From Leucoraja erinacea (lineage: Eukaryota): a stretch of 64,000 bases of DNA. The stretch is from assembly GCF_028641065.1 (NCBI RefSeq), contig NC_073377.1, positions 98,766,001 through 98,830,000 on the forward strand. Direction: 5' to 3'. The number at the start of each line of letters is the position of its first letter. The first letter of the stretch is position 1. Below, in pieces: positions 1 to 64,000 of the stretch. The position numbers and the translations under genes were made by a program. The notes under the pieces are model-generated. The model did no database searches. It was not told the origin of the DNA and saw only the letters and a list, made by a program, of their open reading frames with translations.

Positions 1-1458
1 GACAGACGTCTGGACTAACATCTTCAACCTGTCACTTGCCCAAGCAGTTGTCCCCACTTGCTTTAAAACCACCTCCATCGTGCCAGTGCCAAAACACTCC
101 ACTGCGGCAAGCCTCAACGACTTCCGCCCAGTTGCACTTACCCCCATCATCACCAAGTGCTTCGAGAGGCTGGTCCTGGCACACCTCAAAAGCTGCCTAC
201 CCCCCACACTGGATCCCTATCAGTTTGCCTACCGCAAGAACAGGAGTACGGAGGTTGCCATCTCAACGGCACTTCACTCCGCCCTCTCCCACCTCGACAA
301 CAGAGACACTTACGTAAGAATGCTGTTCATCGATTACAGCTCAGCATTCAACACCATTATACCATCTAAACTGATCACCAAACTCGGTAACCTGGGCATC
401 GACCCCTCCCTCTGCAACTGGATACTGGACTTTCTAACCAACAGACCCCAGTCTGTGAGGTTAGACAAGCACACCTCTTCAACCCTCATCCTGAACATGG
501 TGTTCCACAGGGCTGTGTGCTGAGCCCCCTCCTCTACTCCCTCTTCACCTATGACTGCACACCTGTACATGGTACTAACACCATCATCAAGTATGCAGAT
601 GATACAACGGTGATTGGCCTCATCAGCAACAACGATTATTCAGCCTACAGGGAGGAGGTCCAGCACTTAGCAGCATGGTGTGCTGACAACAACCTGGCCC
701 TTAACTCCAAGAAGACCAAGGAGCTCATTGTAGGCTTCAGGAAGTCCAGGGGCGGCACGCACACCCCCATCCACATTAACGGGACAGAGGTGGAACGTGT
801 TTTAAGCTTCAGGTTCCTGGGTGTTAACATCTCCGATTACCTCTCTTGGACCCACAACACCTCAACTCTGATCAAGAAGGCTCACCAGCGTCTTCTTCCT
901 GAGGAGACTGAAGAAGGTCCATCTGTCTCCTCAGATCCTGGTGAACTTCTACCGCTGCACCATCGAGAGCATCCTTACCAACTGTATCACAGTATGGTAT
1001 GGCAACAGCTCTGTCTCCGACCGGAAGGCATTGCAGAGGGTGGTGAAAATTGCCCAACGCATCACCGGTTCCTCGCTCCCCACCATTGAGTCTGTCCAAA
1101 TCAAGCGTTTGTCTGCGGAGGGCGCTCAGCATCGCCAAGGACTGCTCTCACCCCAACCATGGACTGTTTACCCTCCTACCATCCGGGAGGCGCTACAGGT
1201 CTCTCCGTTGCCGAACCAGCAGGTCCAGGGAACAGCTTCTTCCCGGCGGCTGTCACTCTACTCAACAACGTACCTCGGTGACTGCCAATCACCCCCCCCC
1301 TGCCCCCCCCGGAAAAACACTATGTCTGTATATATGCTAATGTCAATATTTATTCAAATCATTTGCTATGTCGCTCTTCCATGAAGATGCTAAATGCATT
1401 TCGTTGTCTCTGTACTGTACACTGACGATGACAATTAAAGTTGAATCTGAATCTGAAT
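1..1458 (+). mobile_element. Rex1/Babar-type LINE, 3' portion (frameshifted RT) with (GAATCT)n tail
   Basis: [38 protein letters not shown] and KKAHQRL motifs across frames; ends gacaattaaagttgaatctgaatctgaat. Confidence 0.9.
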
Positions 1459-2362
1459 TTACAAAAAAAGACAGTACTGGAGTAACTCGGGGGGTCAGGC
1501 AACATCTCCAGAGAACACGGATAGTTAAAGTTCCTGGTCGGAACCCATCTTCAATCTGATTGTGGTGGGAGGGGGCTGAGGAAAACTGAAAAAGTGGGGA
1601 GGGGGTGCAGGACATGTTGAGGGTGGGGACAAGTTCTGCCGGCAGAGGGGGGGAGGGGGGGTTCAGGCAATAACAATTACAGAGAACATCTCGGATAGTT
1701 GCCGAAAGTTCCTGGTCTGCCTGCACTCATACTATAACCCTCCATTCCCTCTCATCCAATCTATGATTTGTTTTGGGAGGCAGAACCTGCCTCCACCAAA
1801 ACTGAAGCTCAAACCAGTGGGGAGGGGGTGCATAGGACTTCTGTCCCTGAGGGTGGGGACAAGTTCGTTTGAATCTTCCCTATTCCAGGCAGAGCTTGAG
1901 AGTGTTAGTAGAGTGAAAACTGCGCTCCAGAGAATAAAGAGGTATCTCTGTTCTAAACAGGCAACCAGAATGCCTGTACTGTCTCTATTTTTGAGCCCTT
2001 GAGCCTTGAGCCCTTCCAAACCAAAAAGACAGGCATAACTAGGGCCAATGTGAGTGCCGATGGCTACACCTTTAACTTGAAGAAAGTGGGAGGGGTCAAA
2101 AGAAAAGTTGAAGGTGAGGACAAGTTCTGCCAGGCGGAGGAGAGTGTTAGTAGAGTGAAGATGATTGGGTGAGGAGGCCTGTTAATAAGCAGGGGTTTGA
2201 GTACTTTGGAAATGGCAAGCATCTGTGAGAAATTGGGCTTCACTGATAGTGACATTCATTGCAAGGTGCTGGAGACCCATGTGACCTAGTTGGGTCCAGT
2301 AAGTCTGGACCTCTGAAGACCTCTGAAGAAGCCCCGGGAAGCCTCTGCCCATGTGACCCACC

Positions 2363-3251
2363 TGTAGTCACCAAGTCTGGGTTCCTAAAGTGGTTTCTGT
2401 TTTGTTTCAGTACACTGACGCTTAATGCATGCCTGTGTTTGGTTCGGGAAGCCTTATGTTTCTACTTTGTTTTGGTACCTTCCCGCCAGTATTTGTGATT
2501 GGTTCAGGAGGGGTTATCTCACCTAATATATATTTACTTTGTATTCCGTGTACCGAATAGGTGCAGTGATTGGTTTGTACGGGTTGCCTCCCCTCTGTAC
2601 TTTTGTGCCGTTAGTTTTCCCGCCACTGTATATGGGTATAAAAGGGTGGGTAATTTGTTAGGGCGTCGGCTGTCTTTCCTTCTGTTCTGTTTACGCGAGG
2701 CTGCTGAGGGCTCGAGTGAGTGGATCCGAGGCTGTATACAAGAAGAGTTTGCACTCCAGTGTTCGACTCAGTAGTTTTACTGAACCAGACTAGGGAGAGA
2801 GTGTAGTGGCCATTTGGCCTATTTTGCTTGTCATTGATGATGGCATGTGCCCTTAAATTTTAGACTGCCCGTTATATTGTGGGTGGGATTTATGACTTGA
2901 TTTTGGGCGTGTTTGGAGCTAAGATGCTTGCGCAGAAGTTTAGTTTTTAGATTAGTTTGGAGAGACGATGGGGAAGGTTAACCCTTCTACCATGCGGGAT
3001 CATGCGGATCATGCGGGCCACGTGCCAGTTCATGCCAGTGTTAAGGAGACACGAGGAGTTTTCTAATATCCAAAGTAATAAGCTGGAGTTCGAAGAAGAT
3101 TGTCGTAACGAGTCCGAAGAAATGTGGATGTATCTCACTGTTTTCTATCAACAATAAAGCATTTATTCATCAAAAGACTGTGTTTTTAAGCCATATCTGT
3201 GAAGAAGCTACGAAGGTCTCTGTGAGTGAGCTCGCACGCGTTTAGAAGACA
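2363..3251 (+). mobile_element. Solo LTR (~889 bp) of an LTR retroelement/ERV
   Basis: TGT...ACA ends; 5-bp flanks CCACC/CCGCC (one CpG-type difference); TATAAAA at 2637-2643; AATAAA at 3153-3158. Confidence 0.7.
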
Positions 3252-3339
3252 CCGCCTTCAACCATTCTCATCCAAATAGCGGCTAGGGTGCTAATTACCT
3301 GAAAGATATGAAAATCTGCTACTACAGAGAGTATTAAAT

Positions 3340-3690
3340 CAGGAATCAACAGGCCTTGAACCATTTCTGGTGGGGGTTGCTTGTGTAAAGGGACTGAATG
3401 TCCATGGTATAGATGAGGCAATGATGGCCTAGAAATTGAAGCTGTTGAAGAGTTGAAGGGCGTGTGAAATGTCTTGAATGTATGTCGGAAAAAATGGGAC
3501 AAGAGGAGATTGGATGGAATCAAGGTATTTTGAGATGAGTTCTGTGGAGCAGGCAAAAACAATGGGTTTGCCAGGGCAATCCTGTTTGTGGATTTTGGGA
3601 AGGAGATGGAAGCAGGCAGTGCAGGGCTGGGGCATGATAAAGGTTGGAGGCTGTGGAAGTATGGGAGGCTGGTGCAATATTGGACGATTG
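3340..3690 (-). mobile_element. Penelope-like element RT fragment
   Basis: LLPKIHKQDCPGKPIV...TELISKYLDS...PTYIQDISHAL, typical PLE RT N-terminal motifs. Confidence 0.85.
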
Positions 3691-3883
3691 TTTACTTTCA
3701 ACCTGCTTACAATTTATTTTCTGTAAGGAAGACAGTAAAATTGACCTGCGCACTAAATAAGTGAGCAAAAATTGCTTGTTTATATTTTCTGCAACAATTA
3801 GACATGCTGATCTTTTTGGTTGTAATGCAGATGGTTACATTTTGAACTACTAAATTACTAACTTTTTTTCCTGTGCTTTCTAG

Positions 3884-3995
3884 ATGGCCATTTCTTCTCA
3901 TGAAAATGCTACACCAGTAAAACTGCTGCATAATGCTGCAGGCCACTTAAATGGACCAGCAAGAACTATTGGAGCAGCTCTGATAGGATACCTAG
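3884..3995 (+). CDS. WDFY3: WDFY3 exon A (112 nt)
   Basis: ttctag|ATG...CTAG|gtatgg; MAISSHENATPVKLLHNAAGHLNGPARTIGAALIGYLG. Confidence 0.93.
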
Positions 3996-4224
3996 GTATG
4001 GTGACAATCACAAGGATTTGCAGTGCTCTGCTTGAATGTTAACCCAATGCTAGAGTTTTAAATCCCAGGTTGACTCATGGTGTACAGTTTATTTTATTAA
4101 GAAATATTATTTCTCAAAAATATAACAATTAACTTGCACACTTGGAAATTTTTACTTGTTTTAATTACCCATCATTTTAACATCCATACTTATCATAAAT
4201 GAGGCATGGAATTAAAATCCTTAG

Positions 4225-6098
4225 ACTAAGGCTGACAAGGAACATCAGGGACAGTATAAAAATAAAAGAGAAGTACAACGTAGCAAAGATGAGCGGGAAG
4301 CAAGAGGATTGGTTAATGTTTAAAGAGTAACAGAAGATAACCAAAAAGGCATTACGGGAGAAAAGATGAGGTACGGAGGTAAGCTAGCCAAGAATATAAA
4401 GGAGGATAGTAAAAGCTTCTTTCGGTATGTGAAGAGGAAAAAATTAGTTAAGACCAAAGTTGGACTCTTGAAGACTGAAAAAGGTGAATTTATTATGGGG
4501 AACAAGGAAATGGCAGAGGAGTTGAACAGGTACTTTGAATCTGTCTTCACTAAGGAGGACACAAACAATCTTCCTGATATAGAAACTCTCTAGAATTTAG
4601 GAGATTGAGAGGGGATCTTATAGAAACTTACAAAATTCTTAAGGGGTTGGACAGGCTAGATGCAGGAAGATTGTTCCCGATGTTGGGGAAGTCCAGGACA
4701 AGGGGTCACAGCTTAAGGATAAGGGGGAAATCCTTTAGAACCGAGATGAGGAGAACTTTTTATACACAGAGAGTGGTGAATCTCTGGAACTCTCTGCCAC
4801 AGAGGGTAGTTTGAGGCCAGTTCATTGGCTATATTTAAGAGGGAGTTAGATGTGGCCCTTGTGGCCAAGGGGATCAGAGGGTATGGAGAGAAGGCAGGTA
4901 CGGGATACTGAGTTGGATGATCAGCCATGATCATATTGAATGGCGGTGCAGGCTCGAAGGGCCGAATGGCCTACTCCTGCCTAATTTCTATGTTTCTATA
5001 GTAGTGGCCAGAGGATCTGGGGTGACGGAGGAACTGAAGGAAATCCACATTAGGCAGGAAATGGTCTTGGGTAGACTGATGGGACTGAAGGCTGATAAAT
5101 CCCCAGGACCTGATTGTCTGCATCCCAGGATACTTAAGGAATTGGCTCTAGAAATCGTGGAGGCATTGGTGATCATTTTCCAATGTTCTATAGATTCAGG
5201 ATCAGTTCCTGTGGATTGGAGGGTAACTAATGTTATCCTGCGTTTTAAGAAAGGCAGGAAAGAGAAAACATAAAATTATAGACCAGTTAGCCTGACATCA
5301 GTGGTGGGGAAGATGCTGGAGTCAATTATAAAAGATGAAATAGTGGCACATTTGGATAGCAGTAACAGGATCGGTCCAAGTCAGCATGGATTTACGAAGA
5401 GGAAATCATGCTTGACTAATCTTCTGGAATTTTTTGTGGATGTAACGAGGAAAATGGACAAGGGAGAGCCAGTGTATGTAGTGTACCTGGACTTTCAGAA
5501 AGCATTTGATAAGGTCCCACATAAGAGATTAGTGGGCAAAATTAGAGCACATGGTATTTGCGGTAGAGTGCTGACATGGATAGAAAATTGGTTGGCAGAC
5601 AGGAAACAAAGAGTAGGGATTAACAGGTCCCTTTCAGAATGGCAGGCAATGACTAGTGGGGTACCGCAAGGCTCAGTGCTGGGACCGCAGCTATTTACAA
5701 TATACATCAATAATTTAGATGAAGGGATTCAAAGTAACATTAGCAAATTTGTAGATGACACCAAGCTGGGAGGCAGTGTGAACTGTGAGGAGGATGCTAG
5801 GGGAATGCAGGGTGATTTGGACAGGTTGGGTGAGTGGGCAGCTGCATGGCAGATGCAGTTTAATGTGGATAAATGTAAGGTTATCCACTTTGGTAGCCAA
5901 AACAGGAAGGCAGATTATTTTCTAAATGATGTCAAGTTGGGAAAAGGGGAAGTACAACGGGTTCTGGGGGTCCTTGTTCATCAGTCAATGAAAGTGAATG
6001 GCATGTTGGCCTTCATAACAAGTGGAGTTGAGTATCCTCCTTCTGCAAGTCCTTCTGCAGTTGTATAGGGTTCTAGTGAGACCATACCTAGTGAGAAC
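4225..6098 (+). mobile_element. CR1 LINE ORF2 fragment with a nested 5'-truncated CR1 3' end (~4583-4998)
   Basis: [41 protein letters not shown]. Host frame NLPDI|VVARG is interrupted by a CR1 3' UTR ending ttctatgtttctat. Confidence 0.92.
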
Positions 6099-6101
6099 AT
6101 A

Positions 6102-6612
6102 TAAATAAGCGAGTTTGGTTTTCCGACTGCGTATGCCCAGGTCATGGGTCACTGGCGATAAACATTCTCGGCAACTGTGCTGTTGCATGTATACAGACCC
6201 GCGGTTCATCCGTAGTCACGATCAAAACCGGATCTCTGGTGCTGCGAGCGATGTTGAATTGCTACTGGACCGTCCCCGTCCCTTCCCGAGTGTCCCATCC
6301 CGTGGGAGTGTCCCATCCCGTGTTACAGCCAGCGCTGAGAAAAAGCGCTAACTTGCCCAACTCTGCCTGTCCCGTCAGTCCAGGGTCACCCCCGGACATC
6401 TCCGGACGCCGCCGGACGGGGATGGGGCACGCGGGAGGGGACGGGGACGGTCCAGTAGCAATTCAACAGCGCTTGCAGCGCCCCAGGTTCGATCCTGACT
6501 ACGGATGAAACACAGGTCTGTATACATGCAACAGCACAGTTGCTGCGAATGTTTATCACGAGTGACCTATGACCTGGGCATGCGCAGTTGGAAAACCAAA
6601 CTCGCTTATTTA
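6102..6612. mobile_element. Palindromic MITE/fold-back element, ~200-bp inverted arms, TA at both ends
   Basis: TAAATAAGCGAGTTTGGTTTTCC... is the reverse complement of ...GGAAAACCAAACTCGCTTATTTA; arms ~6102-6304 and ~6416-6612. Confidence 0.85.
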
Positions 6613-6991
6613 AGCAGTATGGGGAGAGGGGGAAGTTACCAGTTTCTATGCAACTTCCCTGCAGCAAACAGACATCATTGTTCCTTGAACACAGCTGCTA
6701 CTTTAACTGCACGTGCCCATGAAATTGACAAATAATTGTTTCAATTGATACGTGCAACCATACTCTATTAAACAATGTAACATACAGCCTTTAGTGTTAT
6801 TGCCAATAAAAAAATACTTTGTTTTGAAAATCCTGCAGGAAAAATAACCTTGTTAATGCAATTCTGAAACTCTTTAGTCCCTAACCCTCTTTTCCCCTTT
6901 AACACAATTGGTTTTATAGCACAATTTTCTTTCACGCGAGGTTTCATATGAACACAACCATTGTCATTCATTCATCATCGTTGACAACATC

Positions 6992-7364
6992 AGCGACTCA
7001 GTGGTGCTGGTTTCCGTCAGGAACGGTGACAAACGCACCACACATCTCTGTCTTCCAGTTCCCTCGGACTTCCGCCGCTGGAAGTATAGGATTTTGGTGT
7101 GTGTGCTTTATCATTATTCCTTACAATGCTATGTACGGCAGTGATCACAACTTCGACTGAAGTGTGGATGGCCGTTGGCCCGCTAAAAGCTCATTCGCCC
7201 TTTGACAGGTCTTGTTTTTGGTCCTGCTGGGGGTCCACAGCCCCCTCCTCACCTGGCAAACCAGGTGGGGGAGACGGTTTTGTAGTCAACTATCCGACCA
7301 TGGAGCAGGTAGCAGGGGATTACATGGTACCCATGGCGGGGGAACTTCCCTCTACCTGACCTGA
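6992..7364. repeat. Unclassified GC-rich interspersed repeat ending in ACCTGACCTGA (possibly the end of a non-LTR element)
   Basis: Composition shift from the AT-rich intron; internal hairpin TCCTCACCTGG-CAAA-CCAGGTGGGGG; (CCTGA)2 terminus. Confidence 0.4.
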
Positions 7365-7649
7365 TAGGTCACATTATCGCAGAACTATTTATGTAAAGGT
7401 TTCTTTTTGGAAGCATGCTTCAAATACTCGCTTTCTCACTCCATTTCTGATAAAGGCTTTGACATGAATCAATGATTCTATTCCACTCCTCATGAATAAT
7501 GTTTGATCTGCTGTGAGCTAATCACATTTTTCTCTTTTAGCTTTGGATTTTAAATGTCTGCAACTTTTCTTTACTTCTTGCTTTGAAGAAAATGTTATCT
7601 TTTTGTATTGTGGTCATTATTCGTGAAATAACTTATTTTATTTTATCAG

Positions 7650-7840
7650 GTGTGAGAACGTCTGTGCCAAAGCCTGTTGCCACTACGTTGCAATATATTG
7701 GTGGAGCAGCTGCTATTTTAGGCTTGGTTGCAATGGCATCGGATGTCGAAGGTCTCTATGCTGCTGTGAAAGCTCTTGTTTGCGTGGTAAAAAGCAATGC
7801 ATTGGCCAGCAAAGAGATGGAGAGGATTAAGGGATATCAG
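7650..7840 (+). CDS. WDFY3: WDFY3 exon B (191 nt)
   Basis: atcag|GT...TATCAG|gtaaga; VRTSVPKPVATTLQYIGGAAAILGLVAMASDVEGLYAAVKALVCVVKSNALASKEMERIKGYQ. Confidence 0.95.
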
Positions 7841-7949
7841 GTAAGAACTTCATCATAATGGACGTCTAAACCGAGCAGACTAAATCTGTTGATTAATTTG
7901 AGGCAATTTGTGTTTTGTTTTGAATTCAAAAAGTACTAGTGGTTAATAA

Positions 7950-8605
7950 AGCACTGAAAGACACAGGTGTTGAAGTAGACAGGGTGGTCAAGAAGACATG
8001 CTTACCGTCATTGCTAAAGGTACTGAGTACAGGAGTTGGGACATCATACTATAGCTGTGCAATGGATTGGTGAGACCATATTTGGTATATTCTGTGTAAT
8101 TCTGGTCCTGCAATCAGAAGGATGTCATAAAGCTGTAAAGGAAGCGGAAAAGATTTACCCGGATGTTACCAGAATTCAAAGGCTTGAGTTAGAAGTGGAG
8201 GCCGTATAGGCTGGAGTTCTTTTTCTTGGAACATGGAAGGATGAGCGATGACCCGATGGAGGTATACAAAAACACGAGAGGTTTAAAAAATGTGCATAGT
8301 CACAGTCTTTTTCACAGGAATCGAGAACTGGAAGCTATATGATTTAATATGAGAGAAGAACAATTTAAAAGAGACCCAAGGAGCAATCTCTTCATGGAGA
8401 GGGTGACGCATATAATCGAGCAAGTTACCAAAGGAAGCTGTAGAGGCAGGTACAATGGCGACATTTAAGACCTTTTGACATGTACATGGATAGAAAAGGT
8501 TTGAAGAGATAAGTGCAGGAAAATGGGATTAGTTCAGTTATAAAACCTGGTCAGCATAAACCAGTTGGGCCAAATACCTGTTTCCATGCTGTTTTATTCT
8601 ATGAT
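7950..8605 (+). mobile_element. Old, degenerate CR1 3' fragment
   Basis: Decayed LVRPxLxY and RFTRMLP coding remnants plus CR1-like 3' UTR. Confidence 0.75.
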
Positions 8606-8791
8606 GTACAACACAGTGCCATTAAGAGTAAAGGTACTGAATTGAAAAATATTTAGAAGTTTGGGTAGAATGCAATTCAATCAAAATTTGTACGTCTGAA
8701 TGTTTAATATATGCACGCAGAGAATAGGTTGAATGTCTACATATATTCACAGGAACTGATTCCCATTAAAATGTTTATTTTCCTATTTTAG

Positions 8792-8944
8792 CTGTTGGCA
8801 ATGCTGCTGAAAAAGAAGAGGACACTTTTGAATAGTCATATTCTTCATCTCACATTTTCACTGGTGGGAACTGTTGACAGTGGCCATGAGACCAGTATCA
8901 TTCCCAATTCGAATGGATTTCAGGATTTGCTTTGTGACTTTGAT
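8792..8944 (+). CDS. WDFY3: WDFY3 exon C (153 nt)
   Basis: ttttag|CTG...TTTGAT|gtaagg; LLAMLLKKKRTLLNSHILHLTFSLVGTVDSGHETSIIPNSNGFQDLLCDFD. Confidence 0.95.
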
Positions 8945-9750
8945 GTAAGGCTTGATTATAATATGTTGCAACAATAAACTAGAAAATACACCACATGGAT
9001 TTCAATCGGACCCATCTCTTGTATTCCATTGAGGAATTACATCCTGAATGAAATGGACATTTCCGAATTTGAATGGAGTAAATGCTTATTTTGCTCTGTA
9101 AATCATCATCATGCAACAATACCTGCTGGAATGCCAGATTCCCTTTAAAAGTTCCTCTGCTTTGGAGGCAATAGTAATTGCACGCCCGTAAAATAAATGT
9201 ATTTATATCACACCTGTTGACTGAGCCCCACAATGCTGAATTCCAATTACTCATGTTCCCTGAGTAATCTAATGGGGCAATCAGGCATTCTGTAACAAAA
9301 TAAAATGATATTTGGCATATTGCAACTCTGGAATACTGGTATCTTCAAAATTTGGCGCAGTTACTTGTTAAATAAAATACCTTTTGTTCCCTAGATTTGG
9401 GGTGATTTTGTAGCCAAGCTATAATTGGGACTACAATCTATTCTAGTGGTAAAGTTCTGAACTCAGTACTATCAAATGGTGATATATATCGAGACACAAG
9501 TAAATGCAGATGCTGGGTCACAATGAAGGACACAAAGTACTGGAGTAACTCAGAGTGTCAGGCAACAAGATTGGAAAACATGAATTGGTGATGTTTCGGG
9601 TTGGGATCCTTCCTCATCTTGATTCTGTTGGGGGGAGGGGGAAGTAGAGGTGGGTCAGTCCTGCTGGGTTACTCTGAAACTTTGTGGATCATTTTGTCCT
9701 TCCCCCACTTCTCTTCCAACTTTCTCTTTCCATTCTTTTTTTTGGTGTAA

Positions 9751-10361
9751 CAGGTCCACCACTGATTTTCCGGCAACTGATGGCCCGGCACCTCCTTTAA
9801 TCCGGACCAAATTACGAGAGCGCATTTGAAATTCCTGGCTGAAGTCCTCCCTAAAATATGCCACCTAGACTCTAGCTCATGGGGACTTCCGTGCTGATCG
9901 GCCGGTTGAATTTGCTCCCTGCAGCCGGGGCTCTGGAACTCTGGCCCTGCATAAGCCAGAATACCGGTTCCCATTGCTGACTTCTGTGGCCAATCAGTGG
10001 GTTGAATTTGCCCCCTGGGGCCTGGGCTCTGGAACATCGACCATGCTGGAGCGGGCAGATCCGTTCCCATAGTCAACTTCTGCGGCTGTTCAGTGGGTCG
10101 AATTTATCTCCTCTGGGACTCCAGCCCAGCTGGAGCCAGCAGATCTGTTCCCACAGACGACTTCCAAGGCTGCTTGTGTCATCGGTGGACAGTTCCGATA
10201 ACATTGGACTCCTCTCGGAGGACCTCTGGACCCAAAATGTCACCCATTCCTTTTCTCCAGAGATGCTGCCTGTCCCGCTGAGTTACTCCAGTATTTTGTG
10301 TCTACCTTTAATCTAGAAAGGCTCTGGGATTAAGGATGCCAAAAAATCGGTGGTGGACCTG
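9751..10361. mobile_element. pogo/Tigger-like MITE with internal ~95-bp tandem units and a nested PLE end (~10225-10310)
   Basis: TIR CAGGTCCACCAC(T/C)GATTTT at both ends; TA right flank; units start at 9884, 9979, 10075, 10159. Confidence 0.8.
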
Positions 10362-10447
10362 TATATATATTTTAATTAAAATGGTCACATAATATTTTAA
10401 CAGTATAATTGATTTGGTTTTGTTAAGCATGATCTTCCCATTTACAG

Positions 10448-10521
10448 GTATGGCTTAATGCACCGTATGAACTTCATCTCTCATTGTTTGAGCACTTTAT
10501 TGAACTTCTCACTGAATCAAG
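10448..10521 (+). CDS. WDFY3: WDFY3 exon D (74 nt)
   Basis: ttacag|GTA...TCAAG|gtatta; VWLNAPYELHLSLFEHFIELLTES. Confidence 0.93.
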
Positions 10522-10617
10522 GTATTATTAAACTTTTTCAAAGTATTTTCTCAATAAATGTTCACATGCCGTAGAGAATTTTACCAACAAAAAGATTGCT
10601 TTAATTTTGTTTTACAG

Positions 10618-10779
10618 TGAAGCTTCAAGAAATGCCAGGCTAATGAGAGATTTCCAGCTGATACCAAAACTGCTGCTTACTCTGAAAGATTCATCTCTGT
10701 CACAATCGACAATAGCAGCCATCAGTAATGCACTCAGTCTTCTGCTGCATGGATTCCCAAATACAAATGATCTACTCAG
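10618..10779 (+). CDS. WDFY3: WDFY3 exon E (162 nt), after a 96-nt intron
   Basis: ttacag|T...CTCAG|gtagag; EASRNARLMRDFQLIPKLLLTLKDSSLSQSTIAAISNALSLLLHGFPNTNDLLR. Confidence 0.94.
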
Positions 10780-11017
10780 GTAGAGACCACGCATAAAAAG
10801 GATACTGATAAATGTATTTATAGTAAACTATCTAAATACTGCATATCCTTTAAAAACATTATTAATAGTAAGCCTTGATGTGTCAGAGGACGAATCATTT
10901 GCTACAGGATGTGCAGTAACTTGAAGGCATGGCAATTTTGTGCAAAGTTGAGTTGAATTTCTGGTCAGTGGTGACCCCAGGATATTGATGGTGAGGGACT
11001 TGACAGTGGTAATGTTA

Positions 11018-11337
11018 TTTAGTTTAGTTTAGATATACAGCATAGAAACAGGCCCATTGGCTCGCCAAGTCCACGCCGACCAGCGACCCTCGCACATTAA
11101 CACTATCCTACATACACGAGGGACAATTTGCCTTTCCTCAAAGCCAATCAACCTACAATCCTGTACGTCTATGGAGTGTGGGAGGAAACCGAAGATCGCA
11201 GAGAAACCCCACGCGGTCACGGGGAGAACGTGCAAACTCTGTACAGACAGCACCCGTAGTCAGAATCGAACCCGGGTCTCTGGCACTGAAAGCGTTGTAA
11301 GGCAGCAACTCTACCGCTGAGCCACTGTGCCACCCTA
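11018..11337 (-). mobile_element. tRNA-derived V-SINE (HE1-like)
   Basis: Minus strand: tRNA-like head with GGTTCGATTC B-box, V-core (GAGTTTGCACGTTCTCCCCGTGACC), (TAAAC)n tail. Confidence 0.88.
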
Positions 11338-11674
11338 CCAAAAGTAGATGGTTAGGCTACTTGCTGGAGATGGTCATTGTCTGACACTTCAATGCCCAAA
11401 CCTTGTCTAGGTCTTACTCTGTGCAGCCATGATTTTTTTTATTTGCTGAAGAGTTGCATATGAAATTAAATGTTGTGCAAATCCATTTCCACATTGCCAC
11501 ATCTCTGAATGCAGTCACCATAATTGAAAATATATTAAAGATGTTCAAAAATATGTTTGAGTGTGAATGTTACAATTAATATTTTAGTATTGTCAATAAT
11601 ACCTATTCATTATTTTACTCAATTTACAATCTTACTTTTTACCTGGTAGCAAATGGAATACAAATACATGAAAT

Positions 11675-12525
11675 AGTACAGTACAGGATCAAGCCCTTTG
11701 GCCCACAATGTCCTTGCATAATCTTTTATGCCTGCATGTGACCTATATTCCTCCATTCCCTACATACCTATGTGTTTGTCTAAAAGCATCTTAAATGCCA
11801 CTATCATATCTACTTCAACACCATTCCGGGCAGCAAGTTTCAGGTGTCCACCATTCTGTGTAAATAAAACAAGCATCTCCTGCACATTTCCTTTAAACTT
11901 TGCTCCTCTCACCTTAAAGCTATGCCTTCTAGTCTTTGACATTTCAAACCTTGGACAAGTCTACTGATTGTCTACCCTATCTATGCCTCTCATAATTTTA
12001 TAAATTTCCATCCTGGGGGAGACCTGATAGACCTAACTTCTGACCTAAATGTTAAAAGACCTAACTTCTATTTGGTCTCCTTTCAGCCTCCAACACTCCA
12101 GAGAACCTAATCCAAGTTTGTCCCACCACTCTTTAAACCTAATGCCCTCTGATCTGGGAAGCATTCTGGTAAACCTCTTCTGCACCCCCTCCAAAGATTT
12201 CACATTCTTCCTGTAATGAGGCAACCAGAATTCCACACATTACTCCAAATGCGTCTTAACCAAAGTCCAGTAAAGCTGCAACATGACTTCCTGGCTCTTA
12301 TTCCCAATTCCCCAAACGAAGAAGGCAAGCATGAATTTACCTTACCACTCTATTTACTTCAGGTAGTTTTAGAGTTGAACCCCAAGATCCCTTTGCACAT
12401 CAATGCTAGGTCTTGCCATTAAGTGTATGCTTTCCCCCTACATTCTACTGCTAAAGGTAAAGTGCCTCTTACCTGCATGGATTAAATGTCATCTGCTGTT
12501 TCTCCGACCATTCCCGTAAATAATC
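11675..12525 (-). mobile_element. CR1 3' fragment
   Basis: FWLPHYRK, LEGVQKRFTRMLP and SKTRRHSFKVRG on minus strand. Confidence 0.85.
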
Positions 12526-12701
12526 TGGGAAATCATATGAAAATTATTATTTTTATTTTACCAGTCTAAAGGTTAAGGAAATATTTGCAGGCCAATTTAG
12601 ATGGAGAATTTTCATTCTGAATCTAATAAAATGTTAAAAATGTCTGATATATGTATCACGCACAAATTATTTTATTAATTTATTGCTTCTTTTGAACCAA
12701 G

Positions 12702-12793
12702 GTTTGGTCAGTTTCTCTCTTCTACGTTACCCACTTTTGCAGTCTGTGAAAAGTTTATTATCATGGAAGCTATTAGTGAGGAAAAGGAAGTAG
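12702..12793 (+). CDS. WDFY3: WDFY3 exon F (92 nt)
   Basis: ccaag|G...GTAG|gtgagc (AAG acceptor); FGQFLSSTLPTFAVCEKFIIMEAISEEKEV. Confidence 0.92.
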
Positions 12794-13229
12794 GTGAGCA
12801 GTATATTTTTTATTTTTCTAACTTTTTATGTCTTTGCTGCATGACATATGTTAAACCAATGTCCTCAATTGTCTGTACGCTGTTTCCGTATTGTACTGTA
12901 AAATAAATCTTGATTTTTAATTCCCAACAGTTCTGAGAGCAATTCATGATTGCTATTGCCATTCTATACCACTATTATAAACTAGATTCTCAGAATACAG
13001 TGATATTTCATTTCAGAATTATATCATACTACTTCATTGTACTCTATTAAGATAGTATGAACTTGAACAAAATATCTGAAGTTCTTCTCAATTAGGGTCA
13101 GAATGTTTCTACAGCCATGTGACTTTTGACTAACATTCAAAACTCGGAGATGGGTCATACAGCACAGAAAAAGGCCATCAACCTAGCATGTCCTAGTTGA
13201 CCAATTGTACCAATGTTTACTAGTCTCCA

Positions 13230-13334
13230 CAGTTGTTTTATTGTGGTTGATGTCAGTGACATAGCCTAATTGAAAAAGTATTTTTCAATTAACCTTTGGC
13301 TATGTCACTGACATTAACCACAATAATACAACTG
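13230..13334. mobile_element. Tiny palindromic Tc1/mariner-type MITE
   Basis: CAGTTG...CAACTG; 38-bp arms with 2 mismatches plus an inner 11-bp stem; TA right flank. Confidence 0.7.
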
Positions 13335-13458
13335 TACAGGAATGTGAAATTAGAATTACCATAAAAAGTATAAGATAACTGTCCTACAAGAAATACAAAA
13401 ATAATCAGATGATAACATTCTATTTTCATCAAATTGATAAATAACATGGCTTGTCACC

Positions 13459-14392
13459 TGTGTAGGAAGGAACTGCAGATGCTGGTTTAAACCCGCATGG
13501 GCCCCAGCTATGCCTGCCTTTTGGTAGGGTATATTGAGCTCCAAATCAAAGGCATAGCTATGGGAACTCGCATGGGTCCCAGCTATGCCCGCCTCTTTGT
13601 AGGGTACATTGAACAATCCCTGTTCCAGGTGTACACTGGCCCTATTCCCAATCTCTATCTCCGTTACATTGACGACTGCATTGGTGCTACCTCCTGCACC
13701 CATGCAGAACTCATGGACTTCATTAACTTCACCACCAATTACCGTCCCGCACTCAAATTCACTTAGACCATCTCCGATGCCACCCTCCCATTTCTTGATC
13801 TCACAGTCTCCATCACAGACTATCGACTGATGTCTATTACAAACCCACTGACTCCACAAACTATCTAAACTACACTTCTTCCCACCCTACTTCCTGCAAA
13901 GACTCCTCCTCCTACGCCGCATCTGCGCCCAAGATGATTTATTCCGTACCAGGACATCCGAGATGTCCTCATTCTTTAGGGAACTGGGGTTCCCCTCTCC
14001 CATCCGCCCTTGTTCCCCCTCCCCCTAGTTGTAACAGAGACAAAGTCCCCCTAGTCCTTACCTTTCACTCCATCAGCCGCTGCATACGCAAATAATCCTC
14101 CGACATTTTTGCCACATTCAACAGGATCCCACAACTAGTCACATCTTCCCGTCTCCACCCCTTTCCGCCTTCCATAGAGATCATTCCTTTCACAACTCCC
14201 TAGTTAACTCATCCCTTCCCATCCAAACCACCCCCTCTCCAGGTACCTTCCCCTGCAACCACAGGAGATGCAACATCTGCCCCTATACCTCCTCTCTCAA
14301 CTCTGCCCAGGAACCCCGACAGTCTTTTCAGGTTAGGCAGAGGTGAACTTGCACCTCCTCCAACCCAATCCACTGTATCCGTTGTTCATGAT
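13459..14392 (+). mobile_element. Penelope-like element fragment with inverted terminal piece at its 5' end
   Basis: QIKGIAMGTRMGPSYA and YLRYIDD RT motifs; begins TGTGTAGGAAGGAACTGCAGATGCTGG, the reverse complement of the PLE 3' end seen at 57875-57904. Confidence 0.9.
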
Positions 14393-15473
14393 GTAGAGGT
14401 TGTGCCAAAAAACACATTTTTATTGTATAAATAAATTCTATACGCCCGTCGGAGAGACGGAAGCCCAGTCCGCGGCTCAATCATGTTATATAATTAAATC
14501 TTGCCTCCTCCCTATTGATGTGACTTGGCAAAGTCCCCTACCTGGTTCTTATTTTGAGGCGCTCCAAACTGGTTTGAGTTAAAAAGTTGCCGGGGTCGGA
14601 GCTAGCTCCGCGGCTTTCCAGCGACGAATCTGAATCTGAAAGGCATTGCTGAATCTGAATCTGAATCTGAAATATGGAGTTTCCAAGAAGGGCTGTGGGT
14701 ATAGTGGGAGCATTTTTTCGTCCAAGATCCAAGCCAATGAGTTCCAGACCCGAATGTTCTGGATGTGCACATCAGCTCCCGGTCACTAAAAGCCTGAAAA
14801 ATCATTGCACCTTGCGTTCGACATTAGGGCAATTTTGGATTCAACTTGTCACATCTCCTTGGATCCCGTGGGCTGGATGGAACTTTGCTGTACAACTTGC
14901 TGAGATCAATGGAGACTAAACACTCTGAGAAGGATGAATCATCCATAATTAACTCAGGAAGTTCAGGATTGAAAGAAAGGTGGACAATGATGAAAAATGT
15001 TGGCTGGCCAGAAACTATGAAAACTTTTGAGTTATTTGATGTTATTGGTGCCTACAACCAGGAATCGCAGACTCTAAATAAGGCATTAGATATTCGGGAG
15101 AAGAGAGAGGAGATGAATTGCCAATATGTAAACTATTATTTTGTAATATCTGTAATCCTTCATCATGTCACCACTAGTGAGGCAAACACATCCTGCTTTG
15201 TTTAGCCTTTTAATCCTTCTATCTATCCATGTCTTTAGCATTTCTATCTGACACCAGCTAATTTTCTAATGCTCTCTCTGTCTCCTTTATAACAGTGTAT
15301 TTAAGATTGAATATGCACCCAAATTAATGTTTATTAAGATCGAATTTCTTTTTTACCATTTGTTGTAGAGGCAATCAAGAGTTGTTCAGCCAATTGACGT
15401 ACATAAAAATAATGCTAAATAAAAGGCCGCTCTGCAGTCTGTTTTGAAAAATCTTTTTTTATATATTTGCCAG

Positions 15474-15594
15474 GTGCCGATGATGATTTTGGTGGCCTTG
15501 TTTCAGCCAATACTATTCTACTGAGAAATAGACTCTTGGACGTCTTGCTAAAGCTACTGCATACTTCAAAGGAAAAAAACAATGTTAATCTGCA
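15474..15594 (+). CDS. WDFY3: WDFY3 exon G (121 nt)
   Basis: gccag|GT...CTGCA|gtaggt; GADDDFGGLVSANTILLRNRLLDVLLKLLHTSKEKNNVNLQ. Confidence 0.93.
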
Positions 15595-16120
15595 GTAGGT
15601 TTTACTTAAATTGTATTACCATTTCTTGTTATTTATTCAGTACCTTCAGGATTCCACATTTAGAATTATGAAATCTCTGGTGGGAATTGAATAGTGGCAT
15701 GAGAAATTAAAATGTTATTTACTTTTTGTGTCTTTCAGTTATATTTTCTGGTCATTTTGTAACATTCAAATTAGCTTAATGTGTGTTTGTGTAAGTTATA
15801 TATTTGCCTCAATATTCCTATCAGATGTTAATATTAGCTGGCTGTGACATCAGGAGAAATTCATTCTGACCGCATGTAAATACCAACTTAATCCATAGTG
15901 TTTTTAGCGCGGCATCCTTTCTTCTAGAAGTCCATGGTGCATGACTGAAAAGCCTCTATATTGTTTAGTATTTATTTCTAAATGCAAAATGTATAGATGA
16001 CCTTGCATAAATTCAGCTAAATCACTTGTTACCCATGTTCTGTGCACTTTCAAGTTATTGGTTTAAGCTTACTTTGTCTTTTTACTTTTTTAAATCCACA
16101 CACATTTTCAAAAAATATAG

Positions 16121-16338
16121 AGCTTGTGAAGAATTGGTGAAGGTTTTGGGTTTTGACTGGCTTCTAACTTTCATGGAAGAGCACTTGCATCCCACAACTG
16201 TCACTGCAGCAATGAGAATTCTTGTTATACTACTGAGCAACCAATCGATCCTTGCCAAATTTAAAGAAGGCCTTTCTGGAGGAGGTTGGCTTGACCAGAC
16301 GGACTCTGTTCTCACGAATAAAATTGGCACTGTATTAG
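16121..16338 (+). CDS. WDFY3: WDFY3 exon H (218 nt)
   Basis: atatag|A...TTAG|gtatgt; ACEELVKVLGFDWLLTFMEEHLHPTTVTAAMRILVILLSNQSILAKFKEGLSGGGWLDQTDSVLTNKIGTVLG. Confidence 0.95.
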
Positions 16339-16483
16339 GTATGTGTGACATCTTATGCAAAGTATAGCTGATACATCTGGAATGGTGTTCGTTTGCTTTT
16401 CTGAATTGTTTAATTTCTATTTTATTTGATGTACAATTTTGTTCAGAAGATGTGAAAGGTAGAGTACCGCTGTGTAGTAGTTA

Positions 16484-17045
16484 CAGTGTAGTTACATAAT
16501 GTTTGGGACAAAGACCCATCATTTATTTATTTGCCTCTGTACTCTACAATTTGTAATAGAAAAAAATCACACGTGGTTAAAGTGCACATTGTCAGATTTT
16601 ATTAAAGGGTATTTTTATACATTTTGGTTTCACCATGTGGAAATTACAGCTGTGTTTATACATAGTCCCCTCACTTCAGGGCACCATAATATTTGGGACA
16701 CATGGCTTCGCAGGCATTTATAATTGCTCACGTGTGTTTAGTTGCCTCCTTAATACAGGTATAAGAGAGCCCTCAGCACCTAGTCTTTCCATCACCTTTG
16801 GAAACTTTTATTGCTGTTTATCAACATGAGGACCAAAGATGTGCCATTGAGAATCAAAGACGCCATTATGAGACTATCTGCTCAAGTTCAAACAAATGCC
16901 TCAAAACTCATTGGCCGGAGGTTCATTCTCCAGCAAGACAATTATCCAAAGCATACTGCTAAAACAACAAAGGAGTTTTTCAAAGCTAAAAAATGGCAAA
17001 TAAATAAATGATGGGTCTTTGTCCCAAACATTATGGATGGCACTG
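16484..17045 (+). mobile_element. Internally deleted Tc1 transposon
   Basis: TA-CAGTG...CACTG-TA; ~50-bp TIR (ATAATGTTTGGGACAAAGACCCATCATTTATTTATTTGCC); transposase remnant RRFILQQDNYPKHTAK. Confidence 0.92.
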
Positions 17046-18456
17046 TATGTAACTGGATTAGATGGCTGGAAGCTTTGATTATTAATTATTACTCCAGATA
17101 TTTGTAGTTCATAAAATGAGAAATTAGCACAGTTGTGGATCACACACTCCTCAACAAGTTCATCATCAGTCCTCTGCCTCATCTATTTTTTGTATGGTCC
17201 GCAATATTTCTGAATTAAAAATATTCTGACTTTAGTCCTGAAGGTACTCAATTGACTGAGGATTGGCAGGGGTTTGAATGGAGCATTTGTTATTTTGAGG
17301 GTTGGTAAATGTTAAGATTTTTTTAATTGTTTCATTCCTAGGTACATATCCATTTATTCTTGAGTTCATGTCTACTATCTCAGATTTTCCAGTCAGAGAG
17401 AGAGAACAATGTCTCTCCAAGTAATTCCACCATGGCAATTTGAGAATTTGAAGTTGGGTCATGTGGGATTTGGAACAAGTAGTGAAATCAATAAAAATAA
17501 GTATAAAGCTGCATTATTGTTATAAAAAAACAAATAACAAAGCTGGCCTGAAAATTTGACTTGACAGTTTGATTCTTGATGTTCCAAACTCGTTTCTGGA
17601 GAATAACAGATTATGCATGTCTTGCCTAAAAACATTGCACCCTTTAAAAGTAAACAGATGGCTTGCTGGACATTTAAAACAGATTTGTCCACAAACTGAC
17701 ATTCTGATTAAATTATTATCACTGTAGGCACAATGATATACCCTGACCAGTGTGTTTTACTTACTATTACGCGTGTCTTAACCATTCATGATTACGACTT
17801 TGAAGTGTGATGCATTTACTCATGGAAACTTACTCAATTAGTATTATTTTAGTGTACAATTACAATTATCTGCATCTAGACATTTACAACAAGCAACATA
17901 GTGCTGTTTTCCTAGGAATCCGTTGTGACAAACTGAATTGTAACACAAGTAACCTTAGCATATACCACCTTCCCTAGTCAAGTTTTCGTATATTTTATTA
18001 TGTTTTTTAATGTGTCCAGGTACAAGGGTGTAGGTTTGGAATAATTTTAATCACATAAAATAGACTGATTTTTTTTGAAGAGATGACAAAGATGATTGAT
18101 GACGGTAGGACAGTGAACGAAAAATCTACACGATGAGTCTCATTATGTACTTTTCTCCAATGTCTGCATTTATTACAATATACAGCCACAGTCAAAATCT
18201 CATTTTTGTACTTTCCAATAGCTATTAACTCAAAAATATATATATTGCACCATATTATTGCAAATACAGTTATTTCTTTGATATGGACAAGAATTGCACG
18301 CAAAATAAAAATTTACAGCTCTTATTTATAATATATTTGAATTTTCCAATTGCCATTAATTGTCATGTAGTATTAAGTAGAAACTGCATGCTTGTCACAC
18401 AAAGTCATTATACACTAAATGTTTTTGTAAAAATAACATGATTTTGTGTTTTTTAG

Positions 18457-18647
18457 GTTTCAATGTTGGCAGAATTGCTGGCGGTAGATCAACAGTGCGT
18501 GAAATAAACCGTGATGCTTGTCATATCCCTGGTTTCTCTATTCTGCAGTCATTCCTACCCAAACATACGAATGTGCCTGAGCTATATTTTCTGTTGATGG
18601 CCCTTTTCCTCCAGCAGCCAGTTACTGAACTTCCAGAAAACCTGCAG
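18457..18647 (+). CDS. WDFY3: WDFY3 exon I (191 nt)
   Basis: ttttag|GT...CTGCAG|gtatat; FNVGRIAGGRSTVREINRDACHIPGFSILQSFLPKHTNVPELYFLLMALFLQQPVTELPENLQ. Confidence 0.94.
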
Positions 18648-18807
18648 GTATATAATCTTTATGATTTTAACCTGCTGGTTGTTTACTTTTTGAATAATTG
18701 TCTTTTCCACTATTAAAATGCTTTAGATGTGTTTGAATAATATAAATTACCAACTCTATTTTGCCCTAAATTGATGGGATGAGGTTTCACAAATCTCTAC
18801 AAATACT

Positions 18808-19093
18808 TTTAATTTAGTTTAGTTTCGCGATACAGCACGGAAACAGGCCCTTTGGCCCACCGAGTCTGCATTGACTGGCGATCCCCGTACACTACCACTA
18901 TCCTACGCGCACTAGGGATAATTTACATTTATATCAAGCCAATTAACCTACAAACCTGTACGTCTTTGGAGAGTGGGAAAACCGATGCAGCTCACGGGGA
19001 GAACGTACAAACTCCATACAGACAGTACATATAGTCAGGATTGCACCCGGGTCTCTGGCGCTGTAAGGCAGTAGTTATACCACTGTGCCGCCC
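18808..19093 (-). mobile_element. V-SINE (HE1-like)
   Basis: Same family as 11018-11337. Confidence 0.85.
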
Positions 19094-19879
19094 TGTATTT
19101 AATAATTTTGATATTTAATTCTGTAACCTGAATGGAAACTTTTACAGCTTATTAATATGCAGGTTCACTGATGTACAAGTGGTCACATCTTAATTTCACC
19201 AGCTATTTGTAATAGGCGATCTAGATCACAATTGTTTTATGCTACATGTTACTGCAGCGCATGTATTTCCCCCATTTTTGAATGTTACATTATCAACAGT
19301 AAAAGCTTGCTGCTCATGTGTTAAACAGAATCTGAAACGTTACTGATTGGTTTCTGTAAGCCCAGGAGAGACACATTTTCCACTAATTAGGGAAAAGCAT
19401 TTATGAAACCTCGCACCTTTGAAACCCACATGGAAAAATAATGTGAAAACAAGCTGCAACAAAGGTCTAGTCTAAATGGAGTCAGCAAGAAGTTTACAGT
19501 TTCAGGGCTGCTGGTGTAGGCATGATATCAGAACAAAAATAAATTGTTTATGTCATTATTATAAATGGAGTGTTAGATCTGTAATTTTATCTGCTTCGTT
19601 GTGCTTTATTGTGTTGATTTCATGCGTTCTGTGGGAAGACCAGGCTAGAATCGGTCATTTGGTGCTGTTGTATTAAGAGAATTACCGACCAACCAAATAT
19701 AGTTGGCATTTTCTGAATAGGATTCTGAAATTCAGAGAAATAATTTAATGATAAGTGCAAGTTGAGTGAACACTTTCGCTGGGAAGTTGCTGATTTTCAG
19801 TGTTGCTTTTATTTACTGGGTTGGTAATGTGGCACATTATCTTTCACACTTGGGTAAAAATAGCAACAAACTATTGTCA

Positions 19880-20375
19880 ACGTCAACCATCCAAACTAAT
19901 CACATAACTTTCTCCTACCTATTACTGGAGCACAAGTCTTCACATTTTCAAATGCTGCACATTCAAAGGTAAAGGCTTAGTCTGGGTAAACCCCATCTTC
20001 CTCTCCCCACTCATTATACTTTCCACAGAGACCATGCTCTCTGTGATTCACTGTTCACACATCCCTATTCATTCCTCACCCCTAGCTTTTTACATTGCAC
20101 CATAGGAGATGTAGCACCAGTCTCTACCTCACCTGCCTCGCCTCCGTCTAGGGGGATCTGAATAGCCATTCTAAGTGAAGAAGAGTTTCACATGCACCTC
20201 CTCAAACTGTGTCCATTGCATTTGGTGCTTTCAATGTAGCCATCTCTACATCGGTGAGACCAAAAGCAAACTAAGCAACATCTTTGCGCTCTATACATGA
20301 TAACCATGTTACATGAGGCAGCATCTATGGAGAGAAGGAAATAGGCAACGTTTCGGGTCGAGACACTTCTTCAAT
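19880..20375 (+). mobile_element. Old PLE fragment followed by an inverted PLE terminal piece
   Basis: Degenerate GIY-YIG region (CATCTCTACATCGGTGAGACCAAA = HLYIGETK); GAGGCAGCATCTATGGAGAGAAGG...GTTTCGGGTCGAGAC. Confidence 0.7.
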
Positions 20376-20478
20376 CTCACCATGAAGAGATCATATTCCA
20401 CAGTTCTGTCCAGGCTCATATCAGTTGTAACCTCTGTCACTGTGTTCAGCAGACCCATTTTCATGCAGTGAATGTTTT

Positions 20479-20692
20479 CATAGAAACATAGAAACTAGGT
20501 GCAGGAGGAGGCCATTCGGCCCTTCGAGCCAGCACCGCCATTCATTGTGATCATGGCTGATCGTCCCCTATCAATAACCCATGCATGCCTTCTCCCCATA
20601 TCCCAGACTACACTAGCCCCTAGAGCTCTATATAACTCTCTTAAATCCATCCAGTGACTTGGCCTCCACTGCCCTCGGTGGTAGGGAATTTT
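20479..20692 (-). mobile_element. Short CR1 3' tail
   Basis: (CATAGAAA)2 tail followed by GGCCATTCGGCCCTTCGAGCC. Confidence 0.85.
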
Positions 20693-20714
20693 CTTAAAAT
20701 AAACTAACCCTATC

Positions 20715-21478
20715 AATTCTCTGCGCACTCCAACATTTCTTCCATACCCCGCAACACTGCTCTTTCTCCCCATCCCCCCACTCGCAACAAGGGCAGAGTC
20801 CCCCTAGTCCTCACCTTTCACCCCACCAGCCGTCACATACAAAAAGTAATCCTCCGTCAGTTTCGCCAACTCTAACGTGACCCCACAACTCGCCACATCT
20901 TCCCATCTCCCCCCATATCTGCCTTCCGTAACGCCCGCTCCCTCCATAACTCCCTTGTCAATTCTTCCCTTCCCTCTCTCGTACCACCCCCTTCCCGGGC
21001 ACTTTCCCTTGCAACCGCAAGAGATGCAACACTTGTCCCTTTACCTCCCCGCTCGACTCCGTTCAAGGACCCAAGCAGTCGTTCCAGGTGCGACAGAGGT
21101 TTACCTGCATCTCCTCCAACCTCATCTATTGCATCCGCTGCTCTAGATGTCAGCAGATCTATATCGGTGAGACCAAGCTGAGGTTGGGCGATCATTTAGC
21201 CGAACACCTCCACTCGGTCCGCAATAACCAAGCTGACCTCCCGGTGGCTCAGCACTTCAACTCCCCCTCCCACTCCGTCTCCGACCTGTCTGTCCTGGGT
21301 CTCCTCCATGGCCACAGTGAGCAGCACCAGAAATTGGAGGAACAGCACCTCATATTCCTTGGGGAGTCTGCATCCTGGGGGCATGAACATCGAATTTTCC
21401 CAATTTTGTTAATCCTTGCTATCTCCTCCCCTTCCTTACTCCCCCTGCTGTCTCCTCCCATCCCCCAGCCTTCGGGCA
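20715..21478 (+). mobile_element. Penelope-like element, GIY-YIG endonuclease region
   Basis: FTCISSNLIYCIRCSRCQQIYIGETK...AEHL...PVAQHFNSPSH...EEQHLIF. Confidence 0.92.
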
Positions 21479-21874
21479 CTATCCCAAATCCTTTGTGTCC
21501 TGAAATATATTGATTTCTGCTTTGAATAACATGAGTGACTGAACCTCCACATGTCTCTAGGGTAGAGAATTCTCAAGTTACCCCTTCATCTCAATCCTAA
21601 ATAGCCTATTCCAGTCGATTTTAAGATTGATCCCTGGTCAAGACTCCTCATGCTTTCTGTGTCTAGCCTCTCAAGCCCTGTACTTTGTAAGTTCCCTGAT
21701 TCGTCCAAACTATAACATCTGCAGTTTTCAATCCTTACTCATGCTGGAAACCTATCATTGCTAGAATATTTGCTGGGTTATCTTTTCTTGGGTAATGAGT
21801 GAAAAATTATATAAAGCTCCATATACATTCACACCAAGATCACATATAAATGTGCTAAGATTTCCTTTAACTAA

Positions 21875-22825
21875 ATGGAACTGTGCAGCACAGGAATAAG
21901 CCCTTCAGCCCACAGTGTCCATGCCAATAGACAATAGGTGCAGGAGTAGGCCATTCGGCCCTGCGAGCCAGCACCGCCATTTAATGTGACCATGGCTGAT
22001 CATCCACAATCAGTACACCATTCCTGCCTTCTCCCCATATCCCCTGACTCCGCTATCTATAGGAGCCCTATCTAGCTCTCTCTTAAAAGTATCGCCGAAA
22101 ACGGTGGCAAGTTAAACTAACGGTAATCTCCTCTACCTGAAAGTAACCCATATCCCTCCATTTATCCATGTACCTATCGGAAAACCTGTTAAATGCCACT
22201 ATCGTGTCTCTCCATACCACGGTTAGCACCACATTCCAGGCACACATCTCTGTTTAAAACCTTACCCTGCTCATCTCCTTTAAATTTTGTCCCTCTCACC
22301 GATGCTAAAACTATGCCCTGTGGTCGTTGACTTTTCCAGTCTAGGAGAAAGGTCTGACTGGCACCCCAATCTATACCTTGCTTAATTGTATATATTTCTA
22401 CCAGGTCTCCTCTCAGCCTACAGCATTCCAGAAAAAAAAATTAAAGTTTATCCAACCTCCCCTTGTAGCCAAAGCCTTCTAATCCTGGCAACATTATGGT
22501 ATACCATTTCTGCACCATTTCCAAAGTGTCTATTTCTGCCCTGTAATGGGGTGACCAGAATTGCACACAATACTCAAATGTGTCCCAACCAAAGATTCAT
22601 AAGGCTGCAGCATGACTTTCTGTTATACTCAAAGCCCTGATTGACAAAGGGAAGCAATCCAAAAGCCTTCTTTTCCACTATCTACTTATGTCACCATTTT
22701 CTGTGTGTCATGGACTTGGATCCTTTGATCCTTCTGTACGTCAATGTTGTTAATAGTCTTGCCATTAACTTCACTTTCCCCTTACATCCAACTTCCCAAA
22801 ATGCAGCACCTCACATTTATTAATT
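21875..22825 (-). mobile_element. Old CR1 3' fragment with nested short CR1 tail (~21925-22095)
   Basis: Minus-strand CR1 3' UTR and coding remnants; CAATAGACAATAGG tail of the nested copy. Confidence 0.78.
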
Positions 22826-23760
22826 ATAGATATCATCTGCATAGTAAGTATGCAGATGATACCAAGATAGGGGGGGTTGTGGATAATGAAGAGGATTTCC
22901 AAAGTCTACAGAGTGATTTAGGCCATTTGGAAAAATGGGCTGAAAGATGGCAGATGGAGTTTAATGCTGATAAATGTGAGGTGCTACACCTTGGCAGGAC
23001 AAATCAAAATAGGACGTACATCGTAAATGGTAGGTAATTGAAGAATACAGTTGAACAGAGGGATCTGGGTATATCCGTGCATAGTTCCTTGAAGGTGGAA
23101 TCTCCCTCTCACCGATGCTAAAAACTAAGCTTTTGGTATGTAGCCTTTATAAATCAGTCTTGAGTATAGAAGCTGGATGTAATGTTAAAATTATACAAGG
23201 CATTGGTGCCAAATCTGGATATTTCTGTACAGGTTTCCTCGCCAAATTATAGGAAGGATGTCAACAAAATAGAGAGAGTACAGAGGAGATTTACTAGAAT
23301 GTTGCCTGGGTTTCAGCAACTAAGTTACAGAGAAAGGTTGAACAAGTTAGGGCTTTATTCTTTGGAGTGCAGAAGGTTAAGGGGGGACCTGATAGAGGTC
23401 TTTAAAATGATGAGAGGGATAGACAGAGTTGATGTGGACAAGCTTTTACTTGAGAATAGGGTCCCAAACAAGAGGACATGACTTCATAAGGCTGGGACAG
23501 AAGTTTTAGGGGTATATGAGGGGGAACTTCTTTACGACAGAGGCAAGCGGTCCAATGAGCTCCCTTTGGAACTGGTGGACTTAGGTTCATTGGTATCTTT
23601 AAAAATAAATTGGATAGGCATATGGATCTGTAGGGAATGGTTGGTTATGGTACGAGTGCAGGCAGGTGGGACTAAGGGGAAAAAAATTTGTTCGGCATGG
23701 ACTTGTAGGGCCGAGATGGCCTGTTTCCGTGCTGTAATTGTTATATGGTTATATGGTTAT
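22826..23760 (+). mobile_element. CR1 3' portion with (TTATATGG)n tail
   Basis: SKYADDTKIGG, WQMEFNADKCEVLHLGR, ERVQRRFTRMLPG; tail ends ~50 nt before the exon J acceptor. Confidence 0.9.
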
Positions 23761-23812
23761 TTAAAATGCCAGAGTTACATTTATTAACAAAGCCTGTGTG
23801 TTTTGATTGCAG

Positions 23813-23947
23813 TTTGACCTGGATTCCATTTGGTCGTTTATCTTTGGTGTTCTTGCTTCAAGTGGGACGGTGGTTGCATCTATTCACACTGTGTGTTCAG
23901 AGTCTGCCTTTTTATTGTTGGGAATGCTGAGGAGTATGCTCAATCTT
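23813..23947 (+). CDS. WDFY3: WDFY3 exon J (135 nt)
   Basis: ttgcag|TTT...AATCTT|gtaagt; FDLDSIWSFIFGVLASSGTVVASIHTVCSESAFLLLGMLRSMLNL. Confidence 0.94.
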
Positions 23948-26046
23948 GTAAGTATATGAAATCCAAATTCAGCTTCATTAATTTTTTTAATATTTTTTTT
24001 AATTGCTTGGTATTTTAGCCGGGTTTCCTCTTGCATCCTTCAATACTGAATTTTACTGGTTTAATTGATTTAGCTTTCGTGCAATGCAAAATATAGGTGA
24101 AGCTTCATCCATTTGCATCAGAAAACACCCTAAATTTGGAGACATAACTATTTAATTGTAGCCCCGACTGAGATGTATGTTGATGAAATAAGATTCTGAT
24201 TTTATGATCCATAATTTATCCAGGAAAGTTTAGTCTTGATTTTCTATTTCTATGAGTCAAAAATAGGCGGCTAACAGCTGAAAATAAATTGGATTCCGTT
24301 TCAGCTAGACCTCCGTCCATTTTCAATTGTGGCATTGTAAAAATGAAGAGATTCAGGTACATATTCATTTAATGCAATGTCGTTTTGCTTTCCTCAGTGT
24401 GCTGATCAGATGAAATTTCTAACATATCTTCATTTGAAATTGAGATCATCAATATTTAGGATTCAACTTCAATATATATTTAATATGTATTTAAAGGTTA
24501 AATAGATTGAGGCAATTCTAAATTATACGAAAGTTCTCTCGACCCATGCTTATCCAATTTGGTCATGTAAAAGATACTCCTTGTCTACCTGCATTAATCT
24601 ACGGAAATATGAATCAAGCAAAGGACGCTTTTTTCAAAGGACACTGGGACAGTGAACTTAATTACACTTCTAAAATAAATGAATGACAGTTCACCCATGT
24701 ATCTAGATGAACCCTAAATATAGCCAGCATTCCTAGTTGTTGCACATAACCAAATATATCTGTAAATTTTGGTATCTTTTCCTGGCATGCCAAAGGAGCA
24801 CTAGCTTCATATGAAAGTTATTGTGCTAAACATATGCTGCATAATAAATCAAATTATCCTTGGAGCCTACTGGCCGGTCTTGATTTAAGCTTTTAAATCT
24901 TTTGTTGATTTAGAAGCTATCAAGCCAGTGATCAAACTGCATAGAGTGACTTAAATGATGACTTTAATGTATGAAAACTGATAAATGGATCATTTACTAA
25001 TCTGTAATTCGTAGGGTGGTATATCGGTACTGGCGCTTTAACTGTTTACTGTCTAACAGTGATTTTAAAGGAACGGTCACCAAGTTTGCTTATGTCAAAA
25101 GATAGGTAGGTTTGAAAATTTTGAGGTGGACCAAGTGATGTTGATAGATTAAGAGAGTGAGCAGAAAGTAGGCGGAGATAAATGGAGACGGTAAAGGACT
25201 GCAGATTATGGTATCTGATGAGAAATGAAGAGTTAAATCAAATAAGCAAGAGATGGGTGCAATGGGGATAGGAGACCCATTGAGAGGAGTGTGTCCTTGA
25301 TGGGCAAGTGGAGTAGGCAGGATGGGAAATAAACTGGGTGATGATGCTGGGGTGGGATTGGAAAGAATGCATGGGAGGACCTGGTTAGATTGGAAGGAGA
25401 GAGCAAGGAACGAAGGAGAGAGGGTTATCTGAAATTGGAGAATTCAGTATTCATGCTCAGGCAGAATATGAGATGCTATTGCTTTGGTCTACATTAGGTG
25501 GTGAATCTCTACTCTCCACAGAGGCAAAGGCCAGTTCAAATTAAGAGGCAGGTAGATTGCCTTTGTGTAAGGGGATCAGGGGGTATGGGAAGAAGAAGAA
25601 TTGGAAAATGGATCCATGGCGTTGCACAGCCGAATGGAAACAATTAATTTTTAGTTTCTGAAGAATTTAATGGATTTGGTTCACACTAGAAACAATTAAT
25701 TACCAGTTTCATTTTGCATCAACTCTACCAGCCATAAGTGCAAATGAGTTTGAATGTCTGCTGAAGCAACATAATTTTTTAACGCTGATCATACATTGCT
25801 TTCTAATTCTATTCCATTGCTGATATACTTTGTGTTTGCACAGGTATGTACCCTTGCAATGGATAACTGAGCTAGCTAGAAAAATAAGTGTAAGCAGCAT
25901 ATTCCCATTTGAATTGATCTTAAATCTGTGTAAAAAAAAATCAATTTACAGATGTTTAATATGTATAGGGAATTGTGATAGGAAAGATTCATTTTACAGA
26001 AAAGTTACTTTTCCTTGTGCATTAAATCTTTTATTTCTTCCTACAG

Positions 26047-26226
26047 CCCTGGCAATCTGAAGAGGAAGGCTCCTGGCTTAGAGAATATCCAGTTACTTTG
26101 ATGCAGTTTTTCCGCTACCTGTACCACAATGTTCCAGATCTAGCACCACTTTGGACAAGCCCTGAATTCCTTTGTGCATTTGCAGCAACTGTCTTTCCCT
26201 TTAACATCAGGCCATATTCAGAAATG
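26047..26226 (+). CDS. WDFY3: WDFY3 exon K (180 nt)
   Basis: ctacag|CCC...GAAATG|gtgtgt; PWQSEEEGSWLREYPVTLMQFFRYLYHNVPDLAPLWTSPEFLCAFAATVFPFNIRPYSEM. Confidence 0.95.
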
Positions 26227-26873
26227 GTGTGTGTGTTTAATTTGTAGGAAAAATTGTCTTTCAAAATTCTGCAAAGTAAGAAATGAAGGGCTGGTGCGTT
26301 CAGAATAGTATTTTGATACAGAACCGTAGATATGTAGGGTCTATGGAAAGAAACCTTTTAGCCCAACTTGTTCATGCAGACCAAGATATCATTCTGGGCT
26401 AGTCTAATTTGCCTGCAATTTGCCCATATCCGTCCAAATACTTCCAATTTATATATATCTATCTAAATGTCTTGAAAATCATAACTGTATCTGCTTCACA
26501 GCTTCCCTAGGCAGCTCCTCCTAGATATCTGAGAGAAAAAATAGCCCCTGAGGTCGCTCTTAAATCTCTCCCCTCACACATTAAGCCAAAGCCATCTAGT
26601 TTTAGAATCCTCTACCCTGGGGAAAAAGACTGAGCGTACACTTTGTGATTTTGTATAGTTCGTTTAAAGATACAGCGTGGATACGCCCTTCGGCCTATTG
26701 AATTCATGAAAACCATTGATCACTGTTTACACTAGTTCCATGTTTAGAGATAAAGCTCGGAAACAGGCCCACCAAGTCTGCACCGACCAGCAATCCCCGC
26801 ACATTTACACTATCCTACGCACACTAGGGACAATTGGTTACACTAATACCAAGCCAATTAACCTACAAATCTG

Positions 26874-27066
26874 GGAGACACAAAATGCTGGAGTAATTCA
26901 GCGGGACAGGCAGCATCTCTGGAGAGGAGGAATGGGTGACGTTTCGGGTCGAGATCCTTCTTCAGACTGAAACGTCACCCATTCCTTCTCTCCAGAGATG
27001 CTGAGTTACTCCAGCACTTTGTGTCTACCTTTGGTTTAAACCAGCATCTACAGCTCTTTCCAACAC
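26874..27066. mobile_element. PLE-derived fold-back insertion with 14-bp TSD
   Basis: Inverted copies of the PLE 3' terminus; TSD 26860-26873 / 27067-27080 (1 mismatch). Confidence 0.85.
26933..26968 (-). ncRNA. Minimal type I hammerhead ribozyme motif (PLE-associated)
   Basis: Minus strand reads AGU-CUGAAGA-A-GGAU-CUCG-ACCC-GAA-ACGU-C-ACCCA: conserved core, extra A after A9, stem II with one mismatch, palindromic ACGU helix III as described for PLE minimal hammerheads. Confidence 0.72.
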
Positions 27067-27826
27067 AACCTACAAACCTGTACATCTTTGGAGATGGGAG
27101 GAAACCAAAGACCTTGGAGGAAACCCACGCGGTCACGGGGAGAATGTCCAAACTCTGTACCCATTCCTTCTCTGTGGAACCCGTAGTCAGGATTGAACCC
27201 AGGTCTCTAGCGCTGTAAATCAGCAACTCTACCACTGTGCCACCCCATGTTGTCTCACTTTTTCACCCACTCCTGATATATTACGGATAATTTACAGGGC
27301 CCAATTAATCAATAAACTCACATGCCTTTGAGATGTGGGAAAAAGCGGAGCACTCAGAGGAAACCGTCATGGTGCAAATTCCACACAGACAGCACGTGCA
27401 ATAACGTGCAAACTCCACACAGACAGCAGCCAAGATCAGAATAGAACCCGAGTCTCTGGTGCTATGAGGCAGCAGCTCTACCAGCTTCATCACTATCATT
27501 CACAGTCTAATAGGAGCTTTTCTGGTCCATGGAGTCTCTGTAGGCTCATCCCATCTTTCCCCCATTCATTTCTCCGTTGTATATTGATATTAACTCCCCC
27601 GAAGATCCTAAATGCATCCAACACACTTGGGGTACTTTACGATGGCCATTTAACCTCTGACCCACAAGCCTTTATGATGTCGGAGTTCCCTGGGGAAATG
27701 CACACAGCCACAGGGAAACGTTCACACAGGCAGTGCCGGAGGCCAGAATCGAATCTGGGACAGGCAATAACGTCAGCCTCCTATATTCCAAAGAATATAG
27801 TCTCAGCCAATCCCTATACGTTAAGT

Positions 27827-28208
27827 CCTGGTAACATCCCGTTAAATCTTTTCTGCATATTTTCCAACTTAATAACTATTCTTATTGCATGAAGACTAGA
27901 ACTTTTCACAGTACTGCAAATGTGGTCTCACTGATGACCTGTACTGTTATATCATGATATCCCAAATTTTATACTCAATACCCGCCCCAAAGAAGCTTGC
28001 CAAGCACCTCCATCACAAGGCCTGGTAACATCCTGGTTAATTTGTTCTGCATCTTTTCCATCTTAATGACATTGTTCTTATAGCCTGAAGACCAGAACTG
28101 TACACAGTACTCCAAATGTCATCTCAGTAATGACTTGTACAGTTATATCATAATGTCCCAATTTTTATACTCAATACCCTTCCCAATGAAGCATGCCAAG
28201 CACCTCCA
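27827..28208 (-). repeat. Diverged tandem duplication (period ~194 bp) of an old CR1 fragment
   Basis: Units start CCTGGTAACATCC at 27827 and 28021 and both end GCCAAGCACCTCCA. Confidence 0.8.
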
Positions 28209-28848
28209 CTCTGTTGTTAGTTTTCATTTGATACATTACAGTTGTCATTCTGTAATTGGTAGCATGATGTAGGGGAGAAAAACAGATCTGGATTATTAAA
28301 ATGACTAGATAAAACATTAAAATGTACTTTGACAAAAGCAGAACTTTAATAATGACAACTTTATCTCCCTCTCAGCCTCCTCCACTTTCACCTAATTTAA
28401 GCTTCTTGGCATTTAATGAAGTACTAGGGATGGTTTGATAAATGGTGGGACAGGGACCATCATTCGGTTGCTCACGCTCTTTTCACTGGACACTGATGTC
28501 TGATTACGTTCTAGTTAATTCATCCTGAAGAGATTTCCTTCTTTGGATTCACAGATTGTATCTGTGGCCCAGTTTGTCAATTATTATTGATTTGAATTAG
28601 ATTATTTTTGTTGAAACTTTAATTGCACTGTATGTAATTAATGTAATAAATATCCTGTTAAACAAAAATAGAATATGGTGGAATTAAGATAATTAACTGC
28701 CATTTTGATTTTACTACTTTGGGGATGTAAACTTTGCAGTGAATGTGATCATTAGCAAAGACACAGTATATTTTAAAAGGCAACATCTTGGTTGCTTAGG
28801 ATGCATACATTTGTAAATTGATATAAATTTCCTCTGGTCTTTACCCAG

Positions 28849-29082
28849 GTGAGTGATCTTGATGATGAAATGGGCTCTCCTGCTGAAGAATTCAAGGCAT
28901 TTGCTGGTGATACTGGCATGAACAGGAGCCAGTCAGAATATTGTAATGTGGGGGCTAAAACTTTCCTCACTAATCATCCTGCCAGAAAGCTTGTATTTGA
29001 TTTCATGCGTGTCCTTGTGATTGAAAATCTGTGCCTTGCACCTGCAAGTAAACAAACTACTCTTATAGATATGCTTTTAGAG
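28849..29082 (+). CDS. WDFY3: WDFY3 exon L (234 nt)
   Basis: acccag|GTG...TTAGAG|gtaagt; VSDLDDEMGSPAEEFKAFAGDTGMNRSQSEYCNVGAKTFLTNHPARKLVFDFMRVLVIENLCLAPASKQTTLIDMLLE. Confidence 0.95.
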
Positions 29083-29569
29083 GTAAGTGTTGGTGAATCA
29101 AAAATAATAAATGTATAAATAAACCTTTTCCCCATTTGTTTGAGGGAAGAAACTCACTCTTTTCATCATGTTCTGAATTAAAGTGAAAATGATTCAAAAT
29201 TGAATATGTATGTATAGACCTTTGATTACAAACAAGTTTACAAAGCTCCCGGTGTATTATATCCTATTTGAGAGTAAAGAACCTGGCAATATGATTCTGA
29301 AGTCAGAAGTTGGCACTAGTCCCATGCTGTTATTTAAAAGGTTTTTGCAGAGTTGACCAGAACAGCTAACCAGCAAGCACACATTTACACAAATCCTATA
29401 CAAACCAATTTTATTCAGAAAGTTACAGAACTACAGAATGACAACATACAGCTCAATGGGACAAGCTTAGATGGGGCATCATGGTCGTCAAGGATGAGTT
29501 GGGTTGAAGAACCTGTTTCTGTGCTGTATGACTGTGACTCTATGACTCACATATATAATTGGGCAATTT

Positions 29570-31750
29570 GAGGCGTTTTTTTTGAGGGAGTTGACGAAGA
29601 TCACATGAGGATCAGTGGTGGTGGACTTTGTATACATGGACTTTCGTAAAGTATTCAACAAGATCCCTCATATTCGGCTGATCAAGAAGATTAAGGCACA
29701 TGAAATCCTCAGATCTGTTAGATTGGCCAGGATAATTTAGCAATCATAAAAGTTAGGATTGTTGAGGGGAGTTATTCATTGAGATCTGGGACCAGTGTTT
29801 CATATGATCAGTGCCAGGATCTATTTTGTTAGTGATACATATAAGTGATTTGGGCAAATAATTAAGTTCATTACTTGTTCATCAGTCTATGAAAGTAAAC
29901 ATGCAGGTACAGACGGCAGTGAAGAAAGCAAATGGCATGTTGGCCTTTATAACGAGGAATCAAGTATAGGAGCAAAGAGGTACTTCTGCAGTTGTACAGG
30001 GCCCTAGTGAGACCACACCTGGAGTATTGTGTACAGTTTTGGTCCACTAATTTGAGGAAGGACATTCGTGCTATTGAGAGAGTGCAGCGTGGGTTTACAC
30101 GATTAATTCCTGGGATGGCGGGACTTTCATATGCTGAGAGAGTGGAGCGATTGGGTACATTCTATAAGCTGTGGAGTTTAGAAGGATGCGAGAGGATCTT
30201 ATTGAAACATATAAGATTGTTATGGGTTTGGACACGCTAGAGGCAGGAAACGTGTTCACGATGTTGGGGGAGTCCAGAACCAGGGGCCACAGATATGAAT
30301 AATGGGTAAGCCATTTAGAACGGAGACGAGGAAACACTTTTTCTCACAGAGAGTTGCGAATCTGTGGAATTCTCTGCCTCAGAGGGCGGTGGAGGCAGGT
30401 TCTCTGGATGCTTTCAAGAGAGAGCTAGATAGGGCTCTTAAAGATAGCGGAGTCAGGGGATATGGGGGGAAGGCAGGAACGGGGTACTGATAGGGGATGA
30501 TCAGCCAAGTTCACATTGAATAGCGGTGCTGGCTCGAAGGGCCGAATGGCCTACTGCTGCACCTATTGTCTAATGTCTATTGTCTAAAATTGGTTGGCAG
30601 ACAGGAAGCAAAGAGTAGGAGTGAACTGGTCCTTTTCAGAATGGTAGGCAGTGGCGAGTGGAGTGCCACAAGGCTCGGTGTTGGGGCCGCAACTGTTTAC
30701 CATATATATTAATGATTTGGGAGAGGGAATTAGGAGCAGCACTAGCAAGTTTGTGGATGACACAAAGCTGGGCGGCAGTGTGAACTGTGAAGAGGATATT
30801 AGGAGGTTGCAGGGTGACCTGGATAGTTTGTGAGTGGGCAGATGCGTGGCAGATGCAGTATAATATAGATAAATGTGAGGTTATCCACTTTGGCGGCAAA
30901 AACAAGGGGGCAGATTATTATCTCAAGGGGGTTAGGTTAGGTAAGGGGGAGGTGCAGCGAGACCTGGGTGTCCTTGTACACCAGTCACTGAAAGTTGACG
31001 TGCAGGTACTGCAGGCAGTGAAGAAAGCTAATGGAATGTTGGCCTTCATAACAAAAGGATTTCAGTTTCGGAGTAAAGAGGTTCTTCTGCAGTTGTATAG
31101 GGCTCTGGTAAGACCACATCTGGAGTATTGTGTACAGTTTTGTTCTCCTAATTTGAGGAAGGACATCTTTGTGATTGAGGCAGTGCAGTGTAAGTTCACG
31201 AGATTGATCCCTGGGGTGGCGGGACTGTATTATGAGGAAAGATTGAAAAGACTAGGCTTGTATTCACTGGAGTTTAGAAGGATGAGGGGGATTTTTCTTA
31301 TAGAAACATAAAATTATGAAAAGGACTGGACAAGCTAGATGCAGGAAAAATGTTCCCAGTGTTAGGCAAGTCCAGAACCAGGGGACACAGTCTTAGAATA
31401 AAGGGGAGGCTATTTAAGACTGAGGTGAGAAAAAACTTTTTCACCCAGAGAGTTGTGAATTTGTGAAATTCCCTGCCACAGAGGGCAGTGGAGGCCAAAT
31501 CACTGGATGAAATTAATAGAGAGTTATATAGAGCTCTAGGGGCTAGTGGAATCGAGGGATATGGGGAGAAGGCAGGCATGGGTTATTGATTGGGGACGAT
31601 CAGCCATGATCACAATGAATGACGGTGCTGGCTCGAAGGGTTGAATGGCCTCCTGTACCTGTTTTCTATGTTAATTGGTATGTTTGCAGAATGTATGTGC
31701 ATTTATGTAGTTGTGGATAGAGAGGAAGGTTGCCAAATGATTCAGTATGT
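29570..31750 (+). mobile_element. Two head-to-tail CR1 3' copies (~29870-30586 and ~30587-31672) nested in an older CR1
   Basis: Two sets of LYRALVRPHLEYCVQF and 3' UTRs with different tails (CTATTGT vs TTCTATG); older RT remnants on both flanks. Confidence 0.88.
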
Positions 31751-32507
31751 ATAGAAAAACATGCACAAGTAAATCAAATTTCAATACAGCTCGTTAATCT
31801 TAATTTAATAACTAATGTAAATTTGTTTCATATTTCGGTCATATTGGTACATTTCTAGTATTGTGAATTTTGCTCATGAATGATGTGCTTCAGAATCTAG
31901 TTATTTTTTCAACTAATTTCTCCAGTGGATTAGTATTGCTAAATATATTTTGAAGTTCTTTCCAAAGATAAGTTTTAAAGAAAATTCCCTTTAATCACGA
32001 AGATTATAAAAGTAAACCAGTTGTTTATATTTATTTGCTTGCTTCAGCTGCCAACTATTAAGACATATCTATGCAGACTATGATTCAGAAACACCCACAG
32101 AACCTTTGGCTAACACAAATGATAAACAGGAAGAAAATTATGGAACTGCAGGTGAAATAAAACTAAAAATTCAGGAAACCCTTAGAAGGTTAGGTAGCAT
32201 TGGTGATGAAAGAAACAGATTTAAGATTGGCGGTCAATACATTTCATTTGTTTTCATAATTTGCTTGACTGCATTATTGGATCAAAAAATAAATGATTAT
32301 TTTTGTTTCTAACCAACCACAACTTTAGAATTGCATTTTAACTTTCCAATTAATGTGCTATTACCTAGGAATCTATAGTAGGTGCATGTTTTTATTCTTG
32401 GCCATGATTGCAACATGTTGTATTAGAAAATAAAAATTATGTCACACGAATGTGTCTTTTGACAAGATAATAATAGATCATGTTTTTGGTATCATTTTCT
32501 TTTCAAG

Positions 32508-32607
32508 GCATCGCCTGATCGATCAACACGAGCTCAGCAAAAAGAATTTCAAACTTGTATCTTGGACAGTGTAATGGACCACTTATTGGCAGCGGATGTT
32601 TTGTTAG
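32508..32607 (+). CDS. WDFY3: WDFY3 exon M (100 nt)
   Basis: ttcaag|GCA...TTAG|gtaggt; ASPDRSTRAQQKEFQTCILDSVMDHLLAADVLLG. Confidence 0.94.
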
Positions 32608-33479
32608 GTAGGTTCAGTATAGTTATTTTTGCCAGAATCTGTGGAAGAGTAATTTTCTAAATTTTGTGAGTTCCAATTAAAATACAGTGAAAGTCTAAAA
32701 TATGAATTACTGTGAGTTATGTGATACCATTCTTTCATATTATAAATGAAAATGGCAAATTATGTATTTGTTCGCCAGTTACATCTTGGCAAAATGTAGA
32801 TTCCTTTTAATCAATAGTTTCCAACCAATAGATGTTAGTAACAAGATTAAAACCAACATGTTAAATGATTCCAAAGATTCTGTTGCTGAATGTAAAAAAA
32901 GATGTTGAAAGCAAAATAGTGGCCCGTTTAACGTGTTAGCAGCATATTGGTTAATTTATATAGATGTGGGTTTTTTATTTTATAGTATTGAGTGATTTCT
33001 CTCATATCTGAGCAAAACAGCATGTTTAGGCATCTAGCTGAAGAACTATTAACACACAGCATAGGAAGGACCATTTTCAGCAAACAGTTCTTGAGCAATT
33101 TTCTGAAGTTTGCAATCAATTTAAACTCTGGGAAGAAATACAGATGGGAGTTTTTTATACATAATTTTTAATTTGGAGCAAGCTGATTTTCATTATATGG
33201 TGAGTTTTGACAATCAGACTCTGATTTTGACGTTAATGGCTCCTTAGTACTGCAAAATTATTTAAATTACAAATTTAGAACATCTCTCAAAGTAATTATT
33301 CTACTGTTACTGGAAATTCTTTTTTCCATCATCATTATAATTCTTATCAAACACTGTTCTGAAATTTTCAATTAGCATAAAGTGGTGCCTATTTGATTAA
33401 AAAATGAACAAAGGAAAATATCCAGCAGTGTTAATGTTCTTATTATGGAGAATTTATTCCAGAATGTCATGATATAGCA

Positions 33480-33945
33480 TCAAGAGTGCTTAATTGTCAT
33501 ATGTACCCAAACAGAACAATGAAATTCTTACTTGCAGCAAAGTCTGTAAAAACAGAACTCAATAGATAACAATAGAACAAAAATATATATGATTTTTTTA
33601 AACAAATATTAGTGTAAACAAAAGCCAGAAGTCCCTAGTGCAATCAAGGCAGTTTGTAGTTCAAAGTTTAATTGGTGTTTATTGTATTAAATAGCATCAT
33701 GGTTGCTTTGTTGGGAAGAAGTTGTTCCTGATCCCGGAGGTCACCGTTTTCAAACTCCTGTAACAACTTCCTGATAGCAGGAGTGAAATGAGAGTGTGAA
33801 CAGGATGGTGTGGGTCTTTGATAATGCTGGCTGCCTTTTTGAGGCATTGCCTCCAATTGATCTTTTTGATGGGGGGAAGGTCAGAACCTGTGATGTGGGT
33901 GTCCCCCACTTTTTGTTATCTCCTGGGCATTCTAGTTGTGATCAT
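33480..33945 (-). mobile_element. Rex1/Babar-type LINE 3' fragment
   Basis: CLKKAASIIKDPHHPVHTLISLLLSGSCYRSLKT...NNFFP. Confidence 0.85.
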
Positions 33946-34194
33946 ATCACAATGTAGTTTTACAGTGCGGCGATTCTATAAAATCTGGTAATTACGAGCA
34001 AAATTCGCTCAATAAATTGTTATAAACAAATTATTTGACTTTTTTTATGAACAATTGATGCAACTATGTTAAAATCTGCAAGAAATAATGCTAGATAAAG
34101 CATATGTTATTACTACTAGCTGTATAATTGTTTTTTTAATATAAGTTAATTCTACAAATTAACATTACTATTGGTATTTTCATAACTATTTCAG

Positions 34195-34355
34195 GTGAAG
34201 ATTCAACGTTGCCTATTGCTAGTGGAGGAAGTTACAGTATATTAGTGAACAATGTATTTTACTTAACACAAAGACTTGTGGATAAGCTTTGGCAAGGCAT
34301 CTTCAGCAAAGAATCAAAACTTGTTGTTGACTTCATTATTCAGTTGATAGGACAA
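34195..34355 (+). CDS. WDFY3: WDFY3 exon N (161 nt)
   Basis: tttcag|GT...GGACAA|gtaagt; EDSTLPIASGGSYSILVNNVFYLTQRLVDKLWQGIFSKESKLVVDFIIQLIGQ. Confidence 0.94.
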
Positions 34356-36696
34356 GTAAGTGGATATTACCCATTAACCTCAAATTAATTTTATTTTTTA
34401 GTACATTAGGATTAAGCTAATTAACTTTAAATGTGGAAATTAAAAGGAAAACTAACAAATGTTGACAATGCACAAGTGATACTGTTATTTGATAACAGCT
34501 CATAATTTGCTTGCAAAATACTGTAATGAAGATTCATGCCATTAATCAGTCTGTACATGCAGAAAATCTTATATTTTTGTATTAATATAGAACCACACAT
34601 TTTCCCACAAGTAATTCACCAACAATAGCAAGTGGGCAAGGAGCATATTGAAGATCTCCCCAAGCAAGAGTGCCTTTGATGCAAGTGTCTAAGCAGATTT
34701 TCAGATGTTTTTAAACCATTTAGACCATTAAATCATTAAATTTCATTGGTTAAGGAAATGGATCGTTGGTCCTAACATTACCTAGTTTCCACATGTTCTG
34801 TTAAACCAAAATATTACCATCTCATACTTCAAGCAGTTTGCAGTGCAAAAATAGATAAAGCAGATTAGTGAAGAACAAAATGCATGAAGCCTATTGCATG
34901 GTGCCCATAATCTGAGGTAGGGTTAATAGTTTTGTAAAGATGTTTCAAAGCAACTTTACATTTTGAGTTCCAAAGAAAGGATTATACTTGAACTCTTAAC
35001 ATGAGAACAAAATATTGTCATATTTGTTCCCAAAGTATTAAAAAGTCCAAATGCTTGAAATATGTAATTAAAACAAACACTGGAAATATTCGGCTGGTCA
35101 GACTTGTGGAGAGAGAGAGAGTTAATATTTCGGGTTGATAACTTTCCATTAGAACTGTTAACAGTCAACTCTGCTTCTCTCTCCATGAGTACTGAATATT
35201 CCATTTAATTTTAATTTTTGCCTTTGTATTTGGCATTTTGTTCACCATTTCCATGAATTTTTAATTCAACATCATTTTGCAAACAAATTGTGCAATATTC
35301 TCTCAGAAGCTGATATCATTGTTGTACATTCCCATCATTTGTTATTTTCCTTTCTCAGTTCTACATTTAAAGTTAATCATCTTAATTTATTTCACTGCTG
35401 TCATTATTCTAACTATTACTGAAATGTTCCTACTGTTTAAATGACTGAGGCAACAATCAAAATGAAATCTTGTTTCTTCTCCTTAAATGGGAAATTAGAA
35501 CATCTTGAACTTGAGGTGGTACAGCATTTTAAAGGAGGTGCTTTATAAATGCTAAAAATAAGATTTAATTTCACTTCAAACTATTTGCATTATCGTATTT
35601 GATGGTAGTCTGATGTGACAAGTAACATTTATGCACAAAACTGCTCGCCAATTATACCTCCAACTACAGAGAGCTGCCCTGCACTTAATATTTACCAAGG
35701 TTATCAGCCAAATCTTCCAGTATCAACATCAGACCAGTCACAATTATTCAGGAATTCAAGTGGACTAGCCACTTAAAGATTTGTGACAAGAGCAATGGCT
35801 GGCTATCCTCTGGTAAGTGAATAATCTCAACACCTCAAGCGAGTGAGAACTAGGCTGATTACAGAAAATTCAGAGGGGAAGCAAAACCGGAAATATGGTG
35901 ACAAAATGAGATCAGGAGAAAAAACTGGCAGCAAACTTTACGGTTATCCTACAAACATCTAAAATAGGAAAGTGGAGAAATGGAACCATATAGAGACCGA
36001 AGGGGAAGTTTACTAATGGTAGCAGAGAGCACAGATGAAGCACCAAATAAGTACTTTACTTTAATCTTCTCAACTCTGAATGTTACTGCTGGGACAAAAG
36101 AAAATGGAATTGAGATCCGAGATTAACATTGGTAATGTTCCCAGCTGAAATTTCACTGGTAAACCATCTCATCCAGATGAGAACCATTCTAGGTAGCAGA
36201 GAGGTATAAGGGAGGAAATTGTAGCGACGTTGGCCATATCTTCCAAATATCAAAAAACAAACTGCTTCAGGCTGAAGGAAGGTCCCAACCCAAAACCTGC
36301 AGATGCTGCCTGACTCATTGAGATTCTCCAGCAGTTTTTTTTGTTCATGATTCCAGCATCTGCAATTTGTGGTGTCTCCATCTTCCAAACATCCACGGGT
36401 CAGAGATAGTGCCCAAAAACTGAAAAATTGTGCAAAAAGAGGCATGAAAGATAAAAATGCAATAACTGCAGATGAGTCAATTTAACCCTGGTGATGGAGA
36501 AAGTTCTAAAAAGAATAACCTGGGGCTGGGGCTGAATTACTTGTCACTTTGATAGGTGTGTATTGTCCGGGAAATCTAGCATAGATTTATTAAAGATAAA
36601 TTGTGTCTAACTTGTTGAGCATTTTTTGATGGAAAGGTCAATGAGGGAAATGCAGGTGACACACAGTTAAAGGTGAATGGTTTAAGAACTAAATAA

Positions 36697-37603
36697 TATC
36701 CAAGTTTGCGGATGACACAAAGCTGGGTGGCAGTGTGAGCTGCGATGAGGCTGCAGGGTGACGTGGATAGGTTGGGTGAGTGGGCAGATGCATGGCAGAT
36801 GCAGTATAATGTGGATAAATGTGAGGTTATCAACTTTTGCAGATTATTATTGTCAGATTAGGAAAAGGGGAGGTGCAACGAGACCTGGGTATGCTTGTAC
36901 ATCAGTCACTGAAAGTAAACATATAGGTACAGCAGGCAGTGAAGAAAGCTAATGGCATGTTGGCCTTCATTGCGAGAGGATTTGAGTTTAGGAGCAAGGA
37001 GGTCCTACTGCAGTTGTACAGGGCCTTGGTGAGACCACACCTTGAGTATTGTGTGCATTTCTGGTCTCTTAATTTGAGGAAGTACATTATTGCTAATGAG
37101 GGATTGCAGCGTAAGTTAACCAGGTTTATTCCCGGGATGGCGGGACTGCCATATGATGAAAGAATGGGTCGACTGGGCTTGTATTCAATGGAATTTAGAA
37201 GGATAAGGAGCTCTTATAGAAACATATACAATTCTTAAAGGATTGGACAGGCTAGATGCAGAAAAAATGTTCCTGATGTTAGGGGAGTCCAGAACCAGGG
37301 GTCACAGTTGAAGAATAAGGGGTAGGCCATTTAGGACTGAGATGAGGAAAAACTTCTTCACCCAGAGAGTTGTAAAGCTGTGGAATTCTCTACCACAGAA
37401 GGCAGTGGAGGCCAATTCACTCGATGTTTTCAAGAGTGAGTCAGAGTTAGTTCTTCGGGCTAAAGGAATTAAGGAAAAAGCAGGAACGGGGTACTGATTT
37501 TAGATGATCAGTCATGATCATATTAAATGGCAGTGCTGGCTCGAAAGGCCGAATGGCCTACTCCTATTTCTATTGTTCTATGTTTCTTTAGTTCTATGTT
37601 TCA
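36697..37603 (+). mobile_element. CR1 3' portion
   Basis: KKANGMLAFIARGFEFRSKEVLLQLYRALVRPHLEYC; TTCTATGT tail. Confidence 0.9.
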
Positions 37604-38896
37604 ATTAGATTGTTCCAACATAAAGCCAGTATGGATTTGAGGCCAAAAGACCATCTGTTTTGTATCTATTCTTTGATTCTGTGAAAATATTGGCATTACG
37701 AGGATTCAGCTATTCGTAATTGCAATGCACTGTGGTCTGATGCATTTAGAACAACATATCCGTCAGTTCTCTGAATCCTAGAACTCAACTTCGTGTCCAG
37801 AAGTGGAAATTAGTTTTAATGGGATTGCCCATCATTACATTGGGGAATTGGTTTACTGGTCCTGTACTAGGTAATGTTTAGAATAGGATCTGAGATATGA
37901 TTTGTTCAATGGAGATTTGTACATTTATAAGGCAAAGGAGAAAGTAGGTTACTACTTTAAATTTGTTATGATTTATTCTCTGTTATGTGTTTTAGTTAAT
38001 TATTTATAATAAATCACTTGAATTTTTAATTATTCACTTTTAACAGTTCTTAAATAACTGCCAAAGTCATTTAAAAGCTTTTAAAATAATCAAGGTTTTG
38101 ATACCTGACAGAGGTATGCCTCAGCTCAGGCCACCAATTATCTCAAGGCAAAATAAAAATAAGACAACATATTTTGAGAAAATGGAAGATGAAACAAGGG
38201 AGGATTTCAAGAGGAATTGCAGACATACCTGAATTGTGTTTATGCACTCATATACGCATGTTAATCCGCGATTTGCTCTGCACAGCTCAAATTCTTCGGG
38301 CATCCAATTAATATATAAAGAATTCATTTATGACCCATCAGTTAAAAATGTTCAATTACATTTTTATTCTATTTATTTTAAAAGCTTGTGTGCCTCCACA
38401 TCCAGGAAAATAAAAATCATGTTCATAAATGTATACGTTATAGGAGCAGAATTAGGCCATTCGGCCATCAAATCTACTCTGCCTTTCAATCAGGCTGATC
38501 TACCCCATTCACCTGCATTCTCCCCATAAGCCCTGACACCTGGGAGTGTGGAATAATTTAATCCAGAAACCTTTACATCAATTTTGTTAAATTAGTATTT
38601 TTAAACCAGTTGTATTTATTCATTTTCTGAGTCTAGACGTTGAGAGTAAGGCTTGCATTTAATGTACTTCTTTAAAGGCTCTCACAAAGGTGTTGAAACA
38701 GAAGACATGTCTGTTTCTTTTTATTATTACTTCAATTTTCTTTTGGATTTCTATATTCATACTTAGTATGGAACAGACTGAAGTAAACATGACATGCTAA
38801 GTACATAATGATAGTGTACTGCTCTGACAGCTGGGTGATCATAGCCTTCTTCCAGTGGTTTTTTATTCACTAATATTGGTCTTTGTTTCCATCTAG

Positions 38897-39126
38897 TCAA
38901 AACGAAGGTCCCAAGGACTGTCTCTGGATCCTATTTATCACTGCCTTAATCGAGCCATACTATGTCAACTATCAAGACCGCATAAGACTGTTCCACAGCA
39001 AGTTTCCCTTTTAGACTCTTTAAGAATCCTGACGGTAAACCGTACTCTTATCCTTGGACCTGGAAATCATGATCAAGAATTCATTGGCTCCCTGGCTCAC
39101 AGCTTACTTAGCCTCTACACTGGAAG
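38897..39126 (+). CDS. WDFY3: WDFY3 exon O (230 nt)
   Basis: atctag|TCA...GGAAG|gtatgt; SKRRSQGLSLDPIYHCLNRAILCQLSRPHKTVPQQVSLLDSLRILTVNRTLILGPGNHDQEFIGSLAHSLLSLYTG. Confidence 0.95.
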
Positions 39127-39261
39127 GTATGTCTTTAGAATTTAATTTTGATGGCATACTCGCAATATGGCAACTCAAAGATTTAATATTGCTCCAACAT
39201 TAGTTCAAGTATTTCGCAAAAAAAAACTTTAAGCTTTGATCAGTGATGAGAAATTAATCGG

Positions 39262-40705
39262 TGACACATTGGTAGAGTTGCTGCCTTAAAGCACTTACAG
39301 TGCCAGAGACCCAGGTTCGATCCCGACTACGGGTGCTGTCAGTATGGAGTTTATACGTTCTCCTGGTGACCGCGTGGGTTTTCTCCGGGATCTTTGGTTT
39401 CCTTCCACAGTCCAAAGACGTTCAGATTTGTTGGTTAATTGGCTTGGTATAAATCTAAAATTGTCCCTAGTGTGTGTAAGATAGTAGTAACTAGACTAAG
39501 TGGAACCTGTTGGGTCCTAGTCACACGGGAGGCCTGGTACCCCAAAGCAACCCGTTCTCCCAACGCAATATTCCACCACACACCCATAGCCCCTAACTGC
39601 GCAGGCACGACTCATTTCACCTCATCCCCCAGCAGTCCCTCCCCCTCCTCTTCATGTGTGGGAGGAGGGGAGGGGGGGATGTGGTGTGTGGGGAGGGGAT
39701 GTGAGTGAGCGGGGGAGGGGTGTGGGCATGGGGAGGGGTATGGGGAGGTGTGTGAGCGGGATATGGGGTTGAGGGGTGTGAGGGTGGGGCGGAGTGGAAT
39801 GAGGACAGGGGAGGTGTGTGAGGGCGGGGGTGGGGGGGGGGGGTAGTGTAGTGTCGGAGGGGAGGGGTATGAAGGTGGAGGGGTTGTGGGCGGGGAGGAG
39901 GGGGGAGAGTGCTCGGAGAAAAGACGGGGGAAGGGGGAGGGGGGATGTCACGGGGAAGGGGGGCAGGAGCCAGCGAGGGGGACCAAAACAGAATGGGCTT
40001 GGAATTGGCATTGCGATGGGGACTCACAGCGGGCGCTGGTCGCGGGTCATTCTCCTCCGCCGGGATCAGAGTCTACGCTTTCTATTTGGCGACATCTCCG
40101 ACTCCGCGCCGGGCTGGGCTGCTTCCGATCCCTCCGAAATTGTGTCCGGTTGGAGACCTCCGCTGGCCATCCAGAGTGTCCCTCAGTTCCAGTAAAGACG
40201 CGATGGGGCAGGAAGGGGCAGACTGTCCCACGGAATGACAGGAGAAGAGACTATTCCGCGCAGCGCTGACTGGCAGGAGAGGAGATCGATCTGCCCATGC
40301 GCGGTTTTTAAACCTTGCTAACTTTTACAATAGACCACCGATTCCGATCTTTGTGCACTCGCTGCACAGGAGAACGGTGAGTGAGCTGGCGAAAAATCGT
40401 AGCGTTATCGGGACTAGAGACGGAAATTAGCTACTGATTGGCTACAATCTCGCATATTTACATGCAAAATGTTAAATAATATGCACTGTCCCTATAAACA
40501 AAACATTTATTATTATTATTATTATTTTTGCTCAAATTAAAAAAACGCTCAAACCGGAAGATATCAAGATCAAGTTTTAGTTATTTATATATGGATGGAT
40601 GGATGGATGGATGGGGGTATGTATGTATGTGCAGGGATTGCTGGTCAGTGCGGACTCGGTGGTCCATAGGGCATGTTTCCGCACTGTATCTCTAAACTGA
40701 ATCTA
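39262..40705 (+). mobile_element. V-SINE split by a Helitron insertion
   Basis: Head and core at 39262-39490; tail resumes at ~40625-40705. Confidence 0.8.
39491..40595 (-). mobile_element. Non-autonomous Helitron
   Basis: Minus strand ends with an imperfect GGACCC-AAC-AGGTTCC hairpin, then ACTTAGT-CTAG|T; starts A|TC in an AT-rich terminus; G-rich and GC-rich interior. Confidence 0.72.
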
Positions 40706-41291
40706 TTACCAGTGTTTTGTAACAAACATGTTGGACCAATGTTTCATGGAGCTGATCTGCTCTAAACCTGGCTCGATTGGAAAGATTGATCCTGCCTGTC
40801 TTGCACACTTGAGCTGAGCAGCAATAGGACTCTGGTAGTGTAGCACTGAGCACTGAGCCCTGGGCCCAGATCATCCGAGGCAGAATTTGTGATTTCTTCC
40901 CAAGTTATCCCTGTTGACCATGATGCCTATGTAAACTAATTATATTTTCCTGGATCCCTCTGTCTTTCCTATCTAAGTATCTGTCTAAGTGCATTGTAAG
41001 CATAATAGTACGTGCCTAAATGCCATTCGGGATCCCATTCTGACATCATTGTAACGCAGCTGACGGGCAAGGCAAGTAGAAAAGTCATTTAAAATGTGAT
41101 TTTTGTAAAGTTTAAAATGTCAATAACTTGAAAATATACCATCAATCTGAACAAAACTTGTTTCATCACAGGACAATGGCGAGTAAGGTGGGCCAAAAAT
41201 TGTAGCGTTATTGTGTACCGTTTTGGCGGGGCTTTGAGATATCATGCACATGCACGCATACAAACAAACAAGATGAGAGTTTTAGTAATTA

Positions 41292-41652
41292 CTAGACCGT
41301 TAGGGTCCCGTCCCCTCAATGCGCGGTTGCAGCTAGAGATGGAGGAGGTAGAGATAGAAGTTAGGGAGATAGATGGCACAGAGAGAGAGGGCAGAGAGAG
41401 AGAGGGGGGTAGAGAGAGAGAGGGCGGCAGAGAGAGAGAGAGAGGGCGGCAGCGAGAGAGGTAAGAGAGAGAGAGAGGGCTGAGAGAGAGAAGACGGAGA
41501 GAGAGGGCAGCGAGAGAGGACAGAGAGAGGGCAGAGAGAGGACAGGGGCATAGTTTGGAGACCCCTGGTATACAGAGTCACCGGTTTGGCACCATTTCCA
41601 ATTCTCAGTTGTAAGTGCAGAGGTCTTGACCTGACCATGAAGGTCTGTTTCT

Positions 41653-41688
<36 letters not shown>

Positions 41689-42952
41689 GTAGTGTGAGGG
41701 CAGGGAGAGAGAGAGAGAGAGAGGCCAGAGAGAGATGAGCAGAGAAGGGCAGAGAAAGAGAGAGAGGCAAAGACAGAGAGAGGGCAGAGACAGGGAGACT
41801 ACTGGCGGGCGTGGGGCGGCTTCTTTTTGGCCCCAGTCACGGCCCCATCCCAAACCCTGGGTTTGGCCCTCGCTCCAGGCTCTGCTCCAGCCCGGGCAGC
41901 AGCCTCCCCACCAGGCGCTGGGCAGCGGACATGGACTCGAGGGAGGCCACGGGCGGGCATCGACCCGAGGACCCCGAGCGGGCGTCGAGCCAGACTTGGC
42001 CCGCGGCAGCAGCCTCCCCACTAGGAGCCGGACCCGAGTGAGGCCGCGGCTGGTGGAGTCTCTAAGTGAAAAACGGAAGTCTTTTAAGAACAATAAAAAG
42101 CAATGTTAATGTATTAACATTTTCGAAGTATTATTGAAACAGTAAGCACAAAAATAAATCAACAGCGAAGTCTTTTGAAAGCTGTCAAAAATCTGTCAAA
42201 AACCGCAAAGTAAAAAACCGCAGGGTTAAACTTTTAAAATTGTAAAGAAATTCGGACTATAAAGTGATAAACCAGGAAGTCTTTTAATAAATGTAATATT
42301 GAAGTGAAAAACAGGGAATTCTTGTAACAACAATAAAACCAATGTAAGAAAATAGCGAGGTATTTAAAAAAAAATTTAAATAGCGAAAAACCGCTAAGTC
42401 TTTGAAAATAAATGTTATCTTTAAGAATTAGTACAATTAAGTGAAAAACCGGGAAGTCTTTTAAGAACAATAAAAGCAATATAAACAAAAAAAAATGAAG
42501 ATCAATCGGTCAAAAATTGCGTTCATATTTAAAGAAGTGGAAGTCAGCATGAAGCATCATTCATCAAAGTGAGAATGACCGTTGGGGAGGTGGTGAAGCA
42601 TTTGAAGAATGTTCTGCAAATGCTGCCCTATTGAAATGGGAAAAATGTCGGCGTTTTTGGAAGGGAGCCGGGCGGGAGCAGCCGTAATGCTCGCTGGCCA
42701 GAGGAGGCGAAAAAATGAGTGGGGTTGGGGGGGGGGGGGGGGGGGGAAAGGATTTTACTAAAAATGTGTGCCGAAAAATGACTAAATTTAATGAGTGGAT
42801 GAGCGAATGTAAAGGTGAAATCGCTAGCGAAATGGTAAAAATCTCGGCGTTTTTGCGTGTGGTTTTGGCGGTGTAACGAATCAAAGGGCAAAAATATGAG
42901 GGCAGAAATAAATATGAATACACACACAGTTTTAAAAGTATATAGATATAGA
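41292..42952 (-). mobile_element. Non-autonomous Helitron, apparently nested in the 5' end of another Helitron piece (~41000-41290)
   Basis: Minus strand 3' CTAG|T with hairpin remnant; 5' A|TCTATATCTATATACT; contains (GA)n tracts, G35 and repeated AAGTGAAAAAC-GGAAGTCTTTTAAGAACAATAAAA units. Confidence 0.7.
41653..41687 (+). repeat. Poly-G run (35 G) within GA-rich low-complexity tract (~41340-41790)
   Basis: Direct count. Confidence 0.9.
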
Positions 42953-44254
42953 TAGATGTTAGCACATAAATATATATATTTATTAAAAGTTGGCAATTGT
43001 CACAAATGAGAAAAATTGAGTTTAAAATGTATTTCAGATTAAATAACTTTCCAGTTTTTGGAGAATCCACAGTAAGATAATGCATGGAATTACAGCAGTA
43101 TTCCATGCATTGTAAACTGCAAAATTGGTACATTGGTAAACTGTATTTTAAACTAAAATGATCAGTTTAGTGATGGCCATGTATACTCAAGAAAATCCAA
43201 TGGAACTTTGGAAAATAAAATACATAATCTTTGGTTCGGCCTACTCCTGCCTTCCAAAAATTATTCATGCCTTACTTTTTTTTAAATGGTGATTTTTTTT
43301 AATGACATGAGCAATTGAATCTATGAATTTGATTTTTTTATTTGCTGGATTTAAGTTCAACAATGTCAGAATGGCCATCTGTGCTTCTTAGGATGACATA
43401 ACAGAAGTGATAGGAGTAGTATTAGGCCTTTCGGCCCATCAAGTCTATTCCACCATACAATCATGGCTGATCTATCTCTCCGTCCCTCCTTCTGCCTTGT
43501 CCCCAGAACGTCAGACCCCTTAATGGAGGTTGTAGGAAATATAATGGAATCCCTGCCAAAAGAAAAAAAGGAAGAACATCTCCAAACAAACAATAGTGAT
43601 TAGTCAGCAAGTATTTTAAAAGAGTAAATCCTGCCATATCAACTTGTGGAAGTTATAGAGTGAATAACCAATGTCTATGCAGTTTATCAAATCTTTTGAC
43701 GTAACAAAAAACTTTTCCCTGTACCTCGGTACACGTGACAATAAACTGAACTGGACTACCTCGTATTAACTCATAATGGACTAATGAACAAAGTCAGAAT
43801 GTGATGGCAATAGCAAACTGCAATGCTAGGTGGCTTCAGAACAGAAAACAGAATGTCTATCCACAGAAGGTGGGAATTAGTGAAGTATTATCATTGGAAA
43901 TACTGCTGGTCACTGTTTGCATCATGATTTACACTCTGGAATTTGCAAATTTTCAGATTACACCAATTTGGGCTGATTGTCAATACTGAGTACAATTACC
44001 ACAATTTATATACAAGTATACTTGTAGAATAGGTGTAAATGTCAACACAGTTGATTAAGTAGTGCACTTTGGTAAAACGAATAGAGAGATTATATTACTT
44101 GGAAAAGGGCAATCTAGTCAGTGGCTTATTGTGACTTGTGATACTTGAGCTCCTTTCAAACATTTATAAGCTCCTCACCATGAGATATAAAGGTCCCACC
44201 CCACCCACCCTTACCGGTCGGTTATCCTTGGTTCTGAAAACTCGTGCTTACGTT

Positions 44255-44566
44255 TTCTGCTGACTAAAATTACCTACAACTACCTCGACTACCCATAACT
44301 ACATGGCGACCCCACTACAACTGCATCTACAACTACAGGATTATCGATTTTCTCCATGGCGACCAATTTTTGGTCACATAAAAATTTTCAACGTTGAAAA
44401 ATTTGCGGCGACCATACTGAGGCCACGACTAGTTCCCAGAATGCGGGAACTCCTCGCGACCATGAAGGAGACTCACCAGAGACCACCAGCGAACATGTGG
44501 CGACCATGAGGCGAGCTCAGAGTCTCCTGCACTCGCCTAAAAAGTCGCCTAAGTGGGACAGGCCCT
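44255..44566. mobile_element. PIF/Harbinger-type MITE, right half
   Basis: Ends AAGTGGGACAGGCCCT-TAA; same TIR family as 49820-50725. Confidence 0.7.
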
Positions 44567-45503
44567 TAAATATCTCTTCCACATCATCTTATCAAACTCA
44601 ATCTCATTTGTCATCTTGACAATGGCGATTTTTACATTTACATTCCAGGAAATTGTGCATACACTCTGGGCTTTTTTTTTTTCCGTACACCATTTCACAA
44701 GTGTTATGATATCCTATGAAGCACTGATGGCCATCTTGATATTGTGCATATGGATGGTCCCATTGATGAAGTACAGCAAATCAAATGAGCTTCTGCAGAT
44801 CTTTCCAAACTTGTCACCTGCAAAGGCATCAGGCTTGTGGGGATGTCGCCATTTCTAAGTCCCCCTCCATGTCATGCAACTTTTTAAGTTATAATTATGT
44901 CATCCTTCCTTTGTTGTGGGGTTAGAATTTTGCAAGTGTGTACCAAATATTCTTTATGAGGACTGCAGTGGTTTGTCCTCACTTGCTCAAAGGCTATCAA
45001 GGGAGTACATTAAATGTTATCCTGCCACCAATGCTGAATACTCTTTCTCTATAATATCACCTGCATCTATCCTGCTTTCACTTTTTTCTGCTGAAGCCTT
45101 CTTTTGCTTTTGTTATCTCTAGGGGACAGGTATTTCATTGTTTCCGTGACTAATTGTATCCCTTTTATCTTCAAGCAAAACAGCCAATGTTCTGCTCGCC
45201 TTTTCTTTCATTCTTTTACTTTCTCTCTTCAAATATTATGATAACTTTAAATGAAATATCAGATGAGGGCTGCTTTGGGGGGTTACATTTTCAATGCTAC
45301 AATTGACATGGTTAAATTGTGACTAGTTGAATGGATGGTGAAAATATGTGGATCTTGCAGGTTTGTTCATTTTTATGGTTGAAATGGTCTTTTTTTTGCA
45401 ATGCTTCTTTGATATATATTGATTATTGAATATATTGATATGTATTTCACAGGAACTGTTTCTGCATTTGCATTGTTATTGTGATTTTTTTTTAATCTTG
45501 CAG

Positions 45504-45613
45504 TAGCCTCGAAGGGTTTGGTCTAGAAGCAGAAGCCAGAATGACAACATGGCACATCATGATACCTTCTGATCTAGAACCAGATGGAAGTCATAGCCAA
45601 GATATTAGTGAAG
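45504..45613 (+). CDS. WDFY3: WDFY3 exon P (110 nt; NAGNAG acceptor)
   Basis: ttgcag|TAG...GAAG|gtaaat; SLEGFGLEAEARMTTWHIMIPSDLEPDGSHSQDISEG. Confidence 0.93.
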
Positions 45614-46249
45614 GTAAATTAGAAATTAAAATATTCAAATATTATAAAATGTTTAGGTAGAAACTTTCCCAGACCTTTTCTCACTTGCTGCTCTATGTTT
45701 ACCATAGTCAAGTAAATTTTGAAAGAATTAGTTGTTGGAAAATAACAAGAATAATTAAAAGCAATGTGTTAAATAATTCTGACATGCCATTAATATACTC
45801 TTCCTTTTTATTTGTGACTTTTAGTTTCTTTATAACTTAGAGGTTATTTCTTCTTTAAAAAAAACACATTGATTTCAAAATGGGGAACAATGAAATAAAC
45901 CATTAGATTCAAACGGAAATATTCTTGATTTATTTTTGTGAAAACCTGTTTCCAGTGCATTTATCAGTAACATCAGCTCTTCAAAATCCTCTGCTTCAAC
46001 AATTACTTCTCCCAATTAGCATGAGAGCGACCTGAGGTGTGCTAAAACTGGCAATAGAAATCAGAGAATCGGGCATCTGCATTCAAACAGTATTTGAAAT
46101 TAGAAAGGTTCTGAAATGGAGATTTTAAATTGAATTGGGAATTGGAGGAGAGATTGGCCTCTGAAGAGAGATATGGAATTTGCTTCAGTTAGTAAGAAAT
46201 TGGAGCATGTAGAATATTTTAACATGTAGGAATTGAATTAGGGCCTATA

Positions 46250-46503
46250 AGGGGTGGCATGATGGAGCAGCAGTAAAGTACAGTGCCAGAGACCCGGGTT
46301 CGATCATGACTTCTGTATGGAGTTTATCCGTTCTCTTCATGACCTGCGGGTTTTATCCAAAGATGTACAGGTTTGTAGGTTAATTGGCTTCGGTAAAATT
46401 GTAAATTGTCCCTAGTGTGTGTAGGATAGTGTGAATGTGTGGGGATCGCTTGTTGGCGCGGACTCGGTGGGCCGAAGGACCTGTATCTTTAAATTAAACT
46501 AAA
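46250..46503 (+). mobile_element. V-SINE (internally deleted)
   Basis: GACCCGGGTTCGATC B-box, CCAAAGATGTACAGGTTTGTAGG core, AAACTAAA tail. Confidence 0.82.
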
Positions 46504-46519
46504 GTTAATTTTAACGGTA

Positions 46520-46712
46520 GGCACAAATTGCTAGCTTAACTCAGCGGGTGAGGCAGCATCTCTGGAGAAAAGGAATGGGCGACATTTCGAGTCGAGACCC
46601 TAAAAAGTCAGCCATTCCTTTTCTCCAGAGTTGCTGCCTCAACCGCTGAGTTACGCCAGCATTTTGTGTCTACCTTCGATTTAAACTAGCATCTGCGGTT
46701 CTTTCTTACACA
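46520..46712. mobile_element. PLE-derived fold-back insertion with perfect 15-bp TSD
   Basis: TTAATTTTAACGGTA at 46505-46519 and 46713-46727; ~75-bp inverted arms centred on 46594-46595. Confidence 0.88.
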
Positions 46713-48039
46713 TTAATTTTAACGGTAATGTGACACATACTTGAATTGGCTTAGATACAAAATCATTTGAGGTTTGATGTGGCCTCTTTCACTATTATTA
46801 TGTTAAATATTGGGTCTGAGCATAGAATCATTTAGTTTAGTTGTTGTGGAAGTAAATTTAAGAAATGTGGGTCCTGCTTTATTGGAATTCCTTTAACATA
46901 GCGAAGCACCCAGAAGTATTTTGTGGGAACATATTCTAACAAGAATAGAACTAAGCCAAAATTTGGGGATGGAACAATTAATTGCTTGGTCTGGACACTT
47001 CAGGGTGAGTAATTTGGAACTATTAAGGAAGAAAATTCCTGTGGGTTTAAGTCACATTTGGATGGGTCAAAATGAGTAGATTTATTAGGCTAAGAAAATT
47101 ACTGTGCTTGAGTTTCACAGAAGTATAAACACATTTGCGGAACTCTTATGGGTCAGAAAATGAGTTGGGAAGATTTACCTCTCTTAGAAAGTGCCTACTA
47201 AAGGGGTTGAAGCAGTAAATTACTGTGATTCTCTGACAGGCCCAGAGACCACAGATGGATTTGACTATATGTAATTAAAAGCTCAATTAAAGAGCTGCAG
47301 ATCTGGTTTTACCACACATTTCAAGGAGATTATATTACTGACAATGAGGCAGTGATTGATAGGAAAAAAACAAAACTAAAACCAAATTTAAAAAAAGATA
47401 TCAAAAATCAGAAATAAACCCATAAAATACTAGAAACACTCAGCAATTTGGGCAGTATCTATAGAAAGGGAAACCAAGTATACAGACAATAGACAATAGG
47501 TGCAGGAGTAGGTTATTCGGCCCTTTGAGCAGTACTAGTTGTTTTGAGTATAGTTTCAAGTAGTACGTTGTTTCTCTTTACATTCGAAATTGGAAAAAAA
47601 AAGGCAACAAGTTTGTTTCATGAAAGAGTGGGGAAATGATGAAGAGGGCAAAGTGCTTTTTTCTGATGATGTGAAACCAGGGTTGCCTTAGTGATATGTT
47701 GTTGATGAAGTCATTTGGTTGGTAGGTTAATGAGGTCTGTTGGACGGAAAAAATTCAAAAGAAATATGGAAAAGCTGTGAAATGCAGGTCAGGATTATAC
47801 GAAATGCTCGCAGAACAGTAGTACTCTTCACTGGAACTGAATTACACGACGGACAAATAGCCTACAACAGTTTGTTCCAGCAATCTGATACCATATGGAT
47901 TAAAATCATTTCTTGTGTACTGGTTTTACTTCTAATTTTTACGAACTAAAATCAAGTATGTTCTCAACAATGTCTGAAGATGAATATGTTGTGCAACTTG
48001 GAGCACTAAGGAAAATGAGTCAGGGTCAGACTTGTCTGA

Positions 48040-48925
48040 AAGAAATCTATATTAATGATATGGATGAGAACATACCTAGCAAGATTAGCAAGTTTGCAGA
48101 TGATGTAAAAATTGAAGCAGTGTCTTGATCGCTTGGCCAGGTGAGCCAGGGAAGGTAGATGAAATTTAACACAGAAATGTGCGGTGTTGCATTTTGGACA
48201 GACAGTCTAACGTGGGCAAGACCTACACAGTGAAGCAGAGGGATCTAGGAGTGCAAGTACATAGTTCCTTGACGGTGGCATCACAGGTAGATGAGGTGGT
48301 CAAAAAGCCTTTTGCCACATTGACCTTCAGACTGGCTTTATGTTGGAACAATCTAGTTGAAACATAGAACCAAAGAAACATAGAACAGTAGGAGGAGTAG
48401 GCCATTCGGCCCTTCGAGCCAGTACCGCCATTCAATATGATATTAGCTGATCATCTAACATCTGTACACCGTTCCTGCTTTTTCCCCATATCCCTTGATT
48501 CCTTTAGCCCTAAGAGCTAAATCAAACTCTCTCCAGAATTCCATGGTGGGCAGGAGCCTGAGGTGTGATCTTCTAGACGTGTATCAAATTATGAGAATAA
48601 TAGATCCGGTAGACACACAGAGTCTCTTTCCCTGAGGGGGGGAATCGAGAATCAGAGGGCATAGATTTAAGGTGAAGGGGGAAAGATTATATAGGAATCA
48701 TAGGGGTTACCTTTTCACACAAAGATTGGTGGGTGTATGGGACGAGCTGCCGGATGAGGTAGTTGAGGCAGGGACTATCACAACACTTACGAAGCAATTA
48801 GACAGACATGAATAGGACAAGTTTAGAGGGATATGGGCAAAACACAGGCAGTAATGACTTATGTAGGTGGGACATATTGGTCAGTGTGGGTAAATTGGGC
48901 CGAAGCGCCTGTTTCTACACTATGA
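48040..48925 (+). mobile_element. CR1 3' fragment with nested opposite-strand CR1 tail (~48361-48535)
   Basis: IYINDMDE..SKFADD, QRDLGVQVHSSL; nested AAACATAGAA tail. Confidence 0.82.
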
Positions 48926-49047
48926 CTCGAAGCAAACGTATTCTAACTGATTTTGTATTAAAGGCACTGTATTTCTGTAAACTTCAAATTTTAAATTGCA
49001 TTTAAAACTATTTCTAATGTATTATATCGAATTATATCTAATTTTAG

Positions 49048-49230
49048 GTCGACAGCTACTTCTCAAAGCTGTGAATAGGGTTTGGACTGAACTGATTGTC
49101 AGCAAAAAACAAGCTTTGGAGGAGATTTTCAAAGTAACACTACCTACAAATGAGCGTGGACTGGTGGACTTGTCCACTGCTCGTCCACTCATTGAAGATG
49201 CAGCTTTAAAGTGCTGGCAGAATCATATGG
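49048..49230 (+). CDS. WDFY3: WDFY3 exon Q (183 nt)
   Basis: ttttag|GT...ATGG|gtgaga; RQLLLKAVNRVWTELIVSKKQALEEIFKVTLPTNERGLVDLSTARPLIEDAALKCWQNHM. Confidence 0.95.
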
Positions 49231-49819
49231 GTGAGATGTAAATTAATGTTGACGTTAAATAATCACATATGGATAACTGACTTGTGCAACTTTATTAAGT
49301 CACAGCAAAAATTGTTGGGAATAGCACTAAAAGGCATCAATAATTTTGACATCTGTTTCTGCTGTTTCGATTAGGCTGGAAGTTCAAAGAGATGGGTTGG
49401 GGTGCAATTAGCAAGGTGAAAGAAAGATACTGTTAATTAAAATATATATTTATGTTGAGTAACGTAGAACTTAACTTAAAAGTTTATTAGTTGGTAAAGA
49501 TTAATTTATTTAAATTTTTAATTTCATTTCTTAAAAAATGTTGAATTTGATGCCACCAGTGAAATAAATTACATGGGATTTTTATTATTGAGAAATTGAC
49601 CAGATATATTTGTAAGATATTCTAAAACCTTGCCACTGGCAGCTATCTGTAGAACAAAGTAGCTTTATGTCAATATTATGAAGTTTTATGCAAAAAACGG
49701 TTAATTATATTGAGGGTTGTCTAATATTCATCTTGGAAATGTGCTAAAATGTTCTGCCTTATGTACATTGACCCATTCTCTTCCAAGATTAAATGTATCG
49801 CTTCAATAAGAACACCATA

Positions 49820-50725
49820 AGGGCCTGCCCCACTAACGCGTCTTTTCAGTGAATGTCTTTGACCTTCAAGCTCGAGGGCACTCGCCTGAAAAACCTCGAG
49901 CTGCATCGACCGTCAGCAATCAAACCGCGAGCTGGATCGACCACACAGACAGACAGACAGACAGCAGGGGCCAGGGAAAGCGGGGGAGCACTGTCTGAAA
50001 TTCACACCCGGGATGATCAAGACGGCTGGCACAGTAACAATAAGTCCTTTAGAGAGCGCAGAGAGGTGGGGAGAAGTAGTGGAGATACTTTTAAGAAGCC
50101 AGCCAACTTTTAATAAAGTTTAGTGGGCATTTAACATTACTGGTTGGTTTACTTACCTTTTTTTTCTCAACGAGCTCTACCTTCGATTTCCTTTCCTTGT
50201 GGAGGGTGTATAGTGTTAAAAGGCCGAAACACCCAGTGATGCAAGGGTACACTACTGATGATGTGTCCTGTGCCCAACTGTCCTGAAGGTTACCCAGGCC
50301 AAGATATACGTATCCCCCCGCCCCCCACCAATGTTGAGCGTCTACCACTTTCAACAATCAACGAATGTCGTGAAATGCTCCCCACCTATTGGCACAAGGG
50401 AGTTCTTAACATCTTGTCCTGTGTATTTGATTTTGATTACCTACGATAGCATTACGACCTACTATGACCTACCTCGACCAAACCTACGAGTAAAAAATAT
50501 CTATTTTTTTCCATGGCGACCTTTTTTTAACTTGTGGGCATTTTTCAGCATGTTGAAAAAAACGCCGCAACCTAGCTGAGGCCTCGAGTACGCGGGGACT
50601 ACTCTCGAGCATGAAGGAGAATTACAACAACCTCCTAGGACCTTGTGTCGACCATGCTGCGAGTATGAGTCGAGGGCAAACTCTTCTAAACTCGCGAATT
50701 GGATTGTTGCGGAGGGACAGGCCCT
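49820..50725. mobile_element. PIF/Harbinger-type MITE carrying a ~240-bp foreign insert (~50190-50430)
   Basis: TIR AGGGCCTG(C/T)CCC...GGGACAGGCCCT; TWA-like flanks. Confidence 0.78.
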
Positions 50726-51467
50726 TTACTGTTGAGTTTTAACAATGCTATTGCATCAAATGTAACTTGTGCACCTTTAAATCCTTACATAATGCATTTT
50801 ACTTTATTGAGAAAGAATCAAGGTTAACTTGCTGCTTTCAGGAGGTAACATTGTCACTGTTGATCTCTGGTGAAATCTAGCAATAGAACACTTTACTGCG
50901 GTTATGTCAAGCACAACCAGATTTTTATTTGTTATGTTGACTATCCGCCTTTAAGCATATATTTCATCCTGTGTGGATATCAGTAAGAACTGACTGGAAG
51001 TATCTCTTTATTAGTTGAGGAGACTTAACAAAAATGCCCAGTTAATTCTTATGAAATTGTGAGATTTTTGATCCATTGTGTCATGTTTTTAAAATTCAGC
51101 TTTTTACTATTACATTGTCACAATGTCATGAAGAAATTATAGGTCACCACTCCTGCTTCCTATTGCTGTTCATGGAATGTAAACCATTCCCCATCATGCT
51201 TTTATGCCAAATTCATGTGCCTGCATTTGAAATTGCAGTAGACTGGTTTCGATTTTAATCAGCTTTAAAAGTAATTCTCCTTATATCATAAAATGTGATG
51301 TAAAATTTATTTTCCTCGATTTCTTCCTTCATATCTTGAAAGTAATAAATTTGGTTGTAAAGTTATCCCACAGGAGATGCAGCTACCTAGGTGGTAGTTC
51401 TTTATCATGTGGGATTCCAGATGATCATGATTAAATTCCGTGTTAATCATGGTACATAACATGAGCT

Positions 51468-52340
51468 CGGTGGGGGCGCTGCAATGGCGGCAGTCCTGTC
51501 AGCAGCGCGTTAGTTTTTTCAACTTTTTTAATTTTTTTAGTATGTTTTAAAGTATGTTTTTAATGTTTCTTTGTGGGTTTTGTGTGGGGGTGGTGTGAGG
51601 GGGGTTAGGGGGAAACCGTTTTGGCCATCTCCTCCATGGAGAGGCGACTTTTTCCAGGTCGCCTCCCCCGTGGCCTAACAGCAAGGATCGGCGCGGTCTT
51701 TCCCGGAGACGCGCCCGGGGCTTCAGCGGCGGGCGCAGCGTGGACTCTCGGTGTGGAGCGGGCGAGCCCTCGCTGGGGCTCGCTGGAGGGGAGCGCTCCG
51801 TTTCGCTGGCCCGGGGCAGCCGGCAGCCTGAAGCCGCGGTCTGCACAGCTCCAGCTGGCGCGGCGTCTACAGCCCGGGATCCCACATGTGGGACCCGGGG
51901 GAAGAAGAAGCCATCACCGCCCCGTGGCCATCTTCTACCGCGGGCGCGGTGGCGACTTACCATCACCCATGGAGAGGAGCTTCGATCGCCAGCCCTGCGG
52001 TCAGCGGCGCTTCTGGCTGCGGCGCCGCGGGAACTTTAAACTTTAAATCTTCGACCGCCGGCCTGCAGCCTACACCAACTTAAAGCCACGGTCTCCGGTG
52101 GGGAAGAGCCGACTCTGGACTTACCTGGACTTGTACCTTGTCCTTTTACCATCTGGACGCCCGCAGCAACGAAAATGGAGGAGGACTGGCCAAATTGTGT
52201 GCCTTCCACCACAGTGATGAATGCTGTGGTGGATGTTTATGTTAAATTTTTATTGTGTTTTTGTGTGTGTTCTTTATAATTGTACCGCTGCTGACATATT
52301 CATTTCACTTGCACTTATGTGCAATGTGACAAATAAACCG
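51468..52340 (+). mobile_element. GC/CpG-rich non-autonomous retroelement with Rex1/L2-like 3' tail
   Basis: No coding homology seen; ends GCAATGTGACAAATAAA followed by (TATTG)n, resembling the LINE tails in this window. Confidence 0.6.
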
Positions 52341-52644
52341 TATTATATTGTATTGTATTAAACTCAAGGGCAGTTTGCAGCAAGTGTAAACTGGATTGCC
52401 ATCAGGAGGACAACAACACCTCTAATTCTCTATTTTTGGTTGACTGCTCTCATGTCCTGACCCTAACCTCAATTAATCTTCATGGTCCACGAATCATGGA
52501 GGAAGACTTCTTGGCTGTTTTCTTTTATTATTGATTTAATTCCTAATGTAATACATTTCTGTATGTCAGAAGTAACTATTCTACTAAGCAGATAACGAAA
52601 CCTACATGTGACATTTGCAGGTGATTTGTTAAACATGACTACTA

Positions 52645-53055
52645 TTAACCATATAACCATATAACAATTACAGCACGGAAACAGGCCATCACGACCCTTC
52701 TAGTCCGTGCCGAGCACGTATTCTCCCCTAGTCCCATATACCTGCGCTCAGACCATAACCCTCCATTCCTTTCCCGTCCATATAACTATCCAATTTATTT
52801 TTAAATGATAAAAACGAACCTGCCTCCACCACCTTCACTGGAAGCTCATTCCACACAGCCACCACTTTCTGAGTAAAGATGTTCCCCCTCATGTTATCCC
52901 TAAACTTCAGTCCCTTAATTCTCAAGTCATGTCCCCTTGTTCGAATCTTCCCTACTCTCAGTGGGAAAAGCTTATCCACGTCAACTCTGTCTATCCCTCT
53001 CATCATTTTAAAGACCTCTATCAAGTCCCCCCTTAACCTTCTGCGCTCCAAAGAA
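52645..53055 (-). mobile_element. CR1 3' end, same subfamily as 22826-23760
   Basis: (CCATATAA)n tail; YSLERRRLRGDLIEVFKMMRG. Confidence 0.9.
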
Positions 53056-53399
53056 TAAATTGTAATATTCTTGTTTAAATAAAACATGTAACTATATCGC
53101 ATACCCTTTATACAAGATATGGGTATTGCTTGGCAGACAAGTGTTTAATTGACCTCTTCTGATTGCAGCCAACTGCTGCTTTGAACCTTGGTTGGCAATA
53201 TTGTCGAGGATGATGAAGGAATGGTAATATCTTCCCAGGTTGGACTCGTCTATTTCTAGAGCTCTGTCCTCACCACTTCTCTTGGATAGAGCTAGGGTGA
53301 AGTTCCCTTGGTCATCAGCTCCCCACCACCCACTTCCTGCACATTCGACAGATCATCTTTTGCGACGAGATTCCACTATCAAACGCGTAGTCCCCTCTT

Positions 53400-54700
53400 A
53401 AGAACAGTACAGCAAAAGAACAGGGCATTCAGCCCACACTGCCATGATGCCAAGTTAAACAAATCTACTCTGCTTGCATTTGATGCATATCCCTCCATTC
53501 CCTGTATATCCATGTGCTTATCTTAAAACCTCTTTTAACACCTTAAACTTACCTTGAGTCCACTGCCACACCTGGCAGCACACTCCAAGCACGCACCACT
53601 CAATATAAACAAAATTGTCCTGCACATCCACTTTAAACTTTTCTCCTCTGGGCTTAAGCTATGCCCTTTCGTTTTTGACATTTCCACCCTGAAAAAAAGG
53701 TTCTGACTGTCCACGCTATCTATGCCTGGCATTATTATATATTCTTCTATCAGCATTTGATGCTCCATCAAAAACAATCCAAGTTTGTACAACTTCTCCT
53801 TAGAGCTGGAGACAAAAGACAGCACATGCTGGAATCTTGAGCAAAATACAGAGTGCTGGAGGAACTCGGTGGTTCAGGCAGCATCTGAGGCCACTATTTT
53901 GTTATGATTAAGGGTTCCAACCTGAAACATCGCCTACACCCATTCCCTCCCCAGATGTTGTCTGACCACTGTGGTTTTTCCAGCACACAGCTCTTCTTTT
54001 AGCTATGACCCTCTAATCCGGGCAGCATTCTGGTGAACCTCTTCGGCACCTGCTCTACTGCTTTAATGTATTTTCTGTAACGGATGGTCAAAACAGCACA
54101 CAATGCTCCAAATGCAGCTTCATAAAAGTCCTATCAACTCAATGCCCTGCCCAATGAAGACAAGCATACCATGCAAGATCCCTGTGTGCTTCAAAACTGT
54201 TAAGGGACTTGCCATTAACTTATACTGTCACCTTATATTCAAACCCCCAATGTGCACCACCTCACACTTGCTTCGATTAAACTCCATCCGCCCTTTCTCT
54301 CCCCCCCCCCCCCTATCTATCTGATCTATATCCCATTCTGTCCTTTGGCAACCCTCCTCACTATCAGCTAATCCACTAATTTTGGTGTCATCTGCAAAGT
54401 TACGAACCAACACATCTACATTTATTTCCAAGTCGCCTATCTATATAAATAACAAAAACAGAGGTATCAGCGGGGGACCCTGCCGATCACTGCTGGTCAC
54501 AGACCCCATTCCAGAATAACATCATTCCACTACTACTACCCTCTGCCTTCTTATAGGTAAACCAGGTATGGTTCCCAACTAACAATATCTCTAGATGCCA
54601 TGCATCTTAATCTTCTGGATTATTTTACCATGGATTTTATCAAATGCCTTACCAAAATCCTTGTAGACAACATCCAGTGCCATTAATAACCTTCATCACC
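53400..54700 (-). mobile_element. Old CR1 with nested PLE terminal fold-back (~53805-54000)
   Basis: NFADDTKISG, MEFNRSKCEVVH on minus strand. Confidence 0.8.
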
Positions 54701-54714
54701 CCCTCAAAAAAGTT

Positions 54715-55500
54715 GCTCCCTGCTCTTTGGCACTTTCCCATGCAACTGCAAGAGATGCAACAATGGTCTTTTCAACTCTTCCAGGGACCCAAGTCTTTCG
54801 GTAAAGCAGTGATTCTCTTGTACGTCTTCCAATCTATTGTACTGCATTCGATGTTCACTGTGTGGTCTCCTATTTAAATGGAAAAACCGTGCAGATTAGC
54901 TGATCACTGCAGAAAGCCTGCACCCAGTCCTCAGGAGTGTCCCCTCTCCGTTTGAATTCACCATCCCATCCCCACTCTGACTTTGCTGTCTGTGGTCCCC
55001 TGCATTGTTACAATGAAGACCAATGTAAGCACAAGAAACAACAGCTCATTTTCCATCTGGGCACATAGGGTCTTTTGTGTATTTAATTCTCTAACTTCAG
55101 ATAACTTGCTCTTTCCGTTTTATCAGGACTGGCTATTTGTGTTTGCCATTCTTCCTCCAGCACCTATTTTTTTTTATTCCTTTTTTTTTCAATTGTATAT
55201 TCTTGCCTGCACAACACATCCCAGTTGTCCTAACCATGCCCTGGCTTCAGAACATTAACTGTCCATTCAATGACCGCATCATTTCAATCTATTACAGACA
55301 ATTCCCTAGTTCCATCCATTGCCCTCCTCTGCCTGCTCTGCCACTAGACTAATTTGCTTTCCCTCTTTCTTAATTCTGATATAGGTCTTTGACCTGAAAT
55401 GTTGACAATTTCTCTTTTCACTGATGATTTCCTCTCCCCCCAGCATTTTCTGTGTTTATTTCAGATTTTCAGCTTCTGCAATATTTGTTTTGATTTTCTG
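54715..55500 (+). mobile_element. Old PLE 3' fragment (GIY-YIG remnant plus decayed hammerhead)
   Basis: TTTCCCATGCAACTGCAAGAGATGCAAC (FPCNCKRCN) motif; CTGATATAGGTCTTTGACCTGAAATGTT at ~55375. Confidence 0.7.
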
Positions 55501-56053
55501 GACCCAGGCCAGGATGATTTATGACTGAAGGAACTTGCAGTGCTGATATTTACATGGTGGTGGTGCCTGTCTTTCTAGCTGACAAGTTGATGTTTTTAGG
55601 ATGCAGTTGAAGTAACCTTGTTGGGCAACCGCAGTGCATGTTGTTATTGCTGGGCATTGCAGTCACACTGTCTCAGTAGAGGAGGTGAATGTTAAGTGTT
55701 ACGGTTGCTGTGACAGTCAAGCAGAAACATTATCCTTGATAATGTTGAGTAGCTTGATTGCTGTTAGAAAAAACACTCACTCTGGCAAGTGAAGAGATTT
55801 CAATCACATTCCATGGATTTTATCGAATGCTTAGATCCATTGCAGTTCAAACTCCTAGATTGTGTAACATCTCAATGATTTAATGTTTCTAGTTCCTTTA
55901 CTAGACAACTGAACTCCCTGAATGAAATTATCATATTACATATAGTTTTGTACTATGGGCTTTGCCGATTTGGACCTTCTAAAATAATTTTATTCTGGAG
56001 TATTTGCAACCAATGGAAAGAGATAGAAATTCTTACTCAGGATAGAAATTCTT

Positions 56054-58840
56054 AAACCCCTGTCTCACAGTGTGAGTTGACCCACGAATGATCCCGAGTT
56101 TGAAACAAATTAAACTTGTGGTAATCACGTACAATTAATGTAGCAAGAACGTCAGAACTCATGGACGCAACTTAGCGACTCGTGGCGCTAACGGCAGGTA
56201 CGCAGGAAACTTGTTAACTCTTGAAAAACTTTAAACATGTTTAAAGATTTCCACGAGTCAAATTTAATCTTGAAGTTAAAATTTGAAACATTTAAACTCG
56301 TTGTAACAATGTAGTGGCCCGTGAGTTTACCGTAGTGAGTCTTGAGTCTACCGTGGGTTTACACTGAGTGCCAGAAGTGAAATGTTAAAGATTAGTCATC
56401 TCCGGAGAACTTGGATAGGTGACGTTTCGGGTCGGGACCCTTCTTCAAACTTTAGACCCTTCTTTCACCCGAAACGTCACCTGTCCATGTTCCCCACAGA
56501 TACTGCCTGACACGTTGAGTTACTCCAGCACTTTGTATTTTTTCGTAAACCAGCTTCTGTAGTTCCTTGTGTTCCAAAATGTAATGCTTTATAAATGTCC
56601 AGAGATGCTGCCTGTCCCGCGGAGTTACTCCAGCACTTTGCCTCTGTCTCCCTGGAGACCTCGTTTCCCACACAATGTGACATCTACCGTGCATACATTG
56701 CCAGCTGTTGTTTTGGCAGCAGCAACATAATCTCCTGGTTAGTACACTCAGTGTTGCTGAGGCCTAGTTTATGTAGAGACAAGAAACTGCAGATGCTGGA
56801 ATCATGATCATAAAACACACACAAAGTGTTGGAGGAACTCACACAGCGCTGGAGTAACTCAGCGGAACAGGCAGCATCAGCGGAGGGAATGGACAGATGT
56901 TTATTCGGCTCGAAAAGAAGGAACTCAATCCGAAACGTTACCTATCCATTCCCTCCACAGATGCTGCCTGACTCGCTGGCTTACTTCGAACACTTCATGA
57001 GTCATAGGAGCAGAATTTTATCCATTCGGCCCATCGAGTTGCTCCAACACTTTGTGTTTCGCTCAACATGCCAGCACCTGTGGTCCCCCATGTCTCCATT
57101 TGACAGCTGGAAGAACTCAACGGGTCATGGAGTCTGAAGAAGGACCCTGTCCCGAAACCTCGCCTGTCTGTTTCCTTCCACCGATTTCATGTAGTCACTT
57201 TTCGATAAAACCCCACCGCCCCAGTTATTCCAAGTCCATTTAATTCCCCGTGTCTCCATTTCATTCATTAAGTTGCCGGTACTGTCACATCGTTCGTTTT
57301 CGGTCAATACAACAGAACAGTCTGAAGAAGGGCGACGATAGACAGAAAAAGCTGTAGTAACTCAGCGGGACAGGCAGCATCTCTGCAGAGAAGGAATGGG
57401 TGATGTTTCGGGTCGAGACTCTTCGACAGACTGGTAAAGGAAATGAAAGATATAGATGATGTATTGTAGAGAGATAAAGAAAAATGAATGCAAAAAAGTT
57501 ACGATGATAAAGGAAACAGACCTTTGTTCGCTGTTCGTTGGGTGAAAACGAGCAGCTGGTGCAACTTGGGATAGACAGAGAGGGAATGCCGGGGTTACTT
57601 GAAATGAGAGAAATCAATATTGATACCTGGGCTGTTAAGCTGCCCAAGCAAAATATGAAATGCTGTTCCTCCAATTTGCATTTAGCCTCACTCTGACTGG
57701 AGGAGACATCAGACAGAAAGGTCAGTGTGGGAATGGGAAGTGTTTGGCAACCGGGAGATCAGGTAGGTCCAGGTAGCAACCGGGAGAGTCACTATCCGAA
57801 ACGTCACCCATTCCTTCTCTCCAGAGATGCTATCCGATCTCTGAGTTACTCCAGCTTTTGGTGTCTATTGAGGTAAACCAGCATCTGCAGTTCCTTCCTA
57901 CACAACAGAACAGTATGAGGAGCGGTTAATGTTAGAGGCTGCTCACTAACCTCACTATGTTTACATCGTCCTCTCTAGCAATGAATAAATATAATTTGGT
58001 TACCGTATTATTGACTGCAACCGCCCATTTAAAATGACTGCTCTTTAATTCTCAACCACTGGATATTTGCCTGGAAACATATTGCATGTTTTCGTTCAGT
58101 GAGATAATTCAATTTTAATAGACTGAGGTGATAAGTCCGGTGCCACTTCACAACAAACTAAACGACCTATAATAGAGCATTTAGGATCGATAATAAAATT
58201 CTCAAGACTATTTAACATATATAATTCCAGCACCACTTCACACTGAGCTGTCCGTGATGCCTCTGCCATGATCCGTTGTTCGGATAAAACACTGTTTGAA
58301 ATAATTTGAAGTTTTGAAATTAATCCTCACAGCCTAATGTACATTTTGGGCTAAGATTTGATCCGTGCACAAAGCGCAATGTAAACGGAATGGAATCTCT
58401 ATTAACATTCTGAGACTCTCTACATAATGGAAGTGATCACATTCGGCCCTTCGAGCCAGCATTGCCATTAAATATGATCATAGCTGATCATCCAAAATCA
58501 GTACCCAGTTTCTGCTTTCTCCCCATATCCCTTGATTCCGTAACCCTAAGAAATTTAAACATTGGAGGCTTTTTATAGTGAAAAAAAACCTGCATGGCAT
58601 CATTTTTACCATGTGATGATTTTTCCACACGTCGGTAGTCGTTGTTGGCTCAAGAGTAACTCGGGAGAGGAACTTGGAACATCGCAGAAATTAGAAGTAA
58701 ATGGCAAACTTAGCCATACCCGTGGGAACTTGGTTAAACTCTTGAACATAAACTTGGAATCTCGTACACAACCACTAGTCTGATTTTTTTCTTTCACTCG
58801 GGGTCACTCGTGGGTCAACTCGCACCGTGAGACGGGCTTT
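56054..58840. mobile_element. Harbinger-like MITE ends enclosing a cluster of nested PLE termini and a CR1 tail
   Basis: AAACCCCTGTCTCACAGTGTGAGTTGACCCACGA at left matches the reverse complement of TCGTGGGTCAACTCGCACCGTGAGACGGGCTTT at right. Confidence 0.65.
57322..57901. mobile_element. PLE insertion with inverted structure and 13-bp TSD
   Basis: ACAACAGAACAGT at 57309-57321 and 57902-57914; minus-strand EEQHFIFCLGSL plus a + strand 3' terminus. Confidence 0.82.
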
Positions 58841-59293
58841 ACTCAATGGAATGTGCTAAAGGCATGATAGCGGAGAGGGTGTATATTCCACTTCTGAAAC
58901 TGAAATAAGTGGAAACAAAACTCGGAAGTAGAGAACAATGCACAGCCACTACTTGCACACTAAGTGCAAACATAGGGGGATGTGTTTTTACTGATCATCT
59001 TTATCTGAATGGTGCCAGACAATACGTAAATTGTATAACATGTAATGAGCTATAAAGAGTAATTTAAAATAATAACTAAATGTTTTTAATTTGCTGTGAT
59101 AATTGGGATGATACTGAAATAACTTTGTAGTTTCAAAAATGAATATTGTTTCTATTCAGGACTATATTTTCATTACCATATTTGACATCCATGGCGACCA
59201 AAAATTCTAGTGCACAATTGCATGCTTGCCAAAATTGTTAAAAACTCCTGGAATACCATTTGGAGATCTAAAATTTATTTTTTTCTTTGATAG

Positions 59294-59454
59294 CTCATGA
59301 GAAAAAATATATTAGTCGAGGAGATGCAACTATAGGTCCTGTGACACAGTCAAAACTGTCACGAGTAAGCAGCGGATTTGGCCTGTCAAAGTTGACGGGA
59401 TCCAGACGGAACAAGAAGGAAAGTGGAATCAGTAAAAATAACCTCACATCTCAG
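59294..59454 (+). CDS. WDFY3: WDFY3 exon R (161 nt)
   Basis: tgatag|CT...TCTCAG|gttgga; AHEKKYISRGDATIGPVTQSKLSRVSSGFGLSKLTGSRRNKKESGISKNNLTSQ. Confidence 0.94.
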
Positions 59455-59584
59455 GTTGGAAATTCTCTTTAATTTGATCATTTGTCTTTTGTCTCTAATT
59501 AAAATAGGGTAATTTGTTGATTTTTTTAAAATGTATTATCATAACCTGAGAAGTGTTGTGGGACAATGCCAGTTGGTGGGAAAC

Positions 59585-60170
59585 CAGGGGGGAATTGCGG
59601 GAACCCTGGTTGAAATTTACGAGTCGTCATTAAATACAGGAGAGGTGCCGGAAGGAAGAGTGGAGGCTGGCAAATGTTGTGCCTTTATTCAAGAAGGTTT
59701 GCAGGGAAAATGCTGGGAATTATAGGCCAGTGAGCTTAACATCTGTAGTTGGAAAATTGCTAGAGGGTATTCAGAGGGATAGGATATACAGGCATTTAGA
59801 CAGACAAGGGCTGATTTGGGATCGTCGGCATGATTTAGTACGTGGGAGATCTCTGGTGTCTACGTTATGTTGGCATGACCGTGCTTATTCTGGTGATAAT
59901 ATAAACAGCACTGTGGTGCAGCTGGTAGATATAGAGCTGCTGCTTCACAGTGTCAGACTTGTGACCTCGGGTTTCCTCCGGGTGCTTCAATTTCCTCCCA
60001 AATCCTAAAGATGTGCAGGTTTATGGGTTAATTGCCATCTGTAAACTCCCCCCTCGTGTGTAAGGAGCAGTTGTGAAAGTGAGATCACATTAGAACTGGT
60101 GCGAACAGGTGATGGATGGTCAATATGGACTTGGTGGGCCTGTTTCCGTGTTGAATCTTTCAATTTAATT
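59585..60170 (+). mobile_element. CR1 RT fragment followed by V-SINE fragment
   Basis: GNYRPVSLTSVVGKLLE; then GGGTTTCCTCCGGGTGCT...CCTCCCA V-core. Confidence 0.78.
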
Positions 60171-60584
60171 AAAAAACAGGTTTATCCTGATACAGGTGGT
60201 TTTATCCTGAGTTATATGGATACCAAATTTACATTCTCAGTGAACCACAAACCTTGCTAATCTATCTATTTTCTCATTCTTTTTTTAATAAATATATTAA
60301 ATCACTGGAGCCCTCCAGCATATTACTCATTCGCCTTCATAAATTGCATACACTAAACAATATAGCATTATCATGCTGATAATGGATGAGTTTAGTCATT
60401 CAATGTCAGATAATTTGACTTTTCTGCAAGGCATCTTCCTCGTGAAATAAATTCACAGGCCAGAGACTCGGGGCTACAATGTTTTACCCAATTGTAAAGA
60501 ATAGTTTTTCAGAACTGCTTATGTGCTCTTATCAAAATGTGTTTTTTTTTTCCTCATAAACATGAATATTTCTCTTTCATTTAG

Positions 60585-60662
60585 GAAATATCTCAGTGGA
60601 TGTTTACTCATATTGCTGTTGTGCGAGATTTGGTTGATATGCAATATAAAGAATATCAGGAG
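60585..60662 (+). CDS. WDFY3: WDFY3 exon S (78 nt)
   Basis: atttag|GAA...CAGGAG|gtaaat; EISQWMFTHIAVVRDLVDMQYKEYQE. Confidence 0.94.
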
Positions 60663-61589
60663 GTAAATACAAAATTATTTCCTTTACTACTTTTTTCTCT
60701 GTGCTTCTATTCTCTGATTCTCTCCTGTACATTAATATTCACAGTCTTAGATGTTTGGCATATATAATCCAAGTTAGAATTCAAAGGTTGGTGCACTATG
60801 GTATCTCGATCATTGTATGGTATAATGCAGAATAGATAAACATCAAAATCTATTTTGCTACAGCATTATACAATATCTTCAAGCATTAGACAATACATTC
60901 CACATTCACTCTATCCAGGCCTTTCATTGTTTGGTAAGTTTCAATTCCCTCATCCTTCTAAACCCCAATGAGTACAAGCCCTGTGCTGTCAAATGATCAT
61001 CATATGTTAACCTAATCACTCCTGGGATCATTCTTGTAAACCACCTCTGGACCCCCTCCAATGCCAGCACATCCTTCCTCAGATATGGGCCCCAAAACCA
61101 AAGGCTTTCTGAAAATCCAGGTAGACCACACCCACTGACTCTCCTTTGTCGATCCTGCTATTTGCTTCCTCAAAGAATTCTAACAGGTTTGTCAGGCAAG
61201 ATCTCCCTTTCACAAAACCATGCTGACTTCGACCTAATTTTCATGTGCTTCTAAATTCTCAGAAACGTCATCCTTTTTCCTGAACTTTAAAATCTTACCA
61301 ACCACTGAAGTCAGGCTAACTGGGCTATAGGTTCCACAATTCTGCTTCCCTCCCTTCTTGATAATTGATCCCTCATAATATGGCTCTACATGATAGCTAA
61401 GGCCTAAAGTTTAAATCAAGTTTAATTATTTTAATGGTTTAATAGATTTTTAATGTGTCTAGATGTCAAGAATAACTTTTGATCATCTTGATTCAGTCAA
61501 CTCTGAAAGATCATTCAACTTTGTTAAGCACATTTACAAATGTTCAAAGAGTTAAGCCAAATCTAGATTAACTAATAATTAATCGTTGT

Positions 61590-62330
61590 GGGCCACTACA
61601 AATGCCTACCACTAACAGATCAACAGAGTATGCAATCTTGCTGGCTTTTCACTCTACACTGGACCACTTTTACAGTAACAGCACACCAGTCTGTTGGTCA
61701 TTGACTGCAGTTCAGTATTCAACACTATTAACCCCTCAAGCCTTATCATCATACTCTGAAAACTGGGTCTTTGCTCATCCCGAAGTAATTAAATCTTCGA
61801 CTTCCTCATCAGCAGACCACAAGCAGTACAATTTGGCAAGTTTCTTCTCGATAATCGTCAATGCAGGAGCATCTCGGGTCTGTGTGATCTACTCATTCTC
61901 TACCCAGACACATTTCCAATGTCATCTATAAATTTGCCAATGCTACCATCACTGTTGGACGAGAAACAGGTCGCAATGAGTCAGGGAGGGAGATTGATGA
62001 TCTCATTGAAGGGTTCCAGAACAATAATCGTACTCTCAACATCAACAAAACCAAGGAGCTACTTGTTGACTTCAGGAGGGGAAAACCAGGGATCCACTAA
62101 CCTGTCTGGAGCTGTGGAGACGGTCAATGATTCCTTGACGTGCATACCTCTGAAGATTTGTCCCAACACACAGACCACAGAGAAAGTTCATTAACTCCTC
62201 TACTTCCTTAAAATATTGAGAGGTTTTGGTGTGTCATTGAATACTCCCTATCAATCTTCTGCAGGTGTACAGTAGAAAGCATGCCAACTGGTTACATCAC
62301 AGCCTGGTTTGTTAATTTTAATGCACAGGG
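61590..62330 (+). mobile_element. Old Rex1/Babar-type LINE fragment
   Basis: NRSTEYAILLAFHSTLDH and LNINKTKELLVDFRR remnants. Confidence 0.75.
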
Positions 62331-62666
62331 CAGAGACATAAACAATTAACAACTGTATTCATCATATATGACAGAAAAGGAATTTCCTGCAACTGGTTTT
62401 ATTTGTGAATACAAAATATAGCTGATATATATCTGTGGTACAGACAGCTACATTGGTTTCGGACTTGCTCTGGTTATATTAGTTAACATTTATTGTTGAT
62501 ACAAAGTTATTTAAGCATGACAATCACCTTTGGATCAGATGAAAGTGTTCAGATTTGTTTAAATTATGCTGTTAAATCTAGATTATCACAGACAGGCAAT
62601 AGATGCATGTTTTATATTTATTTGGTATTGGGCTAACATTTTATATTTTAGCATACTGATATCCAT

Positions 62667-63437
62667 CTTGGTTCTTGGTTTCTTGGTCTTCCAAAATATT
62701 CCAAATGCAATTTAAACTGGAGGTGGTGAAGGGAGGGCTTAAGCCAGAAAGGGTTATTGGGAAGAAAGAGCTACTTTAAATTTAGTTGCATCTGGTTGGG
62801 TAACTATAGTTGGGTGGAGATTATTCCATGCTTTAATTGTGCGGGGGAAGAACTAATTGCTGTATACATCTGTCTTTGTAGCTGGGATCACAAATTGGAT
62901 TGAATGCCCTCGTCTGCTCCTAATTGGTTTGGGTTTGGTGTAGGTCTTGTAGTCTATGTCGAGCTGACCATTTAACATTTTGTAAAAACAGGTCAAACGG
63001 TGAGCTTCACGTCTGTCTTGGAGAGGGTTCCACCCCAGAAAATTCAGAAGTTTGGTGACACTCGCTTCTCTCTCATAGGTGTTAGTAACAAATCGAGCTG
63101 CCTGTCTTTGGACACGTTCGATGGAAGAAATGTTTTTGTTTGTGTATGGGTCCCATGCTGCAACTGCGTAGTCCAAATGAGGTCTAACGAGGGTGTAGTA
63201 TAGCTTCTCGTTGACAGAAGTCAAACAATGATGAAAGTTGCGCCTCAGAAAGTTTAGGACGCCTGTTGCTTTCACCGTTGCATGAGGAGTCTGACCATTC
63301 CAACGCAGATCATTCTGTAATTTGATGCCAAGATACTTGGTTTGTTTGGATTCTTCAAGGGTGGCACCAAGTATATTGTAAGATGTTTCGCCTGGATTCC
63401 TCTTTCTGGTGACACGCATAGTTTCACATTTCACAGT
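62667..63437 (-). mobile_element. CR1-clade LINE 3' end of a divergent (invertebrate-like) subfamily
   Basis: KYLG, TLVRPHLDYAVAAWDPY, ERVQRQAARFV, LGWNPLQDRR...FYKMLNG, *FFPRTIKAWN; (CCAAGAA)n tail. Confidence 0.85.
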
Positions 63438-63439
63438 CT

Positions 63440-63708
63440 GACATGTAGCCGCCAAGGAACGCAGGGGCGATACATACTAAGGGACTGTGGTACACTGTGA
63501 AATCGACAGAAGGATTGAGGGTTGGGTGTTTATGCATGCTATTTTCATGATATTTATTTTAGTTGTTTATCTTTTAATATTTTATCTTGTATGTATCGTT
63601 AGCTTTTAGAAATGTTTGAATGGTGCACTGACTGGCTGACATTTTTAAATTTCGTTGTACATGGTTCATGTTACAATGACAATAAAGAAACTATTCTATT
63701 CTATTCTA
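63440..63708 (+). mobile_element. LINE (Rex1/L2-like) 3' UTR
   Basis: Ends ACAATGACAATAAAGAAA followed by (CTATT)n. Confidence 0.65.
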
Positions 63709-63824
63709 CATGCACTGTCAACTGTGGGACCATACGTAGACAGGTGTGGGACCTTATAGACACATTTGCATTCCCCCTACCAACAATAATTAACAATTAA
63801 ATAATTATGTTTGTGACTTTGCAG

Positions 63825-64000
63825 CGACAGCAAAATGTCCTGAAGTACGTGACTGAAGAATGGGCTCAGATAGAGTATGAACTATTGCGAGAGAGGGGCT
63901 TATGGGGGCCTCCAATTGGATCATATCTTGATAAATGGATGTTGGAAATGCCAGAAGGTCCCTGCCGAATGAGAAAGAAGATGGTGCGAAATGACATGTT
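63825..64000 (+). CDS. WDFY3: WDFY3 exon T (truncated by window end)
   Basis: ttgcag|CGA; RQQNVLKYVTEEWAQIEYELLRERGLWGPPIGSYLDKWMLEMPEGPCRMRKKMVRNDM. Confidence 0.94.

What the first reader, a model, noticed from the sequence alone, without database searches (positions are those of the whole stretch)
26860..57914. Penelope fold-back mini-insertions hinge at the hammerhead ribozyme
Seen: three independent insertions (26874-27066, 46520-46712, 57322-57901) have 13-15 bp target duplications and consist of inverted copies of the PLE 3' terminus. In these and in the piece at ~56395-56575, the forward copy starts at or just before the hammerhead GAAACGTC; the non-inverted PLE end at ~10225 starts at the same point. 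In the 46.5-kb copy the symmetry axis (46594-46595) falls in the loop of hammerhead stem II (TTTCGAGTC-GA-GACCCTAAA). Known: PLEs carry minimal hammerheads and often insert with an inverted terminus. Inference: the ribozyme stem II hairpin, or the self-cleaved end, acts as the fold-back/template-switch point. This would produce a stereotyped ~190-bp hairpin class that may itself be mobilised as a non-autonomous family.
Basis: partly seen in the sequence, partly recalled or inferred. Interest (0 to 1): 0.7.

Follow-up and report, generated by a model that had tools for sequence, protein, structure and literature searches.

The report
Twin-primed Penelope hairpins, some transposon-borne
These small DNA hairpins are very common stub insertions of a known Penelope-type jumping gene, likely made by joining two separately primed DNA copies of its RNA rather than by one copy folding back at the ribozyme, and two of the four pieces flagged are passengers inside a different, multi-copy DNA transposon.

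Summary
The hairpins, target duplications and the stem II axis at 46594-46595 are real, but the reading is only partly right. In 1.2 Mb sampled blind, 85 close head-to-head pairs occur. 5' ends pile up at the hammerhead's front edge (17x background), less in stem II (2.7x), not significantly at the cut site (1.5x). 47 of 61 resolved pairs have the tail on one arm only. In 45 of 60 stem II-axis hairpins fetched genome-wide that have one tail, the loop came from the tail-less arm 25 times and the tailed arm 20 times; one folding cDNA cannot give the first class. Best reading: both target nicks prime cDNAs (inferred) that are joined head to head, often at self-complementary stretches, stem II among them. 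Hairpins have unique junctions and flanks and form no clade. The 56.4-kb and 57.3-kb pieces are not independent insertions here: both lie in one 2.8-kb PIF/Harbinger-type element (56055-58838) with dozens of copies. Inverted ends, one-sided tails and junction palindromes are published; this scan reached twin priming before on other DNA, but had no note on this carrier.

The parts
26860..26873 (.). left TSD of hairpin 1 (right copy 27067-27080); target is a SINE-like repeat
26874..26969 (-). tail-less inverted arm, model about 97 down to 1 (reaches the ribozyme's front edge)
26969..27066 (+). tailed forward arm from model 25 (GAAAC) to 135, one base shared with the other arm
46505..46519 (.). 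left TSD of hairpin 2 (right copy 46713-46727), 15 bp exact
46516..46600 (-). tail-less inverted arm, model 102 down to 13; supplies the loop bases at 46594-46595
46596..46712 (+). tailed forward arm from model 20-25 to 135; 5-nt overlap through the stem II palindrome
56055..58838 (.). non-autonomous PIF/Harbinger-type DNA transposon, about 70-nt TIRs, TTA duplication (56052-56054, 58839-58841), carrying nine PLE terminus pieces
56397..56572 (.). cargo hairpin: inverted arm cut at the carrier's capture breakpoint (56398), forward tailed arm from about model 21; no TSD found
57309..57321 (.). left TSD of the long inverted insertion (right copy 57902-57914); inherited in the carrier copies
57318..57332 (+). 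15-nt sense stub of model 1-15 between the TSD and the inverted arm; its first four bases overlap the TSD end
57333..57783 (-). tail-less inverted arm running through the ribozyme (core mutated in all 7 aligned carrier copies), 3' UTR and into the GIY-YIG C-terminus
57784..57901 (+). tailed forward arm from about model 11-22 to 135
10225..10308 (+). solo tail-less terminus starting about model 16; no TSD found

Best explanation
The hairpins are stub insertions of Neptune-type Penelope-like retrotransposons, likely built anew at each landing when both staggered target nicks prime a cDNA on the element's RNA and the two cDNAs are joined head to head; the 56.4-kb and 57.3-kb pieces were later multiplied as cargo of a PIF/Harbinger-type DNA transposon. 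Steps: (1) staggered cut, mostly 14-15 bp (shown by TSDs). (2) One nick primes at model about 102, the other at about 135, giving a tail on one arm only (ends shown; priming inferred from Frangieh 2024, a different PLE clade). (3) The RNA is uncut at the ribozyme (inferred from no peak at the cut site). Many cDNAs stop at the ribozyme's front edge (shown), likely because the transcript starts there (inferred, about 50%; stall at helix I about 35%; splice acceptor about 15%). (4) The two same-sense cDNA 3' ends anneal wherever the terminus is self-complementary (front-edge palindrome, stem II, a 15-nt palindrome, ACGT) or are end-joined with little or no homology or with filler (junction classes shown; annealing inferred). 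Stem II serves as one DNA annealing site, not as a catalytic or RNA hinge.
For: Tail on exactly one arm in 47 of 61 resolved pairs (85 examined), P=1e-5 against independent choice. Tailed arm shorter at the 5' end in 30, longer in 6, equal in 11 of 47: in the 30 neither arm can be a copy of the other; the 26.9-kb and 57.3-kb inserts are such cases. Loop origin 25 tail-less: 20 tailed among 45 one-tail stem II-axis hairpins of 60 fetched. 5'-end rate versus background: front edge 16.7x (16.1x in a young family of known UTR, 76 arms), stem II 2.7x, GAAAC 1.9x, cut site 1.5x n.s.. Microhomology of 4 or more in 20 of 41 filler-free junctions versus 25% simulated. The same one-tail inverted layout occurs in kilobase-long copies. 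The hexamer CCAGCA lies about 23-26 nt before each of the two 3' ends. PMC11167929 (parts 1-2 of 4 read): a PLE protein nicks and extends both strands, starts at two internal sites bounding the tail, is a predicted dimer, and does not need ribozyme cleavage. Carrier: TIRs, TWA duplications, 79% identity over 300 nt including the TIR to a DDE_Tnp_4 (PF13359) locus.
Against: 14 of 61 resolved pairs are tail/tail or tail-less/tail-less and 24 of 85 are unresolved. The 20 tailed-loop hairpins and the 6 tail-longer pairs are each compatible with fold-back. Arm-to-arm gene conversion after insertion could scramble loop origin; some hairpins show variants mirrored in both arms. 16 of 57 junctions carry filler that the model does not explain. 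Max-extension alignment inflates stem II counts in overlapping arms; in solos stem II is only 1.6x (n.s.). The front-edge peak in old families can be inflated by UTRs missing from my library of 29. RNA reads gave no start site. No biochemistry on this element.
Confidence: 0.65

Rival explanations
1. A single target-primed cDNA folds back on stem II (or another palindrome) and copies itself.
For: Symmetric palindrome joints 12 of 41 versus 10% simulated; 219 exact stem II-axis copies; arms of one insertion are closer than random arms in 56 of 70; mirrored variants.
Against: The copy arm cannot hold sequence missing from the first strand, yet it would have to in 30 of 47 pairs and 25 of 45 stem II-axis hairpins, including the 46.5-kb copy itself.
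Confidence: 0.1
2. Self-priming on an antisense transcript makes an extrachromosomal hairpin that the endonuclease trims at 102 and 135 before integration (Arkhipova 2013, PMC3846280, passages read).
For: Explains palindromic junctions and a bias for the tailed arm being shorter; terminus RNA is present in both orientations (probably read-through).
Against: Predicts a fixed loop origin, but it is 25:20; 29 of 41 filler-free junctions are not symmetric palindromes; Frangieh 2024 equates the tail ends with RT start sites.
Confidence: 0.1
3. The self-cleaved RNA end is the switch point.
For: Core boxes are conserved in 147 motif-selected complete cores; 6 of 57 pairs have an arm end at model 31-35.
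Against: No significant excess at 31-35 in any class (ratios 1.4-2.1, P 0.07-0.28); most arms run through the cut site.
Confidence: 0.04
4. The 190-bp hairpin is a non-autonomous family retrotransposed as a unit.
For: Stereotyped outer ends and length; tailed and tail-less arms cluster slightly (26 changes versus 31.5 shuffled, 7 of 200 shuffles as low); two junctions recur at two blind loci each.
Against: The 30 best matches have many different junctions and different flanks; hairpin arms are no clade (65 changes versus 70 shuffled, 25 of 200; short 74-nt alignment); several subfamilies, with both arms matching in family in 76 of 85 pairs; one recurring junction also shares its flank, so it was copied with flanking DNA.
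Confidence: 0.05

Closest known systems
Inverted-pLTR insertion units of EN+ Penelope-like elements (Craig 2021 PMC8557442, passages; Arkhipova 2013 PMC3846280, passages)
   Same: Inverted 5'-truncated copy next to the direct copy, 30-40 bp tail on one end, TSDs, palindromes and a 15-bp overlap at the inverted junction.
   Different: Here most units are only 100-200 bp, about 70 per Mb; junctions map onto the hammerhead; loop origin argues for two cDNAs rather than the published self-priming.
[quoted passage not shown]
   Same: CUGAAGA / GAAAC core, unpaired base before stem II, palindromic stem III, short helix I; opposite-strand pairs 100-700 bp apart were noted there.
   Different: That paper proposes cleavage and circles; insertions here come from RNA uncut at the site. 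Cleavage not tested.
PAc of the green anole in vitro (Frangieh 2024, PMC11167929, parts 1-2 of 4 read)
   Same: Two RT start sites bounding the tail, both strands nicked and extended, cleavage dispensable.
   Different: Poseidon clade, not Neptune; the parts read do not treat inversion junctions.
L1 twin priming (Ostertag and Kazazian 2001; recalled, not read)
   Same: Second nick primes a second cDNA, giving a head-to-head inversion with microhomology.
   Different: L1 arms do not overlap and the second primer site varies; here arms overlap almost fully and both start sites are fixed.
Non-LTR retrozymes (bioRxiv 10.64898/2026.07.22.740005, part 1 of 5 and passages read)
   Same: PLE-derived, hammerhead-bearing, non-coding.
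   Different: Retrozymes are direct tandem repeats; these are inverted pairs or solos.
Non-autonomous PIF/Harbinger elements with captured DNA (Pack-type; family traits recalled)
   Same: TIRs, 3-bp TWA duplication, captured interior, ends shared with a DDE_Tnp_4 locus.
   Different: The cargo is dead PLE stubs, and sister subfamilies carry other PLE hairpins.

Membership tests
EN+ Penelope-like element, Neptune type | RT followed by C-terminal GIY-YIG endonuclease upstream of the terminus | tested here: met
   PF01541 over cut-off; RT motifs read in broken frames. RT not scored by a profile.
EN+ Penelope-like element, Neptune type | Zn-finger-like CxxC linker between RT and EN | tested here: met
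   CxxxxCxxC linker in translations; criterion from PMC8557442 passage
EN+ Penelope-like element, Neptune type | RT phylogeny within Neptune | not tested
   no tree of RT built
EN+ Penelope-like element, Neptune type | pLTR with inverted copy and one-sided 30-40 bp tail | tested here: met
   3' end modes at 102 and 135. No intact 5' pLTR plus ORF was recovered among 30 loci.
Minimal type I hammerhead | core boxes, stem II, palindromic stem III | tested here: met
   alignment of 147 motif-selected cores; no Rfam hammerhead hit at E<=1 in the window
Minimal type I hammerhead | self-cleavage | not testable with these tools
   needs an assay; no excess of ends at the cut site
Non-autonomous hairpin retroelement family | one shared junction and monophyly with fresh TSDs | tested here: not met
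Non-LTR retrozyme | direct tandem units each with a hammerhead | tested here: not met
   window copies are inverted pairs or solos
PIF/Harbinger non-autonomous element | terminal inverted repeats | tested here: met
   56053-56122 versus 58771-58841
PIF/Harbinger non-autonomous element | 3-bp TWA target duplication | tested here: met
   identical TWA on both sides in the window and in 4 of 9 other two-ended copies; TWA-like but unequal or decayed in 5
PIF/Harbinger non-autonomous element | ends shared with a transposase-coding element | tested here: met
   1 of 30 PF13359 loci shares 300 nt at 79% including the TIR; its other end and Myb gene were not examined

The most novel reading that the evidence does not exclude
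Penelope-like elements integrate as a dimer that primes two cDNAs on one RNA at two marked sites; both run towards a transcription start placed at the ribozyme's first bases and anneal through the ribozyme's own stems, so the hammerhead sequence acts as a cDNA joining device independent of cleavage, and Harbinger elements then spread such hairpins as cargo.
Probability: 0.3. Interest if true: 0.65.

Novelty: new member of a known kind. Interest (0 to 1): 0.4.

Why it matters
How PLEs make their inverted ends and one-sided tails is described as undefined in the papers read. The loop-origin count separates two-cDNA annealing from the published self-priming idea with genome data alone and gives clear predictions for the existing in vitro system. 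About 150,000 such hairpins (71 per Mb extrapolated from interiors of 12 large contigs) are a large natural data set. The carrier shows that apparent TSD-flanked 'independent' insertions can be inherited cargo, which matters for counting events.

Tried and rejected
Rfam scan found no hammerhead family, only sub-threshold miRNA hairpin matches. MFE folds of three termini were no better than shuffles. No RNA holder listed by index (the stretch sent lacked the terminus by my coordinate slip). Reads from three RNA runs and one contig set laid on a young terminus: both orientations about equal in two bulk runs, no start or end pile-up, no GT..AG joint among the 15 of 203 joints shown, loose ends at the front edge: no verdict on transcription start versus splice acceptor. 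Extra 5' G from a cap: G at model 1 in 18-20% of unextended arms versus 0% in UTR-extended arms, but near flank background: inconclusive. No full-length element with a 5' pLTR among 30 RT loci. No clean empty site for the 57.3-kb insert among 29 carrier loci. One search was the reverse complement and added nothing. One search had a mis-written motif (3 hits), redone. Host exon 10619-10777: no Pfam or PDB match. Paper searches for PLE twin priming, strong-stop, initiator and Harbinger capture listed nothing on point by title or abstract start; subscription papers, Repbase reports and all supplements (e.g. Figs S1-S2 of PMC11167929, alignments of PMC4209133) were not seen and may bear on novelty.
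Full report
Setting. The window is G000:C1:98766001-98830000 of a 2.19-Gb genome. The repeat content looks like a cartilaginous fish (recalled, no call). Model numbering of the terminus, from 147 motif-selected cores: 1-4 CAGT, 5-11 CTGAAGA box, 13-24 stem II, 25-28 GAAA, predicted cut after 32, tail about 103-135.

Observation. The three TSDs are real (14, 15 and 13 bp) and the 46.5-kb axis lies in the stem II loop. The terminus belongs to a PLE: GIY-YIG PF01541 over cut-off, RT motifs and a CxxC linker, hence Neptune type by the criterion in PMC8557442 (passages). Forward arms start at model 25, 20-25, about 21, about 11-22 and about 16, so not at one point. Two more hairpins in the window (53812-53986, 56777-56999) join elsewhere.

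Carrier. A search with the long inverted arm returned copies with the same flanks. 56055-58838 is one element with about 70-nt TIRs and a TTA duplication. Its unique interior has 73 candidates, 40 scored; 21 of the 29 non-self loci fetched run through both junctions of the 57.3-kb insert, the rest are internally deleted or cut. A lesion in the CTGAAGA box is shared by all 7 aligned copies, so the cargo ribozyme was dead before amplification. The TIR end has 2655 candidates; 16 sister loci diverge exactly at 56398 and 12 of them carry other PLE termini, mostly hairpins. One of 30 DDE_Tnp_4 loci shares 300 nt at 79% including the TIR. The scan held no note on this stretch.

Blind sample. Twelve 100-kb blocks at round coordinates hold 493 arms, none in the reversed control. 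117 reciprocal head-to-head pairs lie within 700 bp, 85 within 45 bp; tail-to-tail pairs number 39, 5 of them within 40 bp. TSDs are found in 30 of 65 pairs with both outer ends, 0.2 expected, modal length 14-15.

Where ends fall. Ends per nucleotide traversed, against background (model 36-50 plus UTR -150 to -10): front edge 16.7x, stem II 2.7x, GAAAC 1.9x, cut site 1.5x (P=0.07). The front-edge peak holds in a young family with known UTR (16.1x, 76 arms) and in close pairs (38 of 57 have an arm ending at 1-6). Stem II is 3.5x in inverted arms and 1.6x (n.s.) in solos. Of 57 junctions with both ends mapped and a spacer of at most 12 (28 of the 85 left out): 21 blunt, 16 with filler, 8 asymmetric microhomology, 6 symmetric at the front-edge palindrome, 4 at a 15-nt palindrome centred on model 22, 1 at ACGT, 1 at stem II. 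Symmetric joints are 12 of 41 versus 10% simulated (P=5e-4). Exact-match counts genome-wide are 219 for a stem II axis and 224 for a front-edge axis; the first motif has four CpGs and so undercounts more.

Mechanism. 47 of 61 resolved pairs have one tailed and one tail-less arm (P=1e-5). The tailed arm is shorter at its 5' end in 30, longer in 6, equal in 11. In the 30, each arm has sequence the other lacks, which fold-back of one cDNA cannot give. For the stem II class itself I fetched 60 of the first 100 listed of 219 loci: 45 have one tail, and the loop comes from the tail-less arm in 25 and the tailed arm in 20; 15 are truncated or have none or two tails; TSDs in 23 of 51 versus 0.8 expected; only 3 pairs of loci share a flank, apparently a common target repeat. 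An even split is what two identical cDNA ends annealed over stem II (10 of 12 paired) with a repaired 2-nt mismatch would give; later arm-to-arm conversion could blur it. This fits PMC11167929 (parts 1-2 read): both strands nicked and extended, two start sites bounding the tail, cleavage not needed. CCAGCA occurs at model 79 and 109, ahead of each 3' end. It differs from the self-priming reading of junction palindromes in PMC3846280 (passages).

Front edge. TCAGT is 87-93% conserved across UTR families while positions further up vary; it matches the initiator consensus (recalled) and also a pyrimidine tract plus CAG acceptor, and in Drosophila virilis an intron ends at helix I (PMC4209133; intron and promoter passages in PMC2377424). 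Sequence upstream of unextended solos shows no shared exon. RNA reads did not decide it. A 15-nt sense stub of model 1-15 at 57318-57332, primed where the TSD ends in CAGT, and one like it in the blind set (1 of 232 tail-less ends) suggest a cDNA that ended at model 1 served briefly as template; two cases only.

Family or not. The 30 best matches to the 46.5-kb hairpin have varied junctions and flanks. Hairpin arms are interspersed with solos and ORF-linked arms (65 changes versus 70 shuffled; 216 arms, 74 nt, weak tree). Both arms agree in family in 76 of 85 pairs. Two junctions recur at two blind loci each, one with a shared flank.

Prior art and verdict. Inverted copies, one-sided tails, junction palindromes and opposite-strand hammerhead pairs are published. 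Four searches listed no paper on PLE twin priming or this capture; supplements were not read. Unchecked AI notes of this scan reached twin priming and run-off on other DNA; I had written that reading down before looking. Verdict: a real, abundant, known kind of insertion; hinge-at-stem-II is a true minority class made probably by annealing, not folding; interest 0.4.

Noticed in passing
window 56055-58838; L224-L252: Harbinger-type family whose subfamilies share the left 345 bp and carry different captured interiors, several with PLE hairpins.
   Followed up: partly
window 57318-57332; block C12 near L148: 15-nt sense stub of the ribozyme's first bases between target and tail-less arm, in two apparently unrelated insertions.
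   Followed up: partly
loci: Exact stem II-axis motifs (four CpGs) cluster near chromosome ends and on smaller contigs, whereas front-edge-axis motifs (no CpG) look evenly spread; perhaps CpG retention or biased conversion. Judged by eye.
   Followed up: no
L256, L267, L274, L283, L298: Rare variants mirrored in both arms of one hairpin: same template or arm-to-arm conversion.
   Followed up: no
blind blocks: About 15 apparent solos (3.7 expected by chance) have a very short inverted arm, several being the tail alone.
   Followed up: partly
model 4-14 versus 40-52: These stretches are complementary, an alternative hairpin that competes with the ribozyme fold and gives several asymmetric joints.
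   Followed up: no
window 10619-10780: Host exon-like frame flanked by AG and GT; resembles LYST from memory, no database match obtained.
   Followed up: partly
window 13229-13335 and 6102-6612: Other perfect or long inverted repeats, probably MITEs; the first gives sub-threshold miRNA-model hits.
   Followed up: no
window 13459-13493: Tail-only PLE piece (model 101-135), 31 of 31 identical to 57874-57904.
   Followed up: no
L313-L315 and others: Many DDE_Tnp_4 loci with open frames of about 450 aa, so Harbinger elements may be recently active.
   Followed up: no
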